Source: Nitrososphaerales archaeon (lineage in GTDB: Archaea > Thermoproteota > Nitrososphaeria > Nitrososphaerales > UBA57). From it: a stretch of DNA of 64,000 nucleotides. The stretch lies in the NCBI GenBank assembly GCA_047517285.1, contig JAKZTE010000001.1, forward strand, positions 27,498-91,497. Direction: 5' to 3'. Shown in pieces: positions 1 to 64,000 of this stretch. The position numbers and the translations under genes are program-made. A model generated the notes under the pieces. The model saw only the letters and a list, made by a program, of their open reading frames with translations, searched no databases and had not been told where the DNA came from. Numbering within the stretch: position 1 is the first letter of the stretch; each line of letters starts with the position of its first letter.

Positions 1-2
1 AT

Positions 3-410
3 CATAAAGATAACATCCCCCCAAACTATATTCCTTCTCGGAATTTAATTTTCTACTCGATTGCATTCTGGTGGGCAGAAACAACTGGAATTGAAACTAT
101 TGTTGGAGGACATAATAAGAATGATATTAATTCATTTCCTGATTCTAATGATGGGTTCTTTCAACATTTGAATCAATTAGTCAATGATTCAACATATGGA
201 TCACGTGAAATTTCATATAAGATACGTATGCCATTAAGTGGACTTAACAAAAGACAAGTAATTGAGGAAGCTTTACGTCTAAACGTACCACTTGAATTAA
301 CATGGTCTTGTGAAAGACAAGAAGATGTTCCATGCAAATTTTGTCGATCCTGTAAATTAAGAATCGATAGTTTTTCCGGACTAGGAATCCAAGATCCACT
401 AACTAAATAA
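3..410 (+). CDS. queC: preQ0 synthase QueC (7-cyano-7-deazaguanine synthase), C-terminal part; 5' end lies outside the window
   Basis: The frame is open from nt 3. My translation reads HKDNIPPNYIPSRNLIFYSIAFWWAETTGIETIVGGHNKNDINSFPDSNDGFF..., ending in the Cys cluster WSCERQEDVPCKFCRSCKLR typical of QueC/ExsB. The ORF track shows only the internal TTG-started piece 168..410. Confidence 0.7.
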   Translation, partial: HKDNIPPNYIPSRNLIFYSIAFWWAETTGIETIVGGHNKNDINSFPDSNDGFFQHLNQLVNDSTYGSREISYKIRMPLSGLNKRQVIEEALRLNVPLELTWSCERQEDVPCKFCRSCKLRIDSFSGLGIQDPLTK

Positions 411-419
411 TTAGCACTA

Positions 420-1217
420 TTGCCCTTTCGTTCATTAATTTTATATTATATCATGCACCTGTATAAAAATAACCGAGAGGATTATTTGTTAGACAAATCA
501 AAACAAAAGAAATTTTCATCTACTGATACTCTACCTGATATTCAGAATCAGAGCTCTTCTGTAGACGTTTCAGCAGGAATCTCAAATTTCAAAACTCTAT
601 ACAATGGCAATGTAGGCCCCTTATTTCTTAATTTTACCATCAGTGTCTCTACTCAGAATACTCGCGGAGTTCATATGAGCCGTTTAATTAAATCCACCCT
701 AAACCACACATCTGGCAGATACATTGAAGACTCGCTCATAAAAATTCATGATGAAATAACCCAAACGCAACCTAATTGTATCATTAATGTAAAATTCCAA
801 TTTCCTGTACAAGATCAATTTCTTGATACATCTATTACACTAGATCCGAACAAAGACTTTGATTATGTGTTTAAACTTACGGGCATTACCTCATGTCCTT
901 GTAGTAAAGCAATCTCTGGAGTTGGCCACATGCAAAGAACAATACTTACTCTCAAGTTACATCAGACTGACATGATAAATTTCGAAGAAGTTGCACTAAA
1001 TCTTAACGAATGTTTCTCTGCAAGTCTGAAAGAATTTCTTAACCGAGCAGACGAGGCAAACAAAATCATCGAAGCTCAAGATAACTCGAAGTTTGTTGAA
1101 GATGTAGTTCGTGATTGCTTAAAGAGATTTACTAATGCTAAATACATTCATGCACAAAGTTTAGAGTCAATTCATTCACACGACGCCATTGCAACATGGC
1201 CTGAAAATAGTATCTGA
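420..1217 (+). CDS. folE2: GTP cyclohydrolase FolE2/MptA family (type IB)
   Basis: Motifs TRGVHMSRL and TSCPCSKAIS match the FolE2/MptA signatures (GxHMSRF, CPCSK). The track start at 420 is TTG; the in-frame ATG at 453 is the more likely start. The gene is adjacent to queC. Confidence 0.7.
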   Translation: MPFRSLILYYIMHLYKNNREDYLLDKSKQKKFSSTDTLPDIQNQSSSVDVSAGISNFKTLYNGNVGPLFLNFTISVSTQNTRGVHMSRLIKSTLNHTSGRYIEDSLIKIHDEITQTQPNCIINVKFQFPVQDQFLDTSITLDPNKDFDYVFKLTGITSCPCSKAISGVGHMQRTILTLKLHQTDMINFEEVALNLNECFSASLKEFLNRADEANKIIEAQDNSKFVEDVVRDCLKRFTNAKYIHAQSLESIHSHDAIATWPENSI

Positions 1218-1234
1218 TTATTAATCAATTACTC

Positions 1235-1873
1235 TTAGCGATTCGCTGTTTTCATTACTGTCAAAAATTCTTCTTTATTCTCAAACTGAAGAAATGAATT
1301 ATGTCGTTTCTCATATCTGATGCTTGAAATCAGTCTAGACCCATAATCATGTCCAGGACAAATCTTTACATGGTCATCTAATTTCATAATCTTCTGAAAA
1401 CTTTTGAATAAGTCGGATTCTTTTCCACCTGGAAGATCGGTTCTTCCACATCCGCCTACAAATAATGTATCCCCTGTGAACAGATAGTTTTTCTTAGTAT
1501 CCGTTTTGTCAGATAATAAATAACATATTCCATCAGGTGTGTGTCCAGGAGTATGCATTATCCTTAAAGTTAATGCATCTAATTTTATCACTTCTTTATC
1601 CTTTAACCCTCTGTCTATACGTGTTGGTGAACTTTTATGTGCACAAATCTTCCCACCTGTTCTTTGCGCCGCTTCTTTATTTCCTATAGTATGATCCCAA
1701 TGGCTATGAGTATTGAAAATATATTTTATATTGATATCTAACTTTCTTACTGCAGTTATTACTTTATCAATATCATAAGAAGGGTCAATAATGAATCCGT
1801 TTCTTGTTTCACTATCGCCCACAACGTAAGTAAAATTTTTCATATTTCCGACGATAATCTGCATAAAATTCAT
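1235..1873 (-). CDS. MBL-fold metallo-hydrolase (glyoxalase II-like)
   Basis: Carries the HxHxDH motif (HTHSHWDH), plus downstream HTPGHT and GDTLF typical of the metallo-beta-lactamase fold. Confidence 0.8.
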   Translation of the reverse strand: MNFMQIIVGNMKNFTYVVGDSETRNGFIIDPSYDIDKVITAVRKLDINIKYIFNTHSHWDHTIGNKEAAQRTGGKICAHKSSPTRIDRGLKDKEVIKLDALTLRIMHTPGHTPDGICYLLSDKTDTKKNYLFTGDTLFVGGCGRTDLPGGKESDLFKSFQKIMKLDDHVKICPGHDYGSRLISSIRYEKRHNSFLQFENKEEFLTVMKTANR

Positions 1874-1918
1874 AAATTCTATATTTCCTACAATATGATT
1901 CTAATTGACGAATATATA

Positions 1919-2590
1919 CTATGGGTTATTTTCCAATTCAGGTGGTATTCCTATATCTACAATAACAATTTCACCAGTTATTTCATCTTTATCCAATAAT
2001 CCATCTTTACTCTTATGAAACGTTACAGTTAATTCTGCTTTTACAACATCACTAGAGATACTTCCATCCAATGGACTAAGTCCTGACGGAACATCTACTG
2101 CCACTATTGACTTTCCACTTTTGTTGATCTGATAAATCACATTCTCAAATTGTTCTTTTAGATCACCATGTAATCCAGTACCAAATAATGCATCTATGAT
2201 GATATCACATCTATTTATTTCATATTCACACTCATCTAAAAAATTACTATTCTGAAAAAATTCAATTTTCTTTATGTTTTTTATCTTATTAATTCTATTC
2301 CAATTTGTTCTTATTTCATCTGTTTTTAATTCCCCATCGATATTCAGTAAACAAATAGTTATGCCATCTGAAAATTCTAACAAATGTCTAGCACACACTA
2401 ATCCGTCTCCTCCATTATTTCCGCTACCACAAATTATTGTGATCTTCTTTGATGGTTTACTTGCATACCGCTTCTTAATTATTTTAGCTAATTGCAATCC
2501 GGCATTTTCCATTAAAACTAGTTTTGATATGCCCATTCGTTCTGCCATATCTTCCAAGGCCTTCATTTTGTCTGGATGAATTGATTCCAA
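1919..2590 (-). CDS. NAD(P)H-hydrate epimerase (YjeF N-terminal domain protein)
   Basis: The GSGNNGGDG motif and DALFGTG are characteristic of the YjeF_N/AIBP family. Confidence 0.8.
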   Translation of the reverse strand: MESIHPDKMKALEDMAERMGISKLVLMENAGLQLAKIIKKRYASKPSKKITIICGSGNNGGDGLVCARHLLEFSDGITICLLNIDGELKTDEIRTNWNRINKIKNIKKIEFFQNSNFLDECEYEINRCDIIIDALFGTGLHGDLKEQFENVIYQINKSGKSIVAVDVPSGLSPLDGSISSDVVKAELTVTFHKSKDGLLDKDEITGEIVIVDIGIPPELENNP

Positions 2591-2634
2591 TTAATACATA
2601 AATTTAAGTTAAACCAGTATTAATAAAATAGTAT

Positions 2635-2769
2635 ATGGAAGGTAGAAACTGTTCAGTTTGTAGTAAACCTATGGATAAAGTCCCCGTAAGCGATCATATT
2701 GATTTTGTATGTATATCTTGTGGCCCTTCTAGTCCTATATTCTGCACTAAAGATAACAAAGAACGCTGA
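2635..2769 (+). CDS. small zinc-ribbon protein (44 aa), hypothetical
   Basis: Translated by hand because it is below the ORF-track cutoff: MEGRNCSVCSKPMDKVPVSDHIDFVCISCGPSSPIFCTKDNKER. It has two CxxC pairs and fills an otherwise empty 235-nt gap. Confidence 0.4.
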   Translation: MEGRNCSVCSKPMDKVPVSDHIDFVCISCGPSSPIFCTKDNKER

Positions 2770-2825
2770 AATTATTGCTGTTTTTACTTTCTTAAATATT
2801 CAGTTCTACATTTTATAATCAATAT

Positions 2826-3455
2826 ATGAAAATACTGCCAAATTACGATAATCAAGATCTCCCTACAATTACTTCTACTCAATTTCTCAATCTCTTTGAC
2901 CATGAAATTTCTACGATCTATATGGAAACATCTAACACTAGAAAAAAAATTATTCCCATATTCTTATCTTCCACATCTGATTCAACACTAAATATCTATC
3001 TTGATTTTGACGCGTGGTTTCGTAGTTATCTGAGTATCTCCGAAAATAATCCACATGTATTACTATTTAAACCAACACAAATCAATCTTGAAGATTCACT
3101 TATTTCTCTCTTCTCTTGGACTAGACCAAAATTTGACTATCTAATTGTCGATTCGATTCCGTCATTTTACAAATTGATTAACAATGGAACTGAACCTAAT
3201 CGCGCAAGTGAATTATTATTTTATTATTTATCTTCATTAAGAAATTTTGTATGTAATGCTAATGCAAAAATGATATTACTAAACCTGCCAGCCTACAAAT
3301 CTCTTCCAAAGTCGAATACTAAATATATAGGAATGAAAGTTCTTAATCATGTCAGCGATACTATACTATACATGGATACTATTAACAATAAAACAAATAT
3401 TCACATTTTTAATAATGATCTTTCTGTAGAAAGATCTGTAAATCTAGAAAATTAA
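2826..3455 (+). CDS. RadB/RecA-fold-like protein with degenerate P-loop (hypothetical)
   Basis: FDYLIVDSIPSFYKL resembles the RecA/RadB Walker B strand (hhhhDS). NANAKMILLNLP and SDTILYMD parallel later RadB strands. Where GxxxxGKT is expected the sequence is YMETSNTRKK. Confidence 0.35.
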   Translation: MKILPNYDNQDLPTITSTQFLNLFDHEISTIYMETSNTRKKIIPIFLSSTSDSTLNIYLDFDAWFRSYLSISENNPHVLLFKPTQINLEDSLISLFSWTRPKFDYLIVDSIPSFYKLINNGTEPNRASELLFYYLSSLRNFVCNANAKMILLNLPAYKSLPKSNTKYIGMKVLNHVSDTILYMDTINNKTNIHIFNNDLSVERSVNLEN

Positions 3456-3877
3456 CCGCCTTTTAATGAAACCAAAAAGAAACCAATAATTAATCCAATA
3501 AATACTAAACTAAGACCTGAAATAATATACGCTGCTGTTGTTCTTCCCTTTGTAACTTGTTTAGTCGATCTGCTGATGAAAACAAAACCCAATGTACCAC
3601 ATAGTATTGCCGAACTAAAAATGACTGTTTCTGCTAGTGTCTGAGCCTGAAAATTTGCTATTATTGGTTGTCCTGATTGAGCATATCTAGATCCTTCTAA
3701 TAACGCATTGACAATACCAGTAGTAAATAAAACCATTAAAGTAATGTAAGCAAACTTCAAACCCCGTGTTTGAAATATTGACGATACAGAATTAAATGTA
3801 CTTTTTATAAATCCTACGCGCCTTATTCTGAAAAATATATTATTTGTTACCGAATCAATTTTCTGTTTTATTACCAT
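3452..3877 (-). CDS. hypothetical membrane protein
   Basis: Carries 3-4 hydrophobic segments and no recognised motif. Confidence 0.4.
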   Translation of the reverse strand: MVIKQKIDSVTNNIFFRIRRVGFIKSTFNSVSSIFQTRGLKFAYITLMVLFTTGIVNALLEGSRYAQSGQPIIANFQAQTLAETVIFSSAILCGTLGFVFISRSTKQVTKGRTTAAYIISGLSLVFIGLIIGFFLVSLKGG

Positions 3878-3886
3878 CTTATCTTC

Positions 3887-4102
3887 TTACCTTCCTAATT
3901 CATCCATTATTACTTGTTTTACCAATGTTCCAGTTGTTGATATTTCTAATAAGGTTTTCAGATACTGTTTCCTTTCTATGTAATCTACTCTATTTTTCCA
4001 AATCACATAACCTGAATTCAAGTTATCTAAGGCATTATTATGATATATGCAAAATTTACCTTTATTTTCTACAGTATTGTCACATAATTTACAAATATTC
4101 AT
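3887..4102 (-). CDS. small Cys/His zinc-finger protein, hypothetical
   Basis: N-terminal CKLCDNTVENKGKFCIYH (CxxC...CxxH). Its start overlaps the topA stop (4099-4102), which suggests co-translation. Confidence 0.4.
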   Translation of the reverse strand: MNICKLCDNTVENKGKFCIYHNNALDNLNSGYVIWKNRVDYIERKQYLKTLLEISTTGTLVKQVIMDELGR

Positions 4103-6201
4103 TTTTTCCTCTCTTTATTTTTACATTCTGGATTAGAACAAAAGTTCCATGGCTTTCCTTTGTACGAAGTTCTAATTTTTGGCCAAGAACACTTTATACA
4201 ACCATTTTTCTGTATTCTTATATATCCAAATTTTGGTAACGGTGATTTCATATTGCATTTATCCTTCATACTTCTTGAACAAACTAATGCACGATTTTTT
4301 GAATTTGACGTAATTATTAAATCACCTTCTTGACAAATAGTACACTTTCCTAGTGGTTTATTTGTTACAGGTTTGTTGTTTATCTTATCAGTTGCGGCAA
4401 TTAATACCCTGCCAATATTTTTATCATTTTCTTGGATAGATTTTATTATCAAGTCGAGGTCCTTTTTTGTCTTTTCTATAACCTGTTCTGATGTTATCGC
4501 GTTATTCTCTATTTCTCTTAAATTTTCTTCCATCCTCTTTGTCATTTCTGCCGATAATATTTCTGGCGAATAATCCTTCAGTGTATTGACCAGGGCTTTA
4601 GCTAACTCGGTTGGCGTTAATTCATTCTCATCTACGTACATTCTATCAATTATCGTACGAATAATATTCGCTCTTGTAGATTTAGTTCCAATTTCTTCCT
4701 TTTCCATTTTTTGCACAAGCGTCATTTGATTATACGAACTAACAGGTTCTTCGAAATTTTCAACTATTTTCATTCGTTTGATTTTTAGTTCATCTCCTAC
4801 AGCTAAATCTACCATGTCTTCCTTTTTTGCAGAATTTTCATTCCAACCTTGATCTGTTATTCTTTTAAAAGACGTATAAAAATCATATTTTCCAATTTTA
4901 AAACATACATCTCTTTTTTTGCCAATTGATGGCTCTCTAAACAAATTAAGAAATCTTTTTACAATTAAATTGAATATTTTCTTCTCTATGTCTGTTAATT
5001 TACTGATTGTAGTTTTTCCAGTAGGATAAATACTCGGATGTGCATTATCTGATCCTTTACCCTGAGTCGGACTGATATGCTGTTCTTTCAACAGCGTATT
5101 TGCCACATCTCTGAATTCAGATAAATTACTCAACTCTAAAATTATGCGACGACAATCCAGATTATGAGGTAATTTTTGACTATTTGTTCTAGGGTATGAA
5201 ATCAATGCATTTAGATAAAGTTTCTCCGCAATACTTAGTGTCTGGTGAGGATTTAATCTATAGAGTCTAAAAGCTTCTTTTTGTAATCCACTTAGGTTGA
5301 ACGGAATGGGAGGATTAATTTTGAAGCTAGATTCTTCAATTTTTTTTACTAATGCTTGTTCACCCTTACAATCATCAAGAATTATTTTTGCATTTTTATT
5401 TTTTAATATTTTCTGCTCAATATAATGAATCTTAATCCATTTTCCACTCTCATTCTTTATAGAATTGACGTACGTGTTTATTGACCAAAATGGCAATGGA
5501 ACGTGTGTTTCTCTTAATAATTCATTTTCCACTACATATGCAATAGTAGGCCCTTGAACTCGTCCAACACTTAATGTCCTGTACTTTTTACTGCTTGTCA
5601 TAAAAGCTCGTGTTAACGCCCTTGAAATATTCATTCCATATAAAAAATCTATTTCATGACGAGTTAGGCCAGCATAAGCTAAATTTATATTAATATTATT
5701 ATCCATATTCGCAAAAGCACTTTTTATATCATCTTCCATTAATGTAGAAAATTTTACACGCTTTGCAACATTTTGTTTTTCCTTACATGCATACTTCAAT
5801 ATATTATATCCGATTGTTTCACCTTCTTGGTCTAAGTCACAAGCAAGAATGAATTCCATTGCATTTTTTGATAATTTCTCGATAACCTTTATTCTTGCAT
5901 TTACCATTTTTGCTCTACTCTTTATTGATCTACTAATTGGCACCCATGAATAATCATATCTCGGTAATTTCTGTCGTTTTTTTATTAAATTTAGTGTATA
6001 AAGATGACCTATTGCAGAACATAATACATAATTTCTTTTTTTATACGTAACTAGGAATACATTTGTGTTGAAAATTTTTATCGTTTTATATCTATTATCT
6101 GATAATGCTTCTGAAATCTTTCTGGCAGCTTCAGATTTCTCACAAATTACTAGAGAATATTCTTCCACCCCTATGATGTCTTTTAGCTCTGATTTTTTCA
6201 T
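4099..6201 (-). CDS. topA: DNA topoisomerase I (type IA)
   Basis: Has an N-terminal Toprim domain (CEKSEAARKI, DLDQEGE), the active-site Tyr motif ISYPRTNS, and C-terminal Cys-rich zinc ribbons. Confidence 0.9.
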   Translation of the reverse strand: MKKSELKDIIGVEEYSLVICEKSEAARKISEALSDNRYKTIKIFNTNVFLVTYKKRNYVLCSAIGHLYTLNLIKKRQKLPRYDYSWVPISRSIKSRAKMVNARIKVIEKLSKNAMEFILACDLDQEGETIGYNILKYACKEKQNVAKRVKFSTLMEDDIKSAFANMDNNININLAYAGLTRHEIDFLYGMNISRALTRAFMTSSKKYRTLSVGRVQGPTIAYVVENELLRETHVPLPFWSINTYVNSIKNESGKWIKIHYIEQKILKNKNAKIILDDCKGEQALVKKIEESSFKINPPIPFNLSGLQKEAFRLYRLNPHQTLSIAEKLYLNALISYPRTNSQKLPHNLDCRRIILELSNLSEFRDVANTLLKEQHISPTQGKGSDNAHPSIYPTGKTTISKLTDIEKKIFNLIVKRFLNLFREPSIGKKRDVCFKIGKYDFYTSFKRITDQGWNENSAKKEDMVDLAVGDELKIKRMKIVENFEEPVSSYNQMTLVQKMEKEEIGTKSTRANIIRTIIDRMYVDENELTPTELAKALVNTLKDYSPEILSAEMTKRMEENLREIENNAITSEQVIEKTKKDLDLIIKSIQENDKNIGRVLIAATDKINNKPVTNKPLGKCTICQEGDLIITSNSKNRALVCSRSMKDKCNMKSPLPKFGYIRIQKNGCIKCSWPKIRTSYKGKPWNFCSNPECKNKERKK

Positions 6202-6296
6202 CTACTTAATTGTTGTCTATTAAATTACTTAACTCTAAATAGCGCTATTTCATGTTATATCTTTAAAACCTTAATTCTTAGAATTGAATAATTATT

Positions 6297-8303
6297 ATGA
6301 TGCGGAAAAATTTTGTCATACTTCTTATATTCATACTTATTTCAAACCCAGTTTTTCTCCCACAAATCTCATCTAATTCAAATGTAACAGGAAACGGAAT
6401 CACTATTGCAATTATCGATACCGGAATTGATTATAATCATCCTGATCTGGGAGGAGGTTTTGGCGATGGTAGGACCGTGATTGGCGGTTATGACTTTATT
6501 GATGATGATTCTGATCCAATGGATGAACTCGGTCACGGAACACATATTGCAGGAATAATAATCAACATTGCTCCTAATTCAAAACTATTGGCTTATCGGG
6601 TTGTTGATTACAACGGTCTCGTCAAATCAAGTGACGTAATTCGAGCAATGGATTTAGCTATTTCCGATGGAGCTGACGTAATTAATCTTAGTTTAGGGAG
6701 TATGTCTGAGTCAAACGAACTTCGAAAATCAATTAAACAACTTACTAATTCAGGTATAATTGTTGTAACTGCTGTTGGTAACAGCGGACCAATTTTTGGT
6801 AGTATTGGTGATCCAGCACAGTATGAAGACGTAATTTCTGTCGGTTCGCAATACACTGATGAAGTAAATTCAACCTTGGCAATAATTAATATTGATAGTA
6901 TTGAGGAAGACCTAATTGGCTTACCTCTGACTGACTCCGTGCCTCTCACTGATAATCTAAACGCCGAACTCAAATTTGTTAATTATGCACGCAATGAAGA
7001 TCTTATCGGAATTGATTTATCGGGTAAAATAGCTGTTGCAAAAAGACGTGGAGCAGAACCTAGTGACATTGTCTATTTCTCACAAAAAGAATCTAACGTG
7101 GCTAAAAATGGAGCATTAGGACTTATAATAATCAACACGATGCCCGGTTTAATCAAAGGTAGATTGCTTCATCCTGGTATGGCTATTGATTACAAACCAA
7201 GTATTCCTACTTTATTAATTACACAGGAAGACGGAGAAAAGATTCTTGAATATATAGAAGAATCAAATACCACTATTACTATGTCATTTCGTAACGATAA
7301 TCTTACAAACTTTGTTTCATTGTTTAGTTCTCGTGGACCCGTATCCTCTTTTTACACTAAACCTGATTTAGTTTCATTTGGCGAACAAGTTAATTCTACT
7401 TGGCTGGATAATTCTTACAAATTTCAAAACGGAACAAGTTTTTCAGCACCACAAGTTACTGGTACTGTCGCCTTGTTGTTGGAACTACACGGTGATCTCA
7501 ACAAAGATCAAATCCTTGGCATACTGGGGCCATCTGCGTCTCCATTAACTAATTCATATAATCTATATCTGCCATCCACTCTGCAAGGTTCAGGCAGTCT
7601 AAATATTGATAAAGCATTACAATCGCCTCTTTCTATTCATCAATCACAATTGTCTTTTAATCTTGGCAATCAACAACCAACTAACTCACAATTAATCACT
7701 TTAGAATCACTTGTATCAGATTCTCTTGAAATATCCCTTGATCATGACCTTCAAAACAAAGATATTGAAATCATTTTTAATTCAAGTACCTTTGTATTAA
7801 ATGGAAAAGAATCTGTTGTTGTTGAATTAAATAATAATTTACTCAAATCAATTCAGGAATCTCACGTTGATGAATTCCGACTTCTAATCAAAACTAATTA
7901 TTCCAATACTGTATTTACCATACCTGTATCAACTTACTTCCACACAATCTCTCTTGATATTGAAAATAACTCTGAATCTCATATTGTCCGCATTTTGGGA
8001 ATTGAAAACTATGATCAAGCTTTGTTACGTATATATAATACAGACAATGCCGAGGTTGACGAACAAATTTTCTCATTCAATGAAGAAATACTCCTAAACT
8101 TATCGCCAGGAACTTATTGGATTAATGCCATAATTTCTTCAAACGACAATTTCGAATTTGGCGGAATCGAATATATCGTCAATCCTAATTCTAATCTATC
8201 CATACTTGATTCCAATTATGATTCGTCTACTTGGATTTATGCGATAATTATACTTATTTCAATAATGATTCTGGTATATTATACTAGAAAATCATCTTTG
8301 TAG
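6297..8303 (+). CDS. secreted/membrane-anchored subtilisin-like serine protease (S8) with PA-like insert
   Basis: Catalytic triad motifs are IIDTGIDYNHPDL (Asp), HGTHIAG (His) and GTSFSAPQVTG (Ser). It has an N-terminal signal/TM segment and a C-terminal TM anchor (WIYAIIILISIMILVYY). Confidence 0.9.
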   Translation: MMRKNFVILLIFILISNPVFLPQISSNSNVTGNGITIAIIDTGIDYNHPDLGGGFGDGRTVIGGYDFIDDDSDPMDELGHGTHIAGIIINIAPNSKLLAYRVVDYNGLVKSSDVIRAMDLAISDGADVINLSLGSMSESNELRKSIKQLTNSGIIVVTAVGNSGPIFGSIGDPAQYEDVISVGSQYTDEVNSTLAIINIDSIEEDLIGLPLTDSVPLTDNLNAELKFVNYARNEDLIGIDLSGKIAVAKRRGAEPSDIVYFSQKESNVAKNGALGLIIINTMPGLIKGRLLHPGMAIDYKPSIPTLLITQEDGEKILEYIEESNTTITMSFRNDNLTNFVSLFSSRGPVSSFYTKPDLVSFGEQVNSTWLDNSYKFQNGTSFSAPQVTGTVALLLELHGDLNKDQILGILGPSASPLTNSYNLYLPSTLQGSGSLNIDKALQSPLSIHQSQLSFNLGNQQPTNSQLITLESLVSDSLEISLDHDLQNKDIEIIFNSSTFVLNGKESVVVELNNNLLKSIQESHVDEFRLLIKTNYSNTVFTIPVSTYFHTISLDIENNSESHIVRILGIENYDQALLRIYNTDNAEVDEQIFSFNEEILLNLSPGTYWINAIISSNDNFEFGGIEYIVNPNSNLSILDSNYDSSTWIYAIIILISIMILVYYTRKSSL

Positions 8304-10613
8304 CTTGTGCATAGCTCTTAAATCAGATTCAAATAACTCTAGATTTTTTGGTATTTCTATTGATATTCCATTCTTTAATGAAAGCCCTTGTTCTTTCTTC
8401 TTGTTCCATACAATCGAATTAAATTCGATTATATTTGCTGTAATTGCCGATAATTGATAATCATCTTTTGCTTCAGGAAAAATCTGTTTATGTATGCTCT
8501 CTTGTGAATATAATTCCCTCCAAATTTTATCTGTTATGAATGGAGTTATTGGCGCAAGAAGTAATAATAAATTCTTCATACATATATGTAAAGTTGACCA
8601 TGCCGCACGTGTAGATTTCTCATCAAATTCAATTCCATAAGCTCTTTGTTTAACTAATTCTATATAATGCGGCGCAAAAATATTCCAAATAAACTCTCTC
8701 ACTCTATTTGCAGGAATAAAGAAATTATAATCTTGGTAGCCCTCTAAAGATTCTTTTATTACTTTTGATAATTCATCTAAGATCCATTTGTCTGTTTCTA
8801 AAGGCTCTTCTTCAACAACAGGGAAATTTGAAATGAACCTGGCAGTGTTCCATAATTTGGATAAAAATTTTCCTACTCCTGTTATTTTTACTTCAGACAC
8901 ACGAAAGTCTGAACCAAGATTTACCTCTGATGCAGCCCATAACCTAAACATATCTGCGCCATTCTTTTCTAATATTGGAATTGGATCTATCGCATTGCCT
9001 TTACTTTTACTCATTTTTTCACCCCTTTCATCAACTCCATATCCCATGATCCATGCATGTGTAAAGGGAGGTTTTTTCGTTAATTGATTACATCTTAATA
9101 TCGTATAATGTAGCCATGTTCTGATTATATCTTTAGATTGCGGTCGTAGACTTGTTGGATAAGTCTTTTCAAAAAATTCTTGATCTCTATTATATTTTGT
9201 AATGAATAACGGAGATATGCTGGAGTCCATCCATGTATCAAATGTTCTTTCATCACCTACAAAATCATTTTCTCCACATTTCTTACAACTATCAAAAGGA
9301 GGTTTCTCTTTCCACGGTCTGACATATTTTCCAGGTTCAGGTAAATTTGCTTCATTACATGATTTACAATACCATACAGGAACTTCAGTTGCATTGTATC
9401 GTCTTCTTGATATCGGCCAATCAATTGAAATTGCTTCAATCCAATCAATCAATCTTCTTCTATGTTCCTCCGGATGAAACTTCAATGAACGTGCAATGTC
9501 TAATAATTCATTTTTATATTCTATTTGTTTTACATAGTATTCTTCCATTGGAATTATCTCCATAGGATTCTTACTTCTCTCACAACACGGAGTCCTATGT
9601 TTTATATTTTCAATTCGTTCTACCAAATCCATCTCTTGTAAATCCTGAATTATCTTTTCTCTAGCTTCCTTCACTTTTAGTCCCTGATATTTTCCTGCAT
9701 TATCTGTCATACGTCCAGCTGTATCAATACTAATTTTCTCTTGTAACTTTAATTCTCTAAATAATAATACATCTGTATAATCTCCATAGCTACAAATCAT
9801 TACCGCACCAGAACCAAATTCCATTTTCGCACTAGGATGTTGAACTATTTTTACATAATTCTCAAAGACAGGCACTTTCACTTCATTACCTACAAGTTTC
9901 TTAAATCTATCATCATCAGGATTAACTAATATGACTTGACAACTTGCTAAAAGTTCAGGTCTGGTAGTAGCAATTATAACATAATCTTCCTTTCCTTTAA
10001 TGTAAAATTTTAGATAAACTAATTTTGATGGTAATTCCTGGTAAAATATTTCTGCATCTGCAATAGTAGTACGGCATTTTGAGCAGTAGTTATTTGGCCT
10101 AGATGATTGATATATCTGATCTTTCTTCCATAATTCAATAAATGTAGATTGCGTGAGAGCTCTATATTCGTCTGAATCAGTTCTATAATATTCACTAAAT
10201 AATCCAGACAAACCCATGAGTTTCATTGTGGAAATCATCTCAGCCTCAAGGTCATCTAACGCAATTTTACAAAGACCTGTGAATTCTTCTCTTGGAGTAG
10301 ATATCATGCTCACTTTGAATTTCTTTTCAGTATAGATCTCTACCGGTAATCCGTTCCTATCAATCCCTATCGGAAACAACACATTAAAATTCATCATTCT
10401 AGCCGTTCTTGCAATCATATCTATCTGTGAATAATGTGCTGCCGCGCCAATATGCCAAGGTCTTCCCGAAGGATATGGCGGAGGTGTATCGATAGTAAAT
10501 ACCTCTCTCTTATCATGAATATCAAATTCATATAATGATTCTTTATTCCACATCTCTGCAATACTCTTTTCAATATCTACATTCCAACGGTTCTCTTTTA
10601 TTTTCGGTTCCAA
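8292..10613 (-). CDS. valS: valine--tRNA ligase
   Basis: Class I aaRS with TPPPYPSG...WHIGAA (HIGH region), the TTRPELL editing-domain motif and KMSKSKGN. The size and the TPPP motif fit archaeal ValRS. Confidence 0.8.
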   Translation of the reverse strand: MEPKIKENRWNVDIEKSIAEMWNKESLYEFDIHDKREVFTIDTPPPYPSGRPWHIGAAAHYSQIDMIARTARMMNFNVLFPIGIDRNGLPVEIYTEKKFKVSMISTPREEFTGLCKIALDDLEAEMISTMKLMGLSGLFSEYYRTDSDEYRALTQSTFIELWKKDQIYQSSRPNNYCSKCRTTIADAEIFYQELPSKLVYLKFYIKGKEDYVIIATTRPELLASCQVILVNPDDDRFKKLVGNEVKVPVFENYVKIVQHPSAKMEFGSGAVMICSYGDYTDVLLFRELKLQEKISIDTAGRMTDNAGKYQGLKVKEAREKIIQDLQEMDLVERIENIKHRTPCCERSKNPMEIIPMEEYYVKQIEYKNELLDIARSLKFHPEEHRRRLIDWIEAISIDWPISRRRYNATEVPVWYCKSCNEANLPEPGKYVRPWKEKPPFDSCKKCGENDFVGDERTFDTWMDSSISPLFITKYNRDQEFFEKTYPTSLRPQSKDIIRTWLHYTILRCNQLTKKPPFTHAWIMGYGVDERGEKMSKSKGNAIDPIPILEKNGADMFRLWAASEVNLGSDFRVSEVKITGVGKFLSKLWNTARFISNFPVVEEEPLETDKWILDELSKVIKESLEGYQDYNFFIPANRVREFIWNIFAPHYIELVKQRAYGIEFDEKSTRAAWSTLHICMKNLLLLLAPITPFITDKIWRELYSQESIHKQIFPEAKDDYQLSAITANIIEFNSIVWNKKKEQGLSLKNGISIEIPKNLELFESDLRAMHKLQR

Positions 10614-10630
10614 CTAAATCACTCTCCACC

Positions 10631-11881
10631 TTATTGCATCCTATACCTTAATATTGCTCCTAATCCGCTAAAACTCATTAACATTCTTCCTTCCTCTGAT
10701 CCACTTCCTAAAACCTCAATTCTCGTTCCAGTTTCAGAAGCTTTATCTTCTAAAATTTCGATTAAATCTGTTTCTGTTACAGTAAAATCTACAGATTGAC
10801 AAGATTCACACGACTCACTCAACAACTTCTGTTTCTCCTGAACGAATGACGTTCTATTTAGAATCTTATTCCTATCTACTGAACATCTATTACATTTTAG
10901 TAAAATATTTAACATATTCAAATCTTCTGAAGCAATTATTACTTCGACCGCTCCTTTGGTTGTTGCATCCATTACTTCTTTTATTCCATATGCAGCAAGA
11001 CTCTTTTCTTTATGTATTTCTGATAAAAATCTCTGAATCAACTTTTTCTCTTCAATCAATCTCATATCTTTTAGTACATCTGACGACTTCTCTATTGCTT
11101 CACGTACTCCTTCTGCACCAGAATACGCTCCATCTACTTCTGCTAAAATCTTTTCCTTTAATCGATAATCTAAATAATCACTTTTTAAAAATGAATCTTT
11201 TGTAGGACCTGGTCCACTTATTATTAGTCCTTTTATTTTGTTCTGTTCTAAAAAGAGTTTTTTTGCATGTTCAGCAACTCTTCTATAATATCCTGACAAA
11301 TTCATCTCTCTCAGTCTTTCATACCTTCTTGCCGATTGCCCACCTGCTCTTGTTTTTCCACCAACTCCCGATGTAAGAACTTCATCAACTACTGTTTTTG
11401 CACCTGTTAAAACCCCCAATCCTGCTTCTGTCGAATCTATTGAAATAACTCCAATCACATCAACTTCTTTAATCATATCCATCAGATATTCTAAATGAAA
11501 ATGATCATCACATCTGTAAAGATACGTTTGTACTGGCCTCGGAGGGATTATCTCATTAACAAATACTTGTTCACTGCCAGGACCATTTGTCATTAAAGAT
11601 CCAACAAATAATACTATTCCGTTTTCAGGAGTTTTCTTGAAAAGCTTTAGTCGTTGTTGAGTCTTTGTTAATGCATCCTGAACATGATTTCTAGTAGAAT
11701 CTGATTTTATGTTCGTTGCCGTTCCATATTCTTCTCGTAAATTATTCAACACTTCGTGCAGTGCTTTTTTTGGAGGAATATATAAGGAAATTAGCTCAGT
11801 TCCTTTTCCTGTCTTACTAGAGAGTTCTCTAAGCATCTTCCTTGTTTTATATAATGCTACTGAATCTATATTACTCGGCAA
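10631..11881 (-). CDS. prf1: peptide chain release factor aRF1
   Basis: NIKS motif (TATNIKS) and GGQ motif (AGGQSARRYERLR). The start at 11881 is TTG. Confidence 0.93.
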   Translation of the reverse strand: MPSNIDSVALYKTRKMLRELSSKTGKGTELISLYIPPKKALHEVLNNLREEYGTATNIKSDSTRNHVQDALTKTQQRLKLFKKTPENGIVLFVGSLMTNGPGSEQVFVNEIIPPRPVQTYLYRCDDHFHLEYLMDMIKEVDVIGVISIDSTEAGLGVLTGAKTVVDEVLTSGVGGKTRAGGQSARRYERLREMNLSGYYRRVAEHAKKLFLEQNKIKGLIISGPGPTKDSFLKSDYLDYRLKEKILAEVDGAYSGAEGVREAIEKSSDVLKDMRLIEEKKLIQRFLSEIHKEKSLAAYGIKEVMDATTKGAVEVIIASEDLNMLNILLKCNRCSVDRNKILNRTSFVQEKQKLLSESCESCQSVDFTVTETDLIEILEDKASETGTRIEVLGSGSEEGRMLMSFSGLGAILRYRMQ

Positions 11882-11984
11882 AAATTCACCCTTATAATTA
11901 TTCTACGAAGTGGTTTGATGTTATATTATATCTATTAATGTATGAAAATTAATAAGACAACTGTTCGTAGACATAAGTGGTTAA

Positions 11985-12659
11985 ATGAAAACCGTAGTAA
12001 TTAAATTAAGTGGAAGTTTATTCTCATTCGACAAAGATTATTCCCAAGTCAAGAAAATAACGAAAACCCTAGATGAGATTAGTCGTAATGGATATAAGGT
12101 CGTTGCAGTGGCAGGTGGTGGAAAAACTGCTCGGAATATGCAAAATGCAGCTAGAAACTTTCATGCAGACGAAGCCTTTCTTGATCAACTTGGAATTGAT
12201 GTTTCTCGTATCCATGCAAAAATACTCACAACTTGTACTACTAACTCCTGTCAAGACATACCAAAAACTTTAGATGAAGTAGTTCGATGTCTGTCATCTT
12301 CAAAAATTGTTTTTACTGGCGGTTTATCACCTGGTCAAAGTACAAATGCAACTGCTGCTTTAATTGCCGAAAGGACTAAAGCTAAACTGTTTGTCAATGC
12401 TACTGATGTTGATGGCGTCTTTACTTCCGACCCAAGAAAAAATAAAAATGCAAAGCTGATTAAATCAATTACTACAAAAAATTTACTAAGTAAAGTTGTT
12501 AATGATAAGATGAGTGCTGGAACTTACGATTTAATGGATTTACTTTCCCTAAAAATTATTGAACGATCTAAAATTCCTACTATTGTAATTAAATGCGATG
12601 GTGGACGAATCAAATCTGCAATCTCTGGTAAATCTAAAGGTACTAAAATCACATCTTAG
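11985..12659 (+). CDS. pyrH: uridylate (UMP) kinase
   Basis: Amino-acid-kinase fold with N-terminal VVIKLSGSLF, VVAVAGGG and TDVDGVFTSDP. The 224-aa length is typical of archaeal PyrH. Confidence 0.88.
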   Translation: MKTVVIKLSGSLFSFDKDYSQVKKITKTLDEISRNGYKVVAVAGGGKTARNMQNAARNFHADEAFLDQLGIDVSRIHAKILTTCTTNSCQDIPKTLDEVVRCLSSSKIVFTGGLSPGQSTNATAALIAERTKAKLFVNATDVDGVFTSDPRKNKNAKLIKSITTKNLLSKVVNDKMSAGTYDLMDLLSLKIIERSKIPTIVIKCDGGRIKSAISGKSKGTKITS

Positions 12660-12989
12660 CTAAATCAAATCTCTTTGAAAACATGTTTTTGTATTTTTGT
12701 GACAAGCATTGCCAAATTGTTCTACTAAATAAATTAGTGTATCTTCATCACAATCTATCTTTATTTCGAGTACTTTCTGTACATTTCCAGATTCTTCACC
12801 TTTTTTCCAAAGTTTGTTTCTAGACCTGCTCCAATAATGACCATATCCTGTTCTAACAGTCTCTTCTATCGCTAATCGATTTGCATAAGCCAACATTAGT
12901 ATATCTCTTGATTTACTATCTTGCACTATAACCGGAACCAATCCCTGACTCTTTTCAAAATCAATATCATCTATAGATAATTTTGTCAT
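12660..12989 (-). CDS. hisI: phosphoribosyl-AMP cyclohydrolase (monofunctional HisI, no HisE domain)
   Basis: GLVPVIVQD...[17 protein letters not shown]...DCDEDTL...CH is typical of HisI. The protein is only 109 aa. Confidence 0.9.
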
Positions 12990-13747
12990 ATTCTCACTAA
13001 AACCTCGTTCTCTTTTAAAAATCTCTTTAATGCAGATACATCAAATTGGTTATAGTGGAATACCGACGCTGCTAGAGCTGCATCTACGTTAGTTTTATCA
13101 AATACATCAACAAAATGTTCCATGCTTCCACATCCACCGCTTGCAATAACAGGTATATTCACTTTATCCACGATTTCTTTTGTTAATTCTATATCAAAAC
13201 CATCTTTAGTTCCATCTCTGTCAATTGATGTCAATAATATCTCGCCTGCTCCAAGTTTTTCTACTTCTTGTGACCATTGTATTGCATCGATTCCTGTTGA
13301 TTTTCTTGCACCATAACTAAATACTTCAAACATATTGTTCTCATTTCTTTTTGCATCGATAGCTACAACACAACATTGTCTTCCAAATCGTTCGGAAATT
13401 TCTGTAATTAATTCAGGTTTTTCAATCGCCATTGTATTTATTCCGACTTTGTCTGCTCCACTACAAAGAATATTTCTTGCATCTTCTATACTACTTATTC
13501 CTCCTCCTACCGTGAAAGGTATGTCTAATTTCGAAGCTACGTTACGAACCATTTCACTAACTGTCTTACGTTTTTCTGGCGAAGCTGTAATATCAAGAAA
13601 CACCAATTCATCTGCTCCATCATCTCTATATTTTGAACCTAGTTCTACAGGGTCTCCTGCATCCTTTAAATTAACAAAATGTTCACCTTTTACTACTCTT
13701 CCTTCTTTAACATCTAAGCACGGTATGATTCTTTTTGATAACGTCAT
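12986..13747 (-). CDS. hisF: imidazole glycerol phosphate synthase, cyclase subunit
   Basis: [27 protein letters not shown] and GADKVGINT are classic HisF motifs. Confidence 0.95.
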
Positions 13748-13749
13748 TG

Positions 13750-14472
13750 TTAATCCTCCAATGTAATAGCCTGTTCTATTGTAATTATTTTACTATGCAA
13801 TGCTCTACCTAAAATTACGTATTCCACGCCTATTTCTTTCACTTTGTTTATGTCCTCTATAGAACTAATTCCGCCACTAGCTTGAATTTGTATACTGGTG
13901 TTATTTCTAATTTTTCTCAAAGTTTCCATATCAGGTCCCTCCAGCATTCCATCTTTTTTAATTGCAGTTAGTAAAATCGTTTCAATTCCATAATCCGCAA
14001 AGTCTGAAACTGCTTTATCTAATTCTATTCCAGAACTATCCCTCCAACCATTAATCATAATCTGATTGCCAACATAATCGAGTGATATTATAATTTTTGA
14101 TACACCGACTTCTCTACAAATCTCTTCAAATAATCTTCTGTTATTTACTGCAACAGTTCCAATTACAACCTTGCTTACATTCCCAGAAATTTTTTTAGCA
14201 TAATCCACGTCGCGTATTCCTCCTCCAACTTGTATCTCCATTTCCGTACTTTCTGAAACTGTTTTAATTAATTCGTAATTATTTCCTCGTTCTAATGTTG
14301 CATCTAAATCTACTATGTGCATCCGACTAATTCCAATTCCTTGCCATTTTTTAACAAGTTGTACTGGACTGTAATCATAAAACGTAGCTAAATCTGGGTT
14401 TCCTTGTTTTAATCTTACTACTTTTCCATCTAAGAGATCTATCGATGGTACTATTTTCATAAATCCCCACAA
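13750..14472 (-). CDS. hisA: ProFAR isomerase
   Basis: [18 protein letters not shown] and the (beta/alpha)8 HisA pattern; located in the his operon. Confidence 0.92.
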
Positions 14473-15065
14473 ACTGACACAAAATTCTCTAGTATTCTTG
14501 CTCCAGCCTTTCCTGATTTCTCTGGATGAAATTGAGTTCCAAATATATTGTTCTTATTTACCATTGATGTAAATTCTGTACCGTAGTCTGTCGTAGTGGA
14601 TATAATTTCAGAATCAGTTGGTTTTGGATACAAAGAATGAACAAAATATGCCCAAGATTGATCTTCAACACCGTCTAAAATACGATCTTTATTGTTCTGT
14701 TTTAGAGTATTCCATCCTATATGAGGCACTTTTACATTATTCGAAAAAAATATTATTTCACCTTCGAAAAATCCTAATCCATCTCCTGGACCTTCCGCGC
14801 TTTTTTCAAAGAACAATTGCATTCCCAAACATACACCTAAAATTGGCTTATTATTTTCATAATAATCATTTAAAATTCTCTGATTTACTTGTATCCTCTT
14901 CACTGCGTGTTTCCAACCTCCTACACCTGGAAGAATAATTCCGTCATATTCTAAATTTACATCTAATTCTGATGTTACAATAGTTGTAACTCCTAGCTTT
15001 TCTAGTGCAGTTTGAATACTAAATAAATTACCTACACCATAATCTAATATGGCAATCTTTATCAT
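14457..15065 (-). CDS. hisH: imidazole glycerol phosphate synthase, glutaminase subunit
   Basis: IAILDYGVGNLFS, GVCLGMQ (catalytic Cys) and QFHPEKS are class I amidotransferase motifs. Confidence 0.95.
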   Translation of the reverse strand: MIKIAILDYGVGNLFSIQTALEKLGVTTIVTSELDVNLEYDGIILPGVGGWKHAVKRIQVNQRILNDYYENNKPILGVCLGMQLFFEKSAEGPGDGLGFFEGEIIFFSNNVKVPHIGWNTLKQNNKDRILDGVEDQSWAYFVHSLYPKPTDSEIISTTTDYGTEFTSMVNKNNIFGTQFHPEKSGKAGARILENFVSVCGDL

Positions 15066-15649
15066 TACATCATTCCCTTCGATGAGGGAGTTCCATCTCT
15101 TCTACTGTCTGGCGACATTGCTTCTCTCATTGATAATGCCATTGCTTTTATTGCAGCTTCCACTTTGTGGTGATCATTGTTTCCATATTCTACAATGACA
15201 TGAATGTTTGCTTGTAGACTAGTTGAAAACGACTGAATAAAATGATAAATATCTTCTGCAGGCATATCTTCAATTCCTTCTTTATCTATCTTCAAATCTG
15301 CAACTTGAAATGGACGTTTAACTAAATCTACCGCTGAATATGCTAATGCATCATCCATTGGGACAATCGCAAAACCAAATCTCTTTATAGATTTTCGTTC
15401 TCCAAGTGCTTTGTTAATTGCTTCACCTATTGTTAGTGCAACGTCTTCAGCTGTATGATGAATTAAATCTCCTGTCGCATCAATTTGAATATCAATCAAG
15501 CTATGTGTAGCAAATGAAGTAACCAAGTGGTCTAAGAATTTTACCGAAGTATTAATCTTTACATTTCCGGTTCCTTCTAATTGTACTCTTACTGTAATGT
15601 CCGTTTCCTTCGTTTTTCTTGTTACTTCAGCTTCTCTCAATTCACTCAC
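15065..15649 (-). CDS. hisB: imidazoleglycerol-phosphate dehydratase
   Basis: RKTKETDI, DxHH motifs (LIHHTAEDV, NNDHHKVEA) and SSKG. It is a monofunctional IGPD with no fused phosphatase. Confidence 0.93.
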   Translation of the reverse strand: MSELREAEVTRKTKETDITVRVQLEGTGNVKINTSVKFLDHLVTSFATHSLIDIQIDATGDLIHHTAEDVALTIGEAINKALGERKSIKRFGFAIVPMDDALAYSAVDLVKRPFQVADLKIDKEGIEDMPAEDIYHFIQSFSTSLQANIHVIVEYGNNDHHKVEAAIKAMALSMREAMSPDSRRDGTPSSKGMM

Positions 15650-16799
15650 TAAATAATTCAGGTATATCGTTAATATTACTTATTATTATGTCCGCTTTCT
15701 TGTCCTTAAACAGCTTAATTTTATTTCGTTCTGACCTTGAGGAGCCATATATTCCTGCAAATATATACTGTTGATTATTGGCTCTATTTGCCGCTTTTGT
15801 CATTAATAGATCCTCCATAGAATCACCAACATACAGTATATTTCCTTTTGAAGCTAAATTTGTTATAGATTTTTTTAATGCTATGGGGCTGGGTTTATCA
15901 ATTCTGGCGCCATATTCTGGAATACGTGCCAAATCTTCGATAAATACGTTGCCTTTTACATTAAAATATCTAAACAAGTTTCCTAGTGTGAATTTTGTCC
16001 CAATCTTACCCCTTCCCGATACAATTGCAATATTCTTCTGAAATCTCTTTTTTAATGCAGTTAATGTCGATTCCTTAACAATCAACTTTTCACTTTCGAT
16101 GGTTCCTTTACGATTGAAAGTAATAGTATTTGTTTTTCTGGCCTTTTTTATTAGATTCTTTCCGTAGAAATATTCATCAAATACATTGGTTACGATGTTA
16201 TTCCTTCTATCATTTGTAAAATTCAAAAACCTTTTAGCAGAATATAATAATTCTTTTTGTTCCTTATCTAATCCTTTACTAATCAATAATTCGATAGATT
16301 CTATATCAAATTTCTTTATCTCTTTTGCAAGTTCGTTCAATTCTCTTGTAAAATTAATCCTTGTATTCTTGGCATTTAATCCGATTTTATTCAATTCTAT
16401 TAATTCTAATTTTCTAAATGAATTCGAAATATTTCTCATATTAATATTGTTTAATTCTTGTTCATATGCCTCTGATAAACTCTTTGGCAACATCGATATA
16501 ATCTTTAATATTATTACATAACAAAACTTGTAATCATTATTGAATCCCCCAGTTTGTCTAAAAAGTTCTAGTGTTGTTTTTGATATTTTATACCTGCTAA
16601 ATTTCATATTTACTATATTCTTCAAGATATATGAAATTGTAAGATCTATGCATACATCATAGGATTTTTTTGAATCAATTAACACTCCATCACAATCAAA
16701 AATTATTGTATTAATATTTTTAACATTCCTATCTGAAATCCTTTGATAGGCTACTCTGTTGTTAATTATTTTTTTTTGATATACTTTTGACATTTTCAT
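15642..16799 (-). CDS. HAD-superfamily hydrolase with large cap insertion (candidate histidinol-phosphatase)
   Basis: HAD motif I is IIFDCDGVLIDS, motif II IAIVSGRG, the motif III Lys lies in DKPSP, and motif IV is YVGDSMEDL. The gene overlaps hisD (upstream) and hisB (downstream) inside the his operon. Confidence 0.6.
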   Translation of the reverse strand: MKMSKVYQKKIINNRVAYQRISDRNVKNINTIIFDCDGVLIDSKKSYDVCIDLTISYILKNIVNMKFSRYKISKTTLELFRQTGGFNNDYKFCYVIILKIISMLPKSLSEAYEQELNNINMRNISNSFRKLELIELNKIGLNAKNTRINFTRELNELAKEIKKFDIESIELLISKGLDKEQKELLYSAKRFLNFTNDRRNNIVTNVFDEYFYGKNLIKKARKTNTITFNRKGTIESEKLIVKESTLTALKKRFQKNIAIVSGRGKIGTKFTLGNLFRYFNVKGNVFIEDLARIPEYGARIDKPSPIALKKSITNLASKGNILYVGDSMEDLLMTKAANRANNQQYIFAGIYGSSRSERNKIKLFKDKKADIIISNINDIPELFSE

Positions 16800-18123
16800 T
16801 TACAAATCTTGCTTTTGCTGATTCTCCGTGATTGATTAAACCCTCTTGGTTTGATAATTTTTCAATCTTCTCTAAATTATTCTTTAATTTCTCTTTAGTT
16901 GTTTTTGCAATAAAAAACCTTCTCGTAAAATCAATACTAGATAATGCAGAATAAAATTTTCCTGAACCGCCTGTTGGTAAGACGTGATTTGTACCCAATC
17001 CATAGTCACTAAATGCAGCCGGCGTATAGTTTCCTATCAATACCACTCCACTTGACGTCATCTCTTTTGCTACGGAATCTTGATTCTCAGTCATAATCTC
17101 TAAATGCTCTGACGCAAAATCATTTGCAAAATCAATACATTCTTGCATGCTTTTACAATATACTATGAATCCATTCTTCAATAATGATTTGCTGACTATG
17201 TCTCTACGCTCGATTTGCGGCAATCTTTCTTGTATTAATCTGATTAAATCTTTAGCAAGTCTTTTCGACGTTGTAACTACCCCACATAAGCTATCAGTAC
17301 CGTGTTCAGCCTGTGCAAATAGATCACTTATGATTAATTCTTTATCAGCACTATTGTCTGCAATTATCAGTAATTCTGAAGGACCTGCAGGTAAATCTAT
17401 TCCTACATCTTCAGATATTATTTTCTTAGCTTGATATACGAAAATATTTCCTGGTCCTGCAATTTTCTCGACTGGTTTTATCGCATTTGTTCCATAACCC
17501 ATTGCCGCTATCGCTTGAGCTCCCCCTACTTTGTATATCTCATCGACTTGGCAAATATCTGCTGCCACAAGCACTGACGGATTAATTTTCTTATCTAAAG
17601 ATGGAGGCGAACAAACAATTATTCTTTTTACACCTGCTATCTTTGCTGGAACTGATGACATAACCAAAGATGATGGATACACTGCTTTTCCTCCTGGAAC
17701 ATAACATCCAACACTTTCTAACGGAACCATGTTGTATTTTATGTAGCTGCGCTTATCCCTTATTTCAACATCATTAACAAAATTAGAGAACGATTTCATT
17801 ATCTTCTTTTCAGTTTTCTCTACAGATTTTTTTAGAATCTTTAATTCTTTTACTATTTCTGAATCAATGATTGAGTATGCTTCTTTAATCTCTTTATTAT
17901 TAACTCTTAATTGATTGGGAAGTAGTTTTACTCTGTCAAACTTTGACGTATACTTCAATAAGGCTTTGTCGTTGTTCTTTTTTACGTCATTCATTATCTT
18001 TTTTACGTAATCTGTGTCAGTAGATTTTACCGCTCGACGACGAATTTTTTTTGAAGTTTGTTCTACTGTTGATAATCTGTTGATCTCAAAATACTGAATC
18101 AAACTATTTACCTTCATCTTCAT
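16762..18123 (-). CDS. hisD: histidinol dehydrogenase
   Basis: PAGPSELLIIAD, AQAEHG and the GxNHVLPT-like LGTNHVLPTGG motif. The gene overlaps hisG by about 20 nt. Confidence 0.93.
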   Translation of the reverse strand: MKMKVNSLIQYFEINRLSTVEQTSKKIRRRAVKSTDTDYVKKIMNDVKKNNDKALLKYTSKFDRVKLLPNQLRVNNKEIKEAYSIIDSEIVKELKILKKSVEKTEKKIMKSFSNFVNDVEIRDKRSYIKYNMVPLESVGCYVPGGKAVYPSSLVMSSVPAKIAGVKRIIVCSPPSLDKKINPSVLVAADICQVDEIYKVGGAQAIAAMGYGTNAIKPVEKIAGPGNIFVYQAKKIISEDVGIDLPAGPSELLIIADNSADKELIISDLFAQAEHGTDSLCGVVTTSKRLAKDLIRLIQERLPQIERRDIVSKSLLKNGFIVYCKSMQECIDFANDFASEHLEIMTENQDSVAKEMTSSGVVLIGNYTPAAFSDYGLGTNHVLPTGGSGKFYSALSSIDFTRRFFIAKTTKEKLKNNLEKIEKLSNQEGLINHGESAKARFVNENVKSISKKNN

Positions 18124-19081
18124 GAATTTTCTCTAATGGCAGTACCTGGACAGGTCTATGTACAATCAAACCTTGTGCGTATTTTCTAAGATATGGTAAT
18201 ATCTGAAGAAATTCATCTTTAGGTATTACAGTATTAATCGAATACCATTCATCTTTTGATAATTCACTAATGGTGGGGGATTCTAATGCCGGAATAATCT
18301 TTAAGACACGCTCTAAGTTGTTCTTTTTTACATTCATAAATATATGTACTTTGGATTTTGCTTCTACTACTCCCTTACATAAACTAATAACATCATAAAT
18401 TTTCTGTCTTTTTTTGGGATCTTTTAATGCCGTTTTATTTGCAATTAAATAAGCGGAAGATTCCATTATCGTATCCACAACTTTAAGATTATTTTGCGCT
18501 AAAGTTGAACCGGTTTCAATCACATCAAATATTACGTCCGCCTCTTCTGGAGGTTTTGCTTCTGTTGCTCCAAAAGAAAACACGACTTTAACATCTTTGT
18601 TTGTTCCAGTACTAAACCATGGTGTGACAATCGACGGTGATTTGTTTCCATATTTCTTTTTGTATATCTCATTATTGAGCAAATATTCTCTTGCCAAATT
18701 CAGATACTCGGTTGAAATTCGTAATTGTTTTTTATCTTTTATATGATTCTTTAATAAATCTGAGAAATTTTTGCTCTTATTTGCATCTGGTAACGCAACT
18801 ACTATTCTCACCTTGCCATATTCTAAATTGAGTAATTTTACTACGTTTGCTTTGTTTTCTCTTATCCAATCTTCTCCTGATACTCCTATATCTTGAGTTC
18901 CTTCCTGTACGTTCTTTGGTATCTCTTGAGGTCTTAATATCTTCACGCTAATACTACTATCATTTATTATTGGCCTGTATGTTCTTGACTGGCCTTTTAT
19001 TGTATATCCTGCAGTTTCAAAGAACTGATATGTTGCTTTTTCCAAAGATCCCTTTGGCAGAGCTAATTTAATTACTGACAT
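18104..19081 (-). CDS. hisG: ATP phosphoribosyltransferase
   Basis: N-terminal IKLALPKGSLEKAT and ETGSTLAQNNLKV motifs. It is the first gene of the his operon. Confidence 0.9.
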   Translation of the reverse strand: MSVIKLALPKGSLEKATYQFFETAGYTIKGQSRTYRPIINDSSISVKILRPQEIPKNVQEGTQDIGVSGEDWIRENKANVVKLLNLEYGKVRIVVALPDANKSKNFSDLLKNHIKDKKQLRISTEYLNLAREYLLNNEIYKKKYGNKSPSIVTPWFSTGTNKDVKVVFSFGATEAKPPEEADVIFDVIETGSTLAQNNLKVVDTIMESSAYLIANKTALKDPKKRQKIYDVISLCKGVVEAKSKVHIFMNVKKNNLERVLKIIPALESPTISELSKDEWYSINTVIPKDEFLQILPYLRKYAQGLIVHRPVQVLPLEKIHEDEGK

Positions 19082-19271
19082 AAAATTTCAATCCTCTTTT
19101 TCATAAAAACTAACGATAACTTGCCTATTAAAGATAGTAAAATATTATAGTCAAGACTGGAAAATGTACAAAAACGATTATTCGAGGTGAATACAATCAC
19201 TCATTTTCTTCAAATAAATTCATCTTAATACTTTATTTAAGCATTTGTTGTAATAATTAAATAATAATCGG

Positions 19272-19402
19272 GCAGGGGTAGCGAATCTTAACAGAGCGAA
19301 GCCCGGTCAACCGCGGATTAACAAAGCGGAAAGGACTCAAGATCGGCTTGTTGTGATATCCTCTCCTCTAGAGGTTCATGGGTTCAAATCCCATCCCCTG
19401 CA
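19272..19402 (+). tRNA. tRNA-Leu(CAA), 131-nt gene requiring removal of three introns (mature 85 nt)
   Basis: Acceptor GCAGGGG/CCCCTGC, T arm ATGGG-TTCAAAT-CCCAT, long variable arm TCCTCTAGAGGTTC and anticodon loop CTCAAGA. A cloverleaf forms only after excising about 19284..19298, 19317..19331 and 19342..19357. Confidence 0.85.
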
Positions 19403-19447
19403 CTTTCCATCGATACTTTTTTTGGATGGAAAATACTTACAACTATC

Positions 19448-19954
19448 ATGATTATTGAATTTAATGCCAACACCCCAAAAATTCAATCCGGTGTGTTTCT
19501 TGCTAGCAGTGCAGATGTTATTGGCGATGTTGTATTAGCAAATGATGTAAGTGTTTGGTATAACTCTGTAATTCGTGGAGATTTTAATTCTATTATCGTC
19601 GAGGATTCTTCCAATATACAAGATAATAGTATCCTACATGTTGACGCTGATGAACCTCTTAGCATTGGTAAAAATACAACAGTTGGTCATGGATGCATAA
19701 TACACGGATGTACAATTGGAAATTCCTGTTTAATAGGAATGGGATCACTAATCATGAACCGCGTTACAATTGGTTCTAATTGTATAATTGGCGCAGGTAC
19801 TCTAATAACGCAGGATACAAAAATTCCTGATAATAGTGTTGTAGTAGGAAGACCAGGAAAAATTATCAGACAGATTACTCAATCCGATTTGGCATATATT
19901 AATTCTAATGCCAAAGCTTACGTGTCTCTTAAAAACAAATACCTTAATCGTTAA
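19448..19954 (+). CDS. gamma-class carbonic anhydrase family / hexapeptide-repeat (LbH) protein
   Basis: Left-handed beta-helix repeats, VIRGD...I.IG..SNIQDNS.LH and the GHGCIIHG His pattern of the Cam/YrdA family. Confidence 0.8.
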   Translation: MIIEFNANTPKIQSGVFLASSADVIGDVVLANDVSVWYNSVIRGDFNSIIVEDSSNIQDNSILHVDADEPLSIGKNTTVGHGCIIHGCTIGNSCLIGMGSLIMNRVTIGSNCIIGAGTLITQDTKIPDNSVVVGRPGKIIRQITQSDLAYINSNAKAYVSLKNKYLNR

Positions 19955-19958
19955 TTTA

Positions 19959-20354
19959 TTATTCTTTAATAAATTCTAACGATACTGAATTAATACAATA
20001 TCTTTTACCTGATGGAAACGGCCCATCATCAAATACATGTCCTAGATGCGAATCACATTTTTTACATAGTACTTCCGTTCTAGCCATTCCTGCTATCTGA
20101 TCAATTTCAAATCTCACTGAATCACTATTATGCGGTTCAAAAAAGCTTGGCCAACCAGTTCCCGAATCAAATTTTGTATTTGATTTGAATAAATTATTAT
20201 CACAACATATGCATTTGTAAACCCCTTTATCCTTTGTTTCATAGTATTTACCACTAAACGGAATCTCTGTTGATTTATTACGACATACATCAAATTGTTC
20301 ATCGGATAAAATCTCCTTCCATTCACTCTCATTTTTACGTATTTTATCTTCCAT
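19959..20354 (-). CDS. msrB: peptide-methionine (R)-S-oxide reductase
   Basis: Two CxxC pairs (CICC-type CxxC, CKKC), GTGWPSF and RYCINS are MsrB (SelR) motifs. Confidence 0.92.
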
Positions 20355-20409
20355 ACTAAAATTTAGTTGTAAATTGTTATAACTTTTATCGAAATCTCAT
20401 TGTGAAATA

Positions 20410-20496
20410 TGGGCCCGGAGGGATTTGAACCCACGACTTTTGGTTATCTTCTATAATCCGAAGACCAACGCCCTATCCGGGCTGGGCTACGGGCCC
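20410..20496 (-). tRNA. tRNA-Arg(UCG) with 12-nt canonical (37/38) intron
   Basis: The reverse complement reads GGGCCCG TA GCCC AGCCCGGATA GGGC G TTGGT CTTCGG[ATTATAGAAGAT]A ACCAA AAGTC GTGGG TTCAAAT CCCTC CGGGCCC A. The CTTC/GAAG helix with flanking 3-nt bulges gives a BHB-like motif. The T stem has one U-U mismatch. The intron lies at 20446..20457. Confidence 0.8.
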
Positions 20497-20581
20497 AACA
20501 TTACTGAAGTAATTTAATATAAAAGTACAAATTTATGGGAAAAATATATTCACTATCAATTACTTAACTCCTATTGTATGT

Positions 20582-21133
20582 GTGAACGACAAATTGGAAG
20601 AAACAACTGATATTATTCAAGCAATAGAGAGCAGCAAGGGATTTTTGATTAAAGATAACGACTCCCGTCAAGAATTGAAAATTCGTGGTTTCGGCGAAGG
20701 AAAAAAACATGGATTATTATTAAGAGACTATGAAGCTCTTTATTTAATCTATTCTTCCAAACTTGATGTTATCAAGGATAATAAAAAGATAACTTTTAAT
20801 GACGTTCTTCAAACTGCTCTAATACGTGATGAACACGCTTGGACAAAATTCTTAATTTACCAAGATATTAGAACTCGTGGTTATGTAGCTAAAGAAGGCT
20901 TTGGTTTTGGTGCAGATTTTCGTGTTTATGATAAAGGAAATTTTGGTTCAAAAGCTGCAAAATATATTGTCTTTGCTATGAACGAAGGCAATGAAATAAA
21001 TACAAAATCTTTGACCGATTCTGTAAAACAAATTTCTAGAATGGGCAAAGTTCCAATTATTGCAGTTGTTGAAAGACGAGGTGAAGTTATTTATTATCGT
21101 TTATCTAAATCTCATTTTCGTGACTTGCTTTGA
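20582..21133 (+). CDS. endA: tRNA-splicing endonuclease family protein (EndA homolog; catalytic His apparently absent)
   Basis: FLIYQDIRTRGYVAKEGFGFGADFRVY...PIIAVV...EVIYY parallels M. jannaschii EndA as I recall it. The start is GTG. At the His position (about Y+10) the sequence reads KAAKY. Confidence 0.75.
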   Translation: MNDKLEETTDIIQAIESSKGFLIKDNDSRQELKIRGFGEGKKHGLLLRDYEALYLIYSSKLDVIKDNKKITFNDVLQTALIRDEHAWTKFLIYQDIRTRGYVAKEGFGFGADFRVYDKGNFGSKAAKYIVFAMNEGNEINTKSLTDSVKQISRMGKVPIIAVVERRGEVIYYRLSKSHFRDLL

Positions 21134-21981
21134 CATTTAATTTCATTGCTTTGCTTTCTCTAATTCGTCCGATAAATTCATTCATGATTGGTTTAGCTGT
21201 TATTGTAGGAATTGCAATTGGTTCTCCTGATATGTTATTCTCAAGACTATCAATTTATGGATTCATTACTGGATTCTCTATATCTTCTTATTCTATGATA
21301 ATCAACGATGTTTACGATATTGAAATTGATAAAGTCAATCAACCAGAACGCCCTCTTCCCAAACAATTAATCTCTGTCAATTCTGCATTATCATTATCTC
21401 TAATCCTATTATTAATTGGTCTTACCAGTTCATTACTAATTTCTTATTACCATATTATTATCACTGTAATCTTCTCTTTCTTATCTTGGTTCTATAATAT
21501 CTGGGGTAAAAAACAAGGACTAATTGGAAATTCTATAGTTGCATCTTCAATGTCTATCCCATTTATTTTTGGGGGCATAATCACTGGTAATATTTCATTA
21601 TTAGTTTGGTCCATCTCTCTCATAGCTTTTCTCTCAGGAATGGGTAGGGAAATAATCAAAACAATTGCTGATGTCGAAGGAGATCAGATTAAAGGTGTAA
21701 AATCCATTTCTATTCAATTTGGATTGCGTAATGCAATGCTCATTGCCTGCATCTTTATAGTCGGCTCTATTATTGTTTCATTTATTCCAGTTTATTTTGG
21801 TTTGATTCAAATCTATTATGTTCCATTATTGCTATTGACTGACCTGATTTTACTCTATTCGGTATCTATCATCTCAAAAAATTATTCAAAATCTGAATCA
21901 TTAAAAGTAAAAAAACTAATACTTTATGCAATGTTGTTTGGATTGATAACTTTTCTTGCTAATAGTGTGATTGTATGGTAG
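21130..21981 (+). CDS. digeranylgeranylglyceryl phosphate synthase (UbiA prenyltransferase family)
   Basis: UbiA motif NDVYDIEIDKVNQPERPLP and multiple TM helices, in an archaeal context. The start is TTG and overlaps the endA stop. Confidence 0.8.
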   Translation: MTFNFIALLSLIRPINSFMIGLAVIVGIAIGSPDMLFSRLSIYGFITGFSISSYSMIINDVYDIEIDKVNQPERPLPKQLISVNSALSLSLILLLIGLTSSLLISYYHIIITVIFSFLSWFYNIWGKKQGLIGNSIVASSMSIPFIFGGIITGNISLLVWSISLIAFLSGMGREIIKTIADVEGDQIKGVKSISIQFGLRNAMLIACIFIVGSIIVSFIPVYFGLIQIYYVPLLLLTDLILLYSVSIISKNYSKSESLKVKKLILYAMLFGLITFLANSVIVW

Positions 21982-21993
21982 GGGTGTTTCTTA

Positions 21994-23193
21994 ATGTGGA
22001 CTGAAAAATATCGACCAAAAGTTCTTAGCGAGGTAGCTGGCAACGACGATTTACGCGGTAAAATAAATAAATGGTTACGTACTTGGGATAAATCTTTCAA
22101 GCCTATTTTATTACAAGGAACACCAGGTGTTGGTAAAACTTCTCTCGTCTACGCTCTTGCTAAAGAACTTGATTATCATGTAATTGAACTTAATGCTAGT
22201 GATAAACGAACGAGGAATAATCTTCAATCTTCACTTGAACCTCTTTTTCAATCTACTACTCTGTTTAATGAAAAGATTTTAGTATTAATTGAAGAAGTCG
22301 ATGGCCTTGATTCACGAGCAGACTATGGCGGTGTAGACTTTCTTATTGAAACAATCGACAGTATAACTGTTCCAATCATTATTACTTGTAATTCCTCAGA
22401 TTCTAAAAAACTCTCCAAATTACTAAAAAAATGCCAGGTCTATAAATTCAAAAAAATCGATCCACGCCAAATAAGCTTAGTACTAGAATCAATTGTAAAA
22501 AAAGAAAAACTTACACTTCCTCTCGACGATATTGTCAATATTTCAACTACTTCTAATGGTGATTTACGTCATGCTATTAATGCTCTCCAGACATACGATT
22601 CGACCATAGAACAACCACGTTCATTTATTTCTAAATCATTATCTCTTGATCAAGGAATTCGACAATATTTTGATTCTGTTGATATGTCAGAGGCAATGAA
22701 TTCACTTCTTAATACTCATTCTAACCCAAACGACATATTACGTGCCATTTTTAGCAGTGTGGTCTCAAGTTCTAAAAAAATTCCAAATAATGAATTATCT
22801 AAAATCCTCTCAATACTGTCTGACATTGACTTGTTACTGGGACGTATAATAAAAACTCGTGAATGGAGACAATTAAGATACTTTAATTCCCTTCTTGTTT
22901 ATTCATTATTCGAAACTCTAACTCATCAACCAATTAAATTCAGTTTGTATCAAAATCCATTTCCATTACAAGTTCGTATCTGGAATGACGGCCGAAACTT
23001 TCGTACCATTGTAAAATCACTCAATAAATATACTAATGAATCAACCGATAATCTAGTAGATTTAATTCCTTATTTTATACTAATTCTATCAAAACAAGAA
23101 AACCGAAATAATCTTCTAACTCGTTTAGGATTAGAAGATAAAGAAATCAACACAATAAATAGAGAAATTACAAATATTTCTAAATCTAAGTAG
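21994..23193 (+). CDS. rfcL: replication factor C large subunit
   Basis: N-terminal WTEKYRP, Walker A GTPGVGKTS, Walker B LIEEVDG and sensor SNGDLRHAIN. Confidence 0.9.
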   Translation: MWTEKYRPKVLSEVAGNDDLRGKINKWLRTWDKSFKPILLQGTPGVGKTSLVYALAKELDYHVIELNASDKRTRNNLQSSLEPLFQSTTLFNEKILVLIEEVDGLDSRADYGGVDFLIETIDSITVPIIITCNSSDSKKLSKLLKKCQVYKFKKIDPRQISLVLESIVKKEKLTLPLDDIVNISTTSNGDLRHAINALQTYDSTIEQPRSFISKSLSLDQGIRQYFDSVDMSEAMNSLLNTHSNPNDILRAIFSSVVSSSKKIPNNELSKILSILSDIDLLLGRIIKTREWRQLRYFNSLLVYSLFETLTHQPIKFSLYQNPFPLQVRIWNDGRNFRTIVKSLNKYTNESTDNLVDLIPYFILILSKQENRNNLLTRLGLEDKEINTINREITNISKSK

Positions 23194-24460
23194 GCGTTAT
23201 TTCTTTCTGATTATTCATATAACTTCTTAATGCTCTTGGAATTGTAATACTTCCATCTTCGTTTTGATAATTCTCTATTATTGCAATTAAAGTACGTTCT
23301 GTAGCAGTCAATGTACTGTTTAGTGTATGCGTTAAAATACTTTCTTCGTGTGGTTTATTTCTAAATTTTATACCTAGTCTACGAGACTGAAAATCCGTAC
23401 AATTACTACAAGAAACTAATTCTCTGTAGTTGTTTTGTCCAGGCAACCAAGCTTCAATATCAAAAGTTTTTGCTGCAACTTTACCCATGTCCCCAGAACT
23501 CAGTAACATAATTCTATATGGTATTTCTAATTCTTTATAGAATTGTTTTACATCTGATAGAATTTCTTCATGCTGGTTCCAGGAACTTTCTGGATCAGCA
23601 ATCGAAAAAATTTCTACTTTTTCAAATTGATGTACTCTGAATATTCCTTTTGTATCTCTTCCATGAGATCCCGCTTCCTTTCTAAAACATGGACTAATTG
23701 ACGCATATTTTCTAGGCAAATCATCTTTAGAGAATATTTCATCTGAATGCATTGCGGCTAAGGCATGTTCTGACGTTCCAATTAAGTATAAATCCTGACC
23801 TTCGATTTTGTAAATCACTTCTTCAAAATCTGATAATATTACTGCTCCACTCATTGGTTTCCTATTCATTAGATATGGAGGTTGTAACATGGCATATCCT
23901 TTCTTATTGATATATTCAAGAGCAAATGCAATTAATGCATAATTCATTTTCACCAATTCATTTTTCAAAAAGTAAAATCTTGAACCTGAAATTTTACTTG
24001 CTCTCTCTATATCAATCAAGTCATTTTTTTCAGATAATTCTATGTGATCCAATGAATTCTTGTTTAACCCTGTTTCAGGCTGCCACTTCTCAATCTCTTT
24101 ATTTGACTTATCATCTATTCCTATTGGTACTGAATCATGGATTAAATTTGGTATGGATTCTAGACGATTATTATATTCATCTTGACTTTTTTTAGCGTTA
24201 TTTTGTAAATCTTCAATTTTAGTCGATATATTCTTCATTTCTGTTAATGTTTCTGTTATGTCAATTCCTTGTCTTTTCTTTGTTGATATATCCTTAGAAA
24301 TATTATTCCTTTGCATCTTATACGACTCTAGTTCAGTAATTAATTCTCTTCTTCCTCTATCTATTTCTAGAAGTTCTGAGATATCTAATTCTACATTCCT
24401 ATCTTTCAGCATATTGATGACTTTTTCTGGTTCTGCCCTCATTAACTTTGGATCAATCAA
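23186..24460 (-). CDS. serS: serine--tRNA ligase
   Basis: N-terminal coiled-coil arm and class II motifs (FRKEAGSHGRDTKGIFRVHQF, GxGxG-like core). Confidence 0.92.
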   Translation of the reverse strand: MIDPKLMRAEPEKVINMLKDRNVELDISELLEIDRGRRELITELESYKMQRNNISKDISTKKRQGIDITETLTEMKNISTKIEDLQNNAKKSQDEYNNRLESIPNLIHDSVPIGIDDKSNKEIEKWQPETGLNKNSLDHIELSEKNDLIDIERASKISGSRFYFLKNELVKMNYALIAFALEYINKKGYAMLQPPYLMNRKPMSGAVILSDFEEVIYKIEGQDLYLIGTSEHALAAMHSDEIFSKDDLPRKYASISPCFRKEAGSHGRDTKGIFRVHQFEKVEIFSIADPESSWNQHEEILSDVKQFYKELEIPYRIMLLSSGDMGKVAAKTFDIEAWLPGQNNYRELVSCSNCTDFQSRRLGIKFRNKPHEESILTHTLNSTLTATERTLIAIIENYQNEDGSITIPRALRSYMNNQKEITPT

Positions 24461-24461
24461 A

Positions 24462-24713
24462 TCATTTCACCTTTTCTAATGTTTTACTTGTCATATCAAT
24501 CATTGATAAAACTTCATCTACTGTATTTAACAAAGTTTCCATTACATTATTAGATTTGAAATTAATCTCTAAAATATTGTTCTTCACACTCTGACTCATT
24601 GTCATTCCTTCTGGAAAATCTTTATTATCTGGATCTAATGATTTTGCTATAATTGCTGCTGTAGACTTTTCTCTGAACTTCAAACTAATATCGATTTCTA
24701 TATTTTTTTTCAT
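24462..24713 (-). CDS. pcc1: KEOPS complex subunit Pcc1-like
   Basis: At 83 aa, its pattern (A..I..SL.PD...I...V..N.L.I.F.S.....L..TV...L) resembles archaeal Pcc1. It lies close to kae1 and bud32. Confidence 0.55.
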   Translation of the reverse strand: MKKNIEIDISLKFREKSTAAIIAKSLDPDNKDFPEGMTMSQSVKNNILEINFKSNNVMETLLNTVDEVLSMIDMTSKTLEKVK

Positions 24714-24744
24714 ATCTATTGTTTTAGATATTAATATTTTGTAC

Positions 24745-25191
24745 CTAGGCTAATTGAGCAACTACAGATTTATATTTCCACTTTTTAGGAATGATATTCT
24801 TCTTTTTGTAATATTTAGAAAGTCTGTGTACCTTGGCTTCTAACATCTCCAAAGATCTTACGTTTTTTCTATCTCCTCTATTTGATTTCAAATGGTTCTG
24901 CAAGCTTACAGCTCTTTTTACTAAAGTTTCCAAATCTTCAGGTATCTCTTGTTTTACCCCATTCTCTTCCATGAATTCTTTCATTTTCTTTCCAGTTACT
25001 GCTTTTATTGAAGAAACAGCATATTCATCTCTTAATTTAGTTCCTATCTGACTGGCATTCAATCCTTCTTTATTCATTTCAACAATAAGTTTTCCGATTT
25101 CTTCAGGAGTGACCTTCACCCAATCAGACTTCATAGTAGATGGCCTCATAGATTGAGATTTTCCTCTACTGTTTCCATGTATTCTAGTCAA
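24745..25191 (-). CDS. rps15: 30S ribosomal protein uS15 (S15P/S13e)
   Basis: N-terminal MTRIHGNSRGKS...RP and the C-terminal S15 helical domain (LQNHL..N..D......L...E.K..RL..YY). Confidence 0.9.
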   Translation of the reverse strand: MTRIHGNSRGKSQSMRPSTMKSDWVKVTPEEIGKLIVEMNKEGLNASQIGTKLRDEYAVSSIKAVTGKKMKEFMEENGVKQEIPEDLETLVKRAVSLQNHLKSNRGDRKNVRSLEMLEAKVHRLSKYYKKKNIIPKKWKYKSVVAQLA

Positions 25192-25239
25192 TTGTTCTCT
25201 TTTCCATATATGATGTTTATAATGATAAGTCTTGCGTTT

Positions 25240-25815
25240 TTATTGACTTTTTTCTAACCATTCCGCAAATGTTCGTGCTGCTTTTGACCTATGAGATGTT
25301 TGATTTTTTTCACTTAATGACATCTCTGCAAAAGTTTTGTTTTTTCCCTTTGGTGTAAATATCGGATCATAACCAAAACCTTGATTTCCTTGTAAATTTG
25401 CAGAAATATTTCCCTCGCAAATTCCTATGAAACTCTTTACAACTTTTCCCTTATCACCATACACAATAGCTGAATGGAATTCTGCTGTTTTATCTTCTCG
25501 ATTCCTTAGCAATCTAACTATTCCACCAAGTCCAATAGTTTTATACACAAATGCTGAATACGGACCTGGAAAACCATATAATGAATTAATATATACGCCA
25601 GAATCTTCTACAATGAATGCTTCATCAGTTTTTGTTGATATTTCTTTTGCTGAGTGTTCAGCAACCGATAATACACTAAATGCTTGTATTTCTGTTCCCT
25701 TTAAATCAACAACCCGAAGATCTAAGTCATAATTATCTAATATGTTCCTCATCTCTTCGTATTTGTCCATATTCTTTGTCGCCAAATTGATTTTTTTATT
25801 AGTCAACTCTTGCAT
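25240..25815 (-). CDS. non-canonical purine NTP pyrophosphatase (HAM1/RdgB family)
   Basis: ATKN..K..E, EDSG...N...GFPG.YSA and GFGYDPIF motifs. Confidence 0.88.
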   Translation of the reverse strand: MQELTNKKINLATKNMDKYEEMRNILDNYDLDLRVVDLKGTEIQAFSVLSVAEHSAKEISTKTDEAFIVEDSGVYINSLYGFPGPYSAFVYKTIGLGGIVRLLRNREDKTAEFHSAIVYGDKGKVVKSFIGICEGNISANLQGNQGFGYDPIFTPKGKNKTFAEMSLSEKNQTSHRSKAARTFAEWLEKSQ

Positions 25816-26455
25816 ATCTCCCTCTCATTTCAATTTTCTTTACAATGGAAAAAATTTCCTCCGACGAAAGCTTCATTACTGATTCGTAACCCTTCTTAAA
25901 ATTATTAAACACTTCATTAAAAACATCGTGATGAGCACTCTGTAAAATGCCTTTAAATAATCTTATATCTACTCCTTTATCCTCTGATTTTCTGCTTGTC
26001 GTAGATAATCCAAAATCAATCAAACATATACTTCCATTATCTCTTATTATCATATTTGACGTCGTTAAATCTCCATGAATCGTGTTGTTCTTATGCAATA
26101 CTGCGACTATTTCTCCAATCTTTTTACCTATATCTGACTTATTAGAATCATTTTTCATTAATACATCTCTCACTTTCATACCATCTACATTTTCCATTAT
26201 TATTTCTGATTTCTTTAAATCAACGAAATAAATAATTGGAACATCTAATTTTTCTCTTATCTTGTTTATCATGTTTGCTTCCTTCAAAGTTCTGCTAGAT
26301 CTAATAAATTCATCTATCTCCTGATGTCTATATTTCTTAATATCACGACGTTTTGAAATAGCCGATTTTCCAAACCATTCAGTAGAAGATACTATAGCTT
26401 CTGCACCAATATTGATTATTTTCGCCATTTTACATCTACTCTGTCTAATCTCCAT
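25799..26455 (-). CDS. bud32: KEOPS Bud32-type protein kinase
   Basis: RIO/Bud32-like small kinase with GAEA, HGDLTTSNMI and IDFGLS. The more likely start is the ATG at 26428 (MAKIINIGAEA), which overlaps the kae1 stop by 13 nt. Confidence 0.85.
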   Translation of the reverse strand: MEIRQSRCKMAKIINIGAEAIVSSTEWFGKSAISKRRDIKKYRHQEIDEFIRSSRTLKEANMINKIREKLDVPIIYFVDLKKSEIIMENVDGMKVRDVLMKNDSNKSDIGKKIGEIVAVLHKNNTIHGDLTTSNMIIRDNGSICLIDFGLSTTSRKSEDKGVDIRLFKGILQSAHHDVFNEVFNNFKKGYESVMKLSSEEIFSIVKKIEMRGRYARVD

Positions 26456-27414
26456 GATTGTTTAACCCAACTTTCTTCTACTGACACTTTTGTTCCACTA
26501 TTATATGCCAATATTCCAGCCCATGCAATCTGTGCACCACAATCTCCTGCGTAATTTCTGGGAATCACTGATAGCTTTGAACCCCTCTCTTTACACATGA
26601 CTTCTAACATTTCTTTCAATCTAGTGCTTGCTGCTACCCCTCCTGTTATTATCACTTCTTTCTTTTCTAAGAACGACAAAGCTCTTTCTGTCACTTCTGC
26701 TAACATGGCATATGATGTTTCTTGCAATGAAAAACATACATCTTCTATTTTCTCTCCCTTGTCAATCATCTTTTTTGCACTAGTTAAAATTCCAGAGAAC
26801 GAAACATCATTACCTTTTACAGAATAAGGTAATCTTAGAAAATTTTCTGATTCACTTGCTAATTTTTCGATAATTGCCCCCGCTGGGGAACTATATCCTG
26901 CATACCTTCCTATCTGATCAATGAGTTGACCTATTGTCAAGTCTAATGTTTCTCCAAACACTCTCCATTTTCCTGAATTAAATCCTAAAATCATTGTATG
27001 ACCTCCAGAAACTAAAAGATTTACAGGATCTGTTGCACGTGTCAATAAACAGCCTAGTTCAATATGTCCAATTGCATGATTTACTGGAACAAGAGGCTTG
27101 TTTAATTTCAGTGATAATGCTCGTGCTGCAGTTGCACCAACTCGGAGACATGGCCCTATCCCAGGTCCAGCCGAATACGAAATAATATCTAATTCTGTAT
27201 ATTTGATTTTTGCCTGTTCAATTGCTTTTTGTATTACTTCGTTTGCAATATTTGAATGATGCCTAGATGCTTCACGGGGATGTATTCCTGAACCTTTCGG
27301 CGCTTTGTAAATATCCTTCACATCTGAGAATATGTTTCCATTAGTATCAACGATAGACGCCCCAAATGTATGCGCTGTTGATTCTAAACCTATGCAAATT
27401 TGACTATTCTTCAT
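26416..27414 (-). CDS. kae1: tRNA N6-adenosine threonylcarbamoyltransferase Kae1
   Basis: ASKHA fold with GLESTAHTFG, HH.N, GPG.G.CLRVG and HIELG, typical of Kae1/TsaD. It is encoded separately from bud32. Confidence 0.92.
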   Translation of the reverse strand: MKNSQICIGLESTAHTFGASIVDTNGNIFSDVKDIYKAPKGSGIHPREASRHHSNIANEVIQKAIEQAKIKYTELDIISYSAGPGIGPCLRVGATAARALSLKLNKPLVPVNHAIGHIELGCLLTRATDPVNLLVSGGHTMILGFNSGKWRVFGETLDLTIGQLIDQIGRYAGYSSPAGAIIEKLASESENFLRLPYSVKGNDVSFSGILTSAKKMIDKGEKIEDVCFSLQETSYAMLAEVTERALSFLEKKEVIITGGVAASTRLKEMLEVMCKERGSKLSVIPRNYAGDCGAQIAWAGILAYNSGTKVSVEESWVKQSWRLDRVDVKWRK

Positions 27415-27439
27415 TAGTTAACATTTAAGAATCTCAATT

Positions 27440-27913
27440 ATGAATATATCTCTAACTATATTGAAAAAAACACAAAAAAAATTGGATTTTCGAACCATTG
27501 AAATTACTTTTGTCATTCATGAGACTGAGAATATTGATAAATTCTTATCTCATTTATTCGAAATCTTTGGTTTATCTGATACTGATCTCAGCATAAAAAA
27601 AACTGAAGGGCATCATAGGAACATTATACAATTGATTCGCGCTTATCTTATTCGAGACAGGGTACCTGAAATAACCGAAAAAATTCTTTCTTCTATTAAT
27701 ATAGCTGATCTTAAAACTATTAACAATGATCTACTTTACTATCTAGACGACAAATTCACTTTGTACTTACGGTTTAATAAACAAGATATAATTGACAACG
27801 TTCTAACACTTTCTTATGATGATTCTGTTCGCATCAAAATGAAACCAAAAATTAAATTAAATAAAGATAAAGCAATAGCTTCATACAAGGAACTATTGAG
27901 TGAATATTCATGA
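27440..27913 (+). CDS. DUF54/COG1325-like RNA-binding protein (predicted exosome-associated)
   Basis: VIHETENIDK resembles the HxTED motif of this family. Sitting immediately upstream of, and overlapping, a Pop5-like gene matches the conserved archaeal arrangement. Confidence 0.45.
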   Translation: MNISLTILKKTQKKLDFRTIEITFVIHETENIDKFLSHLFEIFGLSDTDLSIKKTEGHHRNIIQLIRAYLIRDRVPEITEKILSSINIADLKTINNDLLYYLDDKFTLYLRFNKQDIIDNVLTLSYDDSVRIKMKPKIKLNKDKAIASYKELLSEYS

Positions 27914-28137
27914 GAGTAAAACGAAGATATCTACTAACTGATAACGATAATCTTGCTAACATCAAATCATTAAATTTAAAGAACACTCGAATTGTACGAA
28001 ATAGCTTTAGCAAAACAATAATTCTAAAAGTAAACCTAGATTACATTCAGGAAATAAAACAACAACTTTCTAGTCATAATATTCAAATTCTTCAAGTTTC
28101 AGGCACTCTAAAATCAATCAAAAACAAGAAGAATTAA
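27910..28137 (+). CDS. RNase P protein component 2 (Pop5 homolog), short form
   Basis: N-terminal KRRYLL and C-terminal ILQVSGTLKSIKNK match Pop5 termini (KKRY..., V.GVSGTIKR...). At 75 aa it is shorter than the roughly 120 aa typical of the family. Confidence 0.5.
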   Translation: MRVKRRYLLTDNDNLANIKSLNLKNTRIVRNSFSKTIILKVNLDYIQEIKQQLSSHNIQILQVSGTLKSIKNKKN

Positions 28138-28262
28138 ATTATCTTAATACAATATAGTTTTGGGATGAAGTATTAGTCGCCCCAGACTGAATTCAGATGA
28201 AGCTCCAGGACATTGATCCTCTTTTACTCTGAATTATGAGGACACTGCGACGAAACTGACCA

Positions 28263-28745
28263 CTATTCTTTCCATGCAAGTATTATGTTTATTATTCCAA
28301 ATAAATTACCAAATAAAATTAATCCAATTCCCAGTCCACTTGGTATTGTAGCGAATTCCATCATTACTCCAACTACAAATTCTGACATGCCAGAATAAGA
28401 CGCAGACGATCCTACATAACCTCCCCAATACATGAAAATACAAGCTAACAATGCACCAATTTCTGTCAATATAATTTGCGCATAAAATAAATTTTTCTTT
28501 ATTAATTTGATTTCATATAATTTCCAAAGTAAATAGTACACGAATGTCCATGCAATAAATCCAACTACTGCCGAAAATAGAAATATAAAGTACGCTAAAA
28601 CCATATAGATTCCCGGCCATTCGGTAATTAGTATTGGAAAAGCTAATTGAGGAATTAAAATAGGAAACAAAAATATTATCGCAACAATTGTGTTTAATAC
28701 CGATAATTTCAGAAAATTCTTTATAACAGTTTCAATCCTAATCAT
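28263..28745 (-). CDS. hypothetical integral membrane protein
   Basis: Has 4-5 hydrophobic helices and no recognised motif. Confidence 0.45.
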   Translation of the reverse strand: MIRIETVIKNFLKLSVLNTIVAIIFLFPILIPQLAFPILITEWPGIYMVLAYFIFLFSAVVGFIAWTFVYYLLWKLYEIKLIKKNLFYAQIILTEIGALLACIFMYWGGYVGSSASYSGMSEFVVGVMMEFATIPSGLGIGLILFGNLFGIINIILAWKE

Positions 28746-28746
28746 G

Positions 28747-29058
28747 TTATTTTCTCTCCAAAGACTTTATTCCTGATATTATTAAAATTACCGAATATAT
28801 AGAACCTGTAAGTACTATTATTGATGCAATTCTCTTCCATATTCCTAAATCTTCTCGAAACGTCTGAACCTCTAATTGACTCAATAAAAATAAGAATATG
28901 ACTCCAAATAATATGGTGAAATTTCCCCATAAAACCGACATCTGTAATTCTCTCTTTTTTTCTATAAAAATATAAAATAACAGTCCTAAAAAAAATATTA
29001 ATATTGGCATAATTAAATACGGATTTAGTAAAATTAAAAAATAAATTTGATACAGCAA
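28747..29058 (-). CDS. hypothetical integral membrane protein
   Basis: Has three clear TM helices. I prefer it over the overlapping 28742..29077 frame, whose product is not membrane-like. Confidence 0.4.
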   Translation of the reverse strand: MLYQIYFLILLNPYLIMPILIFFLGLLFYIFIEKKRELQMSVLWGNFTILFGVIFLFLLSQLEVQTFREDLGIWKRIASIIVLTGSIYSVILIISGIKSLERK

Positions 29059-29165
29059 GCACTATACTCAACAACATAATTATATTTGAAAATTAGCTTC
29101 CGGATAATTGTACTAAATCAATGATTAATTTCGTAATATTTAATACAATTTACATTAATTATAAT

Positions 29166-31478
29166 ATGGTAATGTCTGATTCCTATATTCGACCACTTGA
29201 CTCTTTAAATCGTAAAGACGGAGATATCGTAGGTGGAAAAAGCGCTAATCTTGGCGAATTATTGAACGCAGGTCTTCCAGTTCCTGGTGGATTTGCTATA
29301 ACTACTGCGGTTTACAAAGAATTAGTTATAGAAACAGAATCAAAGAACCAGATTCATGATTTATTGAATAATTTGGATATGGATGATTTTGATTCAATAA
29401 ATTCGTGTAGTGCGCAAATTCGTGAATTAATCGAAAAAATTCCTCTTCCTGAAGCTCTAATATCTGAAATTCAATCTTCTTATCGCTCATTAGGAGATGA
29501 TATTGAAGTTGCAGTAAGAAGCAGTGCCACTGCCGAAGATCTCCCATCTGCTAGTTTTGCAGGTCAAATGGATTCTTTTTTGTATATTAAAGGAATTGAA
29601 AATGTTCTAAAGTCAGTTAAAAAATGCATTAGTTCAGTTTTTTCATCTCGTGCAATATCTTATAGACATGAAAAAAACTTTGATCATTTTATTGTTCTTG
29701 CAAGTGTTACTATTCAAAAAATGCTAGATCCTGAATCTGCCGGTGTTATGTTTACACTTAATCCTGTAACTGGTGCAACAAACGAAATATACATAGAAGG
29801 TTCATGGGGAGTTGGCGAAACCATAGTACAAGGTAAAGTTGATCCTGATTCTTTTATTGTTCAAAAACCTGAATTAAATATCTCGTCTCGTACTATTAAC
29901 ACTAAAAAACTTATGACCATTCGTGGAGCAACACAAGGAAAATTCTCAATTGCTGACCGTGCTTCTGCAACAGAAATTGATGTTCCCCTTGATATACAAA
30001 ATAAACCATCAATCGATGACAATACCGTTAAACTTCTATCTGATTATGCAGTTAAAATCGAGAAACATTACAGCAAACCTATGGATATAGAATGGGTTCT
30101 TGAAAAAAATTCACATCAGATCTTTATTGTACAAGCTCGTCCAGAAACTGTTCATTCAAAACCTCAAAATAATAATGAAATTATCTTAAAAGGTATTGGA
30201 GCTTCTTCTGGTGTTAGTTTCGGTCCTGTAAATGTTATTTTAGATATTAAGAACATCGCTAGTTTCATCGACAAACAGGTTCTTGTTACTCAAATGACTA
30301 CTCCTGATTGGACACCAATTATGAAACGCGCTTCTGCAATTATTACTCAATCAGGCGGGGCTACTGCTCATGCTGCTATCGTTTCTAGGGAATTGGGAAT
30401 TCCGTGTATTGTAGGCGCGAAAGATGCAACAAACATATTGAAAACTGGACAAGAAGTTACAGTAGATGGTTCTACTGGATGTATATACGATGGCAAAATT
30501 GAAATCCAAAATAAATCTGAAACTCAATCTTCTTCATTTGAAAGTGAATCTTGGCCTATAACTGCCACCCAAATATATATGAATTTAGGTTCTCCTGACC
30601 TTATTGATAAATATAAAGTTCTTCCATTTGATGGAATAGGTTTAATGCGTCTTGAATTCTTAATTGCAGATAAAATATCTAAACACCCATTAAAAATAAT
30701 TGAGGATAATGAATCAGACAAATTTGTTAACGAACTCTTTAACGGCATAAATAAAGTAGCTAGTACTATCTTTCCACGACCTCTCGTTGTACGTTTTAGC
30801 GATTTCAAATCTAATGAGTATCGTAAACTTGAAGGCGGAGAAAAATACGAACCACATGAAGAAAATCCAATGATTGGCTGGAGAGGTATTTCTAGATATA
30901 TTAGTCCTGATTACCAACCTGCATTTCGTTTAGAATGTAAGGCAATTAAAAAATTAAGGGATGCAGGTATGTCAAATGTTTGGGTGATGTTACCATTTGC
31001 TAGAACAATTCCTGAAGTAAAAGAAACATTGAAGATCATGCAAGAAGAAGGACTAGAACGCAGTGATGATTTTAAAGTATGGTTAATGGCAGAAACTCCT
31101 AGCCTTGTAATTCAAGCAGATGATTTTGCAAAGCTATGCGATGGATTTTCTATCGGCAGTAATGATTTAACCCAGCTTATGTTAGGCGTTGACCGTGATT
31201 CTGAGTTATTACACCGCCTTGGATATTTCAACGAACGCGATCCTGCAGTTCTGAAAGCAATCAAAACTCTCATACGCGCTGCACATGATAACGATATAAC
31301 AATCTCTATCTGCGGACAAGCTCCATCATTATACCCTGATTTTGCTGCTTGGTTAGTAAAAGAAGGAATTGATAGCATTAGTGCAAATCCTGATTCTGTC
31401 ATAAGGACTCGCCGCTCAGTTGCAGGAGCAGAAAGAAAAGAACTTCTTAGACTACGACAAAATTCAAATTCTGAATAA
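29166..31478 (+). CDS. ppsA: phosphoenolpyruvate synthase (pyruvate, water dikinase)
   Basis: VGGKSANLGEL, the phospho-His swivel domain (GGATAHAAIVSRELGIPCIVG) and the C-terminal PEP-utilising TIM barrel (GSNDLTQL, C in ICGQAP). The track start of 29121 adds an implausible Ile/Asn-rich leader; the ATG at 29166 fits the family N-terminus. Confidence 0.92.
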   Translation: MVMSDSYIRPLDSLNRKDGDIVGGKSANLGELLNAGLPVPGGFAITTAVYKELVIETESKNQIHDLLNNLDMDDFDSINSCSAQIRELIEKIPLPEALISEIQSSYRSLGDDIEVAVRSSATAEDLPSASFAGQMDSFLYIKGIENVLKSVKKCISSVFSSRAISYRHEKNFDHFIVLASVTIQKMLDPESAGVMFTLNPVTGATNEIYIEGSWGVGETIVQGKVDPDSFIVQKPELNISSRTINTKKLMTIRGATQGKFSIADRASATEIDVPLDIQNKPSIDDNTVKLLSDYAVKIEKHYSKPMDIEWVLEKNSHQIFIVQARPETVHSKPQNNNEIILKGIGASSGVSFGPVNVILDIKNIASFIDKQVLVTQMTTPDWTPIMKRASAIITQSGGATAHAAIVSRELGIPCIVGAKDATNILKTGQEVTVDGSTGCIYDGKIEIQNKSETQSSSFESESWPITATQIYMNLGSPDLIDKYKVLPFDGIGLMRLEFLIADKISKHPLKIIEDNESDKFVNELFNGINKVASTIFPRPLVVRFSDFKSNEYRKLEGGEKYEPHEENPMIGWRGISRYISPDYQPAFRLECKAIKKLRDAGMSNVWVMLPFARTIPEVKETLKIMQEEGLERSDDFKVWLMAETPSLVIQADDFAKLCDGFSIGSNDLTQLMLGVDRDSELLHRLGYFNERDPAVLKAIKTLIRAAHDNDITISICGQAPSLYPDFAAWLVKEGIDSISANPDSVIRTRRSVAGAERKELLRLRQNSNSE

Positions 31479-31501
31479 ATTACTGATCTTTTAATTTTAT
31501 A

Positions 31502-32578
31502 CTATGCAGGACTTGGTAATCCTTCTATGCCTAATTGTATTTTAACTATAGATGGACCTATTCCTAATGAATTATCTTCATTATCTCCCATTCCTCCTAT
31601 GTCAAAATTAGTTACGTATATTGCTTCACCTGAGAATGCTACACTTGATGGAAATTCTAATGGTCCAGTATTGTCATTTTTAGATACTTCGATAATTCTT
31701 CTTCCACCATCGCCCTCTGGAGTTATTGCCATTATTGCATTCCTTCTATTAACTGCTACCCATAAATTGCCTGCTTTATCAAAAGCAATTCCATCTGCAC
31801 CTAATAACGCTTCATGACTTCTCCATACGGTTACAGATACTATTGCACCATCTTCTTTTCTAGTTTCAACTTTATGAATTACACCATTACCTGTATTTGA
31901 AAAATATAATGTTCCATCATCATCAAATGCAAGTCCATTAATTCCAAACGGAAATGTTGGATCTCTCGATACTAACTGATTTGCAAATTCTCTCTCCATT
32001 TTTGTCTGCATATCAACTTCCCAGAGTACTCCGCTTATACTGTTTGATACAAACATTCTACCAAAGTTGTCAAACGCTATGTCATTTGTAAACCCTAATC
32101 CAGATTTAAATATTTTAGCTTTACCAGGAGAAGCTGCACTTATATCGTCTTTATCTAATTTCCATATCTGTCCACGTCCTCCAGTCGCAACAAAAAGATC
32201 ACCTTCATGATCAAATTTTATACCAAAAAGACCAATTCCTTCGCCATCTGCTTCTACCCTACCAACAACATCCGCTTTCCCAGTTAATGGATCAATTCGT
32301 ATAATATTTCCTGTATTTTCCCCGATGTATAAATTTCCATCTTTATCCGAAGTAATACCTTCAGCAAAATTCGTCATTTCATTTGAATTAGGATCTAAGT
32401 CCAAAAGTAATTGTGGTTTTAATCCTGGTCTTGGATCATAGGATATCTGACGGTCAAATACAAATACTCCTAAAAACATCACTGACAAGCCTAATACTAC
32501 TAAAATAATTAACATATTTTTTTGTTCCATCCTATCTTCCCCCTTACTGATATTTCTTATTAACTTGCTTATAGGCAT
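31502..32578 (-). CDS. SMP-30/gluconolactonase/strictosidine-synthase-like beta-propeller protein, N-terminally membrane anchored
   Basis: One TM segment (LIILVVLGLSVMFLGVFVF) is followed by repeated DG.L(Y/F)V...G motifs typical of six-bladed propellers. Confidence 0.6.
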   Translation of the reverse strand: MPISKLIRNISKGEDRMEQKNMLIILVVLGLSVMFLGVFVFDRQISYDPRPGLKPQLLLDLDPNSNEMTNFAEGITSDKDGNLYIGENTGNIIRIDPLTGKADVVGRVEADGEGIGLFGIKFDHEGDLFVATGGRGQIWKLDKDDISAASPGKAKIFKSGLGFTNDIAFDNFGRMFVSNSISGVLWEVDMQTKMEREFANQLVSRDPTFPFGINGLAFDDDGTLYFSNTGNGVIHKVETRKEDGAIVSVTVWRSHEALLGADGIAFDKAGNLWVAVNRRNAIMAITPEGDGGRRIIEVSKNDNTGPLEFPSSVAFSGEAIYVTNFDIGGMGDNEDNSLGIGPSIVKIQLGIEGLPSPA

Positions 32579-33080
32579 TTTGCCTGAATTAACAATCTTT
32601 AATTTTGAGACTTGCTATATAAATAACATATTGTCTTCTATTGACGAAACCGATCAAAAAATAATCTCCGAATACCTCAAAGATTCACGAATTTCATATA
32701 GAGAGGTTGCTAAACGTTTGCACATAGCTGTTGGAACAGTTCTCACAAGAACAAAAAAACTCGAAAATGAAGGTATAATTAAATCATATTCTGCTATTCT
32801 CAATTATGATAAATTGGGATATGATATAATTGCAATATCTGACATTACAGTGTCCAAAGGAAAACTTACTGAAGTTGAGAATGCAATTGCTAAATTATCT
32901 CCTACGTGCGCTGTTTATGATGTTACAGGAGAAAATGATGTAATTGTTATATCAAAATTTAAAAGCCGAGAAGAAATGAGCGATTTCACTAAGAAACTTT
33001 TGTCTATGTCTAATGTTGAACGAACTAATAGCAAATTAGTACTTAATACAGTTAAAGAAGACTTTCGTTTATCGCCATAA
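32565..33080 (+). CDS. Lrp/AsnC family transcriptional regulator
   Basis: IDETDQKIISEYLKDSRISYREVAKRLHIAVGTVLTRTKKLENEGIIKSY forms the HTH, followed by an RAM/ACT-like C-terminal domain. The true start is probably downstream of 32565, for example the in-frame TTG at 32631. Confidence 0.82.
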   Translation: MLIGILPELTIFNFETCYINNILSSIDETDQKIISEYLKDSRISYREVAKRLHIAVGTVLTRTKKLENEGIIKSYSAILNYDKLGYDIIAISDITVSKGKLTEVENAIAKLSPTCAVYDVTGENDVIVISKFKSREEMSDFTKKLLSMSNVERTNSKLVLNTVKEDFRLSP

Positions 33081-33127
33081 TCGATATACTTAATACCAAT
33101 TTATTCAAACTTTACTATGGGGAGAAA

Positions 33128-33532
33128 ATGAGCGACGAAAAACTAATGAAAGAGTATCGCGGACCATCTAGACAATATCCAACAATAGAACGCAAGTATT
33201 TTATTCGAATATTTGCAGGTTTGATGATTATTCTTCTTGGTGTTGTTGGTCAACAAATAAATGTTGAACTTAGTGAGACAACCGTTTTAGTACCAGGTCC
33301 TGATCCAGGAGCTGGACCTAGTGAAGTATCTTCTGGTATTGACGTAACTCGTACTGGTGGTATGCTTGCAATGCTTGTTGGCTCTGTTATCAATCTGAGA
33401 GCAATAACTACATATCGTGAAGAGTACGGAGAAATAAAAGATACTGAAAAACGCCCTGAGATGTTATTTATTCTTGGTGCATTAATACTAACTATAGCTG
33501 CAATAGGACTGGCAGGCAGTCTTATTATCTAA
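33128..33532 (+). CDS. hypothetical membrane protein
   Basis: Has three hydrophobic segments and no recognised motif. Confidence 0.4.
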   Translation: MSDEKLMKEYRGPSRQYPTIERKYFIRIFAGLMIILLGVVGQQINVELSETTVLVPGPDPGAGPSEVSSGIDVTRTGGMLAMLVGSVINLRAITTYREEYGEIKDTEKRPEMLFILGALILTIAAIGLAGSLII

Positions 33533-33536
33533 TAAA

Positions 33537-34217
33537 TTATTTAATTAACGCTAAAGCCATTTCAGTTAAAACTTCTTTAGGATTATCTGCAGTAACGAAT
33601 GCTCTACTAGCTCCTACCCCTTGCATTCCTAATTCAACAGCTTTCGTAACATCATCTTTTGTTGATATGCCTGATCCAGAAATAACAAATATTTTCTCAT
33701 CAATTTTTTTAATTACATTTATTGCATTGATAACTACTTCAGGATTTACAGTAGAAATCGCTTTTCCGGTCCCAATCAATTCAGGTATCTCCACAATCAT
33801 CATATCTGGATGCTTTTTGGCTATAGATTCTGTCTCTTCAGCGTTACTGGCACATAAACATGATATTAATTCACTCTCTTTACATCGATTAATTGTTAAT
33901 TCTATCTCGTTCAAAGATAATGGCTTCTCTGAATGATTAATTAATGCTCCAAAACATCCAGACTTTTTAATCGATTCTGGAATTATATGACCTGTATTTC
34001 TACCTGGTTTAGTATAATCTACATGCTGTGCAAAAATTGGCATATCATATTTTGTAATTATTGAATTAATGTCCATAAATTGTGGCGAAACAAATATTGT
34101 TATTCCTAATTCATTTGATACATCATTGATAATTTCAGCTAACTGCATTGCCTTTTCTGCAGTAGCTTCTGGATACGTTTTAAAATTAATGAATATTAAA
34201 GGCTCTTTTATTGTCAA
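33537..34217 (-). CDS. tpiA: triosephosphate isomerase (short archaeal type)
   Basis: LIFINFKTY, INHSE (catalytic region) and SGSGIS. The 226-aa length is typical of archaeal TIM. Confidence 0.9.
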   Translation of the reverse strand: MTIKEPLIFINFKTYPEATAEKAMQLAEIINDVSNELGITIFVSPQFMDINSIITKYDMPIFAQHVDYTKPGRNTGHIIPESIKKSGCFGALINHSEKPLSLNEIELTINRCKESELISCLCASNAEETESIAKKHPDMMIVEIPELIGTGKAISTVNPEVVINAINVIKKIDEKIFVISGSGISTKDDVTKAVELGMQGVGASRAFVTADNPKEVLTEMALALIK

Positions 34218-34225
34218 TTACTAAT

Positions 34226-34411
34226 TTAACGTTTTTTCTTATTTAGTAAGGCTACTTGTTTATCAACCCAATCTTGAAATGTATTATCAAGACCAGACGT
34301 TAATGGTTTATTGCTGTTGGCTTTCTTTGCTGCCTTACGCTTTGGGGCTGCCTTCTTAGATGCTGCCTTACGCTTTGGAGCAGCTTTCTTTCCAACTTTC
34401 TTTTTAACCAT
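34226..34411 (-). CDS. small lysine/alanine/proline-rich basic protein with tandem KKAAPKRKAA repeat
   Basis: MVKKKVGKKAAPKRKAASKKAAPKRKAAKKANSNKP... followed by a short acidic/aromatic tail. The repeat is also visible at the DNA level. Confidence 0.5.
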   Translation of the reverse strand: MVKKKVGKKAAPKRKAASKKAAPKRKAAKKANSNKPLTSGLDNTFQDWVDKQVALLNKKKR

Positions 34412-34472
34412 ATTATTTCACTATAACCATTACTTTTCAGTCTTATAACATTGACGTCTTTATTATTATAAA

Positions 34473-34560
34473 TGGACCGGAAGGGAATTGAACCCTCGAC
34501 CTTCCGAGTTCTTGGTTTTTTACATGCAAGTCGGATATTCTACCGCTGAACTACCGGCCC
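34473..34560 (-). tRNA. tRNA-Ala(UGC) with 16-nt canonical intron
   Basis: The reverse complement reads GGGCCGG TA GTTC AGCGGTA GAAT A TCCGA CTTGCA[TGTAAAAAACCAAGAA]C TCGGA AGGTC GAGGG TTCAATT CCCTT CCGGTCC A. The G3:U70 Ala identity pair is present. The CTTG/CAAG helix with bulges CA|T and AA|C forms a BHB motif. The intron lies at 34509..34524. Confidence 0.88.
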
Positions 34561-34598
34561 TATATTCTGTTGAAATCTAATAGTTTTATAAAATATAT

Positions 34599-36230
34599 CT
34601 AATCTATTTCAATGTATATTTCTTCATCTTGTATCTTAACATTATATACTGCTAATTCATCTATCGCAGGTGGATTAAGTGATTTACCTGTTTTTAAGTT
34701 AAATTTTGATAAATGCAATGGACATGTTATATCCTCTCCTACTATGAACCCATCTTCTAAATTAACTTCTTGATGGGTACATTGGCCACCAGTTGCAAAT
34801 ATCTTGTTATTAATATTTGATAAAAGAATGTTTTTGCCATCAATTAACATATTCTTCATTTCACCATTCTGTATTTCCGACAGTTTGCAAAGCTTCTTGA
34901 ACTCACCTTTTACGGCCAATATCTCTTCCCGTTCATCCTGAATTGCTGTCAACGATATTTCATCAAACTTGAACTTTATCATTTCGGCGATTTGTTCTTT
35001 AATTGCTTCTACTTCCATTCTTTTTAATATCGATTCTAAAAATCCTGTAACAATTAACTTTATTGCCGCATTCTTATCTAGTGATCTCGATTGCATATAG
35101 AATAATAGATCTTCGTCAATTGGAGCAACTGCTGCGGAATGTTTTGCCTGAACATTTCTATTATTGATCTCTAATCCAGGAATAATATTTGCTCGTGCTT
35201 TATTTCCAAGCAGTATTGCATGCCCTCCTAAAAATGTGTCTGCGTTATGTGCATGCTTTTCGATTTTATTCATTCCTTTTAGTGTCATCTGCGACTTTCC
35301 AGTTAAAACTCCTTTTACATCTACGCTCCCTTTCGTGCCTTTTGCAGAATGGCAAACACTTGTAACTAAATCGTGTCTTTCTTCCTTTGCCCCAATTACT
35401 AGGTGTAAATCTTGTATTGTTGAATTATCACCTATTAAACTCGAATAACTTCTTGATCTAGATACCTTTCCACCTAAATACCCTACTGCCAATTTCACAG
35501 AGCTTTGTTTCCCGATTTCTGCTCTTTTATTCATAAAAGAAATCATATTATTATCAAATAATTGCATCTCAGTAATTGATAATTTTGCATTATTCGCAAC
35601 AAAAATATCTTTTGAATAACCGAATATTGAATCTATATTTTGTGATTTTATCGAAGAATAATGTTCAATAAATAAATTAAAATCTGAATTGTCTTCTAGT
35701 ATTATCAAATTCTTGTTAAATATTCCGCTGTTTGTATTTTCTTGTCTATTGATATATCTGATAGTATCTAACATCTTCACATCTTTTGGAATATGTACAA
35801 ATAATCCAGTTTGAAATATCGCATCCGCAAGATATTCGAACTTATCACGTATGGGATTTTTCTCTATGTACGACTTGACAATATCTGGATATTTACTTAT
35901 TGCTTCATTGATATCTGTTAATATTGCATCATTACTATTCTCAATATTCTTTTCAACAATTTTATTGTTAACCTGTAAAAAGTTGATATGTCTTCCTCTA
36001 TGTTCTGTTTCCGTCTCTTGATTATTTGCCTCAAAATTAATATCTTCTAAACTCAATTTTGTAAGAAAATCATTATATTTCTTAAATAAAATCGATTGTT
36101 CAAAGGATGATTCCTGGAATTTCTTAAAACTTTTTAACCTATATTCTAACATCCAAGATGGCTCGTTGTTCTTCTTTGAAATTACTTTAACTATATCTGT
36201 GGATATGCTGTCAAAAATATTCTTTCGCAT
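34599..36230 (-). CDS. sufD: Fe-S cluster assembly protein SufD fused to a C-terminal Rieske [2Fe-2S] domain
   Basis: The SufBD-family beta-helix core is followed, in the last ~100 aa, by CTHQEVNLEDGFIVGEDITCPLH (CxH-x16-CxxH, the Rieske signature). Confidence 0.8.
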   Translation of the reverse strand: MRKNIFDSISTDIVKVISKKNNEPSWMLEYRLKSFKKFQESSFEQSILFKKYNDFLTKLSLEDINFEANNQETETEHRGRHINFLQVNNKIVEKNIENSNDAILTDINEAISKYPDIVKSYIEKNPIRDKFEYLADAIFQTGLFVHIPKDVKMLDTIRYINRQENTNSGIFNKNLIILEDNSDFNLFIEHYSSIKSQNIDSIFGYSKDIFVANNAKLSITEMQLFDNNMISFMNKRAEIGKQSSVKLAVGYLGGKVSRSRSYSSLIGDNSTIQDLHLVIGAKEERHDLVTSVCHSAKGTKGSVDVKGVLTGKSQMTLKGMNKIEKHAHNADTFLGGHAILLGNKARANIIPGLEINNRNVQAKHSAAVAPIDEDLLFYMQSRSLDKNAAIKLIVTGFLESILKRMEVEAIKEQIAEMIKFKFDEISLTAIQDEREEILAVKGEFKKLCKLSEIQNGEMKNMLIDGKNILLSNINNKIFATGGQCTHQEVNLEDGFIVGEDITCPLHLSKFNLKTGKSLNPPAIDELAVYNVKIQDEEIYIEID

Positions 36231-36249
36231 AATGAAATCTTTTCTCTTT

Positions 36250-37647
36250 TTAACCTATTGAACCTTCCATTTCTAAGGACATCAATTTGTTTAATTCTAC
36301 TGCATATTCCATTGGTAATTCTTTAAGAAATGGTTCAAAAAATCCTAATACTACGATTCTTGTCGCTTCATCTTCTGTCAATCCTCTGGACATTAAATAA
36401 AATAATTGATCCTCACCAATTTTTCCGACAGTTGCTTCATGCGTAAGTGTGGCATCTTCCTCAATAATCTCATTATATGGATAAGTATCAGAAATAGATT
36501 CATCATCTAATATTAAAGCATCACACCTGACAGTAGATTTCACATTTGTTGCTCCTTCTGCAATATGCAATAAACCTCTATAACTGGATCTTCCTCCATC
36601 CTTTGATATGGATTTTGCAATAATTTTTGACGATGTATTAGGTGCAAGGTGTACTACTTTTCCTCCAGAATCTTGATGTTGATTCTTTCCTGCATAAGCA
36701 CAAGATAATATCTCTGCTTTTGCACCATCTCCTAATAGATATACTGCAGGATATTTCATGGTTATTTTACTACCTATATTTCCATCTATCCATTCTACTG
36801 TTGCATTGTCATATGCATGTGCACGTTTTGTCACCAAATTGTATACGTCACTAGACCAATTTTGTATTGTTGTGTAACGAATCTTTGCACCTTTTTTCGC
36901 TATTAATTCTACTACTGCAGAATGTAAAGACTCAGACGAATAAACTGGAGCCGTACATCCCTCAATATAATGCACAGAACTTCCTTCATCAGCTATAATT
37001 AATGTTCTTTCAAATTGACCTATATTTTCCGCATTTATTCTAAAGTAGGCTTGTAATGGCATGTCCACATGTACACCTTTAGGAATATATACAAAAGAAC
37101 CTCCACTCCATACTGCACTGTTCAATGCTGCAAATTTATTATCTTCTGGAGGAATAATTTTACTAAAATATTCTTTCACAAGGTCTTCATGTTTCTCTAA
37201 ACCTTCATCCATTCCATAAAATATCACTCCTTGTTCTTCCAAATCTTTTCTTAGACTGTGATATACTACATCTGATTCATATTGAGCTCCTACTCCTGCT
37301 AAGAACTTTCTTTCCGCTTCTGGTATTCCTAACTTATCAAATGTATTTTTGATATCTTTTGGAACATCGTCCCAATCCTTTGCTTGTTTCTCAGTTGGCC
37401 TAGCGTAATAGTAAATATTATCGAAGTTAATCTGCGATAAATCTGCTCCCCATTTTGGCATCTCTTTTGAGTAAAATAATTTAAGTGATCTTAACCTGAA
37501 GTCAAGCATCCATTCCGGTTCATTTTTTGTTTCCGAAATCATTCTGACTACGTCTTCAGACAAACCTCTTTCGCCTTTATATACATAATTTTTAGTAGAA
37601 TCTTTAAAATCATACTTGTCATAATCAAATGAGACTTCTTCTGTCAT
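36250..37647 (-). CDS. sufB: Fe-S cluster assembly protein SufB
   Basis: Strong SufB pattern throughout ([37 protein letters not shown]). Confidence 0.93.
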
Positions 37648-37756
37648 AGTATATGGTTAATTTTGGCATTTATAGATATTACTATTGTTATATATTTCTA
37701 CTAAAATCTGAATATAAATATCATTTAAATAAACGATTGTGAAAGAGAACCCAGTA

Positions 37757-37858
37757 GGGCCATTAGCTCAGCTTGGTTAGAGTATAACACGGCAAAAGCG
37801 TTCGACTGATAATGTTTCAGACATCGAAAGGCCGAGAGTTCAAATCTCCCATGGCCCA
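37757..37858 (+). tRNA. tRNA-Ile(GAU) with two introns (16 nt at about 26/27 and 11 nt canonical)
   Basis: GGGCCAT TA GCTC AGCTTGGTTA GAGT A [TAACACGGCAAAAGCG] TTCGA CTGATA[ATGTTTCAGAC]A TCGAA AGGCC GAGAG TTCAAAT CTCCC ATGGCCC A. The canonical intron has a clean BHB: CTGA/TCAG helix with bulges TA|A and AC|A. The T stem has one A-C mismatch. Confidence 0.8.
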
Positions 37859-37898
37859 CTATTATTATAAATCTCGATATAATAGAACTATGTGATAT

Positions 37899-38174
37899 AT
37901 GATGACGGAAAAAGATAATGAAAATCAAGAGCTTCTGAATAAGGCCACTGTTATTCTCTTATCCGTATCAGATAATCCAAGTACTCCACGAAATATACGT
38001 AAATTGATTAAAGATTCAATTGACACCCTTAAAGATGAGTCACTTAGTGTAGGTGTTCGAGCTGCAAATGCCATTAGTATGCTTGAAGATGTCTCTCAAG
38101 ACCCCAATATTCCATCATTTTCTCGTGTAACTATTTGGAGTGCTGTTAGTAGCTTAGAAAGTATAAGAGACTAA
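37899..38174 (+). CDS. UPF0147 family protein (conserved archaeal, unknown function)
   Basis: D...PRNIR......I..L........VRAANAIS.LE....DPN.P...R..IW is the pattern I recall for UPF0147. Confidence 0.6.
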   Translation: MMTEKDNENQELLNKATVILLSVSDNPSTPRNIRKLIKDSIDTLKDESLSVGVRAANAISMLEDVSQDPNIPSFSRVTIWSAVSSLESIRD

Positions 38175-38221
38175 CATAAAAAAATAAGAGTTTATTAGTC
38201 TTAACTTTTCAAATAATCATA

Positions 38222-40303
38222 ATGAGTCAAATAACTAAGTTAAACCTTGATGATTTTATTCAAGGTCAATTTAAGAATAACACTGAAATGGTAGTTCGTC
38301 TTAATGATGGATCTATTATATTTGTAGACGAACAAGCCCTTGACAAAAACAAAATGAGTGACGAGGGTTGCCCCGTTAAAACCTTTGGAGTTAGGTATCG
38401 CGTTATGAGTGATGATATGAAAACTGTTACTGCTAAATACCTTATTCCTAATGAAGTTCTAAGTCTTGCTAAAACAAGAGGAAAAGAATTTGCTGGTATA
38501 AAACTTCCTGTGGGTATTCTAACAAATGATCAAACTCCAAAGTTTGGCGTTTGGCTAAAAATTTATCCAAACTTCCAACAAATCGGAACAAACGATCGTG
38601 GTGAAATAGTATTACGTGATCGAAAAGATTTCCAACCCATGACTGGTGCAGTAATTAATTCAAATAACACCATTATAATGGGCCGAGCAGAACGTCTTGT
38701 TACACGTCTATCTAAAGAAGATAGTTCTCTAGATTGTACCGAAGCAGATGCTTGGTTGAAGGCATTTGAAATTCTTGACGATACAGCTACCCTAACTCGC
38801 GACTATCTATGCGCTGGTATTAAATACCGCCATGAAGGAAATGCACCTTATCTAAATATAACTACTGAAGTTAATTTCTTTGATATCCAAGACAAAGAAA
38901 TGCTTGATCTCAGGAGCACTATCCAATCTAGATTTGATAAAATCAATCGAACTATTCCTAATGTTAAGATTAGATCAGTTATCAATCTTCCAAAAACCGA
39001 AGAGGATTTCAAATCAATACTTTCTAAACTACAAGAAAAAGGCTCTTCCGCAAAAGAACTAGGTTTGCCTGAATCTTATTCTGATTCACGATTCTACGAT
39101 CCAAAGAATAATACAATTGCATCATCAAACTTTGTACTATTCGTACCATTGGCAGACTTACCTGACGAGATTACAATCACAACAATTAATACTGATTATC
39201 ATGGTGAAGTAAAGTCTCGTGGTGTATTATCCCCATTGATGGCAATATTATCTCTTGTAAACGTTATTTCTGCACATGCAGGATCAGGTGTTTTAAGCCA
39301 AAATGGAACTGCTACTACATTTACAGGTCCTACAGGCACTGGTAAAACCACTGCAACGTCATTCTTTGCTGAAAAGAATGAAAAGTTTCGAAGACAAGAA
39401 TTACGTCGCAGATACGAAATCATTCTTAAAAAACAACATTCTGACCTTTCTGATAGCGACTTCCAAGTAAAAGTTGACGAAGTAGTTGCAGGAGTTGGTA
39501 TCTTATGCCAAGAAGACTGGATTGAAATTGCAGAAGGAGATGATGGTAAATGGTCATTCTGGCCAACTGAAAAATCTATGTATGCACGAACTGGAGGTTT
39601 CCCAGGATTAGATTTCATTCTAATTGAAAATGAACCTATGCTCGAAAATGCATTAGCAGACTTCGGTGCATCCGGCTGTAAAAAATACCTTGGTAAAGTC
39701 ACACACGAATTCTTCCCTGAAAGAATTTTCTATGAACCAAGTTGGGGTCATTTACTGTATGATCGATCTTCAAGACCAATCTCTGCACATGTATTTCTTG
39801 AAAGAAATGCTGACTTAGATTTCTTTGCAAAACGAGTTAGTGCAAAAGAAGCTGTTGAATACTTACTTGTAGGAAGAACTCCATCAGGTAAATATGAACC
39901 TATGTACAATGCATATCCTGACTTCAGTGGTTTCCTTATGGAACATGGAATAATCGGCCCTAAACTTGTTGAAGCATACGCTAAAGCAAAAGCAGGAGAT
40001 TATTCTGTAATTGGCGCTGGTGATGCATCTACTGGCAAAGCAGTATTTGAAAAGCTAGATATTCAATTACGACTTTGGGAAAAGAGCTGTGAAGTCACGC
40101 CTCCATTCATCGTCAATGGAGCACCTGGACTCTTTATCACACAGGACGTTAATTGGTTGCTCTCCGAGATGCCAGATATATTCGACAATTGGAAACACGT
40201 TACCTTGGATGACTACAAAGCCTTCATGGAAAAGGAATTCGGCGTAACTTACGGTCCAAAAGGCGAATGGACTCATTTGAAAAAATTCAATATTGAATAT
40301 TAG
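38222..40303 (+). CDS. highly divergent ATP-type PEP carboxykinase-like P-loop protein (693 aa)
   Basis: NTDYHGEVKSRG...ISAHAGSG...TFTGPTGTGKTT parallels the ATP-PEPCK core GTDYAGEMKKG...SMHCSAN...FFGLSGTGKTT. Downstream, LCQEDW...DDGKWSFWPTEKSMYART parallels LIGDDEHGW...DDGVFNFEGGCYAKT. It has large extra segments. Confidence 0.5.
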   Translation: MSQITKLNLDDFIQGQFKNNTEMVVRLNDGSIIFVDEQALDKNKMSDEGCPVKTFGVRYRVMSDDMKTVTAKYLIPNEVLSLAKTRGKEFAGIKLPVGILTNDQTPKFGVWLKIYPNFQQIGTNDRGEIVLRDRKDFQPMTGAVINSNNTIIMGRAERLVTRLSKEDSSLDCTEADAWLKAFEILDDTATLTRDYLCAGIKYRHEGNAPYLNITTEVNFFDIQDKEMLDLRSTIQSRFDKINRTIPNVKIRSVINLPKTEEDFKSILSKLQEKGSSAKELGLPESYSDSRFYDPKNNTIASSNFVLFVPLADLPDEITITTINTDYHGEVKSRGVLSPLMAILSLVNVISAHAGSGVLSQNGTATTFTGPTGTGKTTATSFFAEKNEKFRRQELRRRYEIILKKQHSDLSDSDFQVKVDEVVAGVGILCQEDWIEIAEGDDGKWSFWPTEKSMYARTGGFPGLDFILIENEPMLENALADFGASGCKKYLGKVTHEFFPERIFYEPSWGHLLYDRSSRPISAHVFLERNADLDFFAKRVSAKEAVEYLLVGRTPSGKYEPMYNAYPDFSGFLMEHGIIGPKLVEAYAKAKAGDYSVIGAGDASTGKAVFEKLDIQLRLWEKSCEVTPPFIVNGAPGLFITQDVNWLLSEMPDIFDNWKHVTLDDYKAFMEKEFGVTYGPKGEWTHLKKFNIEY

Positions 40304-40310
40304 GAAAGAT

Positions 40311-41321
40311 CTATTTCTTTCCTAAAGCATTCAATCTCTTCGTGATATTTGGATGTGTACTCAAAAGTTCAAGGAGATGCTCCTTGAACGAAATTTCTTT
40401 TTTTGCATATTTCTCTACCAGTTCTCTATCGGATAATTTAATTTTAGATTTTTGAAGAGATACGATGTTTTTATGCGAAGAATCTGGATTACTTATCATT
40501 AATGTATTAAATCCAGAAATTTTCATATCTTTGTGTTTTTTTAACCTTAATTCTTCCTGACTTTCAACAATTTTTACCAAGCCTTCTTGTAATTTTCTTC
40601 CGCCTTCCTTTACATGTTGTCTTGCAAACATATCTGCATAATCTTCTCTTCTACGACCTAAAGACTTGCACACTAAACCTAAAATAAACGCTCCAATAAT
40701 TGCCGCAAATGCTATTGCAAGCGTTCCTCCACTGTTTCTTCTGTTGAACATTGAACTCCAAATCAAGCTATGTCCAAGAGTTGTAAGTATAGCTGGTAAA
40801 AATGTCGCTACCATCATAACGTCAACGTCTCTATTTTTTATATGGCCTAATTCATGTCCTATTATTGCTTCTATTTCTTCAAGTTCAATAGGATGACTCT
40901 TCATGCCCGATATTAATCCTTGTGTTATGGCTATTCTTTTTCCATATTTTGGTGAACCATATGCAAATGCATTTGGTACTTTAATATCTGAATACATGAT
41001 TTTTGGAACTGGCATATTTGCACTCTTGCAAATTCTTTCTACTGTCTCGTAAATCCATTGTCCACTAACACTCTTTATTTCAGGATTATCACAGGATATA
41101 GTATCTGTTTTTTTTAATTCTCTAACTTTGTACTGCTTTTCTACAAATTTTGGTCCATAGATCCACTGAATAAAATGAAAAATACCTACCAAAACAATTA
41201 TGAACCATATATTATACGTTCCTCCTAACATCAATAGAATTATTGAAAAAATTAATGTTGATAACCCAATTAATAATCCCATCGTACCTAAAATCGTTAA
41301 TTGTAATTTCAATAGTCTCAT
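40311..41321 (-). CDS. htpX: M48 family zinc metalloprotease (HtpX-like), membrane bound
   Basis: N-terminal TM helices and the HELGHIKNRD (HExxH) motif, with further TM segments after the motif. Confidence 0.8.
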   Translation of the reverse strand: MRLLKLQLTILGTMGLLIGLSTLIFSIILLMLGGTYNIWFIIVLVGIFHFIQWIYGPKFVEKQYKVRELKKTDTISCDNPEIKSVSGQWIYETVERICKSANMPVPKIMYSDIKVPNAFAYGSPKYGKRIAITQGLISGMKSHPIELEEIEAIIGHELGHIKNRDVDVMMVATFLPAILTTLGHSLIWSSMFNRRNSGGTLAIAFAAIIGAFILGLVCKSLGRRREDYADMFARQHVKEGGRKLQEGLVKIVESQEELRLKKHKDMKISGFNTLMISNPDSSHKNIVSLQKSKIKLSDRELVEKYAKKEISFKEHLLELLSTHPNITKRLNALGKK

Positions 41322-41351
41322 ACTAATTACTCATCTTGTTCTAAATTATAT

Positions 41352-42227
41352 CTATTCCTTGAATCCGTAATACCTTGCTACAAATGAACCTAGTATCATT
41401 AATGATATCGAGAATCCTGCAAGTACTTGAAAATCAAAAATTACATTGCTGGTTATCTCTCCAGTAATGAATAAAGTTCTAGTTAGATCTGCTGAATATG
41501 TTATAGGGTTTACTCTAGCAATTGTTTGTAGCCAGTCTGGCATAAATGAGATTGGGAACAATGCCCCACTTGCAAATAATAAAGGAAGGTTAACTAGGTT
41601 CGCGACTGCAATTAATGTCTCCCATTTTCTCATTCTCAAGGCCATTGCTGTAAATAAGCATGCAAATCCTGTCGCTAACATAAATAATGAAACAAACACA
41701 ACTACAATAATTGTAATATTGAGTTTAGCAAGTACTAATCCTCCAGGAATCAATGATGCTATGATGAATACAAGCGAACATTGAATTAACGCTTTGATAA
41801 CTGTTGAAAAAACCTTTGCATAGTATATTGAACTTCTTGGTATCGGTGCAACTAGTAGCTTATCCAGAAAACCAAATCTTCTATCCCATATTACTGAACT
41901 TCCACTAAATGCCGAAGAGAATAATATTAATGTCGATAGAACTCCACCTGTTAAATATGTTAAATAATTAGGCGCACCCTGAAATGTTTGCTCAAGAATC
42001 AAATTACTTGAATTGGCAAAAAACTCTTTTATCCCCATGACAACTTCAGGAGGCATATTCTCTGAAAATGTTAGGTTTTCAAATGAAATTATCTTTGTTG
42101 GATTAAATGAATTTCCAAACAAAGCTATCCAAACCACTGGTTGAATTAATGCCGAAAAAATCAACGCCGGTACTTTATACCATTTTTCTAATTCACGTTT
42201 TACTAGTACCCATGTCTCAATAATCAT
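41352..42227 (-). CDS. ABC-2 type transporter permease
   Basis: Six TM helices in the ABC-2 pattern. The gene directly abuts the upstream ATPase gene. Confidence 0.75.
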   Translation of the reverse strand: MIIETWVLVKRELEKWYKVPALIFSALIQPVVWIALFGNSFNPTKIISFENLTFSENMPPEVVMGIKEFFANSSNLILEQTFQGAPNYLTYLTGGVLSTLILFSSAFSGSSVIWDRRFGFLDKLLVAPIPRSSIYYAKVFSTVIKALIQCSLVFIIASLIPGGLVLAKLNITIIVVVFVSLFMLATGFACLFTAMALRMRKWETLIAVANLVNLPLLFASGALFPISFMPDWLQTIARVNPITYSADLTRTLFITGEITSNVIFDFQVLAGFSISLMILGSFVARYYGFKE

Positions 42228-43217
42228 TTATCTCGCCTTCCATAGTCTCTGCATTGCAGCCTTATCGCTAAAACCTGTCCCTGTATCTCGTAATGATCTT
42301 CCTGTATATTCTAGAAATACTTCATCTAACGATGGCTTAGAGAGTGCCACAGTCTTTACATTAATCTTGTTTGCTTTGCAAATTTCTAGTATTAACGGCA
42401 ATACTTCATCCCCTTTATTCGTCTTAATTCGAAGTTTCTGTCCAACCGTGTCAATCTTTTCTACAGAATTTAATTCAGATATTAATTCCTTAGCTTTCAC
42501 ATTGTCGTCTACTGATATTTCTATCATATCTCCACCTAATTTCTGTTTCAGATTTGATGGTGTGTCTTCTACTAAGATCTTACCCTGGTCAATAATTGCT
42601 ATCCTATCACACAGTAAATCAGCTTCTTCCAAATAATGTGTTGTAATAAAAATTGTCAAACCATTTTCCTTATTCAATTTCTTAAGATAGTCCCAAATTA
42701 CTGAACGTGTTTGAATATCTAGACCTAAAGTTGGTTCATCTAGAAATAATACTTTTGGATTATGTATTAATCCGATAATTAATTCCAATCTCTTTCTCAT
42801 TCCACCTGAGTAAGTTGATACGTCTCGTTCAGCAGCATCTTTCAGACCTACCAATTTTAATAACTCATCTGCTCGTTCTTTTGCAATTTTATCAGGAACA
42901 CGATATAATTTTGCAGATAATAGTAAATTCGTCATTCCTTTTAGATCATCGTCTAATGTTAATGCTTGCGGTACAATTCCTATGGACCTTCTTACAGAAT
43001 CAGGTTTTTTTCTAACATCAAACGTAGCTATATTTACTTGACCATTAGTAGGCTGCAATAAAGTTGTCAAAACTTTAATTGTTGTGGTCTTTCCTGCACC
43101 ATTTGGCCCTAAAAAACCAAAAATCTCGCCTTCCTTTACATGAAATGATATGTTATCTACTGCAACTATCTCTTTATCAAAAACTTTACTCAAATTCTCT
43201 ACTTGTACTATCTCCAT
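42228..43217 (-). CDS. ABC transporter ATP-binding protein (DrrA/CcmA-like exporter ATPase)
   Basis: Walker A GPNGAGKTT, signature YSGGMRKRL, Walker B LFLDEPT and an extended C-terminal domain. Confidence 0.88.
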   Translation of the reverse strand: MEIVQVENLSKVFDKEIVAVDNISFHVKEGEIFGFLGPNGAGKTTTIKVLTTLLQPTNGQVNIATFDVRKKPDSVRRSIGIVPQALTLDDDLKGMTNLLLSAKLYRVPDKIAKERADELLKLVGLKDAAERDVSTYSGGMRKRLELIIGLIHNPKVLFLDEPTLGLDIQTRSVIWDYLKKLNKENGLTIFITTHYLEEADLLCDRIAIIDQGKILVEDTPSNLKQKLGGDMIEISVDDNVKAKELISELNSVEKIDTVGQKLRIKTNKGDEVLPLILEICKANKINVKTVALSKPSLDEVFLEYTGRSLRDTGTGFSDKAAMQRLWKAR

Positions 43218-43271
43218 ATCATATCTCTGATGTTAGATTAATAAATAATCTTTCTGTCGGATAATATACTA

Positions 43272-44399
43272 ATGCATAGCGAATTTATAATTCTTGGCGC
43301 AGGAATTTCAGGTATAAGTACTTCGTACTTTCTTGAAAAATCAGGTTTTAGTTCTATTGTTTTGGATATTAGTAATCCATTATCTGGCTCTGGTTCAACA
43401 ATGAAATCCGCAGGTATTATATCTCATTTCTTCCCTTTCAAAGAAGAAATTAAAGCAGTTTCTAATAGTCTAAAATTTTATGACGAAATAATTAATGACT
43501 CATCGGAAAATATCTCTTATAACAATTCTGGCCTACTTGCTTTTTGCCACAATTCTGATAAAGAAACTCTGTCTCAATTCTTAGATGTTATGAAATCTTC
43601 AAATGCGGATTACTCATTATTTGACTCAAAGGAACTCAGCGATATCTATCCAATGCTCTCTATGCCTTCTGATGAAATTGCTGTTCTCTCTAAGAACAGT
43701 GGTTATTATAATATTGATCACTTATTTCCTATTATTCTCAAACAATTAAAGTCCAAAAATATTAATTTCTTTAATAATATTGAAATTAAAACTATTAAAC
43801 GCCAGAACTATTTCACATTTCATACCAATCATGGTATATTCACATCTGATAAAGTAATAATTACTGGTGGAGCCTGGTCTAATAAAATTGCAAATATGTT
43901 TAATTGTACTATTAACTTTGATACATATTCTACTCAAGCAGCTATTTTCTCAATTCCTCAAGCATCTGATAACAATCTCTCATCGTTACCAATTCTGTAT
44001 AAAATGAGTAATGGCGTTTATGGTAGACCTGTTTCCTCTTCGTCATTCTTATTTGGCGATGGTTCTACAAAATATTCTGGCGATCCTGATAACTTTAAAT
44101 TTGAAAACGATAAAAATTTTCTTGAATATATACTCCAGCAAGCAAATACCTTTTTCCCTGATCAAAAAATAGGCCCTATTCAAAAAAACTGGTCTGGATT
44201 ATATACCTCTAGTGAAGATTCAAGACCATTAATTGGTAAATTGGACGACGATCTATTCTTTTTAGGATGTTTTAACGGACTTGGAATAATGCTTGCTCCA
44301 GGCTGCTCCAAATTATTAGTAGATCATATTACCAAAAACATAATCAACGATGATTTTTCTTCTTTCAATATTCAACGTTTTAACAATAATAATATATGA
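43272..44399 (+). CDS. FAD-dependent oxidoreductase (DAO family)
   Basis: N-terminal dinucleotide fold FIILGAGISGISTSYFL, with size and C-terminal pattern typical of glycine/D-amino-acid/sarcosine oxidase-like enzymes. Confidence 0.7.
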   Translation: MHSEFIILGAGISGISTSYFLEKSGFSSIVLDISNPLSGSGSTMKSAGIISHFFPFKEEIKAVSNSLKFYDEIINDSSENISYNNSGLLAFCHNSDKETLSQFLDVMKSSNADYSLFDSKELSDIYPMLSMPSDEIAVLSKNSGYYNIDHLFPIILKQLKSKNINFFNNIEIKTIKRQNYFTFHTNHGIFTSDKVIITGGAWSNKIANMFNCTINFDTYSTQAAIFSIPQASDNNLSSLPILYKMSNGVYGRPVSSSSFLFGDGSTKYSGDPDNFKFENDKNFLEYILQQANTFFPDQKIGPIQKNWSGLYTSSEDSRPLIGKLDDDLFFLGCFNGLGIMLAPGCSKLLVDHITKNIINDDFSSFNIQRFNNNNI

Positions 44400-44420
44400 G
44401 CAATTGTATACAATATTATA

Positions 44421-44876
44421 ATGATAAAAATTGTTCAAGATCTTTATGTTACTGAATTAACAATCTCAAATGTTTCCAATGCTCCATTCATCATTGACGC
44501 AGTGGGTAGTTATCCGAATAAATTAATTGTAAATGACGAGATTCTCCAATCCTGGAGTATTGAACCTGACCGCACGCTTATAGGAAAAAATCTAATTATC
44601 ACTCTTGAACCATTAGAAAAGTCGGAAGACGATGTCAATTCTCTACAAATCAATCATCTTGAAAAAGTGACTAGAAGACGTTATAGATATTTATCTGAAC
44701 CATCATTTCTTGAAGAACTCGAATTCATTCTATCTTGCATTTCGCCTAGGGTGAAATCTGAGCCAAATCCATGCCCAAACTATCAAATTAAATTATCAAT
44801 CAAAGAATCTGACTATCTCGAATTATATGAATTGTCTGCAGCTACTTTACTAAAAATCAGTTGCCAGATTAAGTAA
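44421..44876 (+). CDS. hypothetical protein
   Basis: Open frame of 151 aa with no motif I recognise. Confidence 0.35.
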   Translation: MIKIVQDLYVTELTISNVSNAPFIIDAVGSYPNKLIVNDEILQSWSIEPDRTLIGKNLIITLEPLEKSEDDVNSLQINHLEKVTRRRYRYLSEPSFLEELEFILSCISPRVKSEPNPCPNYQIKLSIKESDYLELYELSAATLLKISCQIK

Positions 44877-45621
44877 TATATCCGCTTACTTTCTTCTCAG
44901 AATCCTCAATAATTTTAGATTCCAAGCTAGTTTGTAGTTTTTTCAATCGTTTCTCTTCACTTGACAAAGCACGCAGATTAGGTTTAATTCCTGTTATTAC
45001 TGTTAAAACTTTAATCAATTCTTTTGCAGCACTAATATCTGGAAACTCTCCTTTTGTTTCAGCATATATTCCAAAACCCTTCATCTTACTATCCTTCGCC
45101 AAAGATACTAAAATTCCATTCATTCCTATTATATTACTTTCTTTCATATTTTCTATTCCAAATTCTTGTAAATCCTTTAATAATGATTCCGAAATAGCTG
45201 CACCATAAATTTTTGGTGGTATGGATAAATCGTTTGTAATTAAACCACCTATGGCATATACTGTTTTACAACCTAAGCCTTTTACGAACTTTAATAAATC
45301 TCTTGAAACATTATATTGACCTTCAGGTGTTTCAGATTGAGCATCTCCCGTAAAAATTAACAAATCGTTTTTACCTTTCTTATAATAGAATTCAAATTTC
45401 AATGGCTCAATAGTTCCATCTTCATTTACAATTGTTTGTGCAGGTAAATGAGAAGAATACATGTCCGCAAATTTTTCTGCCTTTATTCCTTTTGCAAAAT
45501 GGTAGCTCGCAATTTTACCCACAAATCCCGAATCAGGTAATCCACAAATCAATATTGGATTCTTTAGTTTTATCTTCGTTCTTTTTACTATCTCAACATC
45601 CTTCATATCATAGTCTATCAT
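44869..45621 (-). CDS. PAC2 (proteasome assembly chaperone 2-like) family protein
   Basis: N-terminal ILICGLPDSGFVGKIASYHF and the overall pattern match archaeal PAC2/COG1938 proteins. Confidence 0.6.
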   Translation of the reverse strand: MIDYDMKDVEIVKRTKIKLKNPILICGLPDSGFVGKIASYHFAKGIKAEKFADMYSSHLPAQTIVNEDGTIEPLKFEFYYKKGKNDLLIFTGDAQSETPEGQYNVSRDLLKFVKGLGCKTVYAIGGLITNDLSIPPKIYGAAISESLLKDLQEFGIENMKESNIIGMNGILVSLAKDSKMKGFGIYAETKGEFPDISAAKELIKVLTVITGIKPNLRALSSEEKRLKKLQTSLESKIIEDSEKKVSGYIT

Positions 45622-45701
45622 AAAGAAATAAAAAAACCTGTCTCATCTCATCCTAAAATTACCCATATTTACTTATCTATAACTATATTGAAGTAGAAGT
45701 A

Positions 45702-46925
45702 ATGGTAGATTTTAATATCGATTTATCAATAAAAGATGTAAAAAAAGCACAAGCTGCACTCTCTACTGTTGTCAAGGAAACTCCATTGGATTATTCTAAC
45801 ACACTATCACAACTCACTGATTCTCAAGTATATCTTAAACTCGAAAACCTTCAAAAGACCGGTTCCTTCAAGGTTCGAGGAGCATATTGGAAAATGCTTA
45901 ATGTTGATCGATCTGTTGCCAAAAGTGTTGTAGCTGCTTCTGCAGGTAACCACGCACAAGGAACTGCATATGCTGCGTCTCATCTTGATATTCCTTGTAC
46001 TATTGTTATGCCCGAGAATGCATCTACTACTAAAGTTGCAGCTACATCTGGTTATGGCGCTTCAATTCTTTTATCAGGTTCCAATTATGACGAATCTTAT
46101 TCTGCAGCGGAAGACTTTGCAAAGAAACATTCTGCCACTATGATTCATCCTTTTGATGATCCTTTTGTCATCGCTGGTCAAGGAACAGTTGGCTTAGAAA
46201 TTGTTGAGTCTTTCAAAGACGTTGACATAATAATTGCTGCCGTAGGAGGCGGAGGTTTAATTAGCGGTTTATGCGTTGCACTAAAAGAGAAATACCCTCA
46301 AATAAAAATTATTGGTGTTCAAGCTTCCAACTCAGCTTCTATGGTGGAATCAAAGAAAAATCGTAAACTTACTACTATTCAATCTCATTTTACTATTGCT
46401 GATGGAATTGATGTAAAAACTCCAGGCAAACTCACTTTTGATATTGTTAAAAAGCACGTTGATAAATTGATTACTGTTAGCGACGTTGAAATTGCCGAAG
46501 CTATGTTCCTCTTACTGGAACGTGGTCGAATAGTTTCTGAACCAGCTGGAGCTGCACCTGTCGCAGGTTTATTATCGGGTCAATTATCTGTAAAAGGAAA
46601 AAATGTCGTTCCTATTATCTGCGGAGGTAATGTGGATATGTCTCTAATGAATAAGCTGGTTACCCGTGGTTTAATCAGCGCTGGTAGAATTGTTCGTATG
46701 ATAGTAGGTTTGACTGATAAGCCTGGTGCACTCAAAGACGTCCTTGATGTTATTGGATCCAGAAATGCAAATATTCTAGACGTTCAAGTAGATAGATTTT
46801 ATAAAAAAATTGGTTTAGGTCCTGTTGAAGTTCTCATTAGCATGGAAACAAAAAGTAAGGAACATACAAAAGAAATGCTCAAGACTCTTAAACAACAAGG
46901 ATTTACATACAGATTAATAGAATAA
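45702..46925 (+). CDS. ilvA: threonine ammonia-lyase (threonine dehydratase) with C-terminal ACT-like domain
   Basis: PLP-Lys motif GSFKVRGA, AASAGNHAQG and GGGGLISG, plus a regulatory C-terminal domain. Confidence 0.88.
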   Translation: MVDFNIDLSIKDVKKAQAALSTVVKETPLDYSNTLSQLTDSQVYLKLENLQKTGSFKVRGAYWKMLNVDRSVAKSVVAASAGNHAQGTAYAASHLDIPCTIVMPENASTTKVAATSGYGASILLSGSNYDESYSAAEDFAKKHSATMIHPFDDPFVIAGQGTVGLEIVESFKDVDIIIAAVGGGGLISGLCVALKEKYPQIKIIGVQASNSASMVESKKNRKLTTIQSHFTIADGIDVKTPGKLTFDIVKKHVDKLITVSDVEIAEAMFLLLERGRIVSEPAGAAPVAGLLSGQLSVKGKNVVPIICGGNVDMSLMNKLVTRGLISAGRIVRMIVGLTDKPGALKDVLDVIGSRNANILDVQVDRFYKKIGLGPVEVLISMETKSKEHTKEMLKTLKQQGFTYRLIE

Positions 46926-46926
46926 T

Positions 46927-48051
46927 CTATACTTCAATTAATTCTCGTGAAACTTTTGTTAATATTTCAGGTCCATTCTTTCTTACAATAATATCGTCTT
47001 CTATTCTTACACCACCAATTTTTGGTAAATATACTCCGGGTTCTATTGTAAATGCCATTCCTTCTTCTAGAATCACTGGTGATTTTCTACTTATCGATGC
47101 ACCATCATGAACATTCAGTCCAATACTATGACCTGTTGAATGAATAAATCTTCCATTATATTTTGTAGAGTTGATGTAATCTTCCACTGCATTATGAACA
47201 TCACTTGCCTTAACGCCTGATTTAACTTTCTTTAATCCTATTTCACTTGCATTCAGTACTGTTTCATACATGTCTCTAATCCTATTATCTATCCTACCAA
47301 AAAATACAGTTCTTGTTATATCGGAACAGTACCTGTTGTAACGTGCACCATAATCACAAAGCACCAGTTTATTCTTCTTTAATTTAAAATTCTGTGGTGC
47401 ATAATGTGGTTCTGCTGTATGTTTGCCAAATGCTACAATGGTCTGAAACGATGGACCTGCTGCACCTTGTTTCTCTAAATCATGATTTATTATCGAAGAC
47501 AACTGATTCTCAGTCATATTCTCTTTTAATGAATCCACAATTGTCTGAAATGTATTACTTGCGATTTTTGCACTTTTTCTTAATTCTCTTATTTCTATCT
47601 CATCTTTTATGCACCGAGCTTCTCCGATTGGCTTGCTCACATTCACTTCTTGTTTTATATTTTTCAAAAGCATTCGTATCCAACGATAATTTGCATAAGA
47701 AATCTCATTATAATTCATTCCTAAAGATTTTACTTTTGATAATTTCTTCTTTAAAAGTTCCTTGTATTCAAGTTCAGTTCCAAACGCATTAATTTCAATA
47801 TGCGGTGTATTTAATGCACTTTGTTCCTCTAATTTGGAAGTTAATAGACATACCTTTCCTGTTGGATATGCAATTATTGAACATCCTTCAAATAATCCTG
47901 ATCTGATTCCTGTTAAATAAAAAAATGTTGAATCTAGTTGCCCTTCTATGCCATTTTTAATCAATATTGCATCAGGTTCAACTTTCAATGATTTTGTAAA
48001 CGAGAAAATCTTTTTCACTCGCGCTTTGATGATATTGTTCATATTAATCAA
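46927..48051 (-). CDS. M24 family Xaa-Pro aminopeptidase/dipeptidase
   Basis: Pita-bread fold metal ligands are present: DYGARYNRYCSDITRT, HSTGHSIGLNVHD, EPGVY and RIEDD. Confidence 0.88.
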   Translation of the reverse strand: MINMNNIIKARVKKIFSFTKSLKVEPDAILIKNGIEGQLDSTFFYLTGIRSGLFEGCSIIAYPTGKVCLLTSKLEEQSALNTPHIEINAFGTELEYKELLKKKLSKVKSLGMNYNEISYANYRWIRMLLKNIKQEVNVSKPIGEARCIKDEIEIRELRKSAKIASNTFQTIVDSLKENMTENQLSSIINHDLEKQGAAGPSFQTIVAFGKHTAEPHYAPQNFKLKKNKLVLCDYGARYNRYCSDITRTVFFGRIDNRIRDMYETVLNASEIGLKKVKSGVKASDVHNAVEDYINSTKYNGRFIHSTGHSIGLNVHDGASISRKSPVILEEGMAFTIEPGVYLPKIGGVRIEDDIIVRKNGPEILTKVSRELIEV

Positions 48052-49203
48052 CTAAGCTCTAAATAGCAAGCTTTCCTTATGGAAAATCCAGCTTGCTATG
48101 GATATTAATATTATAGAAATAACTAAAGTGGAAGTCACAGTTAATGCTAGATGCAGTATGTTTAAATTATTTACCAGTACTTCCTGAATAATTAAAGTTA
48201 CATTTAGTATTGGAACCAAAAATGGAATTAATCCTATATCTTCTATCGATAATCCGTAAGAACCAAAGGATAGAATTACAATAAGGAAAAGCATTGGCGT
48301 TAAGTAATTATTCGCTTCTTTGAAACTCTTTGCAAAACTTGCTATAGCCATTCCTAACGAAGCGATCATAATTGCCATCAATGATAGAATCACAGTGACA
48401 ATAATTGAAGTCTGTAATGTTAGAAATATCTGCATCTGCTGGACGGATAATGTTGATAAATAGCCTACTGAACCTGATAGACTTAGCATAATGAATGCTA
48501 TTGAAACCAAAGTAGTAGAAAATACAGCTAAAAATTTCCCTGTAATTAAATCACGCCTACTGGTCGATGTCACTAAAAGAGCTTCTAATGTATGCCTCTC
48601 TTTTTCACCTACTGTTAGATCTATTGCTGCATTCATTCCGCCTGTAGCCACAATTATTGATAATAACGGAGGTAAAATTAACGAAAGTAAATATCCTGAT
48701 ACTTCGTCTTTTGTGGCTACGTCCGAAGCATAAACTTGTATTGGACTTAATATTTGTGGATCAATTTCTCTATTAACTAGCCTTTCATCTACTGTATTTT
48801 TGCTATACATACTAAGGAATTGCATAATCTTTGAATATGCTACGTTGGACGTTCTACTCGATGCATCATAATATATTGTTATATTTACATTTTGTTCATT
48901 TAATATCCTATTATCAAAATCTCTGGGTATTTCTACTCCAGCTGCAACTGTTCCATTTCTAATTGCTTCATCAATTGGTTTATCTATGACAACTACTCTC
49001 AACGATCTACTTCCATCAATTAACTTGGTAAATTCTTCTGACGACTCATAATTAATTATTGCAATATATTGTGTCTGTTCTACTATTTGTTGTTCTGTAC
49101 TAGAAAATAATAATGGTATCCCAAAAGTCATTAATGGAATCAGTAAGATGGGAATAATAACTGTTGCAAATAATGTTCGCCTATCTCTCAGTATGTCCTT
49201 CAT
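48052..49203 (-). CDS. ABC-2 family transporter permease (NatB-like)
   Basis: An N-terminal TM helix, a large extracytoplasmic loop, then five TM helices. It lies downstream of a NatA-like ATPase. Confidence 0.7.
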   Translation of the reverse strand: MKDILRDRRTLFATVIIPILLIPLMTFGIPLLFSSTEQQIVEQTQYIAIINYESSEEFTKLIDGSRSLRVVVIDKPIDEAIRNGTVAAGVEIPRDFDNRILNEQNVNITIYYDASSRTSNVAYSKIMQFLSMYSKNTVDERLVNREIDPQILSPIQVYASDVATKDEVSGYLLSLILPPLLSIIVATGGMNAAIDLTVGEKERHTLEALLVTSTSRRDLITGKFLAVFSTTLVSIAFIMLSLSGSVGYLSTLSVQQMQIFLTLQTSIIVTVILSLMAIMIASLGMAIASFAKSFKEANNYLTPMLFLIVILSFGSYGLSIEDIGLIPFLVPILNVTLIIQEVLVNNLNILHLALTVTSTLVISIILISIASWIFHKESLLFRA

Positions 49204-49238
49204 TTCTTTTTCATATACTGCTCTAATATGTTTTATAG

Positions 49239-49958
49239 CTAAGATCTCTCACCTTTTACTGCTGTAATGAATGCTTTTTCAAGCGAACCATGTTCTTTTC
49301 GAATATGTTCTATTGAATCAGTCATCAATATCTTTCCATCGTGTATGACTGCTATCTTGTCGCAAATTTCCTCAGTCTCATACATTGAATGCGATGAGTA
49401 TAATATGGTTCTTCCATCATCTTTACATTGTTTCACAAAATCAAGTACTGCACGTGATGATATTACATCTAAACCAGACGTTGGCTCATCAAAAATAAAA
49501 ACTGGCGGTTCATGAATTATTGCTCTTGCAATTGCAACTTTCTGTTTATTACCTCTAGATAATTTTCCACATCGTCTGTTTGCATATTCTACAAGCGATA
49601 ACTTCTCCAGCACTTCATCAATCTTATCATCAATTTTACTCTCGTCTATATCATTTAATATTCCAAAATATTTTATTACTTCTCTAGCAGTTAATCTGTC
49701 ATACAGTCCTACTTCCGTGGGCAAGAATCCAATATTTCTACGAACTTTTGATGAATCACTTTTTGAATTAAAACCATTAACAGTTATGTTGCCTTCCGAT
49801 GGCTGAAATACTGTAGAAACCATTCTCTGTGTGGTAGTCTTTCCGGCTCCATTGAGTCCTAATAACCCAAAAATCTCACCTTTCTCCACTTCAATATTAA
49901 TATTATCTACTGCCTTGAATTTTCCAAACCATTTGGAAACATTTTGTATCGATATCAA
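49239..49958 (-). CDS. ABC transporter ATP-binding protein (NatA-like)
   Basis: Walker A GLNGAGKTT, signature LSRGNKQKV and Walker B FIFDEPTSGLD. Confidence 0.88.
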   Translation of the reverse strand: MISIQNVSKWFGKFKAVDNINIEVEKGEIFGLLGLNGAGKTTTQRMVSTVFQPSEGNITVNGFNSKSDSSKVRRNIGFLPTEVGLYDRLTAREVIKYFGILNDIDESKIDDKIDEVLEKLSLVEYANRRCGKLSRGNKQKVAIARAIIHEPPVFIFDEPTSGLDVISSRAVLDFVKQCKDDGRTILYSSHSMYETEEICDKIAVIHDGKILMTDSIEHIRKEHGSLEKAFITAVKGERS

Positions 49959-49991
49959 TTATCATTAAATAAGTATAGTTCTATAAAATAA

Positions 49992-51092
49992 TTGGCAATG
50001 ATTGACAGAAGTATCCTACAAAAAACCGTAAAAAGCTACGATACTAATAATATATCTATTGCTGCCCTTGGTAGCCATTCTGCTCTCGACATCATGGATG
50101 GGGCTACTTCTGAAAATCTAAATACTATAGTAATTTGTCAAAAAGGCCGCGAGACAACATATAAACACTTTCATCGAATTATTAATGATGTCATAACTTT
50201 ACCTAAATTTTCCGATTTACTTACCGACGACGTACAAAAATCCTTAATCTCTAATAATTCTATTTTAATTCCTCATCGTTCATTCACTACATACATTGAT
50301 TATGATTCTATTGAAAATAACCTTCAAGTTCCTATCTTTGGTAATAGAGAAATGCTACGCACTGAAGAAAGAAATGTTGAAAAAAACCAATATTATCTTC
50401 TTGAAAAAGCTAACATTAAATATCCTAAATTATTTAACAAACCTGAAGATATTGATCGCCTTGTAATCGTAAAGGTAATGGAATCAACACGTAAAATTGA
50501 ACGTGCATTCTTTACAGCTTCTAGTTTTAAAGAATTCAATGAAAAAGCAGAAAAACGTATTGCTCAAGGTATAATAAATGCCGAGGATTTAGCTGATGCA
50601 CGTATAGAAGAGTTTGTTTTAGGCACTTATTTTAATTTTAATTTCTTTTATTCAATACTTCATGATCGTGTAGAATTTCTTGGCATAGATCGACGTCTAC
50701 AGACCAATCTTAATGACTTCACTTCATTACCTGCCAAACAACAACTGGAGATTGATGTCGAATTACAGAATATTGAAGTCGGACATATGCCTGCCACAAT
50801 TCGTGAATCATTTCTTGAAAAAGTTTTTGAAATGGGTAATAAATTTGTCGACTCTACTAAAAAAGAATTTGATCCAGGTATGATTGGACCATTTGCATTA
50901 CAAAGCGCAATTACAAAAGACTTTGAACTAGTTGTATTTGATGTTTCACCTCGTGTTCCTGGAAGTCCTGTTTTAATGATGAGCCCTTACACTCACTATT
51001 ATTATGGCGAATCATTTGGCGCTGGTAAAAGAATCGCAATGGAAATATCTGAAGCAATAAAAGAAGAACGATTAGATGAGGTGGTTACCTGA
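49992..51092 (+). CDS. purP: 5-formaminoimidazole-4-carboxamide ribonucleotide (FAICAR) synthetase PurP
   Basis: N-terminal IAALGSHSALDI and the ATP-grasp core, with DRRLQTN...E and a C-terminal region typical of archaeal PurP. Confidence 0.8.
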   Translation: MAMIDRSILQKTVKSYDTNNISIAALGSHSALDIMDGATSENLNTIVICQKGRETTYKHFHRIINDVITLPKFSDLLTDDVQKSLISNNSILIPHRSFTTYIDYDSIENNLQVPIFGNREMLRTEERNVEKNQYYLLEKANIKYPKLFNKPEDIDRLVIVKVMESTRKIERAFFTASSFKEFNEKAEKRIAQGIINAEDLADARIEEFVLGTYFNFNFFYSILHDRVEFLGIDRRLQTNLNDFTSLPAKQQLEIDVELQNIEVGHMPATIRESFLEKVFEMGNKFVDSTKKEFDPGMIGPFALQSAITKDFELVVFDVSPRVPGSPVLMMSPYTHYYYGESFGAGKRIAMEISEAIKEERLDEVVT

Positions 51093-51106
51093 ATAGTATT
51101 GCTACT

Positions 51107-52114
51107 TTGGGTTCTCATTGTGCTTTACAAGTCCTCAAAGGCGCTAAAGAAGAGGGTTTTAATACAGTCTTGGTTACTAAATCGTCTCGAGAAAAACTCT
51201 ATAGACGATATGATTTTATTGACGAATATATTGTCGTAGAAGATTTCCAAGAAATTACGAATGAGGATATCACAAATAAACTGACGGAACTGGATTCAAT
51301 TTTAATTCCTCATGGCACTTTAATTTCTGAAGTAGGAATTGAAAAAATCGAAAAACTTAATGTTCCAATCTTTGGAAACAGACATATCTTACGATGGGAA
51401 GCAGATCGAGATCTTAAAACTAAATTAATGGAAAAATCAGGTGTTTCTATTCCGAAAATATTCAATTCTCCAGAAGAAATTGATTGCCTAACAATTTCTA
51501 AATTGTCCGGAGCTCGTGGAGGCTCTGGTTATTTTCTTGCTAAAAATTCAGAAGATTATTATTCTAACGTGGATAAATTCAAAAAACAAGGTTTAATGAC
51601 TGATGCAGACGAACTCCAAATACAAGAGTACATTGTAGGCGTTCCAGTATATTTGCAATACTTTCAGTCTCCTCTCAAAAATGAATTGGAACTCTTTGGA
51701 ATAGATAAACGATATGAAACTAATGTCGATAGTTTAGGACGGATTCCAAGTACTGACCAAAATGAACTTAAAATATCTCCTACGTATATCGTAGTTGGTA
51801 ACCTGCCTCTAGTTCTCAGAGAATCTCTCCTTGTCGAAGTATATGATATTGGGGACAACTTTGTAACAGCAAGTAAAGAGTTAGTTCCACCAGGTATGCC
51901 TGGACCATTTTGTATGGAGGGCGTTTATGATTCAAATGGAAAATTCATTGCATTTGAATTTTCTGCTCGTATAGTTGCTGGTACTAATATATTTACTACA
52001 GGTTCACCATATTCTTACTTGACTCATGGCGCAAATATGAGTATGGGTAGAAGAATTGCTTTAGAAATCAAAACTGGCATCGACAATAACACATTAGATG
52101 ATTTACTTACATGA
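51107..52114 (+). CDS. PurP paralog (second FAICAR synthetase-like ATP-grasp protein)
   Basis: TLGSHCALQVLKGAKEEGFNTVLV and colinear similarity to the upstream PurP. The start is TTG at 51107; an in-frame stop at 51077 limits any 5' extension. Confidence 0.75.
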   Translation: MGSHCALQVLKGAKEEGFNTVLVTKSSREKLYRRYDFIDEYIVVEDFQEITNEDITNKLTELDSILIPHGTLISEVGIEKIEKLNVPIFGNRHILRWEADRDLKTKLMEKSGVSIPKIFNSPEEIDCLTISKLSGARGGSGYFLAKNSEDYYSNVDKFKKQGLMTDADELQIQEYIVGVPVYLQYFQSPLKNELELFGIDKRYETNVDSLGRIPSTDQNELKISPTYIVVGNLPLVLRESLLVEVYDIGDNFVTASKELVPPGMPGPFCMEGVYDSNGKFIAFEFSARIVAGTNIFTTGSPYSYLTHGANMSMGRRIALEIKTGIDNNTLDDLLT

Positions 52115-52891
52115 TCATCTGAGTGTTTCTAAAGACTTGCTATCTGGCCTCAACAAGTTCATTAATATCTCAAAATACTCGATTAATACGGATGCAAAGT
52201 TACCATCATCATTCAACTCAAACTTTGTTAGAAACTCCTCGTATTTCTCATATTTTTGTTTATTTGCATATTTATAAAATGAAAGAAATTGTGTATTTTT
52301 ACTAATCATTAACTTAGATAATTCTGACGATTCACTCAAAAAATTACGTCTCTTTAATGAAGCCAATGCAAACGCATTTCTTGCCAATAAAGAAGCATCT
52401 ATCAGATTATTTCCTGTAGGCTCATCCGACATCCATGTCACAAAAAAATTCTGAACCAGCTTTCTCTCTCTCTCATTGTTCATTAACTGAAAAACAATAT
52501 CATCTACAATCATGTTTTGAAGATGATTAAAACCTTCACTCAATGAACGCGCTTCTAAGTTGTTTAATCCTTCTTGCTCAACGACATGTGATATCACTTC
52601 ATTAATAATTTCTGTTTGATGCGACGGTGAATTTATTTCTGTAAAATATATATGTGCTAATTCATGAAGAATTAATCCATTTAACATATCCGAGTCTAAT
52701 GCCCAATCTGCAATTACAATTGAACTATTATTGGAATCAATTTTTGCATAACCCATGAATTGTAATTCGGAATCAATTTCAATAGATACCTTATTGTGCA
52801 GTTCATAACCCGCATTCTTCATATTTTTAATCGCCAAATCAAGCGATTCTTCTAAAAACTTATCCTGACTCGTCGATTTCATTCTAATCAA
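52115..52891 (-). CDS. hypothetical protein with HExxH zinc-metallopeptidase motif
   Basis: The only recognisable motif is ILHELAHIYF. Confidence 0.4.
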   Translation of the reverse strand: MIRMKSTSQDKFLEESLDLAIKNMKNAGYELHNKVSIEIDSELQFMGYAKIDSNNSSIVIADWALDSDMLNGLILHELAHIYFTEINSPSHQTEIINEVISHVVEQEGLNNLEARSLSEGFNHLQNMIVDDIVFQLMNNERERKLVQNFFVTWMSDEPTGNNLIDASLLARNAFALASLKRRNFLSESSELSKLMISKNTQFLSFYKYANKQKYEKYEEFLTKFELNDDGNFASVLIEYFEILMNLLRPDSKSLETLR

Positions 52892-52930
52892 TAAATAATT
52901 GCTTTCTAATGGTTATAAATTTAAAGAAAA

Positions 52931-53032
52931 TGGACCGGAAGGGAATTGAACCCTCGACCTTATGGGATAGTGATCTTTCCGCATGCGAAGCGGATAGTAT
53001 ATCTTTCGATTCTACCGCTGAACTACCGGCCC
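52931..53032 (-). tRNA. tRNA-Ala(CGC) with two non-canonical introns (13 nt after position 25; 17 nt after position 43/44)
   Basis: The reverse complement reads GGGCCGG TA GTTC AGCGGTA GAAT [CGAAAGATATACT] A TCCGC TTCGCAT GCGGA [AAGATCACTATCCCATA] AGGTC GAGGG TTCAATT CCCTT CCGGTCC A. G3:U70 is present. Outside the anticodon arm the exons are identical to tRNA-Ala(UGC) at 34473..34560. Confidence 0.82.
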
Positions 53033-53112
53033 TGACTTCTATATGAGATATTCACATAATTGTTTATCCAATAACTCAAAACTTAAAGAAGGCTAATATT
53101 AAGTTAATTAGA

Positions 53113-53187
53113 GCGGTCATCGTATAGTTTGGTTTAATACGTTAGCTTGCCAAGTTGATAACTCGGGTTCAAATCCCGGTGACCGCA
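53113..53187 (+). tRNA. tRNA-Gly(GCC), intron-less
   Basis: GCGGTCA TC GTAT AGTTTGGTTTA ATAC G TTAGC TTGCCAA GTTGA TAAC TCGGG TTCAAAT CCCGG TGACCGC A. This is a continuous 75-nt cloverleaf. Confidence 0.88.
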
Positions 53188-53197
53188 TATAATAAAA

Positions 53198-54466
53198 TTA
53201 TTTATCTAATTCCTTGATCAGTTCTTTCGCACGCAGAAACTTTACATCTTTCTCTTGAATCATTATTTCTGTAACTTTTTCTATTAATTTACCTCTTGCA
53301 CCTGCTGATATTGCTATATTCTTTGCATGAAGTTTCATATGACCTTCTTGAATTCCTTCAGACACTAATGCACGAAGCGCAGCAAGATTCTGTGCAAGAC
53401 CTATTGAAGCCATAATCTCGCTTAATTGAGCTGCAGTCTTCACTCTAAGAATTTTTAAACAAATCTTTGAACTTGGATGCACTGACGCTGTACCGCCTAC
53501 TATTCCTACTGGAATTGGTATTTTTATAGTCCCAAATAAATTTCCCGACGAATCTTTTTCCCATGTTGTTAATGGAATATATCTTCCTAATATCGAAGCG
53601 TATGCATGAACTGATGATTCTATAGCTCTTGTATCTTGTCCAGTTGCAATCGCTATAGCAGTTATTCCATTCATTATTCCTTTATTGCTTGTTACAGCTC
53701 TGTATGCATCATTATGTGCAAATTCTGATGCATCTAATATTGATTCAACAACCTGTTCACCGCCTAGTGACTCTTTATCAAACGTTGCAGAAGCTTCAAC
53801 AATCCTTCCAATAGCAAGATTTGAAACAATTTTTAATAGTGATTTTCCTCCCGATATTTCTTCCATTCTTGAAGATAATGATTCTGCTACTGTATTACAG
53901 GCATTAGCTCCCATTGCATCTTTACAGTCAATTAATATTTCCACAATTAACATCTTACCTCGTTTCGTATCTAGCTCTTTCAATTGTATGTCTTTTGCGC
54001 CTCCTCCCAACGACGATAATGTGGGAGTTTCTTCACAAGCTAGTTCTAGTAATATCGATTTATTGTCTAAAATATTCTTTTTTGCTAATGAAATATCGTC
54101 TATGTTGATGAGTTGTATTTGTGCACGCATGATATTTCCCATACTCTTTGCCGAAAATCCACCTCTTTCCCGTCCAAGACCTGCAGCATTACTACATGCA
54201 GCTATTACTGACGGTTCTTCTGTTGCTAAAGGAACTAAATATTCATTCTCATTAATGATAAAATTCGTGGCTATTCCTATGGGTATGGAAATTCCTCCTA
54301 TTGCATTTTCGATCATGTTTGATGCATCATCAATGTCAATTCCAGACATTGACTCCATAATCTTCAACTCTTCATCTGTTAAATCGGCAAATTCCTTCAA
54401 TTTATTTAATCTTTCATGAGCATTTAATTTGTAAAAACCAGGAATTCTTGAGTTTTTTTCTGACAT
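53198..54466 (-). CDS. hmgA: HMG-CoA reductase, class II type
   Basis: MIENAIGGISIPIGIA.NF.IN......VPLATEEPSVIAA, DAMGANA and C-terminal EGHMKLHAKN match class II (Pseudomonas mevalonii-type) motifs rather than the class I pattern. Confidence 0.85.
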   Translation of the reverse strand: MSEKNSRIPGFYKLNAHERLNKLKEFADLTDEELKIMESMSGIDIDDASNMIENAIGGISIPIGIATNFIINENEYLVPLATEEPSVIAACSNAAGLGRERGGFSAKSMGNIMRAQIQLINIDDISLAKKNILDNKSILLELACEETPTLSSLGGGAKDIQLKELDTKRGKMLIVEILIDCKDAMGANACNTVAESLSSRMEEISGGKSLLKIVSNLAIGRIVEASATFDKESLGGEQVVESILDASEFAHNDAYRAVTSNKGIMNGITAIAIATGQDTRAIESSVHAYASILGRYIPLTTWEKDSSGNLFGTIKIPIPVGIVGGTASVHPSSKICLKILRVKTAAQLSEIMASIGLAQNLAALRALVSEGIQEGHMKLHAKNIAISAGARGKLIEKVTEIMIQEKDVKFLRAKELIKELDK

Positions 54467-54511
54467 GTATAGTAGATATAAACAATAGTCAGTAAAATGA
54501 TTATCTATGAA

Positions 54512-54886
54512 TTACTTGACTGAATCGAAAGATTCTAACTCAAATCCGTATAAATTGTCTAGCGCTACTGAATAATTCTCAGTTAGGTATTCTTTAGCTT
54601 TATCACTTAATGACGCTTTATTGACCATAACTTTAAAATTAAATTCTGGAGCGTCTCCCGATTTATTATGTTGTTCTTCTAAATTTTTTAACATTTTCTT
54701 CTCTCCAATTACTAGTGTTGCAATCCGTCTTCCATCAGGTAATTGTTCATAAAACTGTACATCTATCTTCTTCTCTTTTTTATTAACTTCTAGTAAATAC
54801 CCGGTAAGTTCTAGTGTATTGGATTTTTTCATTTTTACTGAAGAAATTTCTTCTGCTAACCATTTCGGAAATTCTTGTTTACCCAC
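54512..54886 (-). CDS. hypothetical protein (124 aa), last gene of the R15P-isomerase/prs/pgk operon
   Basis: Open frame 9 nt downstream of pgk on the same strand, with no motif I recognise. Confidence 0.4.
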   Translation of the reverse strand: MGKQEFPKWLAEEISSVKMKKSNTLELTGYLLEVNKKEKKIDVQFYEQLPDGRRIATLVIGEKKMLKNLEEQHNKSGDAPEFNFKVMVNKASLSDKAKEYLTENYSVALDNLYGFELESFDSVK

Positions 54887-54895
54887 TTATCATCA

Positions 54896-56095
54896 TCACT
54901 TTGTATGTATGTTCGCAGAATTATTTAAAGCATTTAACAATGGTAATTCTTCACCAGTGAGATACCTAATTAATGCACCTCCTGCTGTACTGACATGATA
55001 AATCTTGTCCTTCAAATCTAATTGTGAAAGTACTGCACTTAGATGACCTCCACTGGTTATCGTTCTCGCATTTGTATTTGATAATTTAGTAAGAATTTCC
55101 GTAGTTCCAAGCCTAAATTCAGAATTCTCAAACATCCCTAATGGCCCTGTTATGAAAATATTTTCCGCATTATCAATCTGTTGAGAATATTTATTGATAG
55201 TTTTTTGCCCAATATCAAAAATCCGATCTGATAAATCTAGTTCTGATAAAGATTTTTCTATTCTCTTTCCATCAACTTCTACTGCAACGTCATCTGCTAA
55301 CATGAATTTTTCTGGATATTTCTCTAATAATAATTTTGCAGTATTGATTGATTCTTCATCATCTATTGACGTCACTTCCAGAGGAACTTTTTTAGTTGCT
55401 GCCAAAAAAACATTTCCAATTAAACCACCTAATAACACTTTTTCTATTCTGCCTGCTTCAATTAATTTTTGAATTGATTTTAACCTATCGGGAATTTTTG
55501 CACCACCTAAGATTGCAGTAAATTTTGTATTAGAATCTTCAACTATTCCTTTTAACGCATTGACTTCCCGTTCAACAATCTTACCTGCACACGTCGGTAT
55601 TAGTTCTGCAAATCCTACTATGGATGGGTGTGATCTATGCGATGTTGAAAATGCATCTAATACACAATAATCTATATGTTCTGCTAATTTACTAACAAGA
55701 TGCGATTTAACCGCATCTTTAGGTAACATTTCTGCATTTTCTTCTGCTGTAAATCTTAGATTGTCTAATAATAATATATCTCCTGTCTTGAGATTCTTTA
55801 TTGTATTTATTGCAGTAGGTCCAAAAACATCTGGAACAAAATTTATTTTTCTATTTAATAACTTTGAAAGTGCAGGGGCATGCTGTTCCATTGAAACATA
55901 GTCTGATTTTCCTAGTCGACCCTGGTGAGACGCGACAATTAATTTCGAATCTTTTAGTGCATCAATAGTTTCTGCAACTTCTAATAATCGTGAATCATCT
56001 AGTATCTTTAACGAGTCTGGATCAATAGGACTATTTATATCACATCGTAAGAAAACTGTCTTTCCCTTGATGTCTAAGTCTTGTATTGATAGCAT
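54896..56095 (-). CDS. pgk: phosphoglycerate kinase
   Basis: V.LR.D.N.P, ASHQGR and the C-terminal SGGH/STAGGA motifs. Length is 399 aa. Confidence 0.93.
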   Translation of the reverse strand: MLSIQDLDIKGKTVFLRCDINSPIDPDSLKILDDSRLLEVAETIDALKDSKLIVASHQGRLGKSDYVSMEQHAPALSKLLNRKINFVPDVFGPTAINTIKNLKTGDILLLDNLRFTAEENAEMLPKDAVKSHLVSKLAEHIDYCVLDAFSTSHRSHPSIVGFAELIPTCAGKIVEREVNALKGIVEDSNTKFTAILGGAKIPDRLKSIQKLIEAGRIEKVLLGGLIGNVFLAATKKVPLEVTSIDDEESINTAKLLLEKYPEKFMLADDVAVEVDGKRIEKSLSELDLSDRIFDIGQKTINKYSQQIDNAENIFITGPLGMFENSEFRLGTTEILTKLSNTNARTITSGGHLSAVLSQLDLKDKIYHVSTAGGALIRYLTGEELPLLNALNNSANIHTK

Positions 56096-56123
56096 GTTTA
56101 ATCATACTCCCCGATTATAATTC

Positions 56124-57041
56124 TTATTCGAGTGTATCTTTTATTGTTCTGGCAATTACGTCAGATACACTGACATAACTAACTGGACTTGGAACTGTAT
56201 CTGTTCCCACCACTATTGAAACACCAGAATTGTATATGTTTGCTAGGGCCGAGTCAAATGGCGTTTTTCCACGAAGTACAGGATGCGTACATCCAACGAC
56301 AATTTTACCTGCGCCTGCTTCTTGAATTAATTTTACTGCTTCAATAATTGTACCGCCAGAACTAATGATGTCGTCAATGATGACAACATCTTTTCCCTTT
56401 ACGGGAAGAAGTTTACCCTCCCTTGTAGTAATGCTGACTTCTGTAGCACTGTATCTTGTTTTAAACATAATCTCATAATCAACTCCCATTGTCTCTGCAG
56501 CTACTTTTGCCCATTGTTCTGATTCTTCATCAGGTCCTATGACTAATGTATTCTGTAATCCTGCATTCTCTTTAATCCATTTTGCAATATCTGGAACTGC
56601 ACTGAGATTCTTTGTAGGAGTATTCTTGATTAAATCACTCAAATCATTAACTCTCTGAAGATGCAAGTCAATTGTATAGATCATATCTATTCCTAAATTA
56701 TCTATTATTTTAGAAACTAAATGGAAACTTCCAGGTTCGCCTGGATTGAATCTAGAATCTTGTCGAGCATATGCGAAGTATGGCACAAATGTAGTAATTG
56801 ATTTTGCCTTTCCATCCTTCAATGCAGAACAAATTAAAAGATATTCAATAAATAATTCATCTGGTTTCAAACCCATTGGATGAATTAATACAACATCTTC
56901 ATTCTCAATTTCATCATGATAGCGAACATATTTTTCACCATCTGGAAACTTTGTTATTTCAATCTGACCTAGTTTCGCATCAAGTAATTTAGCTACTTTT
57001 GTTGCCAAAACTTGGCCTTCTGATCCACCGTATATTATCAT
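56124..57041 (-). CDS. prs: ribose-phosphate pyrophosphokinase (PRPP synthetase)
   Basis: FPDGE, YARQD, DLH and the PRPP-binding loop VVIIDDIISSGGT. Confidence 0.9.
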   Translation of the reverse strand: MIIYGGSEGQVLATKVAKLLDAKLGQIEITKFPDGEKYVRYHDEIENEDVVLIHPMGLKPDELFIEYLLICSALKDGKAKSITTFVPYFAYARQDSRFNPGEPGSFHLVSKIIDNLGIDMIYTIDLHLQRVNDLSDLIKNTPTKNLSAVPDIAKWIKENAGLQNTLVIGPDEESEQWAKVAAETMGVDYEIMFKTRYSATEVSITTREGKLLPVKGKDVVIIDDIISSGGTIIEAVKLIQEAGAGKIVVGCTHPVLRGKTPFDSALANIYNSGVSIVVGTDTVPSPVSYVSVSDVIARTIKDTLE

Positions 57042-57054
57042 TTCATATTACCTT

Positions 57055-58029
57055 TTACATCAGTTCTATTAAATCTTTTATTACTAAAGATGCAGCTGAA
57101 GGCGGTATTATACCTTTCTCAGTAACAATAATGTCAATATTCTCTGGCGGCGTTACATCAAATACAGGATTTCTAATTTTTATATTCGGATATGCTTTTA
57201 GATATTCTTCTGAACAAACTTCTGTAGCATCTCTTTCTTCAATTTCTGTAAGTTCTCCATACATTGTATCTGCATAAAATTTGTATGTCTCTGCTGCAGC
57301 CATTAATTTAACACGTGATTCATGAGCTATTGCAGCTAATTGAGACGTACCTATTTTATTAACTAAAGCTCCATTAACTGCTACTGCATCTGCTCCACAT
57401 ACTGCACGATCAACTTTATCCATAAATCTTCTTACTGCAGAATCTATTATTATCGTGACGTCACAACCATGTTTGGACAATGTTGCTGCAGTCTTATGAC
57501 CCTGAAACAATGGCCTAGTTTCACAACAAATTATCTTTATTCCTTTACCCATGTCATGGGCTTTTTTTAATATGCTTATTGCAGCCTCACTATTACATAT
57601 TGTAATTACTGTATCACCATTTCTAACTCGCTTTCCACCATATTCGCCAATTTTATTATAGGCGTCTAAACTGTTATGCACGAATTGTTCTGCCGCCTTA
57701 ATAGTAACTTCTTTTATGTTATCTGAAGATTCCCCTGCGTTGTAAGATTTTCTAGTCGATGCTAAAACAATATTTACTCCGTTTGGAAGTGAAACTGCAG
57801 TTGGTCTGGCAGATCGTAATTTTTTCCCTTCTTTCATTATATTGTTATAGAACTGTTCACGATCTGAACTGTTCGTATTCTCTACATAATTCTTTAAAGC
57901 ACTTGCCGCTAATCTTGCAATTCGTCCTGCCCCGTGAATACGCATATCTTTAATTTGGCTGTACGCTGTATCTACATCAATATCTACGACCCCCGAAACT
58001 GTGGGAATATTAATTGGATCTTCTACCAT
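57055..58029 (-). CDS. eIF-2B alpha/beta/delta-like family protein, probable ribose-1,5-bisphosphate isomerase
   Basis: RIHGAGRIA, TICNSEA (conserved Cys) and CGADAVAVNGALVNKIGT are family motifs. The assignment to R15P isomerase rather than MtnA or aIF-2B rests on the linkage to RuBisCO. Confidence 0.65.
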   Translation of the reverse strand: MVEDPINIPTVSGVVDIDVDTAYSQIKDMRIHGAGRIARLAASALKNYVENTNSSDREQFYNNIMKEGKKLRSARPTAVSLPNGVNIVLASTRKSYNAGESSDNIKEVTIKAAEQFVHNSLDAYNKIGEYGGKRVRNGDTVITICNSEAAISILKKAHDMGKGIKIICCETRPLFQGHKTAATLSKHGCDVTIIIDSAVRRFMDKVDRAVCGADAVAVNGALVNKIGTSQLAAIAHESRVKLMAAAETYKFYADTMYGELTEIEERDATEVCSEEYLKAYPNIKIRNPVFDVTPPENIDIIVTEKGIIPPSAASLVIKDLIELM

Positions 58030-58142
58030 ATCAATAAAAAATATTACTAATACCTTACTTAAGTGTTGAGAAATATTTTTTAATTACGAAATTGGGAATT
58101 TAAAATTTTTTATAGTTGAATAAAAGAATTAATATAATACTC

Positions 58143-58793
58143 ATGAAAATTGCACCATCGATGTTAGCATCAAAACCTGAAAATTATGTCCAAGACGTAC
58201 AAATTCTAGAAAAGGCCAATGTTGAGTGGTTTCATATAGATGTGTTAGACGGAACTTTTACTGATACATATGCCTTTCCTGTAGAACATCTTGAAATTAT
58301 TAATAATGCAACAGACTTTCCCATGGATATTCATTTAATGACAAACCATGCAATTGAGTCTCTTCCTAAATATATTGAAGCTGGCGGTGATATGCTTACG
58401 GCCCATGTAGAAGCAGTAAACCCAAGAAAGTATATCGACGCTGTTAAAAAACATGATAAAATGGTCGGCCTTGCAATTAATCCTGACACCCCTCTTTCTT
58501 CTATCATAGACTACATCGATGAATTAGATAGAATATTGGTTATGACTGTAGTTCCTGGTAAAACAGGTCAATCATTTATAGAATATCCCTTATCAAAGGT
58601 CAGAGAAGCTCGCGCACTTATTGACAAACATCAATATAATGTAGAATTATGTGTAGATGGAGGAATCAATGAAAAAACAGCACCACTTGCTTTTGAAGCA
58701 GGTGTTGACGTAGTTGTTTGTGGAGCTGGAATTCTCTATAAAGATGATATGATTCAAGCAGTTGAAGATTTACGTGCACTTGCATCTAAATAA
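58143..58793 (+). CDS. rpe: ribulose-phosphate 3-epimerase
   Basis: MKIAPSMLA, H.DV.DG.F, H.M, V.PG..GQ.F and DGG. The ATG at 58143 fits the family N-terminus better than the track TTG at 58116. Confidence 0.9.
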   Translation: MKIAPSMLASKPENYVQDVQILEKANVEWFHIDVLDGTFTDTYAFPVEHLEIINNATDFPMDIHLMTNHAIESLPKYIEAGGDMLTAHVEAVNPRKYIDAVKKHDKMVGLAINPDTPLSSIIDYIDELDRILVMTVVPGKTGQSFIEYPLSKVREARALIDKHQYNVELCVDGGINEKTAPLAFEAGVDVVVCGAGILYKDDMIQAVEDLRALASK

Positions 58794-58803
58794 AAAATAT
58801 ATT

Positions 58804-60816
58804 TTATTTCTTCAATAATTCAAGACTTTTATTTACAACATTATCTACAGTAAAACCAAATTTCTTCATAACTTCATTTCCAGGGGCCGACGTACCAAAA
58901 GTTGTCATCCCAATTGCCTTTCCTTCTAAACCAATATATTTTTCCCAACCAAATGTACTTGCCGCTTCAACTGAAACTCGTTTTTTGATTGCAATTGGTA
59001 ATACTTGTTCTTTATAATCGTCTGATTGTTTTTCAAATAATTCCCAACTTGGTATACTTACTACCCTGACATTTACTCCCTTGTTTTTCAATTCTTTCTG
59101 AGCTTCAACAGCCAAGTGTAATTCAGAACCAGTTGCAATTATAATTAATTCCGGCAATCCATCTGAATCAACAAGTGTATATCCACCTTTTTGTAAATTT
59201 TCAGGTGAAGAAACCTCATTTTTATTTGACTCTCCATATAAAACAGGTAATGCTTGTCTTGTAAGGATTAAAGCAGTAGGACCACTTGTTATTTGCAATG
59301 CAGTTTTCCACGCTATCACTGTTTCATTTGCATCTCCTGGTCTTATTACAGTAAGATTGGGTACTGCCCGTAAATTCGATACTTGTTCTATGGGTTGATG
59401 TGTAGGTCCATCTTCACCTACTCCTATACTATCGTGTGTATAGACAAAAACAATCCGTAAGCCCATTAATGATGCTAAACGTATCGATCCTCTCATATAA
59501 TCCGAGAAAATCAGGAATGTACTTCCAAAAGGAATTACTCCGCCGTATGCTGCCATTCCATGTAGAATTGCACCCATTGCATGTTCCCTTATACCAAAGT
59601 GAATATTTCGTCCATGAGGAGCTTCTGGCAACGAATCAACCGAAGTTTTAATTCGTACATTTGTAGAATCCATTAAATCTGCAGATCCACCAATTATTGC
59701 AGGAATATTCTCAGCTAATATATTTAGTGTTTTTCCTGATGCCTGTCTTGTTGCAAGAGATTCATCTAAATTGAATATTGGTGTGTTTTTATCCCAATTT
59801 TCTGGCAGCTTTCCTCTAATCAAATTCTCAAATTCTTCTGCTAATTCTTTATTGCCATTCTTATATGATTCATAAATCTCATTCCATCTTCTTTCATAGT
59901 CATTTCCATTCGTTACAACTTTCTGAAATTCTTGTTTTACTTCATCAGGAATGTGAAATGTAGGTTCAAGAGGCCAATCTAGATTTTCTTTAGTCAATTT
60001 AGTTTCATCCGGTCCTAAAGGCGCTCCGTGTGCAGCTTCACTGTCTTGTTTATTAGGACTACCAAAACCAATATGCGTTCGTGCTATGATTAGAGATGGT
60101 TTCTCTTCTTGCCCTTGGCTATTTTTTATTGCTTCACTAAAATCTTGTAAATCATTTCCTTCAATATTCTGAACAAACCACCCATGAGCTTCAAATCTCT
60201 TTTTTATATCTTCTTTTGTGGTTAGTTCTGTATTTCCATCAATGCTGATATGATTATCTAAGTAGACGTATATTAAATTGTTAAACTTTTGATGACCTGC
60301 AACCGCAGCCGCCTCTGAAGAAATTCCTTCCATTAAATCTCCATCACTACAAAATGCGTATATTTTATGGTCGATAATTTTATGATTCTTTGTATTGAAT
60401 CTATTAGCTAAATATCTCTGCGCAAACGCCATTCCAATACCTGCACTGAATCCTTGTCCTAATGGTCCAGTTGTTGTTTCTACACCTGGCGTTTCTCCAT
60501 ATTCAGGATGACCCGGCGCTTTACTTCCAATCTGCCTAAAATTTTTAATCTCGTCTAAAGCAAGATCATATCCACACAGATGCAGTAAAGAATATAGTAT
60601 CATTGAACCATGTCCCGACGATAAAATAAACCGATCTCGGTTAGCCCATTTTGGATTGCTAGGATTATGCTTTAGTATCTGTGTAAACAATTTGTAGCCC
60701 ATTGCTGCTGCCTCCATGGGTTGACCAGGATGGCCTGATTTTGCTGCTTCTACAGCATCCACCGACAAAAATCTAATCGTATTAATACATAATTCTTCAA
60801 TCTTCTCGTTTGTCAT
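58804..60816 (-). CDS. tkt: transketolase (single full-length polypeptide)
   Basis: SGHPG, the GHGS.L.Y..LHL region, the GDG.L.EG TPP motif (SDGDLMEG) and THDSIGVGEDGPTHQP. Confidence 0.95.
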   Translation of the reverse strand: MTNEKIEELCINTIRFLSVDAVEAAKSGHPGQPMEAAAMGYKLFTQILKHNPSNPKWANRDRFILSSGHGSMILYSLLHLCGYDLALDEIKNFRQIGSKAPGHPEYGETPGVETTTGPLGQGFSAGIGMAFAQRYLANRFNTKNHKIIDHKIYAFCSDGDLMEGISSEAAAVAGHQKFNNLIYVYLDNHISIDGNTELTTKEDIKKRFEAHGWFVQNIEGNDLQDFSEAIKNSQGQEEKPSLIIARTHIGFGSPNKQDSEAAHGAPLGPDETKLTKENLDWPLEPTFHIPDEVKQEFQKVVTNGNDYERRWNEIYESYKNGNKELAEEFENLIRGKLPENWDKNTPIFNLDESLATRQASGKTLNILAENIPAIIGGSADLMDSTNVRIKTSVDSLPEAPHGRNIHFGIREHAMGAILHGMAAYGGVIPFGSTFLIFSDYMRGSIRLASLMGLRIVFVYTHDSIGVGEDGPTHQPIEQVSNLRAVPNLTVIRPGDANETVIAWKTALQITSGPTALILTRQALPVLYGESNKNEVSSPENLQKGGYTLVDSDGLPELIIIATGSELHLAVEAQKELKNKGVNVRVVSIPSWELFEKQSDDYKEQVLPIAIKKRVSVEAASTFGWEKYIGLEGKAIGMTTFGTSAPGNEVMKKFGFTVDNVVNKSLELLKK

Positions 60817-60913
60817 TATTGATACCTTTTCTTACCTATTAGTGAAATTAAGCCATATATAAATCGAAAAGAAAGATTTTATTATAGCAAAAATTGTATA
60901 ATAATGATAATAG

Positions 60914-61606
60914 ATGAAATTCTTCTTAGATACAGCAAATATTGATCAAATAAAAGAAGCAAAAGATATGGGAATGTTGGACGGCGTTACAACTAACCCT
61001 ACTCTAGTTGCAAAAGAAAATAAAGAAACCCATGAATTATATTCAGAAATCGTAGAAATCTGTAACGGTAAACCCGTTAGTTTAGAAACTACCACGAACG
61101 ATACCGCAAAGATTGTCAAAGAAGGTCAAGACCTAGTTAACACATACGGTAAAAACAGTAGTAAAATCTATGTTAAAGTTGCAAATACAAAGGCCGGACT
61201 AAAAGCAGTCCGACAATTGTTTGACTCTGGAATTGATTGCAATGTCACTCTCACTTTCTCTGCCGCTCAATATCTATTGGCTGCAAAAGCAGGTGCAAGA
61301 GTTGTTAGTCCATTTATAGGAAGACTAGATGATATTGGCCTTGATGGTAATTTACATCTTATAGAGGAAATTGAACAAATTCGAAATAATTATAAAGATA
61401 ACGAGGAACACATTCCAAATAAAGCAGACACATTAGTTTCTAGTATTCGACATCCTGTTCATGTAGTGCAAGCTGCCATGATGGGGGCTCCTCTAGCTAC
61501 AATGCCATTCAAAGTACTAGATATGATGTTTAAACATCCATTAACCAAGATCGGATTTGATCAATTCATGTCAGACTTAGGCTCTGACGAAACATTACAA
61601 CAATAG
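60914..61606 (+). CDS. transaldolase / fructose-6-phosphate aldolase (short TalC/FSA type)
   Basis: MKFFLDTANIDQIKEA...GVTTNPTL, the Schiff-base Lys region VKV, and SPF.GR.DD. Confidence 0.88.
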   Translation: MKFFLDTANIDQIKEAKDMGMLDGVTTNPTLVAKENKETHELYSEIVEICNGKPVSLETTTNDTAKIVKEGQDLVNTYGKNSSKIYVKVANTKAGLKAVRQLFDSGIDCNVTLTFSAAQYLLAAKAGARVVSPFIGRLDDIGLDGNLHLIEEIEQIRNNYKDNEEHIPNKADTLVSSIRHPVHVVQAAMMGAPLATMPFKVLDMMFKHPLTKIGFDQFMSDLGSDETLQQ

Positions 61607-61609
61607 GGA

Positions 61610-62569
61610 ATGTCGAAAATGAAAGTTCTTATAACCGGTACAGGAGGGATGGGAGCGCACATCTCAAAAGTTCTGATTGATAAAAATGTCGATACATCAT
61701 TATATGGAACATGTCGTCAAACTGAAGCTATTTCTAAAATTGTGGATATTGATAGAGTCGAGATGCACAAAGGCGATATTTTAGATTCTGCAAAACTCGA
61801 ATCTGTTATCAAAGATAACGATATTGACCATATCATTCATACTGCTGGACCTCGTGCCACTCAATGTAGAAATCATGATTATACAAATGACTCTGAAACA
61901 GGAATTCGCGTTCATACTATGGGTACCTCTAATGTTCTAGAAGCTGCACGTAAACTTGGCGTTAAAAGAGTTATTTACACTAGTACTGGTTCCGTATATC
62001 TTGCAAACAAAGTTCATCCTCCTGACGGAACATTCATTAAAGAAACAGATGCTGTAGTACCTTTTGATAGCAGTGACATTTATGCCTCTGGTAAAGTTGC
62101 TTGTGAGTATCAAGGATTTAATTATGCAAAAGCTTATGGAATAGAATTTGCTTCTATCCGAATGGCACATGTTTATGGACCTTGGCCTGGAGAAATGGGA
62201 AGAGGTAGATCAGTTGGCGAAATGGTAGATGCTTTTCTTAATGACCAAGAAATCACTGTTGAAGAACAAGTTGCACAATGGACTTACCTTTATGATTTAG
62301 CAGAAGAGCATTATGCAGCTTTAACTTCTCCAAATCTCAAACATGAAATATTTAATGCAGGTTCCGGAACAGTATCCGGATTATCTGATGTAAAAGATAT
62401 TTTAGGTAAAAAAGGAGATGTATCAAAAATTCATGTTGATGACTCTAAACCTGGTTCAAAGAAATTCCCATTCGACATGAGTGCAGCAGAAGACAAATTA
62501 AATTTCAAAAATAAATATGATTTGGAAGCCGGCGTCGAAAACCTTATTAGTTGGTATTCGAAAAAATAA
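61610..62569 (+). CDS. NAD-dependent epimerase/dehydratase (extended SDR)
   Basis: TGTGGMGAHI (TGxxGxxG) and the catalytic YASGK (YxxxK). The start lies 3 nt after the transaldolase stop. Confidence 0.75.
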   Translation: MSKMKVLITGTGGMGAHISKVLIDKNVDTSLYGTCRQTEAISKIVDIDRVEMHKGDILDSAKLESVIKDNDIDHIIHTAGPRATQCRNHDYTNDSETGIRVHTMGTSNVLEAARKLGVKRVIYTSTGSVYLANKVHPPDGTFIKETDAVVPFDSSDIYASGKVACEYQGFNYAKAYGIEFASIRMAHVYGPWPGEMGRGRSVGEMVDAFLNDQEITVEEQVAQWTYLYDLAEEHYAALTSPNLKHEIFNAGSGTVSGLSDVKDILGKKGDVSKIHVDDSKPGSKKFPFDMSAAEDKLNFKNKYDLEAGVENLISWYSKK

Positions 62570-62585
62570 TCTCTAATTACCCATA

Positions 62586-62612
62586 ATAGGAATTCCTATA
62601 AACCTATAAATA
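62586..62612 (+). promoter_or_regulatory. 14-bp perfect palindrome ATAGGAATTCCTAT followed by a TATA-like box (CTATAAATA) about 30 nt upstream of the RuBisCO ATG
   Basis: Read directly: palindrome at 62586..62599, TATA-like CTATAAATA at 62604..62612, ATG at 62641. The spacing fits an archaeal promoter with a very short leader. Confidence 0.4.
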
Positions 62613-62640
62613 TCCCAAAGCACAATTTTTTTTGATTAAG

Positions 62641-64000
62641 ATGCCAGAAATTAAAAGACAATGGAATACACCAACTGTTGAACACAGTGAAAGTAGTGTA
62701 TTTCAAACAACCCCTGATCAAATAGATCCAGACAAGTACGTTATCGCAACATATTTCATCACATGTGATCCTAGAATGACTATCGATCACGCCGGTGTAA
62801 TTATTGCTGCTGAACAATCAGTAGGTACTTTTACTGACGTTTCTACTGCAACTGATTTAGCACACAAAACTGCTGCTAAAGTATTCTCCTGGGAGTATGA
62901 AGATCCAAGTGGATCTATTAAACATTCAGGTTACGTAAAAGTTGCATATCCGCTTTATCTTCTAGATATAGATAATCGTGGTATTCCTGACCTATTTACA
63001 TTTATTACAGGAAATTGGATGGGATTCACTCCAATTCCTAATTGTAAATGGGTTGACCTAGAATTACCTAAGAGTATTCTCAAACTCTTCAAAGGCCCTC
63101 AATTTGGTGTTGAAGGTATGAGAAAAATCTGTGGTACAACAGAGACAAGAAGACCTCATCTTGGTGCTACATTGAAACCTAAAATGGGTGTTACAGACCA
63201 AGGCGCAGCTGATCAATTCTATGATGCAGCTTGTGGTGATTTTGACACTTACAAAGATGATGAGACTTATCATAATCAATGGTGTTCTCCTTTAATGGAT
63301 CGAATTACTAAGGTTTATGAAGCACTTGATAAAGCTAAATCTGAAGGACATCATCCTGAAGGTGAGATGTTCTATGTTCCACAAGTCACTACTGACTTGG
63401 AAACTACCTTGGAAACTGCAGATCGAATGATTGCACATGGTGCTCGAGGAATGATGTTAAACTTTATGTGTACATGGTATCCTGCACTTCGTGCTCTTGC
63501 AGAAGATGCTAGTATCAATGTTCCAATTCACTTACATCGTGCATCACATGCAGCACTTACACGTCATCCAAGACATGGGATTAATCTTCCAGTCACTGAC
63601 TATATTGCAAGAATTGCAGGTGGTGATATGGTTCATGTTGGAACTGCACGAGGTAAACTCGGCGATGCGAATAAATTCACTGAAATTCCTCAGATTATGA
63701 ATAAGATCCAGGATCCATTAGAACACATTAAACCAATGATGGGAATCTGTTCAGGTGGATTGACACCTCAAAACTACCATTTCTCAATTGATTTAATGGG
63801 TAATGATATCCAACTTCAGAATGGAGGAGGAATTCATGGCCATCCTTGGGGAACCAAAGGAGGCGCAATTGGTGCACGACAAGCTGTTGATGCTTACATG
63901 CAATCAATTCCAGTCGAAGAATATGCTAAGACACACGAAGAACTTGCAGGTACTATTCAAGCATTTGGTAACAAATACGCCGTTGCATCTGAAGAATCTG
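62641..64000 (+). CDS. rbcL: ribulose-1,5-bisphosphate carboxylase/oxygenase large subunit (form III-like); 3' end outside the window
   Basis: Translated by hand (453 codons, no stop; absent from the ORF track). AEQSVGTF, ITGNWMGF, GATLKPKMG, CGDFDTYKDDE (carbamylated Lys plus Asp/Glu), IHLHRASHAA, VHVGTARGKLGD, GICSGGL and NGGGIHGHPWG cover all the RuBisCO active-site positions I can recall. Confidence 0.85.
   Translation, partial: MPEIKRQWNTPTVEHSESSVFQTTPDQIDPDKYVIATYFITCDPRMTIDHAGVIIAAEQSVGTFTDVSTATDLAHKTAAKVFSWEYEDPSGSIKHSGYVKVAYPLYLLDIDNRGIPDLFTFITGNWMGFTPIPNCKWVDLELPKSILKLFKGPQFGVEGMRKICGTTETRRPHLGATLKPKMGVTDQGAADQFYDAACGDFDTYKDDETYHNQWCSPLMDRITKVYEALDKAKSEGHHPEGEMFYVPQVTTDLETTLETADRMIAHGARGMMLNFMCTWYPALRALAEDASINVPIHLHRASHAALTRHPRHGINLPVTDYIARIAGGDMVHVGTARGKLGDANKFTEIPQIMNKIQDPLEHIKPMMGICSGGLTPQNYHFSIDLMGNDIQLQNGGGIHGHPWGTKGGAIGARQAVDAYMQSIPVEEYAKTHEELAGTIQAFGNKYAVASEES

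What the first reader, a model, noticed from the sequence alone, without database searches (positions are those of the whole stretch)
15642..16799. Large-cap HAD hydrolase embedded in the his operon: candidate for the missing archaeal histidinol-phosphate phosphatase
The order hisG-hisD-X-hisB-hisH-hisA-hisF-hisI is translationally coupled throughout, and X overlaps both neighbours. X has all four HAD motifs (FDCDGVLIDS; VSGRG; Lys in DKPSP; GDSMEDL), with a cap insertion of about 200 aa between motifs I and II.

hisB here is a monofunctional dehydratase, and no PHP-type (HisJ) or IMPase-type (HisN) phosphatase is in the operon. The HAD protein is therefore the obvious candidate for the histidinol-phosphatase step. 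It is non-orthologous to the small DDDD-type HAD domain fused to enterobacterial HisB. hisC and hisE are not in this window.
Basis: inference. Interest (0 to 1): 0.55.

Follow-up and report, generated by a model that had tools for sequence, protein, structure and literature searches.

The report
Archaeal HAD-type histidinol-phosphate phosphatase gene
The unnamed hydrolase gene inside this marine archaeon's histidine operon is very probably the histidinol-phosphate phosphatase, but its enzyme family was already identified and tested biochemically in Nitrosopumilus maritimus in 2024, so this is a correct annotation and not a discovery.

Summary
On the minus strand lie hisG-hisD-X-hisB-hisH-hisA-hisF-hisI, tightly packed. 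X (15642-16799, 385 aa) is a HAD hydrolase with all four catalytic motifs and a helical cap of about 190 aa.

The interpretation (histidinol-phosphate phosphatase, HolPase) is also very probably right, but it is not new. X belongs to the nmHisN family. Its N. maritimus member (Nmar_1556, between hisC and hisB) was shown in vitro to be a specific HolPase (Kinateder et al. 2024, PMC10804674).

- X matches Nitrosopumilaceae members at 31-37% identity over more than 90% of its length.
- It carries the published specificity fingerprint in its accepted Thermococcus-type form: Y47-D48-R81-D89, with I51 and L77.
- Its homologues sit just upstream of hisB in 23 of 24 named genomic loci and in all 11 loci from related genomes.

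In this lineage hisC has left the cluster and lies on another contig. The cap has about 60 extra residues (three helices) compared with the tested enzyme.

The genome (81% complete) has no PHP-type, HisN-type or HisB-N-type phosphatase.

This scan has made the same call before on other genomes.

Side note: no recognisable hisE was found in this genome or in most relatives searched.

The parts
15642..16799 (-). X: HAD-type histidinol-phosphate phosphatase (nmHisN family), 385 aa, or 383 aa if it starts at ATG 16793
   Evidence: ORF; PF00702; homologues; fingerprint; AF2 model with pLDDT 90.3
16671..16700 (-). HAD motif I, FDCDGVLIDS (nucleophile D35, acid/base D37)
   Evidence: F34 D35 C36 D37 G38 V39 L40 are invariant in 76 sequences
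16656..16661 (-). Fingerprint residues Y47-D48 (Y24-D25 in nmHisN)
   Evidence: Y in 118/118 and D in 104/118 aligned homologues; role from the alanine scan in PMC10804674
16533..16559 (-). Fingerprint residues R81 and D89 in RQTGGFNND (K56 and E64 in nmHisN; R and D in toHisN)
   Evidence: the same R...D pattern aligns in PDB 6iah Tt82
16092..16670 (-). All-helical C1 cap, residues 44-236
   Evidence: AF2 secondary structure
16305..16493 (-). About 60-residue cap insertion (residues ~103-165; helices 106-121, 127-132, 150-160) that Nitrosopumilaceae enzymes lack
   Evidence: alignment A1; model
16008..16022 (-). HAD motif II, VSGRG (S261)
   Evidence: G262 invariant, R263 nearly invariant
15885..15899 (-). 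HAD motif III, DKPSP (K302)
   Evidence: K302, P303, P305 invariant
15807..15827 (-). HAD motif IV, GDSMEDL (D326, E329, D330)
18104..19081 (-). hisG, long form
   Evidence: PF01634 and PF08029
16762..18123 (-). hisD; overlaps X by 38 nt, or 32 nt with the later X start
   Evidence: PF00815, E 3.5e-144; junction read
15065..15649 (-). hisB, imidazoleglycerol-phosphate dehydratase only; overlaps X by 8 nt
   Evidence: PF00475; NCBIfam monofunctional HisB models, and only residues 165-355 of the bifunctional model match; junction read
14457..15065 (-). hisH
   Evidence: PF00117
13750..14472 (-). hisA
   Evidence: PF00977
12986..13747 (-). hisF
   Evidence: PF00977
12660..12989 (-). hisI, cyclohydrolase only, with no HisE domain
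   Evidence: PF01502; only positions 4-107 of the 208-position HisIE model match

Best explanation
X is the histidinol-phosphate phosphatase (step 8 of histidine biosynthesis) of this uncultured marine thaumarchaeon. It is a member of the archaeal nmHisN/toHisN family of capped HAD phosphatases.

Mechanism, inferred from the family:
- Mg2+ is held by D35, D37 and D326/D330.
- D35 attacks the phosphate of L-histidinol phosphate to form an aspartyl-phosphate intermediate. D37 acts as general acid/base.
- S261 and K302 bind the phosphoryl group.
- The helical C1 cap closes over the site. Y47, D48, R81 and D89, with I51 and L77, select the imidazole/amino-alcohol part of the substrate.

The gene is co-transcribed and probably translationally coupled with hisD and hisB.

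Shown here: homology, intact motifs and fingerprint, fold, conserved operon position, and no rival phosphatase found. Inferred: the activity itself, carried over from orthologues at 31-37% identity.
For: (1) Literature. Nmar_1556 (nmHisN) is a HAD hydrolase between hisC and hisB of N. maritimus. It hydrolyses histidinol phosphate (kcat 0.79 s-1, KM 73 uM) and none of nine other phospho-compounds. Its fingerprint is Y24-D25-K56-E64, with YDRD in the T. onnurineus enzyme (PMC10804674).

(2) Homology. X finds 553 homologues. These include Nitrosopumilus, Nitrosarchaeum and Nitrosotenuis 'HAD family hydrolases' at E 1e-41 to 1e-45, 31-35% identity and 92-97% coverage.

(3) Fingerprint. A Nitrosopumilus sp. 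member (P0104, 306 aa) has exactly the paper's residues at exactly its numbering: I20, Y24, D25, I28, I52, K56, E64. X aligns as S43, Y47, D48, I51, L77, R81, D89, which is YDRD. Among 121 family members, 55 are YDRD and 47 are YDKE.

(4) Gene neighbourhood.
- 23 of 24 named loci with a real match have the gene inside a his cluster, immediately upstream of hisB wherever the downstream sequence is present. These come from Nitrososphaerota, Bathyarchaeota, an Odinarchaeia MAG and one MAG labelled Blastocatellia.
- All 11 loci from the window's genus, family and order have hisD-X-hisB.
- Three Tara/JGI marine contigs show the same layout with the same overlaps.
- 27 of 31 relatives have the gene.

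(5) Structure. The AF2 model (pLDDT 90.3, pTM 0.88) shows a Rossmann-like HAD core plus one all-helical cap inserted after motif I. The nearest solved structures are 1qyi and 6iah, the Tt82 phosphatase of Thermococcus thioreducens. A profile of the family hits 6iah at E 3.3e-21.

(6) No alternative in the genome.
- No PHP domain.
- The two IMPase-family ORFs score 74 and 70 bits against the HisN cut-off of 275.
- No HisB-N-type HolPase: best 27.8 bits against a cut-off of 84.
- No paralogue of X.
Against: - No enzyme assay exists for this protein or for any long-cap member.
- Identity to the tested enzyme is only 31-37%.
- The cap carries about 60 extra residues whose effect on specificity is unknown.
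- The least important fingerprint-neighbour position (I20 in nmHisN) is Ser here.
- The genome is only 81% complete, so a rival phosphatase could lie in the missing part.
- The YDRD form of the fingerprint was validated on the much smaller Thermococcus enzyme, not in this sequence background.
Confidence: 0.88

Rival explanations
1. X is a general or differently specific HAD phosphatase, for example the phosphoglycolate or sugar-phosphate phosphatase that some automatic annotations name. Its place in the his cluster would then be incidental.
For: JGI names some homologues 'phosphoglycolate phosphatase-like HAD superfamily hydrolase'. There are weak sub-threshold NCBIfam hits to phosphoglycolate phosphatase and PpaX models over motifs III-IV only. 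Tt82, a structural relative, is titled simply a phosphatase.
Against: All those hits lie far below cut-off (26 bits against 225) and cover only the core motifs. The operon position is kept across phyla. The tested orthologue rejected nine other substrates. The cap fingerprint that binds the imidazole is intact.
Confidence: 0.05
2. X is the HolPase, but its enlarged cap (the three-helix insertion at 103-165) adds a second role. This could be a second his-pathway hydrolysis such as PR-ATP pyrophosphohydrolysis, for which no hisE gene is found, or docking to a pathway partner.
For: PF01503 (HisE) was not found in this genome, and not in five relatives that are 91-99% complete. Some HAD enzymes with C1 caps are pyrophosphatases; BT2127 structures appear in the Foldseek list. 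The insertion is confidently folded, with pLDDT 84-93 over most of it.
Against: Nitrosopumilaceae lack the insertion and mostly lack a PF01503 hit too, so the insertion does not track the hisE gap. nmHisN did not hydrolyse ATP or PRPP. Nothing in the insertion resembles a known catalytic motif.
Confidence: 0.04
3. The real HolPase is one of the two IMPase-family proteins (G000 C1:17971-18777 or C3:33247-33891), and X does something else.
For: IMPase-type HisN enzymes exist in Actinobacteria and plants (PMC5516325, listed). Two IMPase-family ORFs are present.
Against: Both score about 70-74 bits against the HisN equivalog cut-off of 275. Neither is near the his genes. One of them has an in-frame TAG within the Pfam match.
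Confidence: 0.03

Closest known systems
nmHisN (Nmar_1556), HAD-type histidinol-phosphate phosphatase of Nitrosopumilus maritimus (Kinateder et al. 2024, Protein Sci 33:e4899, PMC10804674)
   Same: Same protein family: E about 1e-42 to Nitrosopumilus members over more than 90% of the length. Same HAD core motifs and a single large helical cap after motif I. Fingerprint positions conserved (Y, D, basic, acidic, plus two hydrophobics). Same place directly upstream of hisB in a hisG...hisI cluster. Same phylum.
   Different: Only 31-37% identical. 385 aa against about 306 aa, from an N-terminal beta-hairpin extension of about 25 aa and about 60 extra cap residues (three helices). The fingerprint is YDRD instead of YDKE. 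The upstream neighbour is hisD, not hisC, because hisC has moved elsewhere in this lineage.
toHisN of Thermococcus onnurineus (Lee et al. 2008, as cited in PMC10804674) and the solved relative Tt82 of T. thioreducens (PDB 6iah)
   Same: Homologous HAD phosphatase with a helical C1 cap. Identical YDRD-type fingerprint: the 6iah alignment shows SYD...R..G.F..D. A family profile hits 6iah at E 3.3e-21.
   Different: Much smaller (240 aa, a seven-helix cap according to the paper). Foldseek TM-score is only 0.46 normalised to X. I did not check whether Tt82 itself is a HolPase.
HisB-N, the HAD-IIIA ('DDDD') HolPase domain of enterobacterial bifunctional HisB
   Same: Same superfamily, same chemistry and same pathway step.
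   Different: No C1 helical cap and a different subfamily. X gives no hit to the HisB-N models; TIGR01662 scores 27.9 bits against a cut-off of 44.6. hisB here lacks the N-terminal domain.
PDB 1qyi (S. aureus Q8NW41, structural-genomics HAD protein of unknown function)
   Same: Best structural match (Foldseek E 1.9e-10, TM 0.60). Similar size (380 aa) and a large helical cap.
   Different: 15% identity, bacterial, function unknown, and no link to his genes established.

Membership tests
nmHisN/toHisN-type archaeal HAD histidinol-phosphate phosphatases | Significant full-length sequence homology to the Nitrosopumilus enzyme | tested here: met
   P0104 (Nitrosopumilus sp.) at E 2.6e-42, 31% identity, 93% coverage. 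P0104 carries the paper's residues at the paper's numbering.
nmHisN/toHisN-type archaeal HAD histidinol-phosphate phosphatases | Intact HAD catalytic motifs I-IV | tested here: met
   D35, D37, S261, K302, D326, E329 and D330 are present, and these positions are invariant or nearly so in 76 sequences.
nmHisN/toHisN-type archaeal HAD histidinol-phosphate phosphatases | Specificity fingerprint Y24-D25-K56-E64 (or the YDRD form), plus hydrophobic residues at positions 28 and 52 | tested here: met
   Y47, D48, R81, D89, I51, L77. The paper accepts YDRD as compatible with HolPase function.
nmHisN/toHisN-type archaeal HAD histidinol-phosphate phosphatases | One large all-helical cap inserted after motif I (C1 type) | tested here: met
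   helices span 44-236 between strand 29-34 and strand 257-261, with no second cap insertion.
nmHisN/toHisN-type archaeal HAD histidinol-phosphate phosphatases | Gene located inside the his cluster next to hisB | tested here: met
nmHisN/toHisN-type archaeal HAD histidinol-phosphate phosphatases | Mg2+-dependent, specific hydrolysis of L-histidinol phosphate | not testable with these tools
   Needs an enzyme assay. Shown only for Nmar_1556 and toHisN (PMC10804674).
HisB-N (HAD-IIIA) HolPase, TIGR01656/TIGR01261 | Score above the family cut-off, with a small capless HAD-IIIA domain | tested here: not met
   these models give no hit for X; the best genome hits are 27.8 and 24.4 bits against a cut-off of 84.15, and they are in other genes.
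PHP-type HolPase (HisJ/HisK) | PHP domain (PF02811) | tested here: not met
   none in X; none in the genome (81% complete).
IMPase-type HolPase (HisN, TIGR02067) | Score above the equivalog cut-off of 275 bits | tested here: not met
   the two IMPase-family ORFs score 74.2 and 70.5 bits. X is not of this fold.
TIGR01548 (HAD-SF-IA-hyp1) | Score above the cut-off of 140.2 bits | tested here: not met
   51.9 bits. This is the best NCBIfam hit and spans 31-336, so X is related but not a member as curated.

The most novel reading that the evidence does not exclude
The long-cap form of the enzyme, with its extra three-helix insert and N-terminal hairpin, does more than dephosphorylate histidinol phosphate. 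For example, it might also supply the PR-ATP pyrophosphohydrolase step, for which neither this genome nor most relatives searched show a recognisable hisE.
Probability: 0.03. Interest if true: 0.7.

Novelty: new member of a known kind. Interest (0 to 1): 0.14.

Why it matters
The result fills an annotation gap. Public records call these proteins only 'HAD family hydrolase' or 'phosphoglycolate phosphatase-like'. Naming X as HisN-type HolPase accounts for every histidine-pathway step in this small-genome marine thaumarchaeal lineage except hisE.

It also extends the published family to a divergent clade with a longer cap, and it documents a variant cluster layout in which hisC has left the operon. 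It does not reveal a new enzyme type. The open question it was meant to address was answered in 2024.

Tried and rejected
- I tried to find RNA or DNA sequencing runs to test co-transcription.
- I searched for a canonical HisE (PF01503) in the genome, in five relatives and in 81 genomes of the order. There were only weak hits.
- Those weak hits are short proteins of a dUTPase_2-like family. The own-genome member, found with a profile built from them (C3:67332-67718), matches PF08761. That family is present in 50 of 81 genomes and missing from several families that keep the his cluster, so I do not propose it as HisE.
- A phmmer search with the one clear MazG-like ORF (L055) found nothing significant in the genome.
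- I considered the two IMPase paralogues as HisN candidates and rejected them on score.
- The phylogeny did not resolve the deep branching of the long-cap forms. It used a midpoint root, had many long branches and left 8 open forks. I draw no conclusion about whether the long or the short cap is ancestral.
- I did not fold the Nitrosopumilus enzyme for comparison, because no superposition tool was available.

Full report
**What is there**

The window is archaeal and has about 33% G+C. An eRF1 gene lies at 10631-11881. The source genome is an 861-kb, 81%-complete assembly.

Eight ORFs on the minus strand form a tight cluster: hisG, hisD, X, hisB (dehydratase only), hisH, hisA, hisF and hisI (cyclohydrolase only).

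X spans 15642-16799 and is 385 aa. It overlaps hisD by 38 nt, or 32 nt if it starts at the second ATG (16793), which is where most close homologues begin. It overlaps hisB by 8 nt.

X matches Pfam Hydrolase PF00702 (E 4.9e-10). Its best NCBIfam hit is TIGR01548, below cut-off.

**What it is**

A literature search found that the question has been answered. They then:
- purified Nmar_1556 of Nitrosopumilus maritimus;
- showed specific Mg2+-dependent histidinol-phosphate phosphatase activity (kcat 0.79 s-1, KM 73 uM), with nine other phospho-compounds not hydrolysed;
- named the enzyme nmHisN;
- defined a specificity fingerprint, Y24-D25-K56-E64, by alanine scanning. I28 and I52 are accessory residues, and YDRD is the variant found in the Thermococcus enzyme toHisN.

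**Is X a member?**

Homology. X retrieves 553 homologues. Close ones (61-95% identity) come from marine metagenomes. Nitrosopumilaceae 'HAD family hydrolases' of 305-325 aa match at 31-35% identity and 92-97% coverage.

Fingerprint. One Nitrosopumilus sp. protein (P0104, 306 aa) has I20, Y24, D25, I28, I52, K56 and E64 at exactly the published numbering, so I used it as a ruler. X aligns as S43, Y47, D48, I51, L77, R81, D89, which is the YDRD fingerprint. Across 121 family members, 55 are YDRD and 47 are YDKE.

Gene neighbourhood.
- Among 24 real matches in named genomes, 23 lie in a his cluster, most with the full hisG-hisD-hisC-X-hisB-hisH-hisA-hisF-hisI order. They come from Nitrososphaerota, Bathyarchaeota, an Odinarchaeia MAG and one MAG labelled Blastocatellia. 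Only a Caldarchaeum locus lacks his neighbours.
- In the window's own genus, in three more genera of its family and in one further family of the order, all 11 loci read hisD-X-hisB, without hisC between them.
- Three Tara/JGI contigs show the identical layout and overlaps.
- hisC is on another contig of this genome.
- 27 of 31 relatives have the gene.

Structure. The AlphaFold2 model is confident (pLDDT 90.3, pTM 0.88). It shows a HAD Rossmann-like core with a single all-helical cap (residues 44-236) inserted after motif I. The nearest solved structures are 1qyi and 6iah, the phosphatase Tt82 of Thermococcus thioreducens. The family profile hits 6iah at E 3.3e-21, and the pairwise alignment shows the same SYD...R...D pattern.

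**Rivals**

- The genome has no PHP domain.
- Its two IMPase-family ORFs score 70-74 bits against a HisN cut-off of 275.
- It has no HisB-N-type domain: best 27.8 bits against a cut-off of 84.
- It has no paralogue of X.
- Three other small HAD_2 hydrolases exist elsewhere, but none is linked to his genes.

The genome is incomplete, so absence is not proven. Even so, nothing competes with X.

**How this member differs from the tested enzyme**

- It has an N-terminal beta-hairpin extension.
- It has about 60 more cap residues (about 103-165; helices 106-121, 127-132 and 150-160).
- Such long forms (357-404 aa) are the rule outside the Nitrosopumilaceae/Nitrosotalea/Nitrosotenuis/Cenarchaeum clade. 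That clade forms one well-supported short-form group (100/100).
- The window's genus forms its own clade (100/100) on a long stem among the long forms, and the deeper order is unresolved.

No long-cap member has been assayed, so the transfer of function is an inference. It is a strong one.

**Verdict**

The novelty claim is out of date. This is a new, divergent member of a known and experimentally characterised family. Earlier follow-ups in this scan reached the same conclusion on other genomes.

**Seen in passing: no recognisable hisE**

- PF01503 gives no hit in this genome or in five relatives that are 91-99% complete.
- In 81 genomes of the order there are only 14 weak hits, 5 of them over cut-off.
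- Those hits are short proteins of a dUTPase_2-like family. The own-genome member (found) matches PF08761. The family is present in 50 of 81 genomes and absent from several families that keep the his cluster.
- The PR-ATP pyrophosphatase step therefore remains unassigned here.

Noticed in passing
whole genome G000; window hisI at 12660-12989 (-): No recognisable hisE (PRA-PH, PF01503) in this genome, in five relatives that are 91-99% complete, or in most of 81 genomes of the order (14 weak hits, 5 over cut-off). hisI is cyclohydrolase-only. The PR-ATP pyrophosphatase step has no assigned gene in this lineage.
   Followed up: partly
G000 C3:67332-67718 (-) = L059:1330-1719 (-): 129-aa all-alpha NTP-pyrophosphatase-like protein, dUTPase_2 PF08761 (E 7e-14). 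It is the only MazG/HisE-superfamily relative found in the genome. No trimeric dUTPase (PF00692) was found. The family occurs in 50 of 81 genomes of the order, so it is more likely the cell's dUTPase than a HisE substitute.
   Followed up: partly
G000 C3:86755-87819 (-) (L002): hisC lies on another contig, away from the his cluster. In Nitrosopumilaceae, Bathyarchaeota and others it sits between hisD and the phosphatase gene. The hisC-less layout is shared by all 11 loci examined from related genomes (the window's genus, three other genera of its family and one other family of the order).
   Followed up: yes
L013 (CALHAI010000004.1, a 324.7-kb contig labelled 'uncultured Blastocatellia bacterium'): This contig carries a full archaeal-type hisG-D-C-X-B-H-A-F-I cluster. 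Its X groups with a Nitrososphaerales protein in the tree (support 90/86). Either the contig is mis-binned or mislabelled, or the cluster was transferred horizontally into an acidobacterium.
   Followed up: no
G000 C1:17971-18777 (-) (L004): One of the two IMPase-family ORFs has an in-frame TAG within the Pfam match. It could be a shorter gene, a broken gene or a sequencing error.
   Followed up: no
window 16793-16799: X has two in-frame ATGs (M1 and M3). Most close homologues are 381-383 aa and start at the equivalent of M3, so the annotated start may be two codons too early.
   Followed up: partly

What the first reader, a model, noticed from the sequence alone, without database searches (positions are those of the whole stretch)
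19272..19402. tRNA-Leu(CAA) gene interrupted by three short introns
The gene spans 131 nt between a perfect acceptor pair (GCAGGGG / CCCCTGC). No cloverleaf forms on the contiguous sequence. Removing three segments gives an 85-nt class II tRNA in which every stem is Watson-Crick:
- AATCTTAACAGAGCG (19284..19298), with the junction ambiguous within the duplicated GCGAA, i.e. positions 9/10 to 14/15
- ATTAACAAAGCGGAA (19317..19331), at position 27/28
- ATCGGCTTGTTGTGAT (19342..19357), at the canonical 37/38 site

The spliced product is GCAGGGG TA GCG AAGCCCGGTCAAC CGC G GAGGA CTCAAGA TCCTC TCCTCTAGAGGTTC ATGGG TTCAAAT CCCAT CCCCTGC A.

For the second intron, a 4-bp helix CCGC/GCGG is flanked by 3-nt bulges (GG|A, AA|A). 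This places both cleavage sites exactly where the perfect anticodon stem requires them. Three-intron tRNAs are known but rare, and have been reported mainly in Thermoproteales-type archaea.
Basis: seen in the sequence. Interest (0 to 1): 0.65.

Follow-up and report, generated by a model that had tools for sequence, protein, structure and literature searches.

The report
Three-intron leucine tRNA gene, marine archaeon
This is very probably a working leucine tRNA gene split by three 15-16-base introns in an uncultured marine thaumarchaeon; this gene layout is already known in other archaea, but standard tRNA finders miss this gene.

Summary
The sequence is as described. Removing three segments of 15, 15 and 16 nt from 19272..19402 gives an 85-nt sequence that ARAGORN calls tRNA-Leu(CAA). 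ARAGORN and Rfam find no tRNA in the uncut DNA.

The window comes from an AT-rich marine thaumarchaeon. I recovered 12 distinct versions of the gene from related MAGs and metagenome contigs. All 12 carry all three insertions.
- Exons vary at 5 of 85 columns, with no indels. Two of the five form a compensatory A:U to G:C change in the T stem.
- Introns vary at 20-23 of 51 columns and hold all 9 indel columns.

Relatives fix intron 1 at position 14/15 (19286..19300).
- Intron 2 (27/28) has a textbook bulge-helix-bulge motif.
- Intron 3 (37/38) has one too, but the window's copy carries a U·U mismatch.
- Intron 1 has only a degenerate motif, with 2 of 4 Watson-Crick pairs.

An endonuclease-family gene lies 1.2 kb away. 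It lacks the catalytic histidine, so it is probably the structural subunit.

A 217-genome survey found three-intron tRNAs only in Thermoproteales and none in Thaumarchaeota. Multi-intron tRNAs are now also known in Asgard archaea. This is a new member of a known kind, of moderate interest. Splicing itself has not been shown.

The parts
19272..19402 (+). Whole tRNA-Leu(CAA) gene, 131 nt, from G1 to discriminator A73. CCA is not encoded.
   Evidence: It is conserved in 12 variants.
19272..19285 (+). Exon 1, tRNA positions 1-14: acceptor 5' strand GCAGGGG, U8, A9, D-stem 5' strand GCG, A13, A14.
   Evidence: Invariant in all 12 orthologues. Pattern-retrieved members were required to match this stretch. 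Junction inferred from L040 and from the GCA variants.
19286..19300 (+). Intron 1, 15 nt, TCTTAACAGAGCGAA, at position 14/15 in the D loop. Its bulge-helix-bulge motif is degenerate: AGCG (19280-19283) against AGCG (19295-19298) gives only G10:C and C11:G. There is a 2-bp inner helix, CU/AG.
   Evidence: Length varies from 14 to 16 nt and the sequence varies among orthologues. Motif table.
19301..19316 (+). Exon 2, positions 15-27: D loop GCCCGGUCAA, D-stem 3' strand, G26, G27.
   Evidence: Only one variable column, the D-loop C/U/A. Pattern-retrieved members were required to match the rest of this exon. The joined exon 1 and exon 2 sequence, GUAGCGAAGCCYGGU, is contiguous in another archaeon's tRNA-Leu(CAA), L005.
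19317..19331 (+). Intron 2, 15 nt, ATTAACAAAGCGGAA, at 27/28. It has a strict central helix, CCGC (19311-19314) with GCGG (19326-19329). The 3-nt bulges are GG^A and AA^A. The inner helix is 2-3 bp.
   Evidence: Helix and bulges are invariant in 12 of 12. The loop varies and has indels. One inner pair covaries, U:A to A:U.
19332..19341 (+). Exon 3, positions 28-37: anticodon stem 5' strand AGGA, C32, U33, anticodon CAA, G37.
   Evidence: Invariant. Pattern-retrieved members were required to match it.
19342..19357 (+). Intron 3, 16 nt, ATCGGCTTGTTGTGAT, at the canonical 37/38 site. The central helix is C32-A35 (19336-19339) with UGUG (19352-19355). It has a U·U mismatch in this window, whereas most relatives have a perfect UGAG. 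The bulges are AG^A and AU^A. The outer helix is the anticodon stem.
   Evidence: Length varies from 15 to 18 nt among orthologues.
19358..19402 (+). Exon 4, positions 38-73: anticodon stem 3' strand, long variable arm (CCU-CUAG-AGG), T arm AUGGG-UUCAAAU-CCCAU, acceptor 3' strand, A73.
   Evidence: The T-stem pair 49:65 changes from A:U to G:C in 5 of 12 orthologues.
19231..19241 (+). Conserved TATA-like box CTTTATTTAAG, ending 30 nt before G1. This is the candidate archaeal promoter.
   Evidence: TTTATTTAA is invariant in all 12 orthologues, and the two bases on either side vary in one or two of them, while the rest of the flank is variable. Its function is inferred.
19417..19423 (+). Run of seven T, 15 nt after the gene. 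This is the candidate archaeal transcription stop.
   Evidence: A T-rich run is present downstream in all orthologues. Its function is inferred.
20582..21133 (+). Gene for a 183-aa protein of the tRNA splicing endonuclease (EndA) family, 1.2 kb downstream. It has Ala where the M. jannaschii enzyme has the catalytic His125, so it is probably the structural subunit of a heteromeric enzyme.
   Evidence: Pfam PF01974 at 2.3e-21 and PF02778 at 2e-9. TIGR00324 scores 66.3 bits. Alignments to PDB 1a79 and to orthologues.

Best explanation
The locus is a functional gene for tRNA-Leu(CAA) in an uncultured marine thaumarchaeon (Nitrososphaerota).

Proposed pathway:
1. The gene is transcribed as a precursor of about 131 nt plus short leader and trailer. 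The likely signals are a conserved TATA-like box upstream and an oligo-T stop downstream.
2. Three mini-introns are removed by the archaeal protein splicing pathway. The splicing endonuclease cuts inside 3-nt bulges that flank a 4-bp helix (the bulge-helix-bulge motif), and an RNA ligase joins the exons.
3. End trimming and CCA addition complete the 85-nt class II tRNA.

The three introns:
- Intron 1: 15 nt, position 14/15, in the D loop.
- Intron 2: 15 nt, position 27/28, at the D-arm/anticodon-stem junction.
- Intron 3: 16 nt, position 37/38, the canonical site.

Introns 2 and 3 present the expected motif at exactly the required junctions. Intron 1 presents the same layout but with only two Watson-Crick pairs in its central helix. 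It therefore has to rely on the relaxed-substrate tolerance described for the heterotetrameric (alpha-beta)2 endonucleases of Crenarchaeota.

What is shown: the sequence anatomy, the conservation pattern and the motif geometry. What is inferred: transcription, cleavage, ligation and the order of intron removal.
For: (1) Removing the three segments gives a sequence that ARAGORN calls tRNA-Leu(caa), with all stems Watson-Crick. U8, A14, G18, G19, A21, U33, the T loop UUCAAAU, A73 and a long variable arm can all be read directly from the sequence.

(2) Alignment to uninterrupted archaeal tRNA-Leu genes places three long gaps on its own. It beats shuffles at z=3.7 and z=5.9. The joined exon 1 and exon 2 sequence, GUAGCGAAGCCUGGU, is contiguous in another archaeon's tRNA-Leu(CAA) (L005).

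(3) I found 12 distinct orthologues and all keep the three insertions. Some were found by conserved synteny, in the order hisD-hisG | tRNA | gamma-CA, MsrB, tRNA-Arg, EndA-like, UbiA, RFC. Others came from DNA pattern scans.

(4) Exons vary at 5 of 85 columns with no indel columns. Introns vary at 20-23 of 51 columns and contain all 9 indel columns. Fisher p = 4e-6 on the synteny-derived set, which was not selected on exon sequence.

(5) The T-stem pair 49:65 changes from A:U to G:C on both sides in 5 orthologues.

(6) Motif table:
- Intron 2 has CCGC/GCGG with bulges GG^A and AA^A in 12 of 12.
- Intron 3 has CUCA/UGAG perfect in 6 of 12, with the anticodon stem as outer helix.
- In both, the variable bases fall in loops and bulges.

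(7) Relatives in which the second GCGAA copy is GCAAA (L027, L028, L031) rule out junctions 9/10 to 11/12. In L040 the copy reads GCGCAAC, which leaves only 14/15 if the universally conserved A14 is kept.

(8) The genome clearly uses this pathway. Three of the four other tRNA genes in the window have introns. tRNA-Ala(CGC) needs two non-canonical introns removed, each with a 3-of-4 central helix. An EndA-family gene lies 1.2 kb away.

(9) The literature says Thaumarchaeota carry the (alpha-beta)2 endonuclease (PMC5829648, PMC4090602). It describes relaxed-motif cleavage for that enzyme type and shows it by experiment for a crenarchaeal enzyme (PMC5829648). tRNAscan-SE 2.0 found 107 non-canonical introns in 11 thaumarchaeal genomes (PMC8450103).
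Against: There are no RNA data, so neither the precursor nor the mature tRNA nor any splice junction has been observed.

Intron 1 has no convincing bulge-helix-bulge motif. Only G10:C and C11:G pair in its central helix, with three pairs in one relative, and the inner helix is 1-2 bp.

The window's own intron 3 has a U·U mismatch in the central helix, and one subclade has a terminal A·G.

The thermodynamic minimum-energy fold of the precursor is -43.5 kcal/mol. The fold that displays the three motifs is -25.2 kcal/mol. The consensus fold prefers pairing between intron 1 and intron 3.

Covariation is thin. Two pairs show changes on both sides and most pairs never vary.

The only endonuclease-family gene seen lacks the catalytic histidine, and the catalytic subunit is not in the window.

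All orthologues come from one clade. No relative lacking an intron was found to mark the junctions directly.

I could not check the rest of the genome for an intron-less tRNA-Leu(CAA) copy.
Confidence: 0.85

Rival explanations
1. Only introns 2 and 3 are spliced. The first insertion is either retained as an oversized D loop or removed at different boundaries or by a different route from bulge-helix-bulge cleavage.
For: Intron 1 is the only one of the three without a proper motif; its central helix reads x||x. Its junction rests on the assumption that A14 is conserved in L040. The consensus fold pairs its 5' part with the 3' end of intron 3 rather than forming its own motif.
Against: Retention would give a 28-nt D loop, and neither tRNA model accepts the sequence with it in place. 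The segment varies in length (14-16 nt) and in sequence, as the other two introns do, while the flanking D-arm bases are invariant. It has the same 15-nt layout as intron 2: 1 bulge base, 2-bp helix, 4-nt loop, 4-nt strand, 2 bulge bases. After removal the D loop, AAGCCCGGUCAAC, closely matches the 13-nt D loop (AAG-YYUGG-YYAA-N) of tRNA-Leu genes uninterrupted at this site in other archaea (L004, L005, L022). Another tRNA in the window also needs introns removed that have imperfect helices.
Confidence: 0.08
2. The locus is a decaying pseudogene or relic of a tRNA-Leu gene, and the three insertions are damage rather than introns.
For: Standard finders do not recognise it. tRNA-Leu(UAA) could in principle read UUG (general knowledge), so the CAA isoacceptor may be dispensable. 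The window's intron 3 has acquired a mismatch in its splice helix.
Against: The exons are nearly invariant across 12 variants, although the neighbouring protein has diverged to 69% identity and the flanks are poorly conserved. A compensatory double change keeps the T stem paired. The upstream TATA-like box is conserved. The helix-forming bases of introns 2 and 3 are conserved while their loops drift. In three MAGs the exact 3' end of the gene occurs once.
Confidence: 0.04
3. The match is a chance resemblance. With free choice of three deletions, many sequences can be trimmed into a cloverleaf.
Against: Shuffled controls almost never reach the observed similarity of the internal region to real tRNA-Leu genes: 0-2 of 2000. 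The same architecture is conserved in 12 orthologues with an exon/intron contrast in variability. The motif helices sit exactly at the required junctions.
Confidence: 0.01

Closest known systems
Three-intron tRNA genes of Thermoproteales (Pyrobaculum, Thermoproteus and others)
   Same: One tRNA gene is interrupted by three short protein-spliced introns: one at 37/38 and two at non-canonical sites. The hosts carry the (alpha-beta)2 splicing endonuclease (PMC4033280, PMC5829648). In the tRNAscan-SE 2.0 survey all 16 three-intron genes were in this order (PMC8450103 Table S7).
   Different: The host here is a mesophilic, AT-rich (33% GC) marine thaumarchaeon, not a hyperthermophilic crenarchaeon. 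The introns are uniformly tiny, 14-18 nt. I did not test whether the introns spread by transposition, as proposed for Thermoproteales.
Thaumarchaeal tRNA genes with one or two non-canonical introns (tRNAscan-SE 2.0 set)
   Same: Same phylum and same kind of short non-canonical intron. That survey found 107 non-canonical introns and 39 two-intron genes in 11 genomes, and a clade-specific intron model was needed to detect them (PMC8450103). The window's own tRNA-Ala(CGC) is a two-intron example.
   Different: That survey found no gene with three introns in Thaumarchaeota. This gene has three. I could not run tRNAscan-SE to see whether it detects all three.
Methanopyrus kandleri pre-tRNA-Glu(UUC): a D-loop HBh' intron at 20b/21 plus a canonical intron
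   Same: It combines a relaxed-motif intron in the D loop with a canonical 37/38 intron, and processing has been shown by RNA-seq and in vitro (PMC5829648).
   Different: It has two introns, not three. The D-loop site differs (20b/21 against 14/15). Here the D-loop intron's central helix, not only a bulge, is degenerate.
Multi-intron tRNA genes of Asgard archaea (Atabeyarchaeia, Freyarchaeia)
   Same: They show widespread non-canonical and multiple introns outside Thermoproteales. In that study 92-95% of tRNA genes have introns and over half have several (PMC11291895).
   Different: Different phylum. In the present window only one of five tRNA genes has three introns. I made no sequence comparison.

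Membership tests
tRNA (class II, leucine-accepting) | Cloverleaf with a 7-bp acceptor stem, D arm, 5-bp anticodon stem with 7-nt loop, and 5-bp T stem with 7-nt loop. | tested here: met
   ARAGORN calls the 85-nt spliced sequence tRNA-Leu(caa). It is not met by the uncut DNA.
tRNA (class II, leucine-accepting) | Match to the Rfam tRNA covariance model RF00005. | tested here: not met
   There is no RF00005 hit at 19272-19402, at the gathering score or at E<=10. This is expected for a gene with three insertions. The tool cannot score an artificially spliced sequence.
tRNA (class II, leucine-accepting) | Universally conserved bases (U8, A14, G18, G19, A21, U33, T loop UUCRANY), plus the long variable arm and A73 typical of tRNA-Leu. 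| tested here: met
   All are read directly in the spliced sequence. The variable-arm tip YUAGRGG is shared with tRNA-Leu genes of other archaeal phyla. Their role as LeuRS identity elements comes from general knowledge and was not tested.
tRNA (class II, leucine-accepting) | Purifying selection and compensatory change in stems across orthologues. | tested here: met
   Exons vary at 5 of 85 columns with no indels. The 49:65 pair changes from A:U to G:C.
tRNA (class II, leucine-accepting) | Expression, aminoacylation with leucine and use in translation. | not testable with these tools
   No RNA or biochemical data were available.
Archaeal bulge-helix-bulge (protein-spliced) introns | A 4-bp helix flanked by two 3-nt bulges on opposite strands, with the cut after the second bulge base and both cuts at the exon junctions (definition in PMC5829648). 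| tested here: met
   This applies to introns 2 and 3. Intron 2 is strict in 12 of 12. Intron 3 is strict in 6 of 12, with one mismatch in the window and in a subclade, and has the anticodon stem as outer helix.
Archaeal bulge-helix-bulge (protein-spliced) introns | The same motif, strict or in a recognised relaxed form (HBh', hBH, BHL), at intron 1. | tested here: inconclusive
   The layout and both 3-nt bulges fit, but the central helix has only 2 Watson-Crick pairs (3 in L040), and the inner helix is 1-2 bp. This is weaker than the relaxed forms named in PMC5829648.
Archaeal bulge-helix-bulge (protein-spliced) introns | Introns evolve faster than exons and absorb the indels. | tested here: met
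   20-23 of 51 intron columns vary and all 9 indel columns lie in introns, against 5 of 85 exon columns. Fisher p = 4e-6.
Archaeal bulge-helix-bulge (protein-spliced) introns | The host encodes a splicing endonuclease able to cut relaxed motifs: an (alpha-beta)2 or epsilon2 type with a specific loop. | tested here: inconclusive
   An EndA-family gene is present at 20582-21133, but it lacks the catalytic His and is probably the structural subunit. No second EndA gene is in the window. The literature assigns the (alpha-beta)2 type to Thaumarchaeota (PMC5829648, PMC4090602).
Archaeal bulge-helix-bulge (protein-spliced) introns | Observed excision and ligation. | not testable with these tools
   No transcript data were available.
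Three-intron archaeal tRNA genes | Three separate introns within one tRNA gene. | tested here: met
   Three separate insertions are needed to restore the cloverleaf, and they are kept in 12 orthologues. This is an inference from sequence.

The most novel reading that the evidence does not exclude
This would be the first three-intron tRNA gene described in Thaumarchaeota (Nitrososphaerota), fixed across a whole marine clade. Its D-loop intron would be cut without a recognisable bulge-helix-bulge helix. In this reading, introns 1 and 2 are related 15-nt mini-introns. They match at 11 of 15 bases, and both end in a copy of the D-stem 5' strand, AGCG(G)AA. Splicing of intron 1 would then depend on an unconventional substrate, such as mimicry of a D-stem strand or an obligatory order of intron removal. 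That would extend the known substrate range of the thaumarchaeal endonuclease and would give a case of intron duplication within one gene.
Probability: 0.2. Interest if true: 0.5.

Novelty: new member of a known kind. Interest (0 to 1): 0.35.

Why it matters
Practical point: ARAGORN and the Rfam tRNA model both miss this gene. The tRNA-Leu(CAA) of this widespread mesopelagic lineage may therefore be absent from automatic annotations. That would bias counts of "missing" tRNAs and estimates of genome completeness.

Biological points:
- It moves the three-intron gene layout outside hyperthermophilic Thermoproteales into a cold-water, AT-rich lineage. A 217-genome survey found at most two introns per tRNA gene in that phylum.
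- It offers a natural substrate, intron 1, with an unusually poor splice motif for testing how far the thaumarchaeal endonuclease tolerates relaxed substrates.

It does not change the general picture of archaeal tRNA splicing.

Tried and rejected
- **More distant orthologues by synteny.** Relatives with 59% identity in the gamma-CA-like protein have eIF-1A upstream instead of the tRNA. HisG relatives at 55-59% identity have no tRNA next to hisG.
- **Metagenome scan allowing 0-30 nt at introns 1 and 2.** It returned only three-intron genes.
- **Other junctions for intron 1** (12/13 and 13/14; 9/10 to 11/12 are excluded by the GCA variants). I worked these through by hand from the sequences; no tool scored them. 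All give poorer helices than 14/15, which one search scored.
- **A cross-intron motif using the D stem as central helix.** Worked out by hand, this would place the 5' sites of introns 1 and 2 in opposite bulges. I rejected it because the helix would be 3 bp, not 4, or one cut would be off by one base.
- **The intron 1 / intron 3 helix proposed by RNAalifold** (AUCUU with GAGAU). It has no covariation and would bury both splice sites in a helix, so I did not adopt it.
- **Thermodynamic folding of the precursor.** It does not favour the motif-displaying fold. I judged this uninformative for a protein-recognised substrate.
- **Hidden tRNA genes in the window.** A T-arm scan found none beyond the five known.
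- **Papers.** Tocchini-Valentini 2011 and Marck & Grosjean 2003 are not held.
- **Chance simulation.** I did not run a full simulation over all triple deletions, because the comparative evidence made it unnecessary.

Full report
**What is in the sequence.** The window is AT-rich, at about 33% GC. ARAGORN finds one tRNA in the whole window, and it is not this one. Rfam finds four tRNAs, none of them here. A permissive Rfam scan of 19150..19550 returns only a T-arm fragment hit. ARAGORN calls this product tRNA-Leu(caa), with a 7-bp acceptor stem, a 3-bp D stem, a 5-bp anticodon stem, a long variable arm and a 5-bp T stem. ARAGORN finds nothing on the uncut DNA, even with its intron option.

**Is it more than chance?** A global alignment with cheap gap extension was made against an intron-less tRNA-Leu(TAG) from another archaeon (L022). 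It places three gaps of 15, 15 and 16 nt on its own. When only the internal region is aligned (positions 8-86 of the gene), the score exceeds shuffled controls. The values are z=3.7 (2 of 2000 shuffles as good) against L022 and z=5.9 (0 of 2000) against a tRNA-Leu(CAA) from L005. The joined exon 1 and exon 2 sequence, GUAGCGAAGCCYGGU, is contiguous in L005.

**Who carries it.** An exact-match scan of one genome per species with the 3' 25-mer found the gene in four thaumarchaeal or Nitrosopumilales MAGs. In one of them (L001) only the 3' end falls within the stored stretch. The same scan found many tRNA-Leu genes of other phyla. The neighbouring genes are hisD and hisG on the minus strand, then a gamma-carbonic-anhydrase-like protein, MsrB, an intron-containing tRNA-Arg, an EndA-family protein, a UbiA prenyltransferase and RFC. 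Homologues of the gamma-CA-like protein at 69-98% identity led to contigs with the same gene order and the tRNA in the same intergenic gap. One homologue is identical to a protein of an uncultured marine thaumarchaeote fosmid. HisG identity drops from 79% to 61% outside this group, so the clade is well separated from other Nitrososphaerota. A metagenome scan allowing 0-30 nt at the first two insertion sites returned eight more loci.

**Comparative evidence.** In all there are 12 distinct gene versions, and every one carries all three insertions.
- Over the aligned gene, exons vary at 5 of 85 columns and have no indel column.
- The three insertions vary at 20-23 of 51 columns and contain all 9 indel columns.
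- Fisher p is 4e-6 on the seven versions found by synteny alone, which were not selected on exon sequence.
- Two of the five variable exon columns are the T-stem pair 49:65, which changes from A:U to G:C on both sides in five versions.
- The other three variable columns lie in the D loop, the variable-arm stem (C:G to U·G, still paired) and the T loop.
- Upstream, TTTATTTAA within the box CTTTATTTAAG (which ends 30 nt before G1) is invariant in an otherwise variable flank. A T-run follows the gene.

This is the pattern expected of an expressed gene under selection for its spliced product. It is not the pattern of a pseudogene.

**Junctions.**
In L027, L028, L031 and others the second copy is GCAAA, so the D stem must use the first GCG. 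In L040 the segment ends in GCGCAAC, so only a junction after A14 keeps the universally conserved A14 and gives the same mature D loop as the others. Intron 1 is therefore 19286..19300 at 14/15.
- Intron 2: it can be drawn at 27/28 or 28/29.
- Intron 3: it can be drawn at 37/38, 38/39 or 39/40.
- For introns 2 and 3, the splice-motif geometry selects 27/28 and 37/38.

**Splice motifs.** I used the standard geometry: a 4-bp helix, each strand followed by a 3-nt bulge that is cut after its second base. The motif definition is in PMC5829648, and the position of the cut comes from general knowledge of archaeal splicing.
- Intron 2 is a textbook case in all 12 versions. It has CCGC/GCGG with bulges GG^A and AA^A, plus a 2-3-bp inner helix with one covarying pair.
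- Intron 3 uses C32-A35 against UGAG, which is perfect in six versions. Its bulges are AG^A and AU^A, and four anticodon-stem pairs form the outer helix. The window and its identical relatives have UGUG, which gives a U·U mismatch. One subclade has GGAG.
- Intron 1 has the same 15-nt layout as intron 2, but its central helix is AGCG against AGCG or AGCA. Only G10:C and C11:G pair there, with three pairs in L040. This is the weak point of the model.

Two observations make excision of intron 1 plausible. First, the window's tRNA-Ala(CGC) becomes a recognisable tRNA only after two non-canonical segments are removed, and their helices pair at 3 of 4 positions. Second, Thaumarchaeota are reported to have the (alpha-beta)2 endonuclease (PMC5829648, PMC4090602), the enzyme type described as cutting relaxed motifs, which has been shown by experiment for a crenarchaeal enzyme (PMC5829648). 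Neither observation proves that intron 1 is excised.

**Folding.** Energy-based folding does not help. The minimum-energy fold of the precursor (-43.5 kcal/mol) and the alignment consensus fold both pair intron 1 with intron 3. The motif-displaying fold scores -25.2 kcal/mol. There is no covariation for the inter-intron helix.

**Enzyme context.** The ORF at 20582..21133 matches both endonuclease Pfam domains and TIGR00324. It aligns best to the M. jannaschii enzyme. At the position of that enzyme's catalytic His125 it has Ala, and orthologues have Ala or Pro. The Tyr and Lys of the catalytic triad are kept. It is therefore probably the non-catalytic partner of a heteromeric enzyme. No second endonuclease gene lies in the window.

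**Comparison with what is known.** Multi-intron tRNA genes are well documented. Reviews place three-intron genes in Thermoproteales (PMC4033280). The tRNAscan-SE 2.0 survey of 217 archaeal genomes found 16 such genes, all in Thermoproteales. In 11 thaumarchaeal genomes it found none, but it did find 39 two-intron genes and 107 non-canonical introns (PMC8450103 Table S7). Since then, Asgard genomes have been reported in which over half of the tRNA genes have multiple introns (PMC11291895). Full-text searches found no paper linking three introns with Thaumarchaeota tRNAs. The gene is therefore a new member of a known kind in a lineage where it had not been recorded. It is not a new mechanism.

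**Verdict.** The remaining doubt lies in how, and whether, intron 1 is cut, and in the complete absence of RNA evidence. Interest is moderate, at 0.35.

Noticed in passing
window 52931-53032 (-): This is a tRNA-Ala(CGC) gene that appears to carry two non-canonical introns and none at 37/38. One is 13 nt, after the D stem at about 24/25. The other is 17 nt, in the variable loop at about 43-45. Removing them gives a 72-nt sequence that ARAGORN calls tRNA-Ala(cgc). Both central helices pair at only 3 of 4 positions. ARAGORN misses the uncut gene, and Rfam scores it at 40 bits. Its exons outside the anticodon arm are identical to those of tRNA-Ala(UGC) at 34473-34560.
   Followed up: partly
window 20582-21133 (+): This EndA-family protein has Ala at the position of the catalytic His125 of the M. 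jannaschii enzyme. The same is true in four orthologues, one of which has Pro. Tyr and Lys of the catalytic triad are kept. It is probably the structural subunit, yet it passes the NCBIfam 'tRNA-intron lyase' cut-off and would be annotated as the enzyme. It is syntenic with two intron-containing tRNA genes.
   Followed up: partly
window 19187-19204, between hisG and the tRNA; also L031, L040, L042, L051, L053 upstream of hisG: A conserved motif, GTGAATACAATCACTCAT (consensus about TGAATGCAATCCCTCA), lies upstream of hisG. It is kept even in distant Nitrososphaerota whose HisG is only about 55% identical, and it occurs twice in L053. It may be a regulator-binding site for the histidine operon.
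   Followed up: no
window 19286-19300 versus 19317-19331: Introns 1 and 2 of the window's gene resemble each other. They match at 11 of 15 bases, sharing TTAACA and AGCG..AA, and only 26 of 20000 composition-preserving shuffles match as well. They also have the same layout. The similarity is weaker in relatives. It could reflect intron duplication or shared constraints.
   Followed up: partly
window 19285-19289 with 19353-19357: RNAalifold on the 12 precursors predicts a helix between the start of intron 1 (AUCUU) and the end of intron 3 (GAGAU). This helix would compete with the splice helix of intron 3. There is no covariation either way.
   Followed up: no
L007, L014, L015, L020 (Bathyarchaeia); L012, L018 (Aenigmatarchaeota): In four Bathyarchaeia, the tRNA-Leu(CAA) gene with the same 3' end carries a conserved insertion of about 19 nt in the D arm (TCCTCATAGAGGGACTATA) and nothing at 37/38. 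The tRNA-Leu genes of the Aenigmatarchaeota look interrupted at several places. Disrupted tRNA-Leu genes seem common in several uncultured phyla.
   Followed up: no
window 20410-20496 (-) and 34473-34560 (-): tRNA-Arg(UCG) and tRNA-Ala(UGC) have canonical introns of 12 and 16 nt, with perfect 4-bp helices (CUUC/GAAG and CUUG/CAAG). ARAGORN in default mode misses both. In total, four of the five tRNA genes in the window contain introns.
   Followed up: partly

Follow-up and report, generated by a model that had tools for sequence, protein, structure and literature searches.

Nine short, position-conserved introns in five of six tRNA genes of a heterotrophic marine thaumarchaeon

The stretch of archaeal DNA analysed here (64,000 nucleotides, referred to as the window) carries six tRNA genes, Leu-CAA, Arg-UCG, Ala-UGC, Ile-GAU, Ala-CGC and Gly-GCC, all but the last of which are interrupted. 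This raises the question of whether the insertions are introns inherited with their genes or, as a preliminary description of the sequence proposed, members of a possibly formerly mobile family of micro-introns. Our analysis makes it very probable that all six are functional tRNA genes, and that five of them contain nine short, inherited, protein-spliced introns of the bulge-helix-bulge (BHB) type. The host is a deep-sea heterotrophic marine thaumarchaeon of the non-ammonia-oxidising HMT/HMN clade (Nitrososphaerota). The nearest genome is the MAG 'Thaumarchaeota archaeon isolate ATL' (96.4% nucleotide identity), and the neighbouring form III RuBisCO and PQQ-dehydrogenase genes and the GC content of 33% fit heterotrophic marine Thaumarchaeota. 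The closest MAG, gene content and GC all agree with the TACK-like lineage suggested earlier.

Standard tools recovered the genes incompletely. Four of the six were matched directly by Rfam and one by ARAGORN, while the Leu and Ile genes were missed by both programs and were located by hand or script (Table 1). After the nine segments were spliced out in silico, ARAGORN called canonical tRNAs with the expected anticodons for all six genes, the five interrupted ones as Leu(caa), Arg(tcg), Ala(tgc), Ile(gat) and Ala(cgc). The identity element G3.U70 is present in both Ala tRNAs. Rfam, ARAGORN and the scan thus confirm the places and anticodons in the earlier inventory of six tRNAs, five of them interrupted by nine introns, and the genes are genuine multi-intron tRNA genes in that they yield canonical tRNAs once spliced. 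The three intron strings quoted in that inventory (cTTAACAgAGCG, aTTAACAaAGCG and aTAACAcggcaaAAGCG) occur in the sequence exactly as given, and the introns are indeed micro-sized, at 11-17 nt each. The canonical 37/38 intron is absent from tRNA-Ala(CGC). A scan of the window for additional tRNA-like genes found none.

Table 1. Positions of the tRNA genes, their predicted introns and the EndA-family gene in the window
Feature	Coordinates	Strand	Description
tRNA-Leu(CAA) gene	19272..19402	+	131 nt, three introns, mature 85 nt; acceptor and T-arm scan, ARAGORN on spliced form
Leu intron 1	19286..19300	+	15 nt, about 14/15; junction ambiguous within 19284-19300
Leu intron 2	19317..19331	+	15 nt, 27/28; central helix CCGC/GCGG 4/4; inner helix TT/AA, loop AACA
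Leu intron 3	19342..19357	+	16 nt, canonical 37/38; helix 3/4 (U.U), outer helix 4
tRNA-Arg(UCG) gene	20410..20496	-	one intron; Rfam tRNA 56.9 bits, ARAGORN on spliced form
Arg intron	20446..20457	-	12 nt, 37/38; helix 4/4, outer helix 5
EndA-family (tRNA-intron endonuclease) gene	20582..21133	+	183 aa; PF01974, PF02778, TIGR00324
tRNA-Ala(UGC) gene	34473..34560	-	one intron; Rfam 60.6 bits, ARAGORN
Ala(UGC) intron	34509..34524	-	16 nt, 37/38; helix 4/4, outer helix 5
tRNA-Ile(GAU) gene	37757..37858	+	two introns, mature 75 nt; traced via quoted string, ARAGORN on spliced form
Ile intron 1	37781..37796	+	16 nt, 22/23; helix GGTT/xxCC; inner helix G-C, T-A
Ile intron 2	37812..37822	+	11 nt, 37/38; helix 4/4, outer helix 5
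tRNA-Ala(CGC) gene	52931..53032	-	two non-canonical introns; Rfam 40.3 bits with 48-nt insertion, ARAGORN on spliced form
Ala(CGC) intron 2	52961..52977	-	17 nt, 43/44, start of variable loop; helix 3/4
Ala(CGC) intron 1	52997..53009	-	13 nt, 24/25; helix GTAG/xTAx 3/4; C-G pair closes tetraloop
tRNA-Gly(GCC) gene	53113..53187	+	uninterrupted; ARAGORN and Rfam

To define the splice sites we applied a pairing rule in which exon bases X-5 to X-2 pair with intron bases n-5 to n-2 and each strand is cut two bases 3' of the helix. If a junction could be shifted by 1-2 nt, we took the register giving the best helix; all junctions are inferred from the sequence. The central helix is complete (4/4) for the Arg, Ala-UGC, Ile-2 and Leu-2 introns and has three of four pairs for Leu-3, Ile-1 and both Ala-CGC introns, against a background in the same precursors of P(>=3)=0.167 and P(4/4)=0.028. 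Only Leu intron 1, with two of four pairs, is an exception to the BHB central-helix rule. The helix of Ile intron 1 keeps 3-4 of its four pairs across four lineages; in Ala(CGC) intron 2 a C.C (or U.C) mismatch persists across four lineages, with intron lengths of 17 to 21 nt. An outer helix of 4-5 bp is found only at the four 37/38 introns, with 0-1 bp at the five ectopic ones, and the inner helices are limited to 0-2 bp because the introns are just 11-17 nt long. The window introns thus lack the strict hBHBh' form with both flanking helices, and the five ectopic ones fit only relaxed BHB forms. The preliminary description had placed introns of Leu, Ile and Ala-CGC at one shared junction; orthologues and the helix rule instead assign them to 27/28, 22/23 and 24/25, respectively. 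For Ile, 22/23 is the only junction that restores the D-stem in the related lineage L088, and ectopic tRNA introns have been recorded at both 22/23 and 25/26 (PMC4090602).

These features suggest how the precursors would be processed. Four exon bases, located 3-6 nt before the 5' splice site, would pair with the four bases that occupy the corresponding place in the intron, 3-6 nt before the 3' splice site (the anticodon-intron pairing rule), with each cut falling two bases beyond this central helix. Since the introns are so short, the remainder of each would form a small loop or a mini-hairpin of 1-3 bp. At 37/38 the anticodon stem would serve as the outer helix, whereas the virtual lack of an outer helix at the five ectopic sites would make these relaxed hBH/BHL substrates. 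Cleavage by the archaeal splicing endonuclease and joining of the exons by an RNA ligase would complete the process. A two-subunit endonuclease is expected, since the EndA copy beside tRNA-Arg lacks the catalytic His.

The EndA-family gene is divergent from tRNA-Arg and 86 nt away. Over residues 22-175 its product aligns to M. jannaschii EndA without any insertion and with just two gaps of one residue each, keeping Tyr116 and Lys156 but with Ala in place of His125. No conserved His was found anywhere among this protein and its 13 thaumarchaeal homologues. The His is absent at the catalytic position in 66 of 85 representative relatives, including all of the closest nine, and His-bearing proteins occur among the more distant ones. 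We found no second EndA paralogue or catalytic subunit in the window or in the relatives' loci examined. The encoded protein is probably a structural subunit. In (alpha-beta)2 heterotetramers, which combine a catalytic subunit (Tyr-His-Lys) with a structural paralogue lacking the His, broad specificity comes from a loop (CSL/L1) of the catalytic subunit that carries a conserved Lys. Relaxed motifs require (alpha-beta)2 or epsilon2 enzymes (PMC5829648), and the proposed reliance on a broad-specificity endonuclease appears plausible given the five ectopic introns without an outer helix and the His-less EndA.

Leu intron 1 fits even the relaxed BHB forms poorly. Its junction is ambiguous because of an AGCGAA direct repeat, its two Watson-Crick pairs are flanked by A.G and G.A, and its inner helix (C-G, T-A) closes a TAAC loop. 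A strict BHB fold would lead to a 17-nt cut (19285-19301) that would remove A14/R15, and the D-loop of other thaumarchaeal Leu tRNAs favours the 15-nt excision. We considered whether this intron, and possibly other ectopic ones, may be recognised outside the two-bulge ruler, through the folded tRNA body or an ordered pathway. The cloverleaf-compatible junction has only the two Watson-Crick pairs and the strict BHB lies 1 nt off on either side; tRNAscan-SE 2.0 required a separate thaumarchaeal intron model and its authors state that introns lying close together may have to be removed one after another (PMC8450103); and none of the ectopic introns in the window has an outer helix. However, the pairing rule uses only bases near each splice site, so removal of other introns cannot alter the pairing, the G.A pairs around the GC core may simply be tolerated, and only two distinct Leu sequences are available. 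Recognition of this kind seems unlikely to us, and recognition of a BHB-type helix remains the preferred reading.

Orthologues in related genomes bear directly on the origin of the introns. All nine are conserved in position in L001, L081, L084, L088, L107 and L214-216, in every case where the gene is covered. Neighbouring proteins in relatives with the same intron positions are 58-85% identical, which argues for vertical inheritance as opposed to recent mobility. Patchy presence, a sign of recent gain, was not seen among these relatives, nor were uninterrupted copies of the interrupted genes in the regions examined; Gly-GCC is intronless in L214-L216 as well. The comparison of orthologues that had been suggested as a means to detect gain and loss thus found every window intron retained in these relatives. 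Mature lengths are constant among orthologues (Leu 85, Ile 75 and Ala-CGC 72 nt; Arg 75 nt, 76 in L084), with Ile represented in L088, L090/91, L092 and L107 and Ala-CGC in L214, L215 and L216, while intron lengths range from 11 to 21 nt. In the Arg orthologues the introns are 12, 15 and 19 nt long and differ in sequence, and the helix is kept. The Leu gene is identical in L001 and differs in L081 by one exon change versus six intron changes. Pooled divergence is 5.2% for exons versus 19.2% for introns of equal length, about four times faster for the latter (Fisher P=1.6e-7), and the exon changes leave the stems paired. Changes within the introns also compensate for one another in helices or strengthen them: in L081, Leu intron 2 has a compensatory T-A to A-T change and a T to A change in Leu intron 3 converts U.U to U-A, bringing the helix back to 4/4; in L092, the inner helix of Ile intron 1 goes from G-C, T-A to G-C, C-G; and Ala-CGC intron 1 shows G.U to G-C and G.A to G-C changes, its helix being 4/4 (GTAG/CTAC) in L216.

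Differences in intron content are confined to more distant lineages. Ile in L090/91 and L092 has a variable-loop intron instead of, or besides, the canonical one, and the Ile gene of the MAG L092 has three introns. Ala(UGC) in L088 and L092 has a 25/26 intron that is absent from the window and that, in L088, obeys the pairing rule only with a 1-nt offset. Taken together, the orthologues indicate that the introns are ancient within the clade and were inherited vertically, and that at deeper nodes they were occasionally gained, lost or shifted.

The alternative that the micro-introns are a related, formerly mobile family, spread among unrelated tRNAs with a common core and a preferred site, draws on the match between Leu introns 1 and 2, on these deeper differences, on the precedent of tRNA introns proposed to have transposed in Thermoproteales (Fujishima 2010, as cited in PMC4090602) and on the 6-nt repeat flanking Leu intron 1, which resembles a target-site duplication. 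The TAACA...AGCG core said to be common to three introns does not exceed chance. Shuffles or random draws give a 5-mer in three of nine introns in 30-35% of cases (P 0.30-0.35), and AAGAT is common to as many introns as TAACA. TAACA is the A-rich apical loop of the mini-hairpin. In Ile, AGCG belongs to the exon (A23 G24 C25 G26); Leu intron 2 has it as the strand complementary to the D-stem and Leu intron 1 as a copy of the 5' strand of the D-stem, the GCG strings in Leu being required by pairing with, or copying, the GCG:CGC D-stem. The 10-of-12 identity between Leu introns 1 and 2 is present as described, at a borderline family-wise P of about 0.05; it falls to 8/12 in L081, the sister lineage, with TTAACA altered to TTAATA and ATAATC. 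Exon sequence, an A-rich hairpin loop and shared complementarity to the same D-stem account for the similarity between introns. With three distinct sites (22/23, 24/25 and 27/28) and all nine introns position-conserved in relatives, we regard a mobile family as quite improbable. A reading of the interrupted genes, all or some of them, as pseudogenes in decay, assembly artefacts or tRNA-like remnants with inserts that are never removed is hardly credible: the failure of Rfam and ARAGORN to find Leu and Ile, a T-stem mismatch each in Arg and Ile and the lack of a clean splicing motif in Leu intron 1 would fit this, but the interrupted genes recur in independent assemblies (ENA, JGI, NCBI, Logan) without uninterrupted copies in the regions examined, their exons evolve some four times more slowly than the inserts with stems still paired, and identity elements such as G3.U70 are intact.

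Overall, inherited BHB-type introns account for the locus, which is a real, unusually dense case of a known archaeal phenomenon and adds no new kind of element or mechanism. A further conjecture, which we consider rather doubtful, is that the HMT, despite genomes streamlined to about 1 Mb, have the largest known tRNA intron load of any group other than Thermoproteales (1.5 or more per gene, some genes having three), that nearly all these introns are 10-17 nt long and lack outer helices, and that at least one, Leu intron 1, departs from the two-bulge ruler. If this were true, substrate recognition by the endonuclease would be unlike that of the characterised crenarchaeal enzymes; the literature searched held no biochemical characterisation of a thaumarchaeal splicing endonuclease. 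In practical terms, two of the six genes escape standard tools, and finders that ignore ectopic introns will under-count HMT tRNAs and lower completeness estimates. The long-term retention of dense micro-introns in a streamlined oligotrophic archaeon bears on why tRNA introns persist, and the graded orthologues, with fixed positions and free sequence and length, provide a natural mutagenesis series for the minimal endonuclease substrate.

Among known systems, many non-canonical and multiple tRNA introns are described in Thaumarchaeota, for which tRNAscan-SE 2.0 has a dedicated BHB model (PMC8450103). That survey resembles the window in phylum, in its 37/38 and ectopic introns, in genes with at least two introns and in its relaxed BHB model, and it reports the endonuclease as of the two-subunit type. 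Its 11 genomes average 0.40 introns per gene with no three-intron gene, whereas the window has nine introns in six genes and a three-intron Leu gene, a three-intron Ile gene occurs in L092, and the lineage is the non-ammonia-oxidising marine HMT clade, unlike that survey. The published HMT/HMN accounts examined do not mention tRNA introns. The tRNA introns of nucleomorphs and Cyanidioschyzon merolae are likewise very short and several per gene, with insertions of 3-24 nt in the D, anticodon and T arms (PMC4090602, PMC3728597), but these are eukaryotic nuclear or nucleomorph genes served by a different enzyme complex and have no phylogenetic link to the window. The relaxed BHB substrates (hBH, HBh', BHL) of Crenarchaeota and ARMAN share with the window a central 4-bp helix and one well-formed side, the other splice site lying in a loop or single strand (PMC5829648, PMC3241643, PMC2724299); those substrates are cut by the crenarchaeal and ARMAN endonucleases, and the window introns are predicted substrates. 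Thermoproteales, as covered in PMC4090602, also have up to three introns per gene, ectopic sites at 22/23 and 25/26 and about one or more introns per gene, together with an (alpha-beta)2 endonuclease and near-identical introns in unrelated tRNAs (Sugahara 2008; Fujishima 2010, as cited there). Unlike in Thermoproteales, similarity across genes in the window is at chance level once exon and exon-pairing bases are accounted for, and the intron positions are conserved within the clade.

The preliminary description held that five of the six tRNA genes in the window are interrupted, by nine introns in all, and in-silico splicing bore this out. On the raw window ARAGORN found one of the six genes, tRNA-Gly(GCC) alone, and the Rfam tRNA model at its curated threshold found four; in the alignments the inserted stretches measure 12, 16 and about 30 nt. 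The Leu and Ile genes were located by other searches (see table), and a more tolerant scan of the window gave no additional GC-rich acceptor/T-arm pair. When nine segments of 11-17 nt each were taken out, ARAGORN called canonical tRNAs for all six spliced forms, each with the anticodon already named, confirming both the interrupted genes and the intron count. Both tRNA-Ala(UGC) and tRNA-Ala(CGC) carry G3.U70, and CCA is encoded in none of the six genes. T-stem mismatches are present in tRNA-Arg (U50.U64) and in tRNA-Ile (A50.C64), the latter common to four of five lineages and repaired (A-U) in the related locus L088. Each tRNA gene has an A/T-rich TATA-like box some 30-40 nt in front of it (for example at 19230-19245, 20515-20528 and 37728-37740; TTTATTTAA before Leu is conserved in the related locus L081), which suggests that the genes may have independent archaeal promoters with leaders of about 20-30 nt.

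tRNA genes, introns and the endonuclease gene of the window, with the fit of the 37/38 introns to the pairing rule
Feature	Position	Strand	Junction	Length	Central helix	Outer helix	Basis or remark
tRNA-Leu(CAA)	19272-19402	+					manual and script search (acceptor and T-arm scan)
Leu intron 1	19286-19300	+
Leu intron 2	19317-19331	+	27/28
Leu intron 3	19342-19357	+	37/38	16 nt	3/4 (4/4 in L081)	4
tRNA-Arg	20410-20496	-					Rfam tRNA match
Arg intron	20446-20457	-	37/38	12 nt	4/4	5
EndA-family gene	20582-21133	+		183 aa			86 nt from tRNA-Arg, divergent transcription
tRNA-Ala(UGC)	34473-34560	-					Rfam tRNA match
Ala-UGC intron	34509-34524	-	37/38	16 nt	4/4	5
tRNA-Ile(GAU)	37757-37858	+					search with the string quoted in the preliminary description
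Ile intron 1	37781-37796	+	22/23
Ile intron 2	37812-37822	+	37/38	11 nt	4/4	5
tRNA-Ala(CGC)	52931-53032	-					Rfam tRNA match
Ala-CGC intron 1	52997-53009	-	24/25
Ala-CGC intron 2	52961-52977	-	43/44
tRNA-Gly(GCC)	53113-53187	+					Rfam tRNA match

We applied the established anticodon-intron pairing rule, in which exon bases X-5 to X-2 pair with intron bases n-5 to n-2, leaving (X-1, X / i1) and (i(n-1), i(n) / Y) as the bulges. All four introns at 37/38 agree well with it. Leu intron 2 has a perfect CCGC/GCGG helix with a TT/AA inner helix and AACA closing. Ile intron 1 fits with a 22/23 junction only (TTAG/AGTATAACACGGCAAA/AGCG), and this junction alone restores the D-stem of Ile in L088; for the Ile splice sites at 25-28 proposed earlier, hand checks found no register that yields an exon-intron helix, as 22/23 does. 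The helix of Ala-CGC intron 1 is 3/4 in the window and 4/4 in the related locus L216, and Ala-CGC intron 2 pairs at 3/4, the remaining position being always a pyrimidine-pyrimidine mismatch. As background, the probability taken over every position in these precursors was 0.167 for at least 3/4 and 0.028 for 4/4. RNAalifold on five Ile precursors returned the cloverleaf stems alone and no intron structure. The outer helix is essentially absent at the five ectopic introns, which are therefore relaxed (hBH/BHL) forms of the bulge-helix-bulge (BHB) motif.

Leu intron 1 fits poorly, with two G-C pairs flanked on either side by A.G and G.A. The cloverleaf demands excision of 15 nt, as does the pattern AAGCC(T/C)GG in the D-loops of other thaumarchaeal Leu tRNAs. 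The sole complete BHB fold has a 3/4 helix, with TCT/AGA as inner and GG/CC as outer helix, and would excise 17 nt. Every junction within the AGCGAA repeat was tried, together with neighbouring lengths, and none combines a good BHB with a normal D-loop. This 6-nt direct repeat stands on both sides of the intron's unique 9 nt (19280-19300); it resembles a target-site duplication and is kept at 5/6 in L081.

The protein of the EndA-family gene has both EndA Pfam domains and scores above the NCBIfam endA cut-off, and among solved structures M. jannaschii EndA is its best match. Aligned to it, Tyr115 and Lys156 are kept and an Ala stands opposite the catalytic His125; no conserved His was found anywhere among the protein and its 13 thaumarchaeal homologues. 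Of 85 single-domain representatives drawn from a 1.84-billion-protein search, 66 have no His at the site and 19 have one, and the nine closest all lack it. That histidine separates the catalytic from the structural endonuclease subunit, and full-size structural subunits occur in some Crenarchaeota (PMC2724299). On this criterion a structural subunit is the best reading, and the gene probably encodes, as judged from its sequence, the full-size structural subunit of a two-subunit endonuclease. The protein is probably not the catalytic subunit, and tblastn detected no second endonuclease paralogue or catalytic partner in the window or the recovered related loci. Two-subunit architecture has been linked to relaxed substrates (PMC5829648). 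We infer, with good support, that the tRNA introns of the window are removed by protein splicing of relaxed specificity.

The TAACA...AGCG core reported for three introns is shared at chance level: shuffles or random draws yield a 5-mer common to three of nine introns 30-35% of the time, and AAGAT is equally shared. TAACA is in each case a portion of the apical loop of an intron mini-hairpin, and the corresponding loops in relatives read AATA, ATCA, ATT and TTGA. AGCG differs in nature from case to case. In Ile it is exon (A23-G26), in Leu intron 1 it copies the 5' strand of the D-stem, and in Leu intron 2 it is the strand paired with the D-stem 3' strand; here the sequence CCGCGG is palindromic, which also produces the apparent GCGGA repeat. 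Leu introns 1 and 2 match at 10/12 positions (family-wise P about 0.05), falling to 8/12 in L081, and a common origin of these two is possible. The single site proposed for the three junction introns resolves into a zone of 22/23, 24/25 and 27/28; 22/23 and 25/26 are already among published ectopic positions (PMC4090602). These results leave the proposed mobile family of micro-introns, with its shared core and common site, unsupported.

Relatives of the endonuclease gene (L081-87; 85%, 72% and 58% identity), SufB (L088-93; 81% and 77%) and HMG-CoA reductase (L214-217; 79%, 75%, 66% and 58%) supplied loci for comparison, and the JGI contig L107 was recovered by DNA pattern scan. It was the sole true relative from the metagenome scan with the Ile pattern (0-25 nt gap), whose other hits were 77 Ile genes without introns, from other organisms, and many chance matches. 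All window introns recur at the same position in relatives wherever the gene is covered. Inferred mature lengths are constant for Leu (85 nt), Ile (75 nt) and Ala-CGC (72 nt), and mature Arg measures 75 nt, or 76 nt in L084. Introns differ in length for Arg (12, 15 and 19 nt), Ile intron 1 (14-16 nt) and Ala-CGC intron 2 (17-21 nt). Compared with the window, pooled divergence amounts to 5.2% for exons versus 19.2% for equal-length introns (Fisher P=1.6e-7), and relatives show compensatory or strengthening changes at several intron helix positions. The more distant Ile genes of L090/91 have introns at 22/23 and the variable-loop start and none at 37/38, tRNA-Ile(GAU) of L092 (L092:391-514 (-), Nitrososphaerales MAG GCA_044232415.1) has three, at 22/23, 37/38 and the variable-loop start, and Ala(UGC) carries an intron at 25/26 in L088 and L092, with no counterpart in the window copy. 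Taken together, the constant positions, faster intron divergence and differing complement at distance indicate that the introns are old and vertically inherited, with occasional gain, loss or shift. In L088, tRNA-Ser(GCU) (L088:9550-9643 (+)) has a canonical 37/38 intron of merely 10 nt (TTCTGCAAAG; central helix 4/4), very short by archaeal tRNA intron standards.

The lineage had been called TACK-like, and this holds. The window PEP synthase is 97% identical to the copy in 'MAG: Thaumarchaeota archaeon isolate ATL', a contig of which matches 19124-34390 at 96.4% DNA identity; when a genome collection was scanned with PEP synthase, a single close relative came up, the other hits being at most 55% identical and non-syntenic. 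The relatives recovered by way of three flanking proteins have as neighbours a PQQ dehydrogenase and a cluster of form III-type RuBisCO/pentose-phosphate genes, which are hallmarks of heterotrophic marine Thaumarchaeota (HMT), and window GC is about 33%; the clade averages 32.6%, and its describers used 'ATL MAGs' (PMC7300363, PMC13374868). A cluster downstream of HMG-CoA reductase is conserved between window 54896-62569 and L214-L217, comprising PGK, PRPP synthase, an IF-2B-like isomerase, ribulose-phosphate epimerase, transketolase, transaldolase and a further epimerase, of which PGK at 54896 alone was tested in the window and the remaining genes were read from syntenic loci. In the related loci it terminates in the RuBisCO large subunit, and this HMG-CoA reductase-linked arrangement is an HMT signature. 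Between tRNA-Ala(UGC) and SufB, a SufD-like protein with a fused C-terminal Rieske 2Fe-2S domain (34599-36230 (-)) is kept in relatives, and an archaeal SRP RNA (L088:5601-5914 (+); Rfam 107 bits) lies near a PQQ dehydrogenase.

The 2021 tRNAscan-SE 2.0 survey of 217 archaeal genomes counted 498 thaumarchaeal tRNA genes, of which 39 have two introns and none has three; their introns comprise 93 canonical and 107 non-canonical ones. All 16 three-intron genes were in Thermoproteales, an order whose tRNA genes average 0.84 introns each (PMC8450103). In contrast to the surveyed Thaumarchaeota, the window has nine introns in six genes, one of them a three-intron gene, and the related L092 MAG has a three-intron Ile. 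Six genes are too small a sample for a genome-wide intron rate. Calculated from the survey counts, at least five interrupted genes in six would be unlikely if 32% of genes are interrupted, as in Thaumarchaeota on average, but not at 53%, the rate of Nitrososphaerales. The HMT descriptions (PMC7300363, PMC13374868) do not mention tRNA introns. Multi-intron tRNA genes are a known phenomenon; the set in the window is real, dense and well conserved, and comes from a lineage, the heterotrophic marine Thaumarchaeota, for which none had been described.
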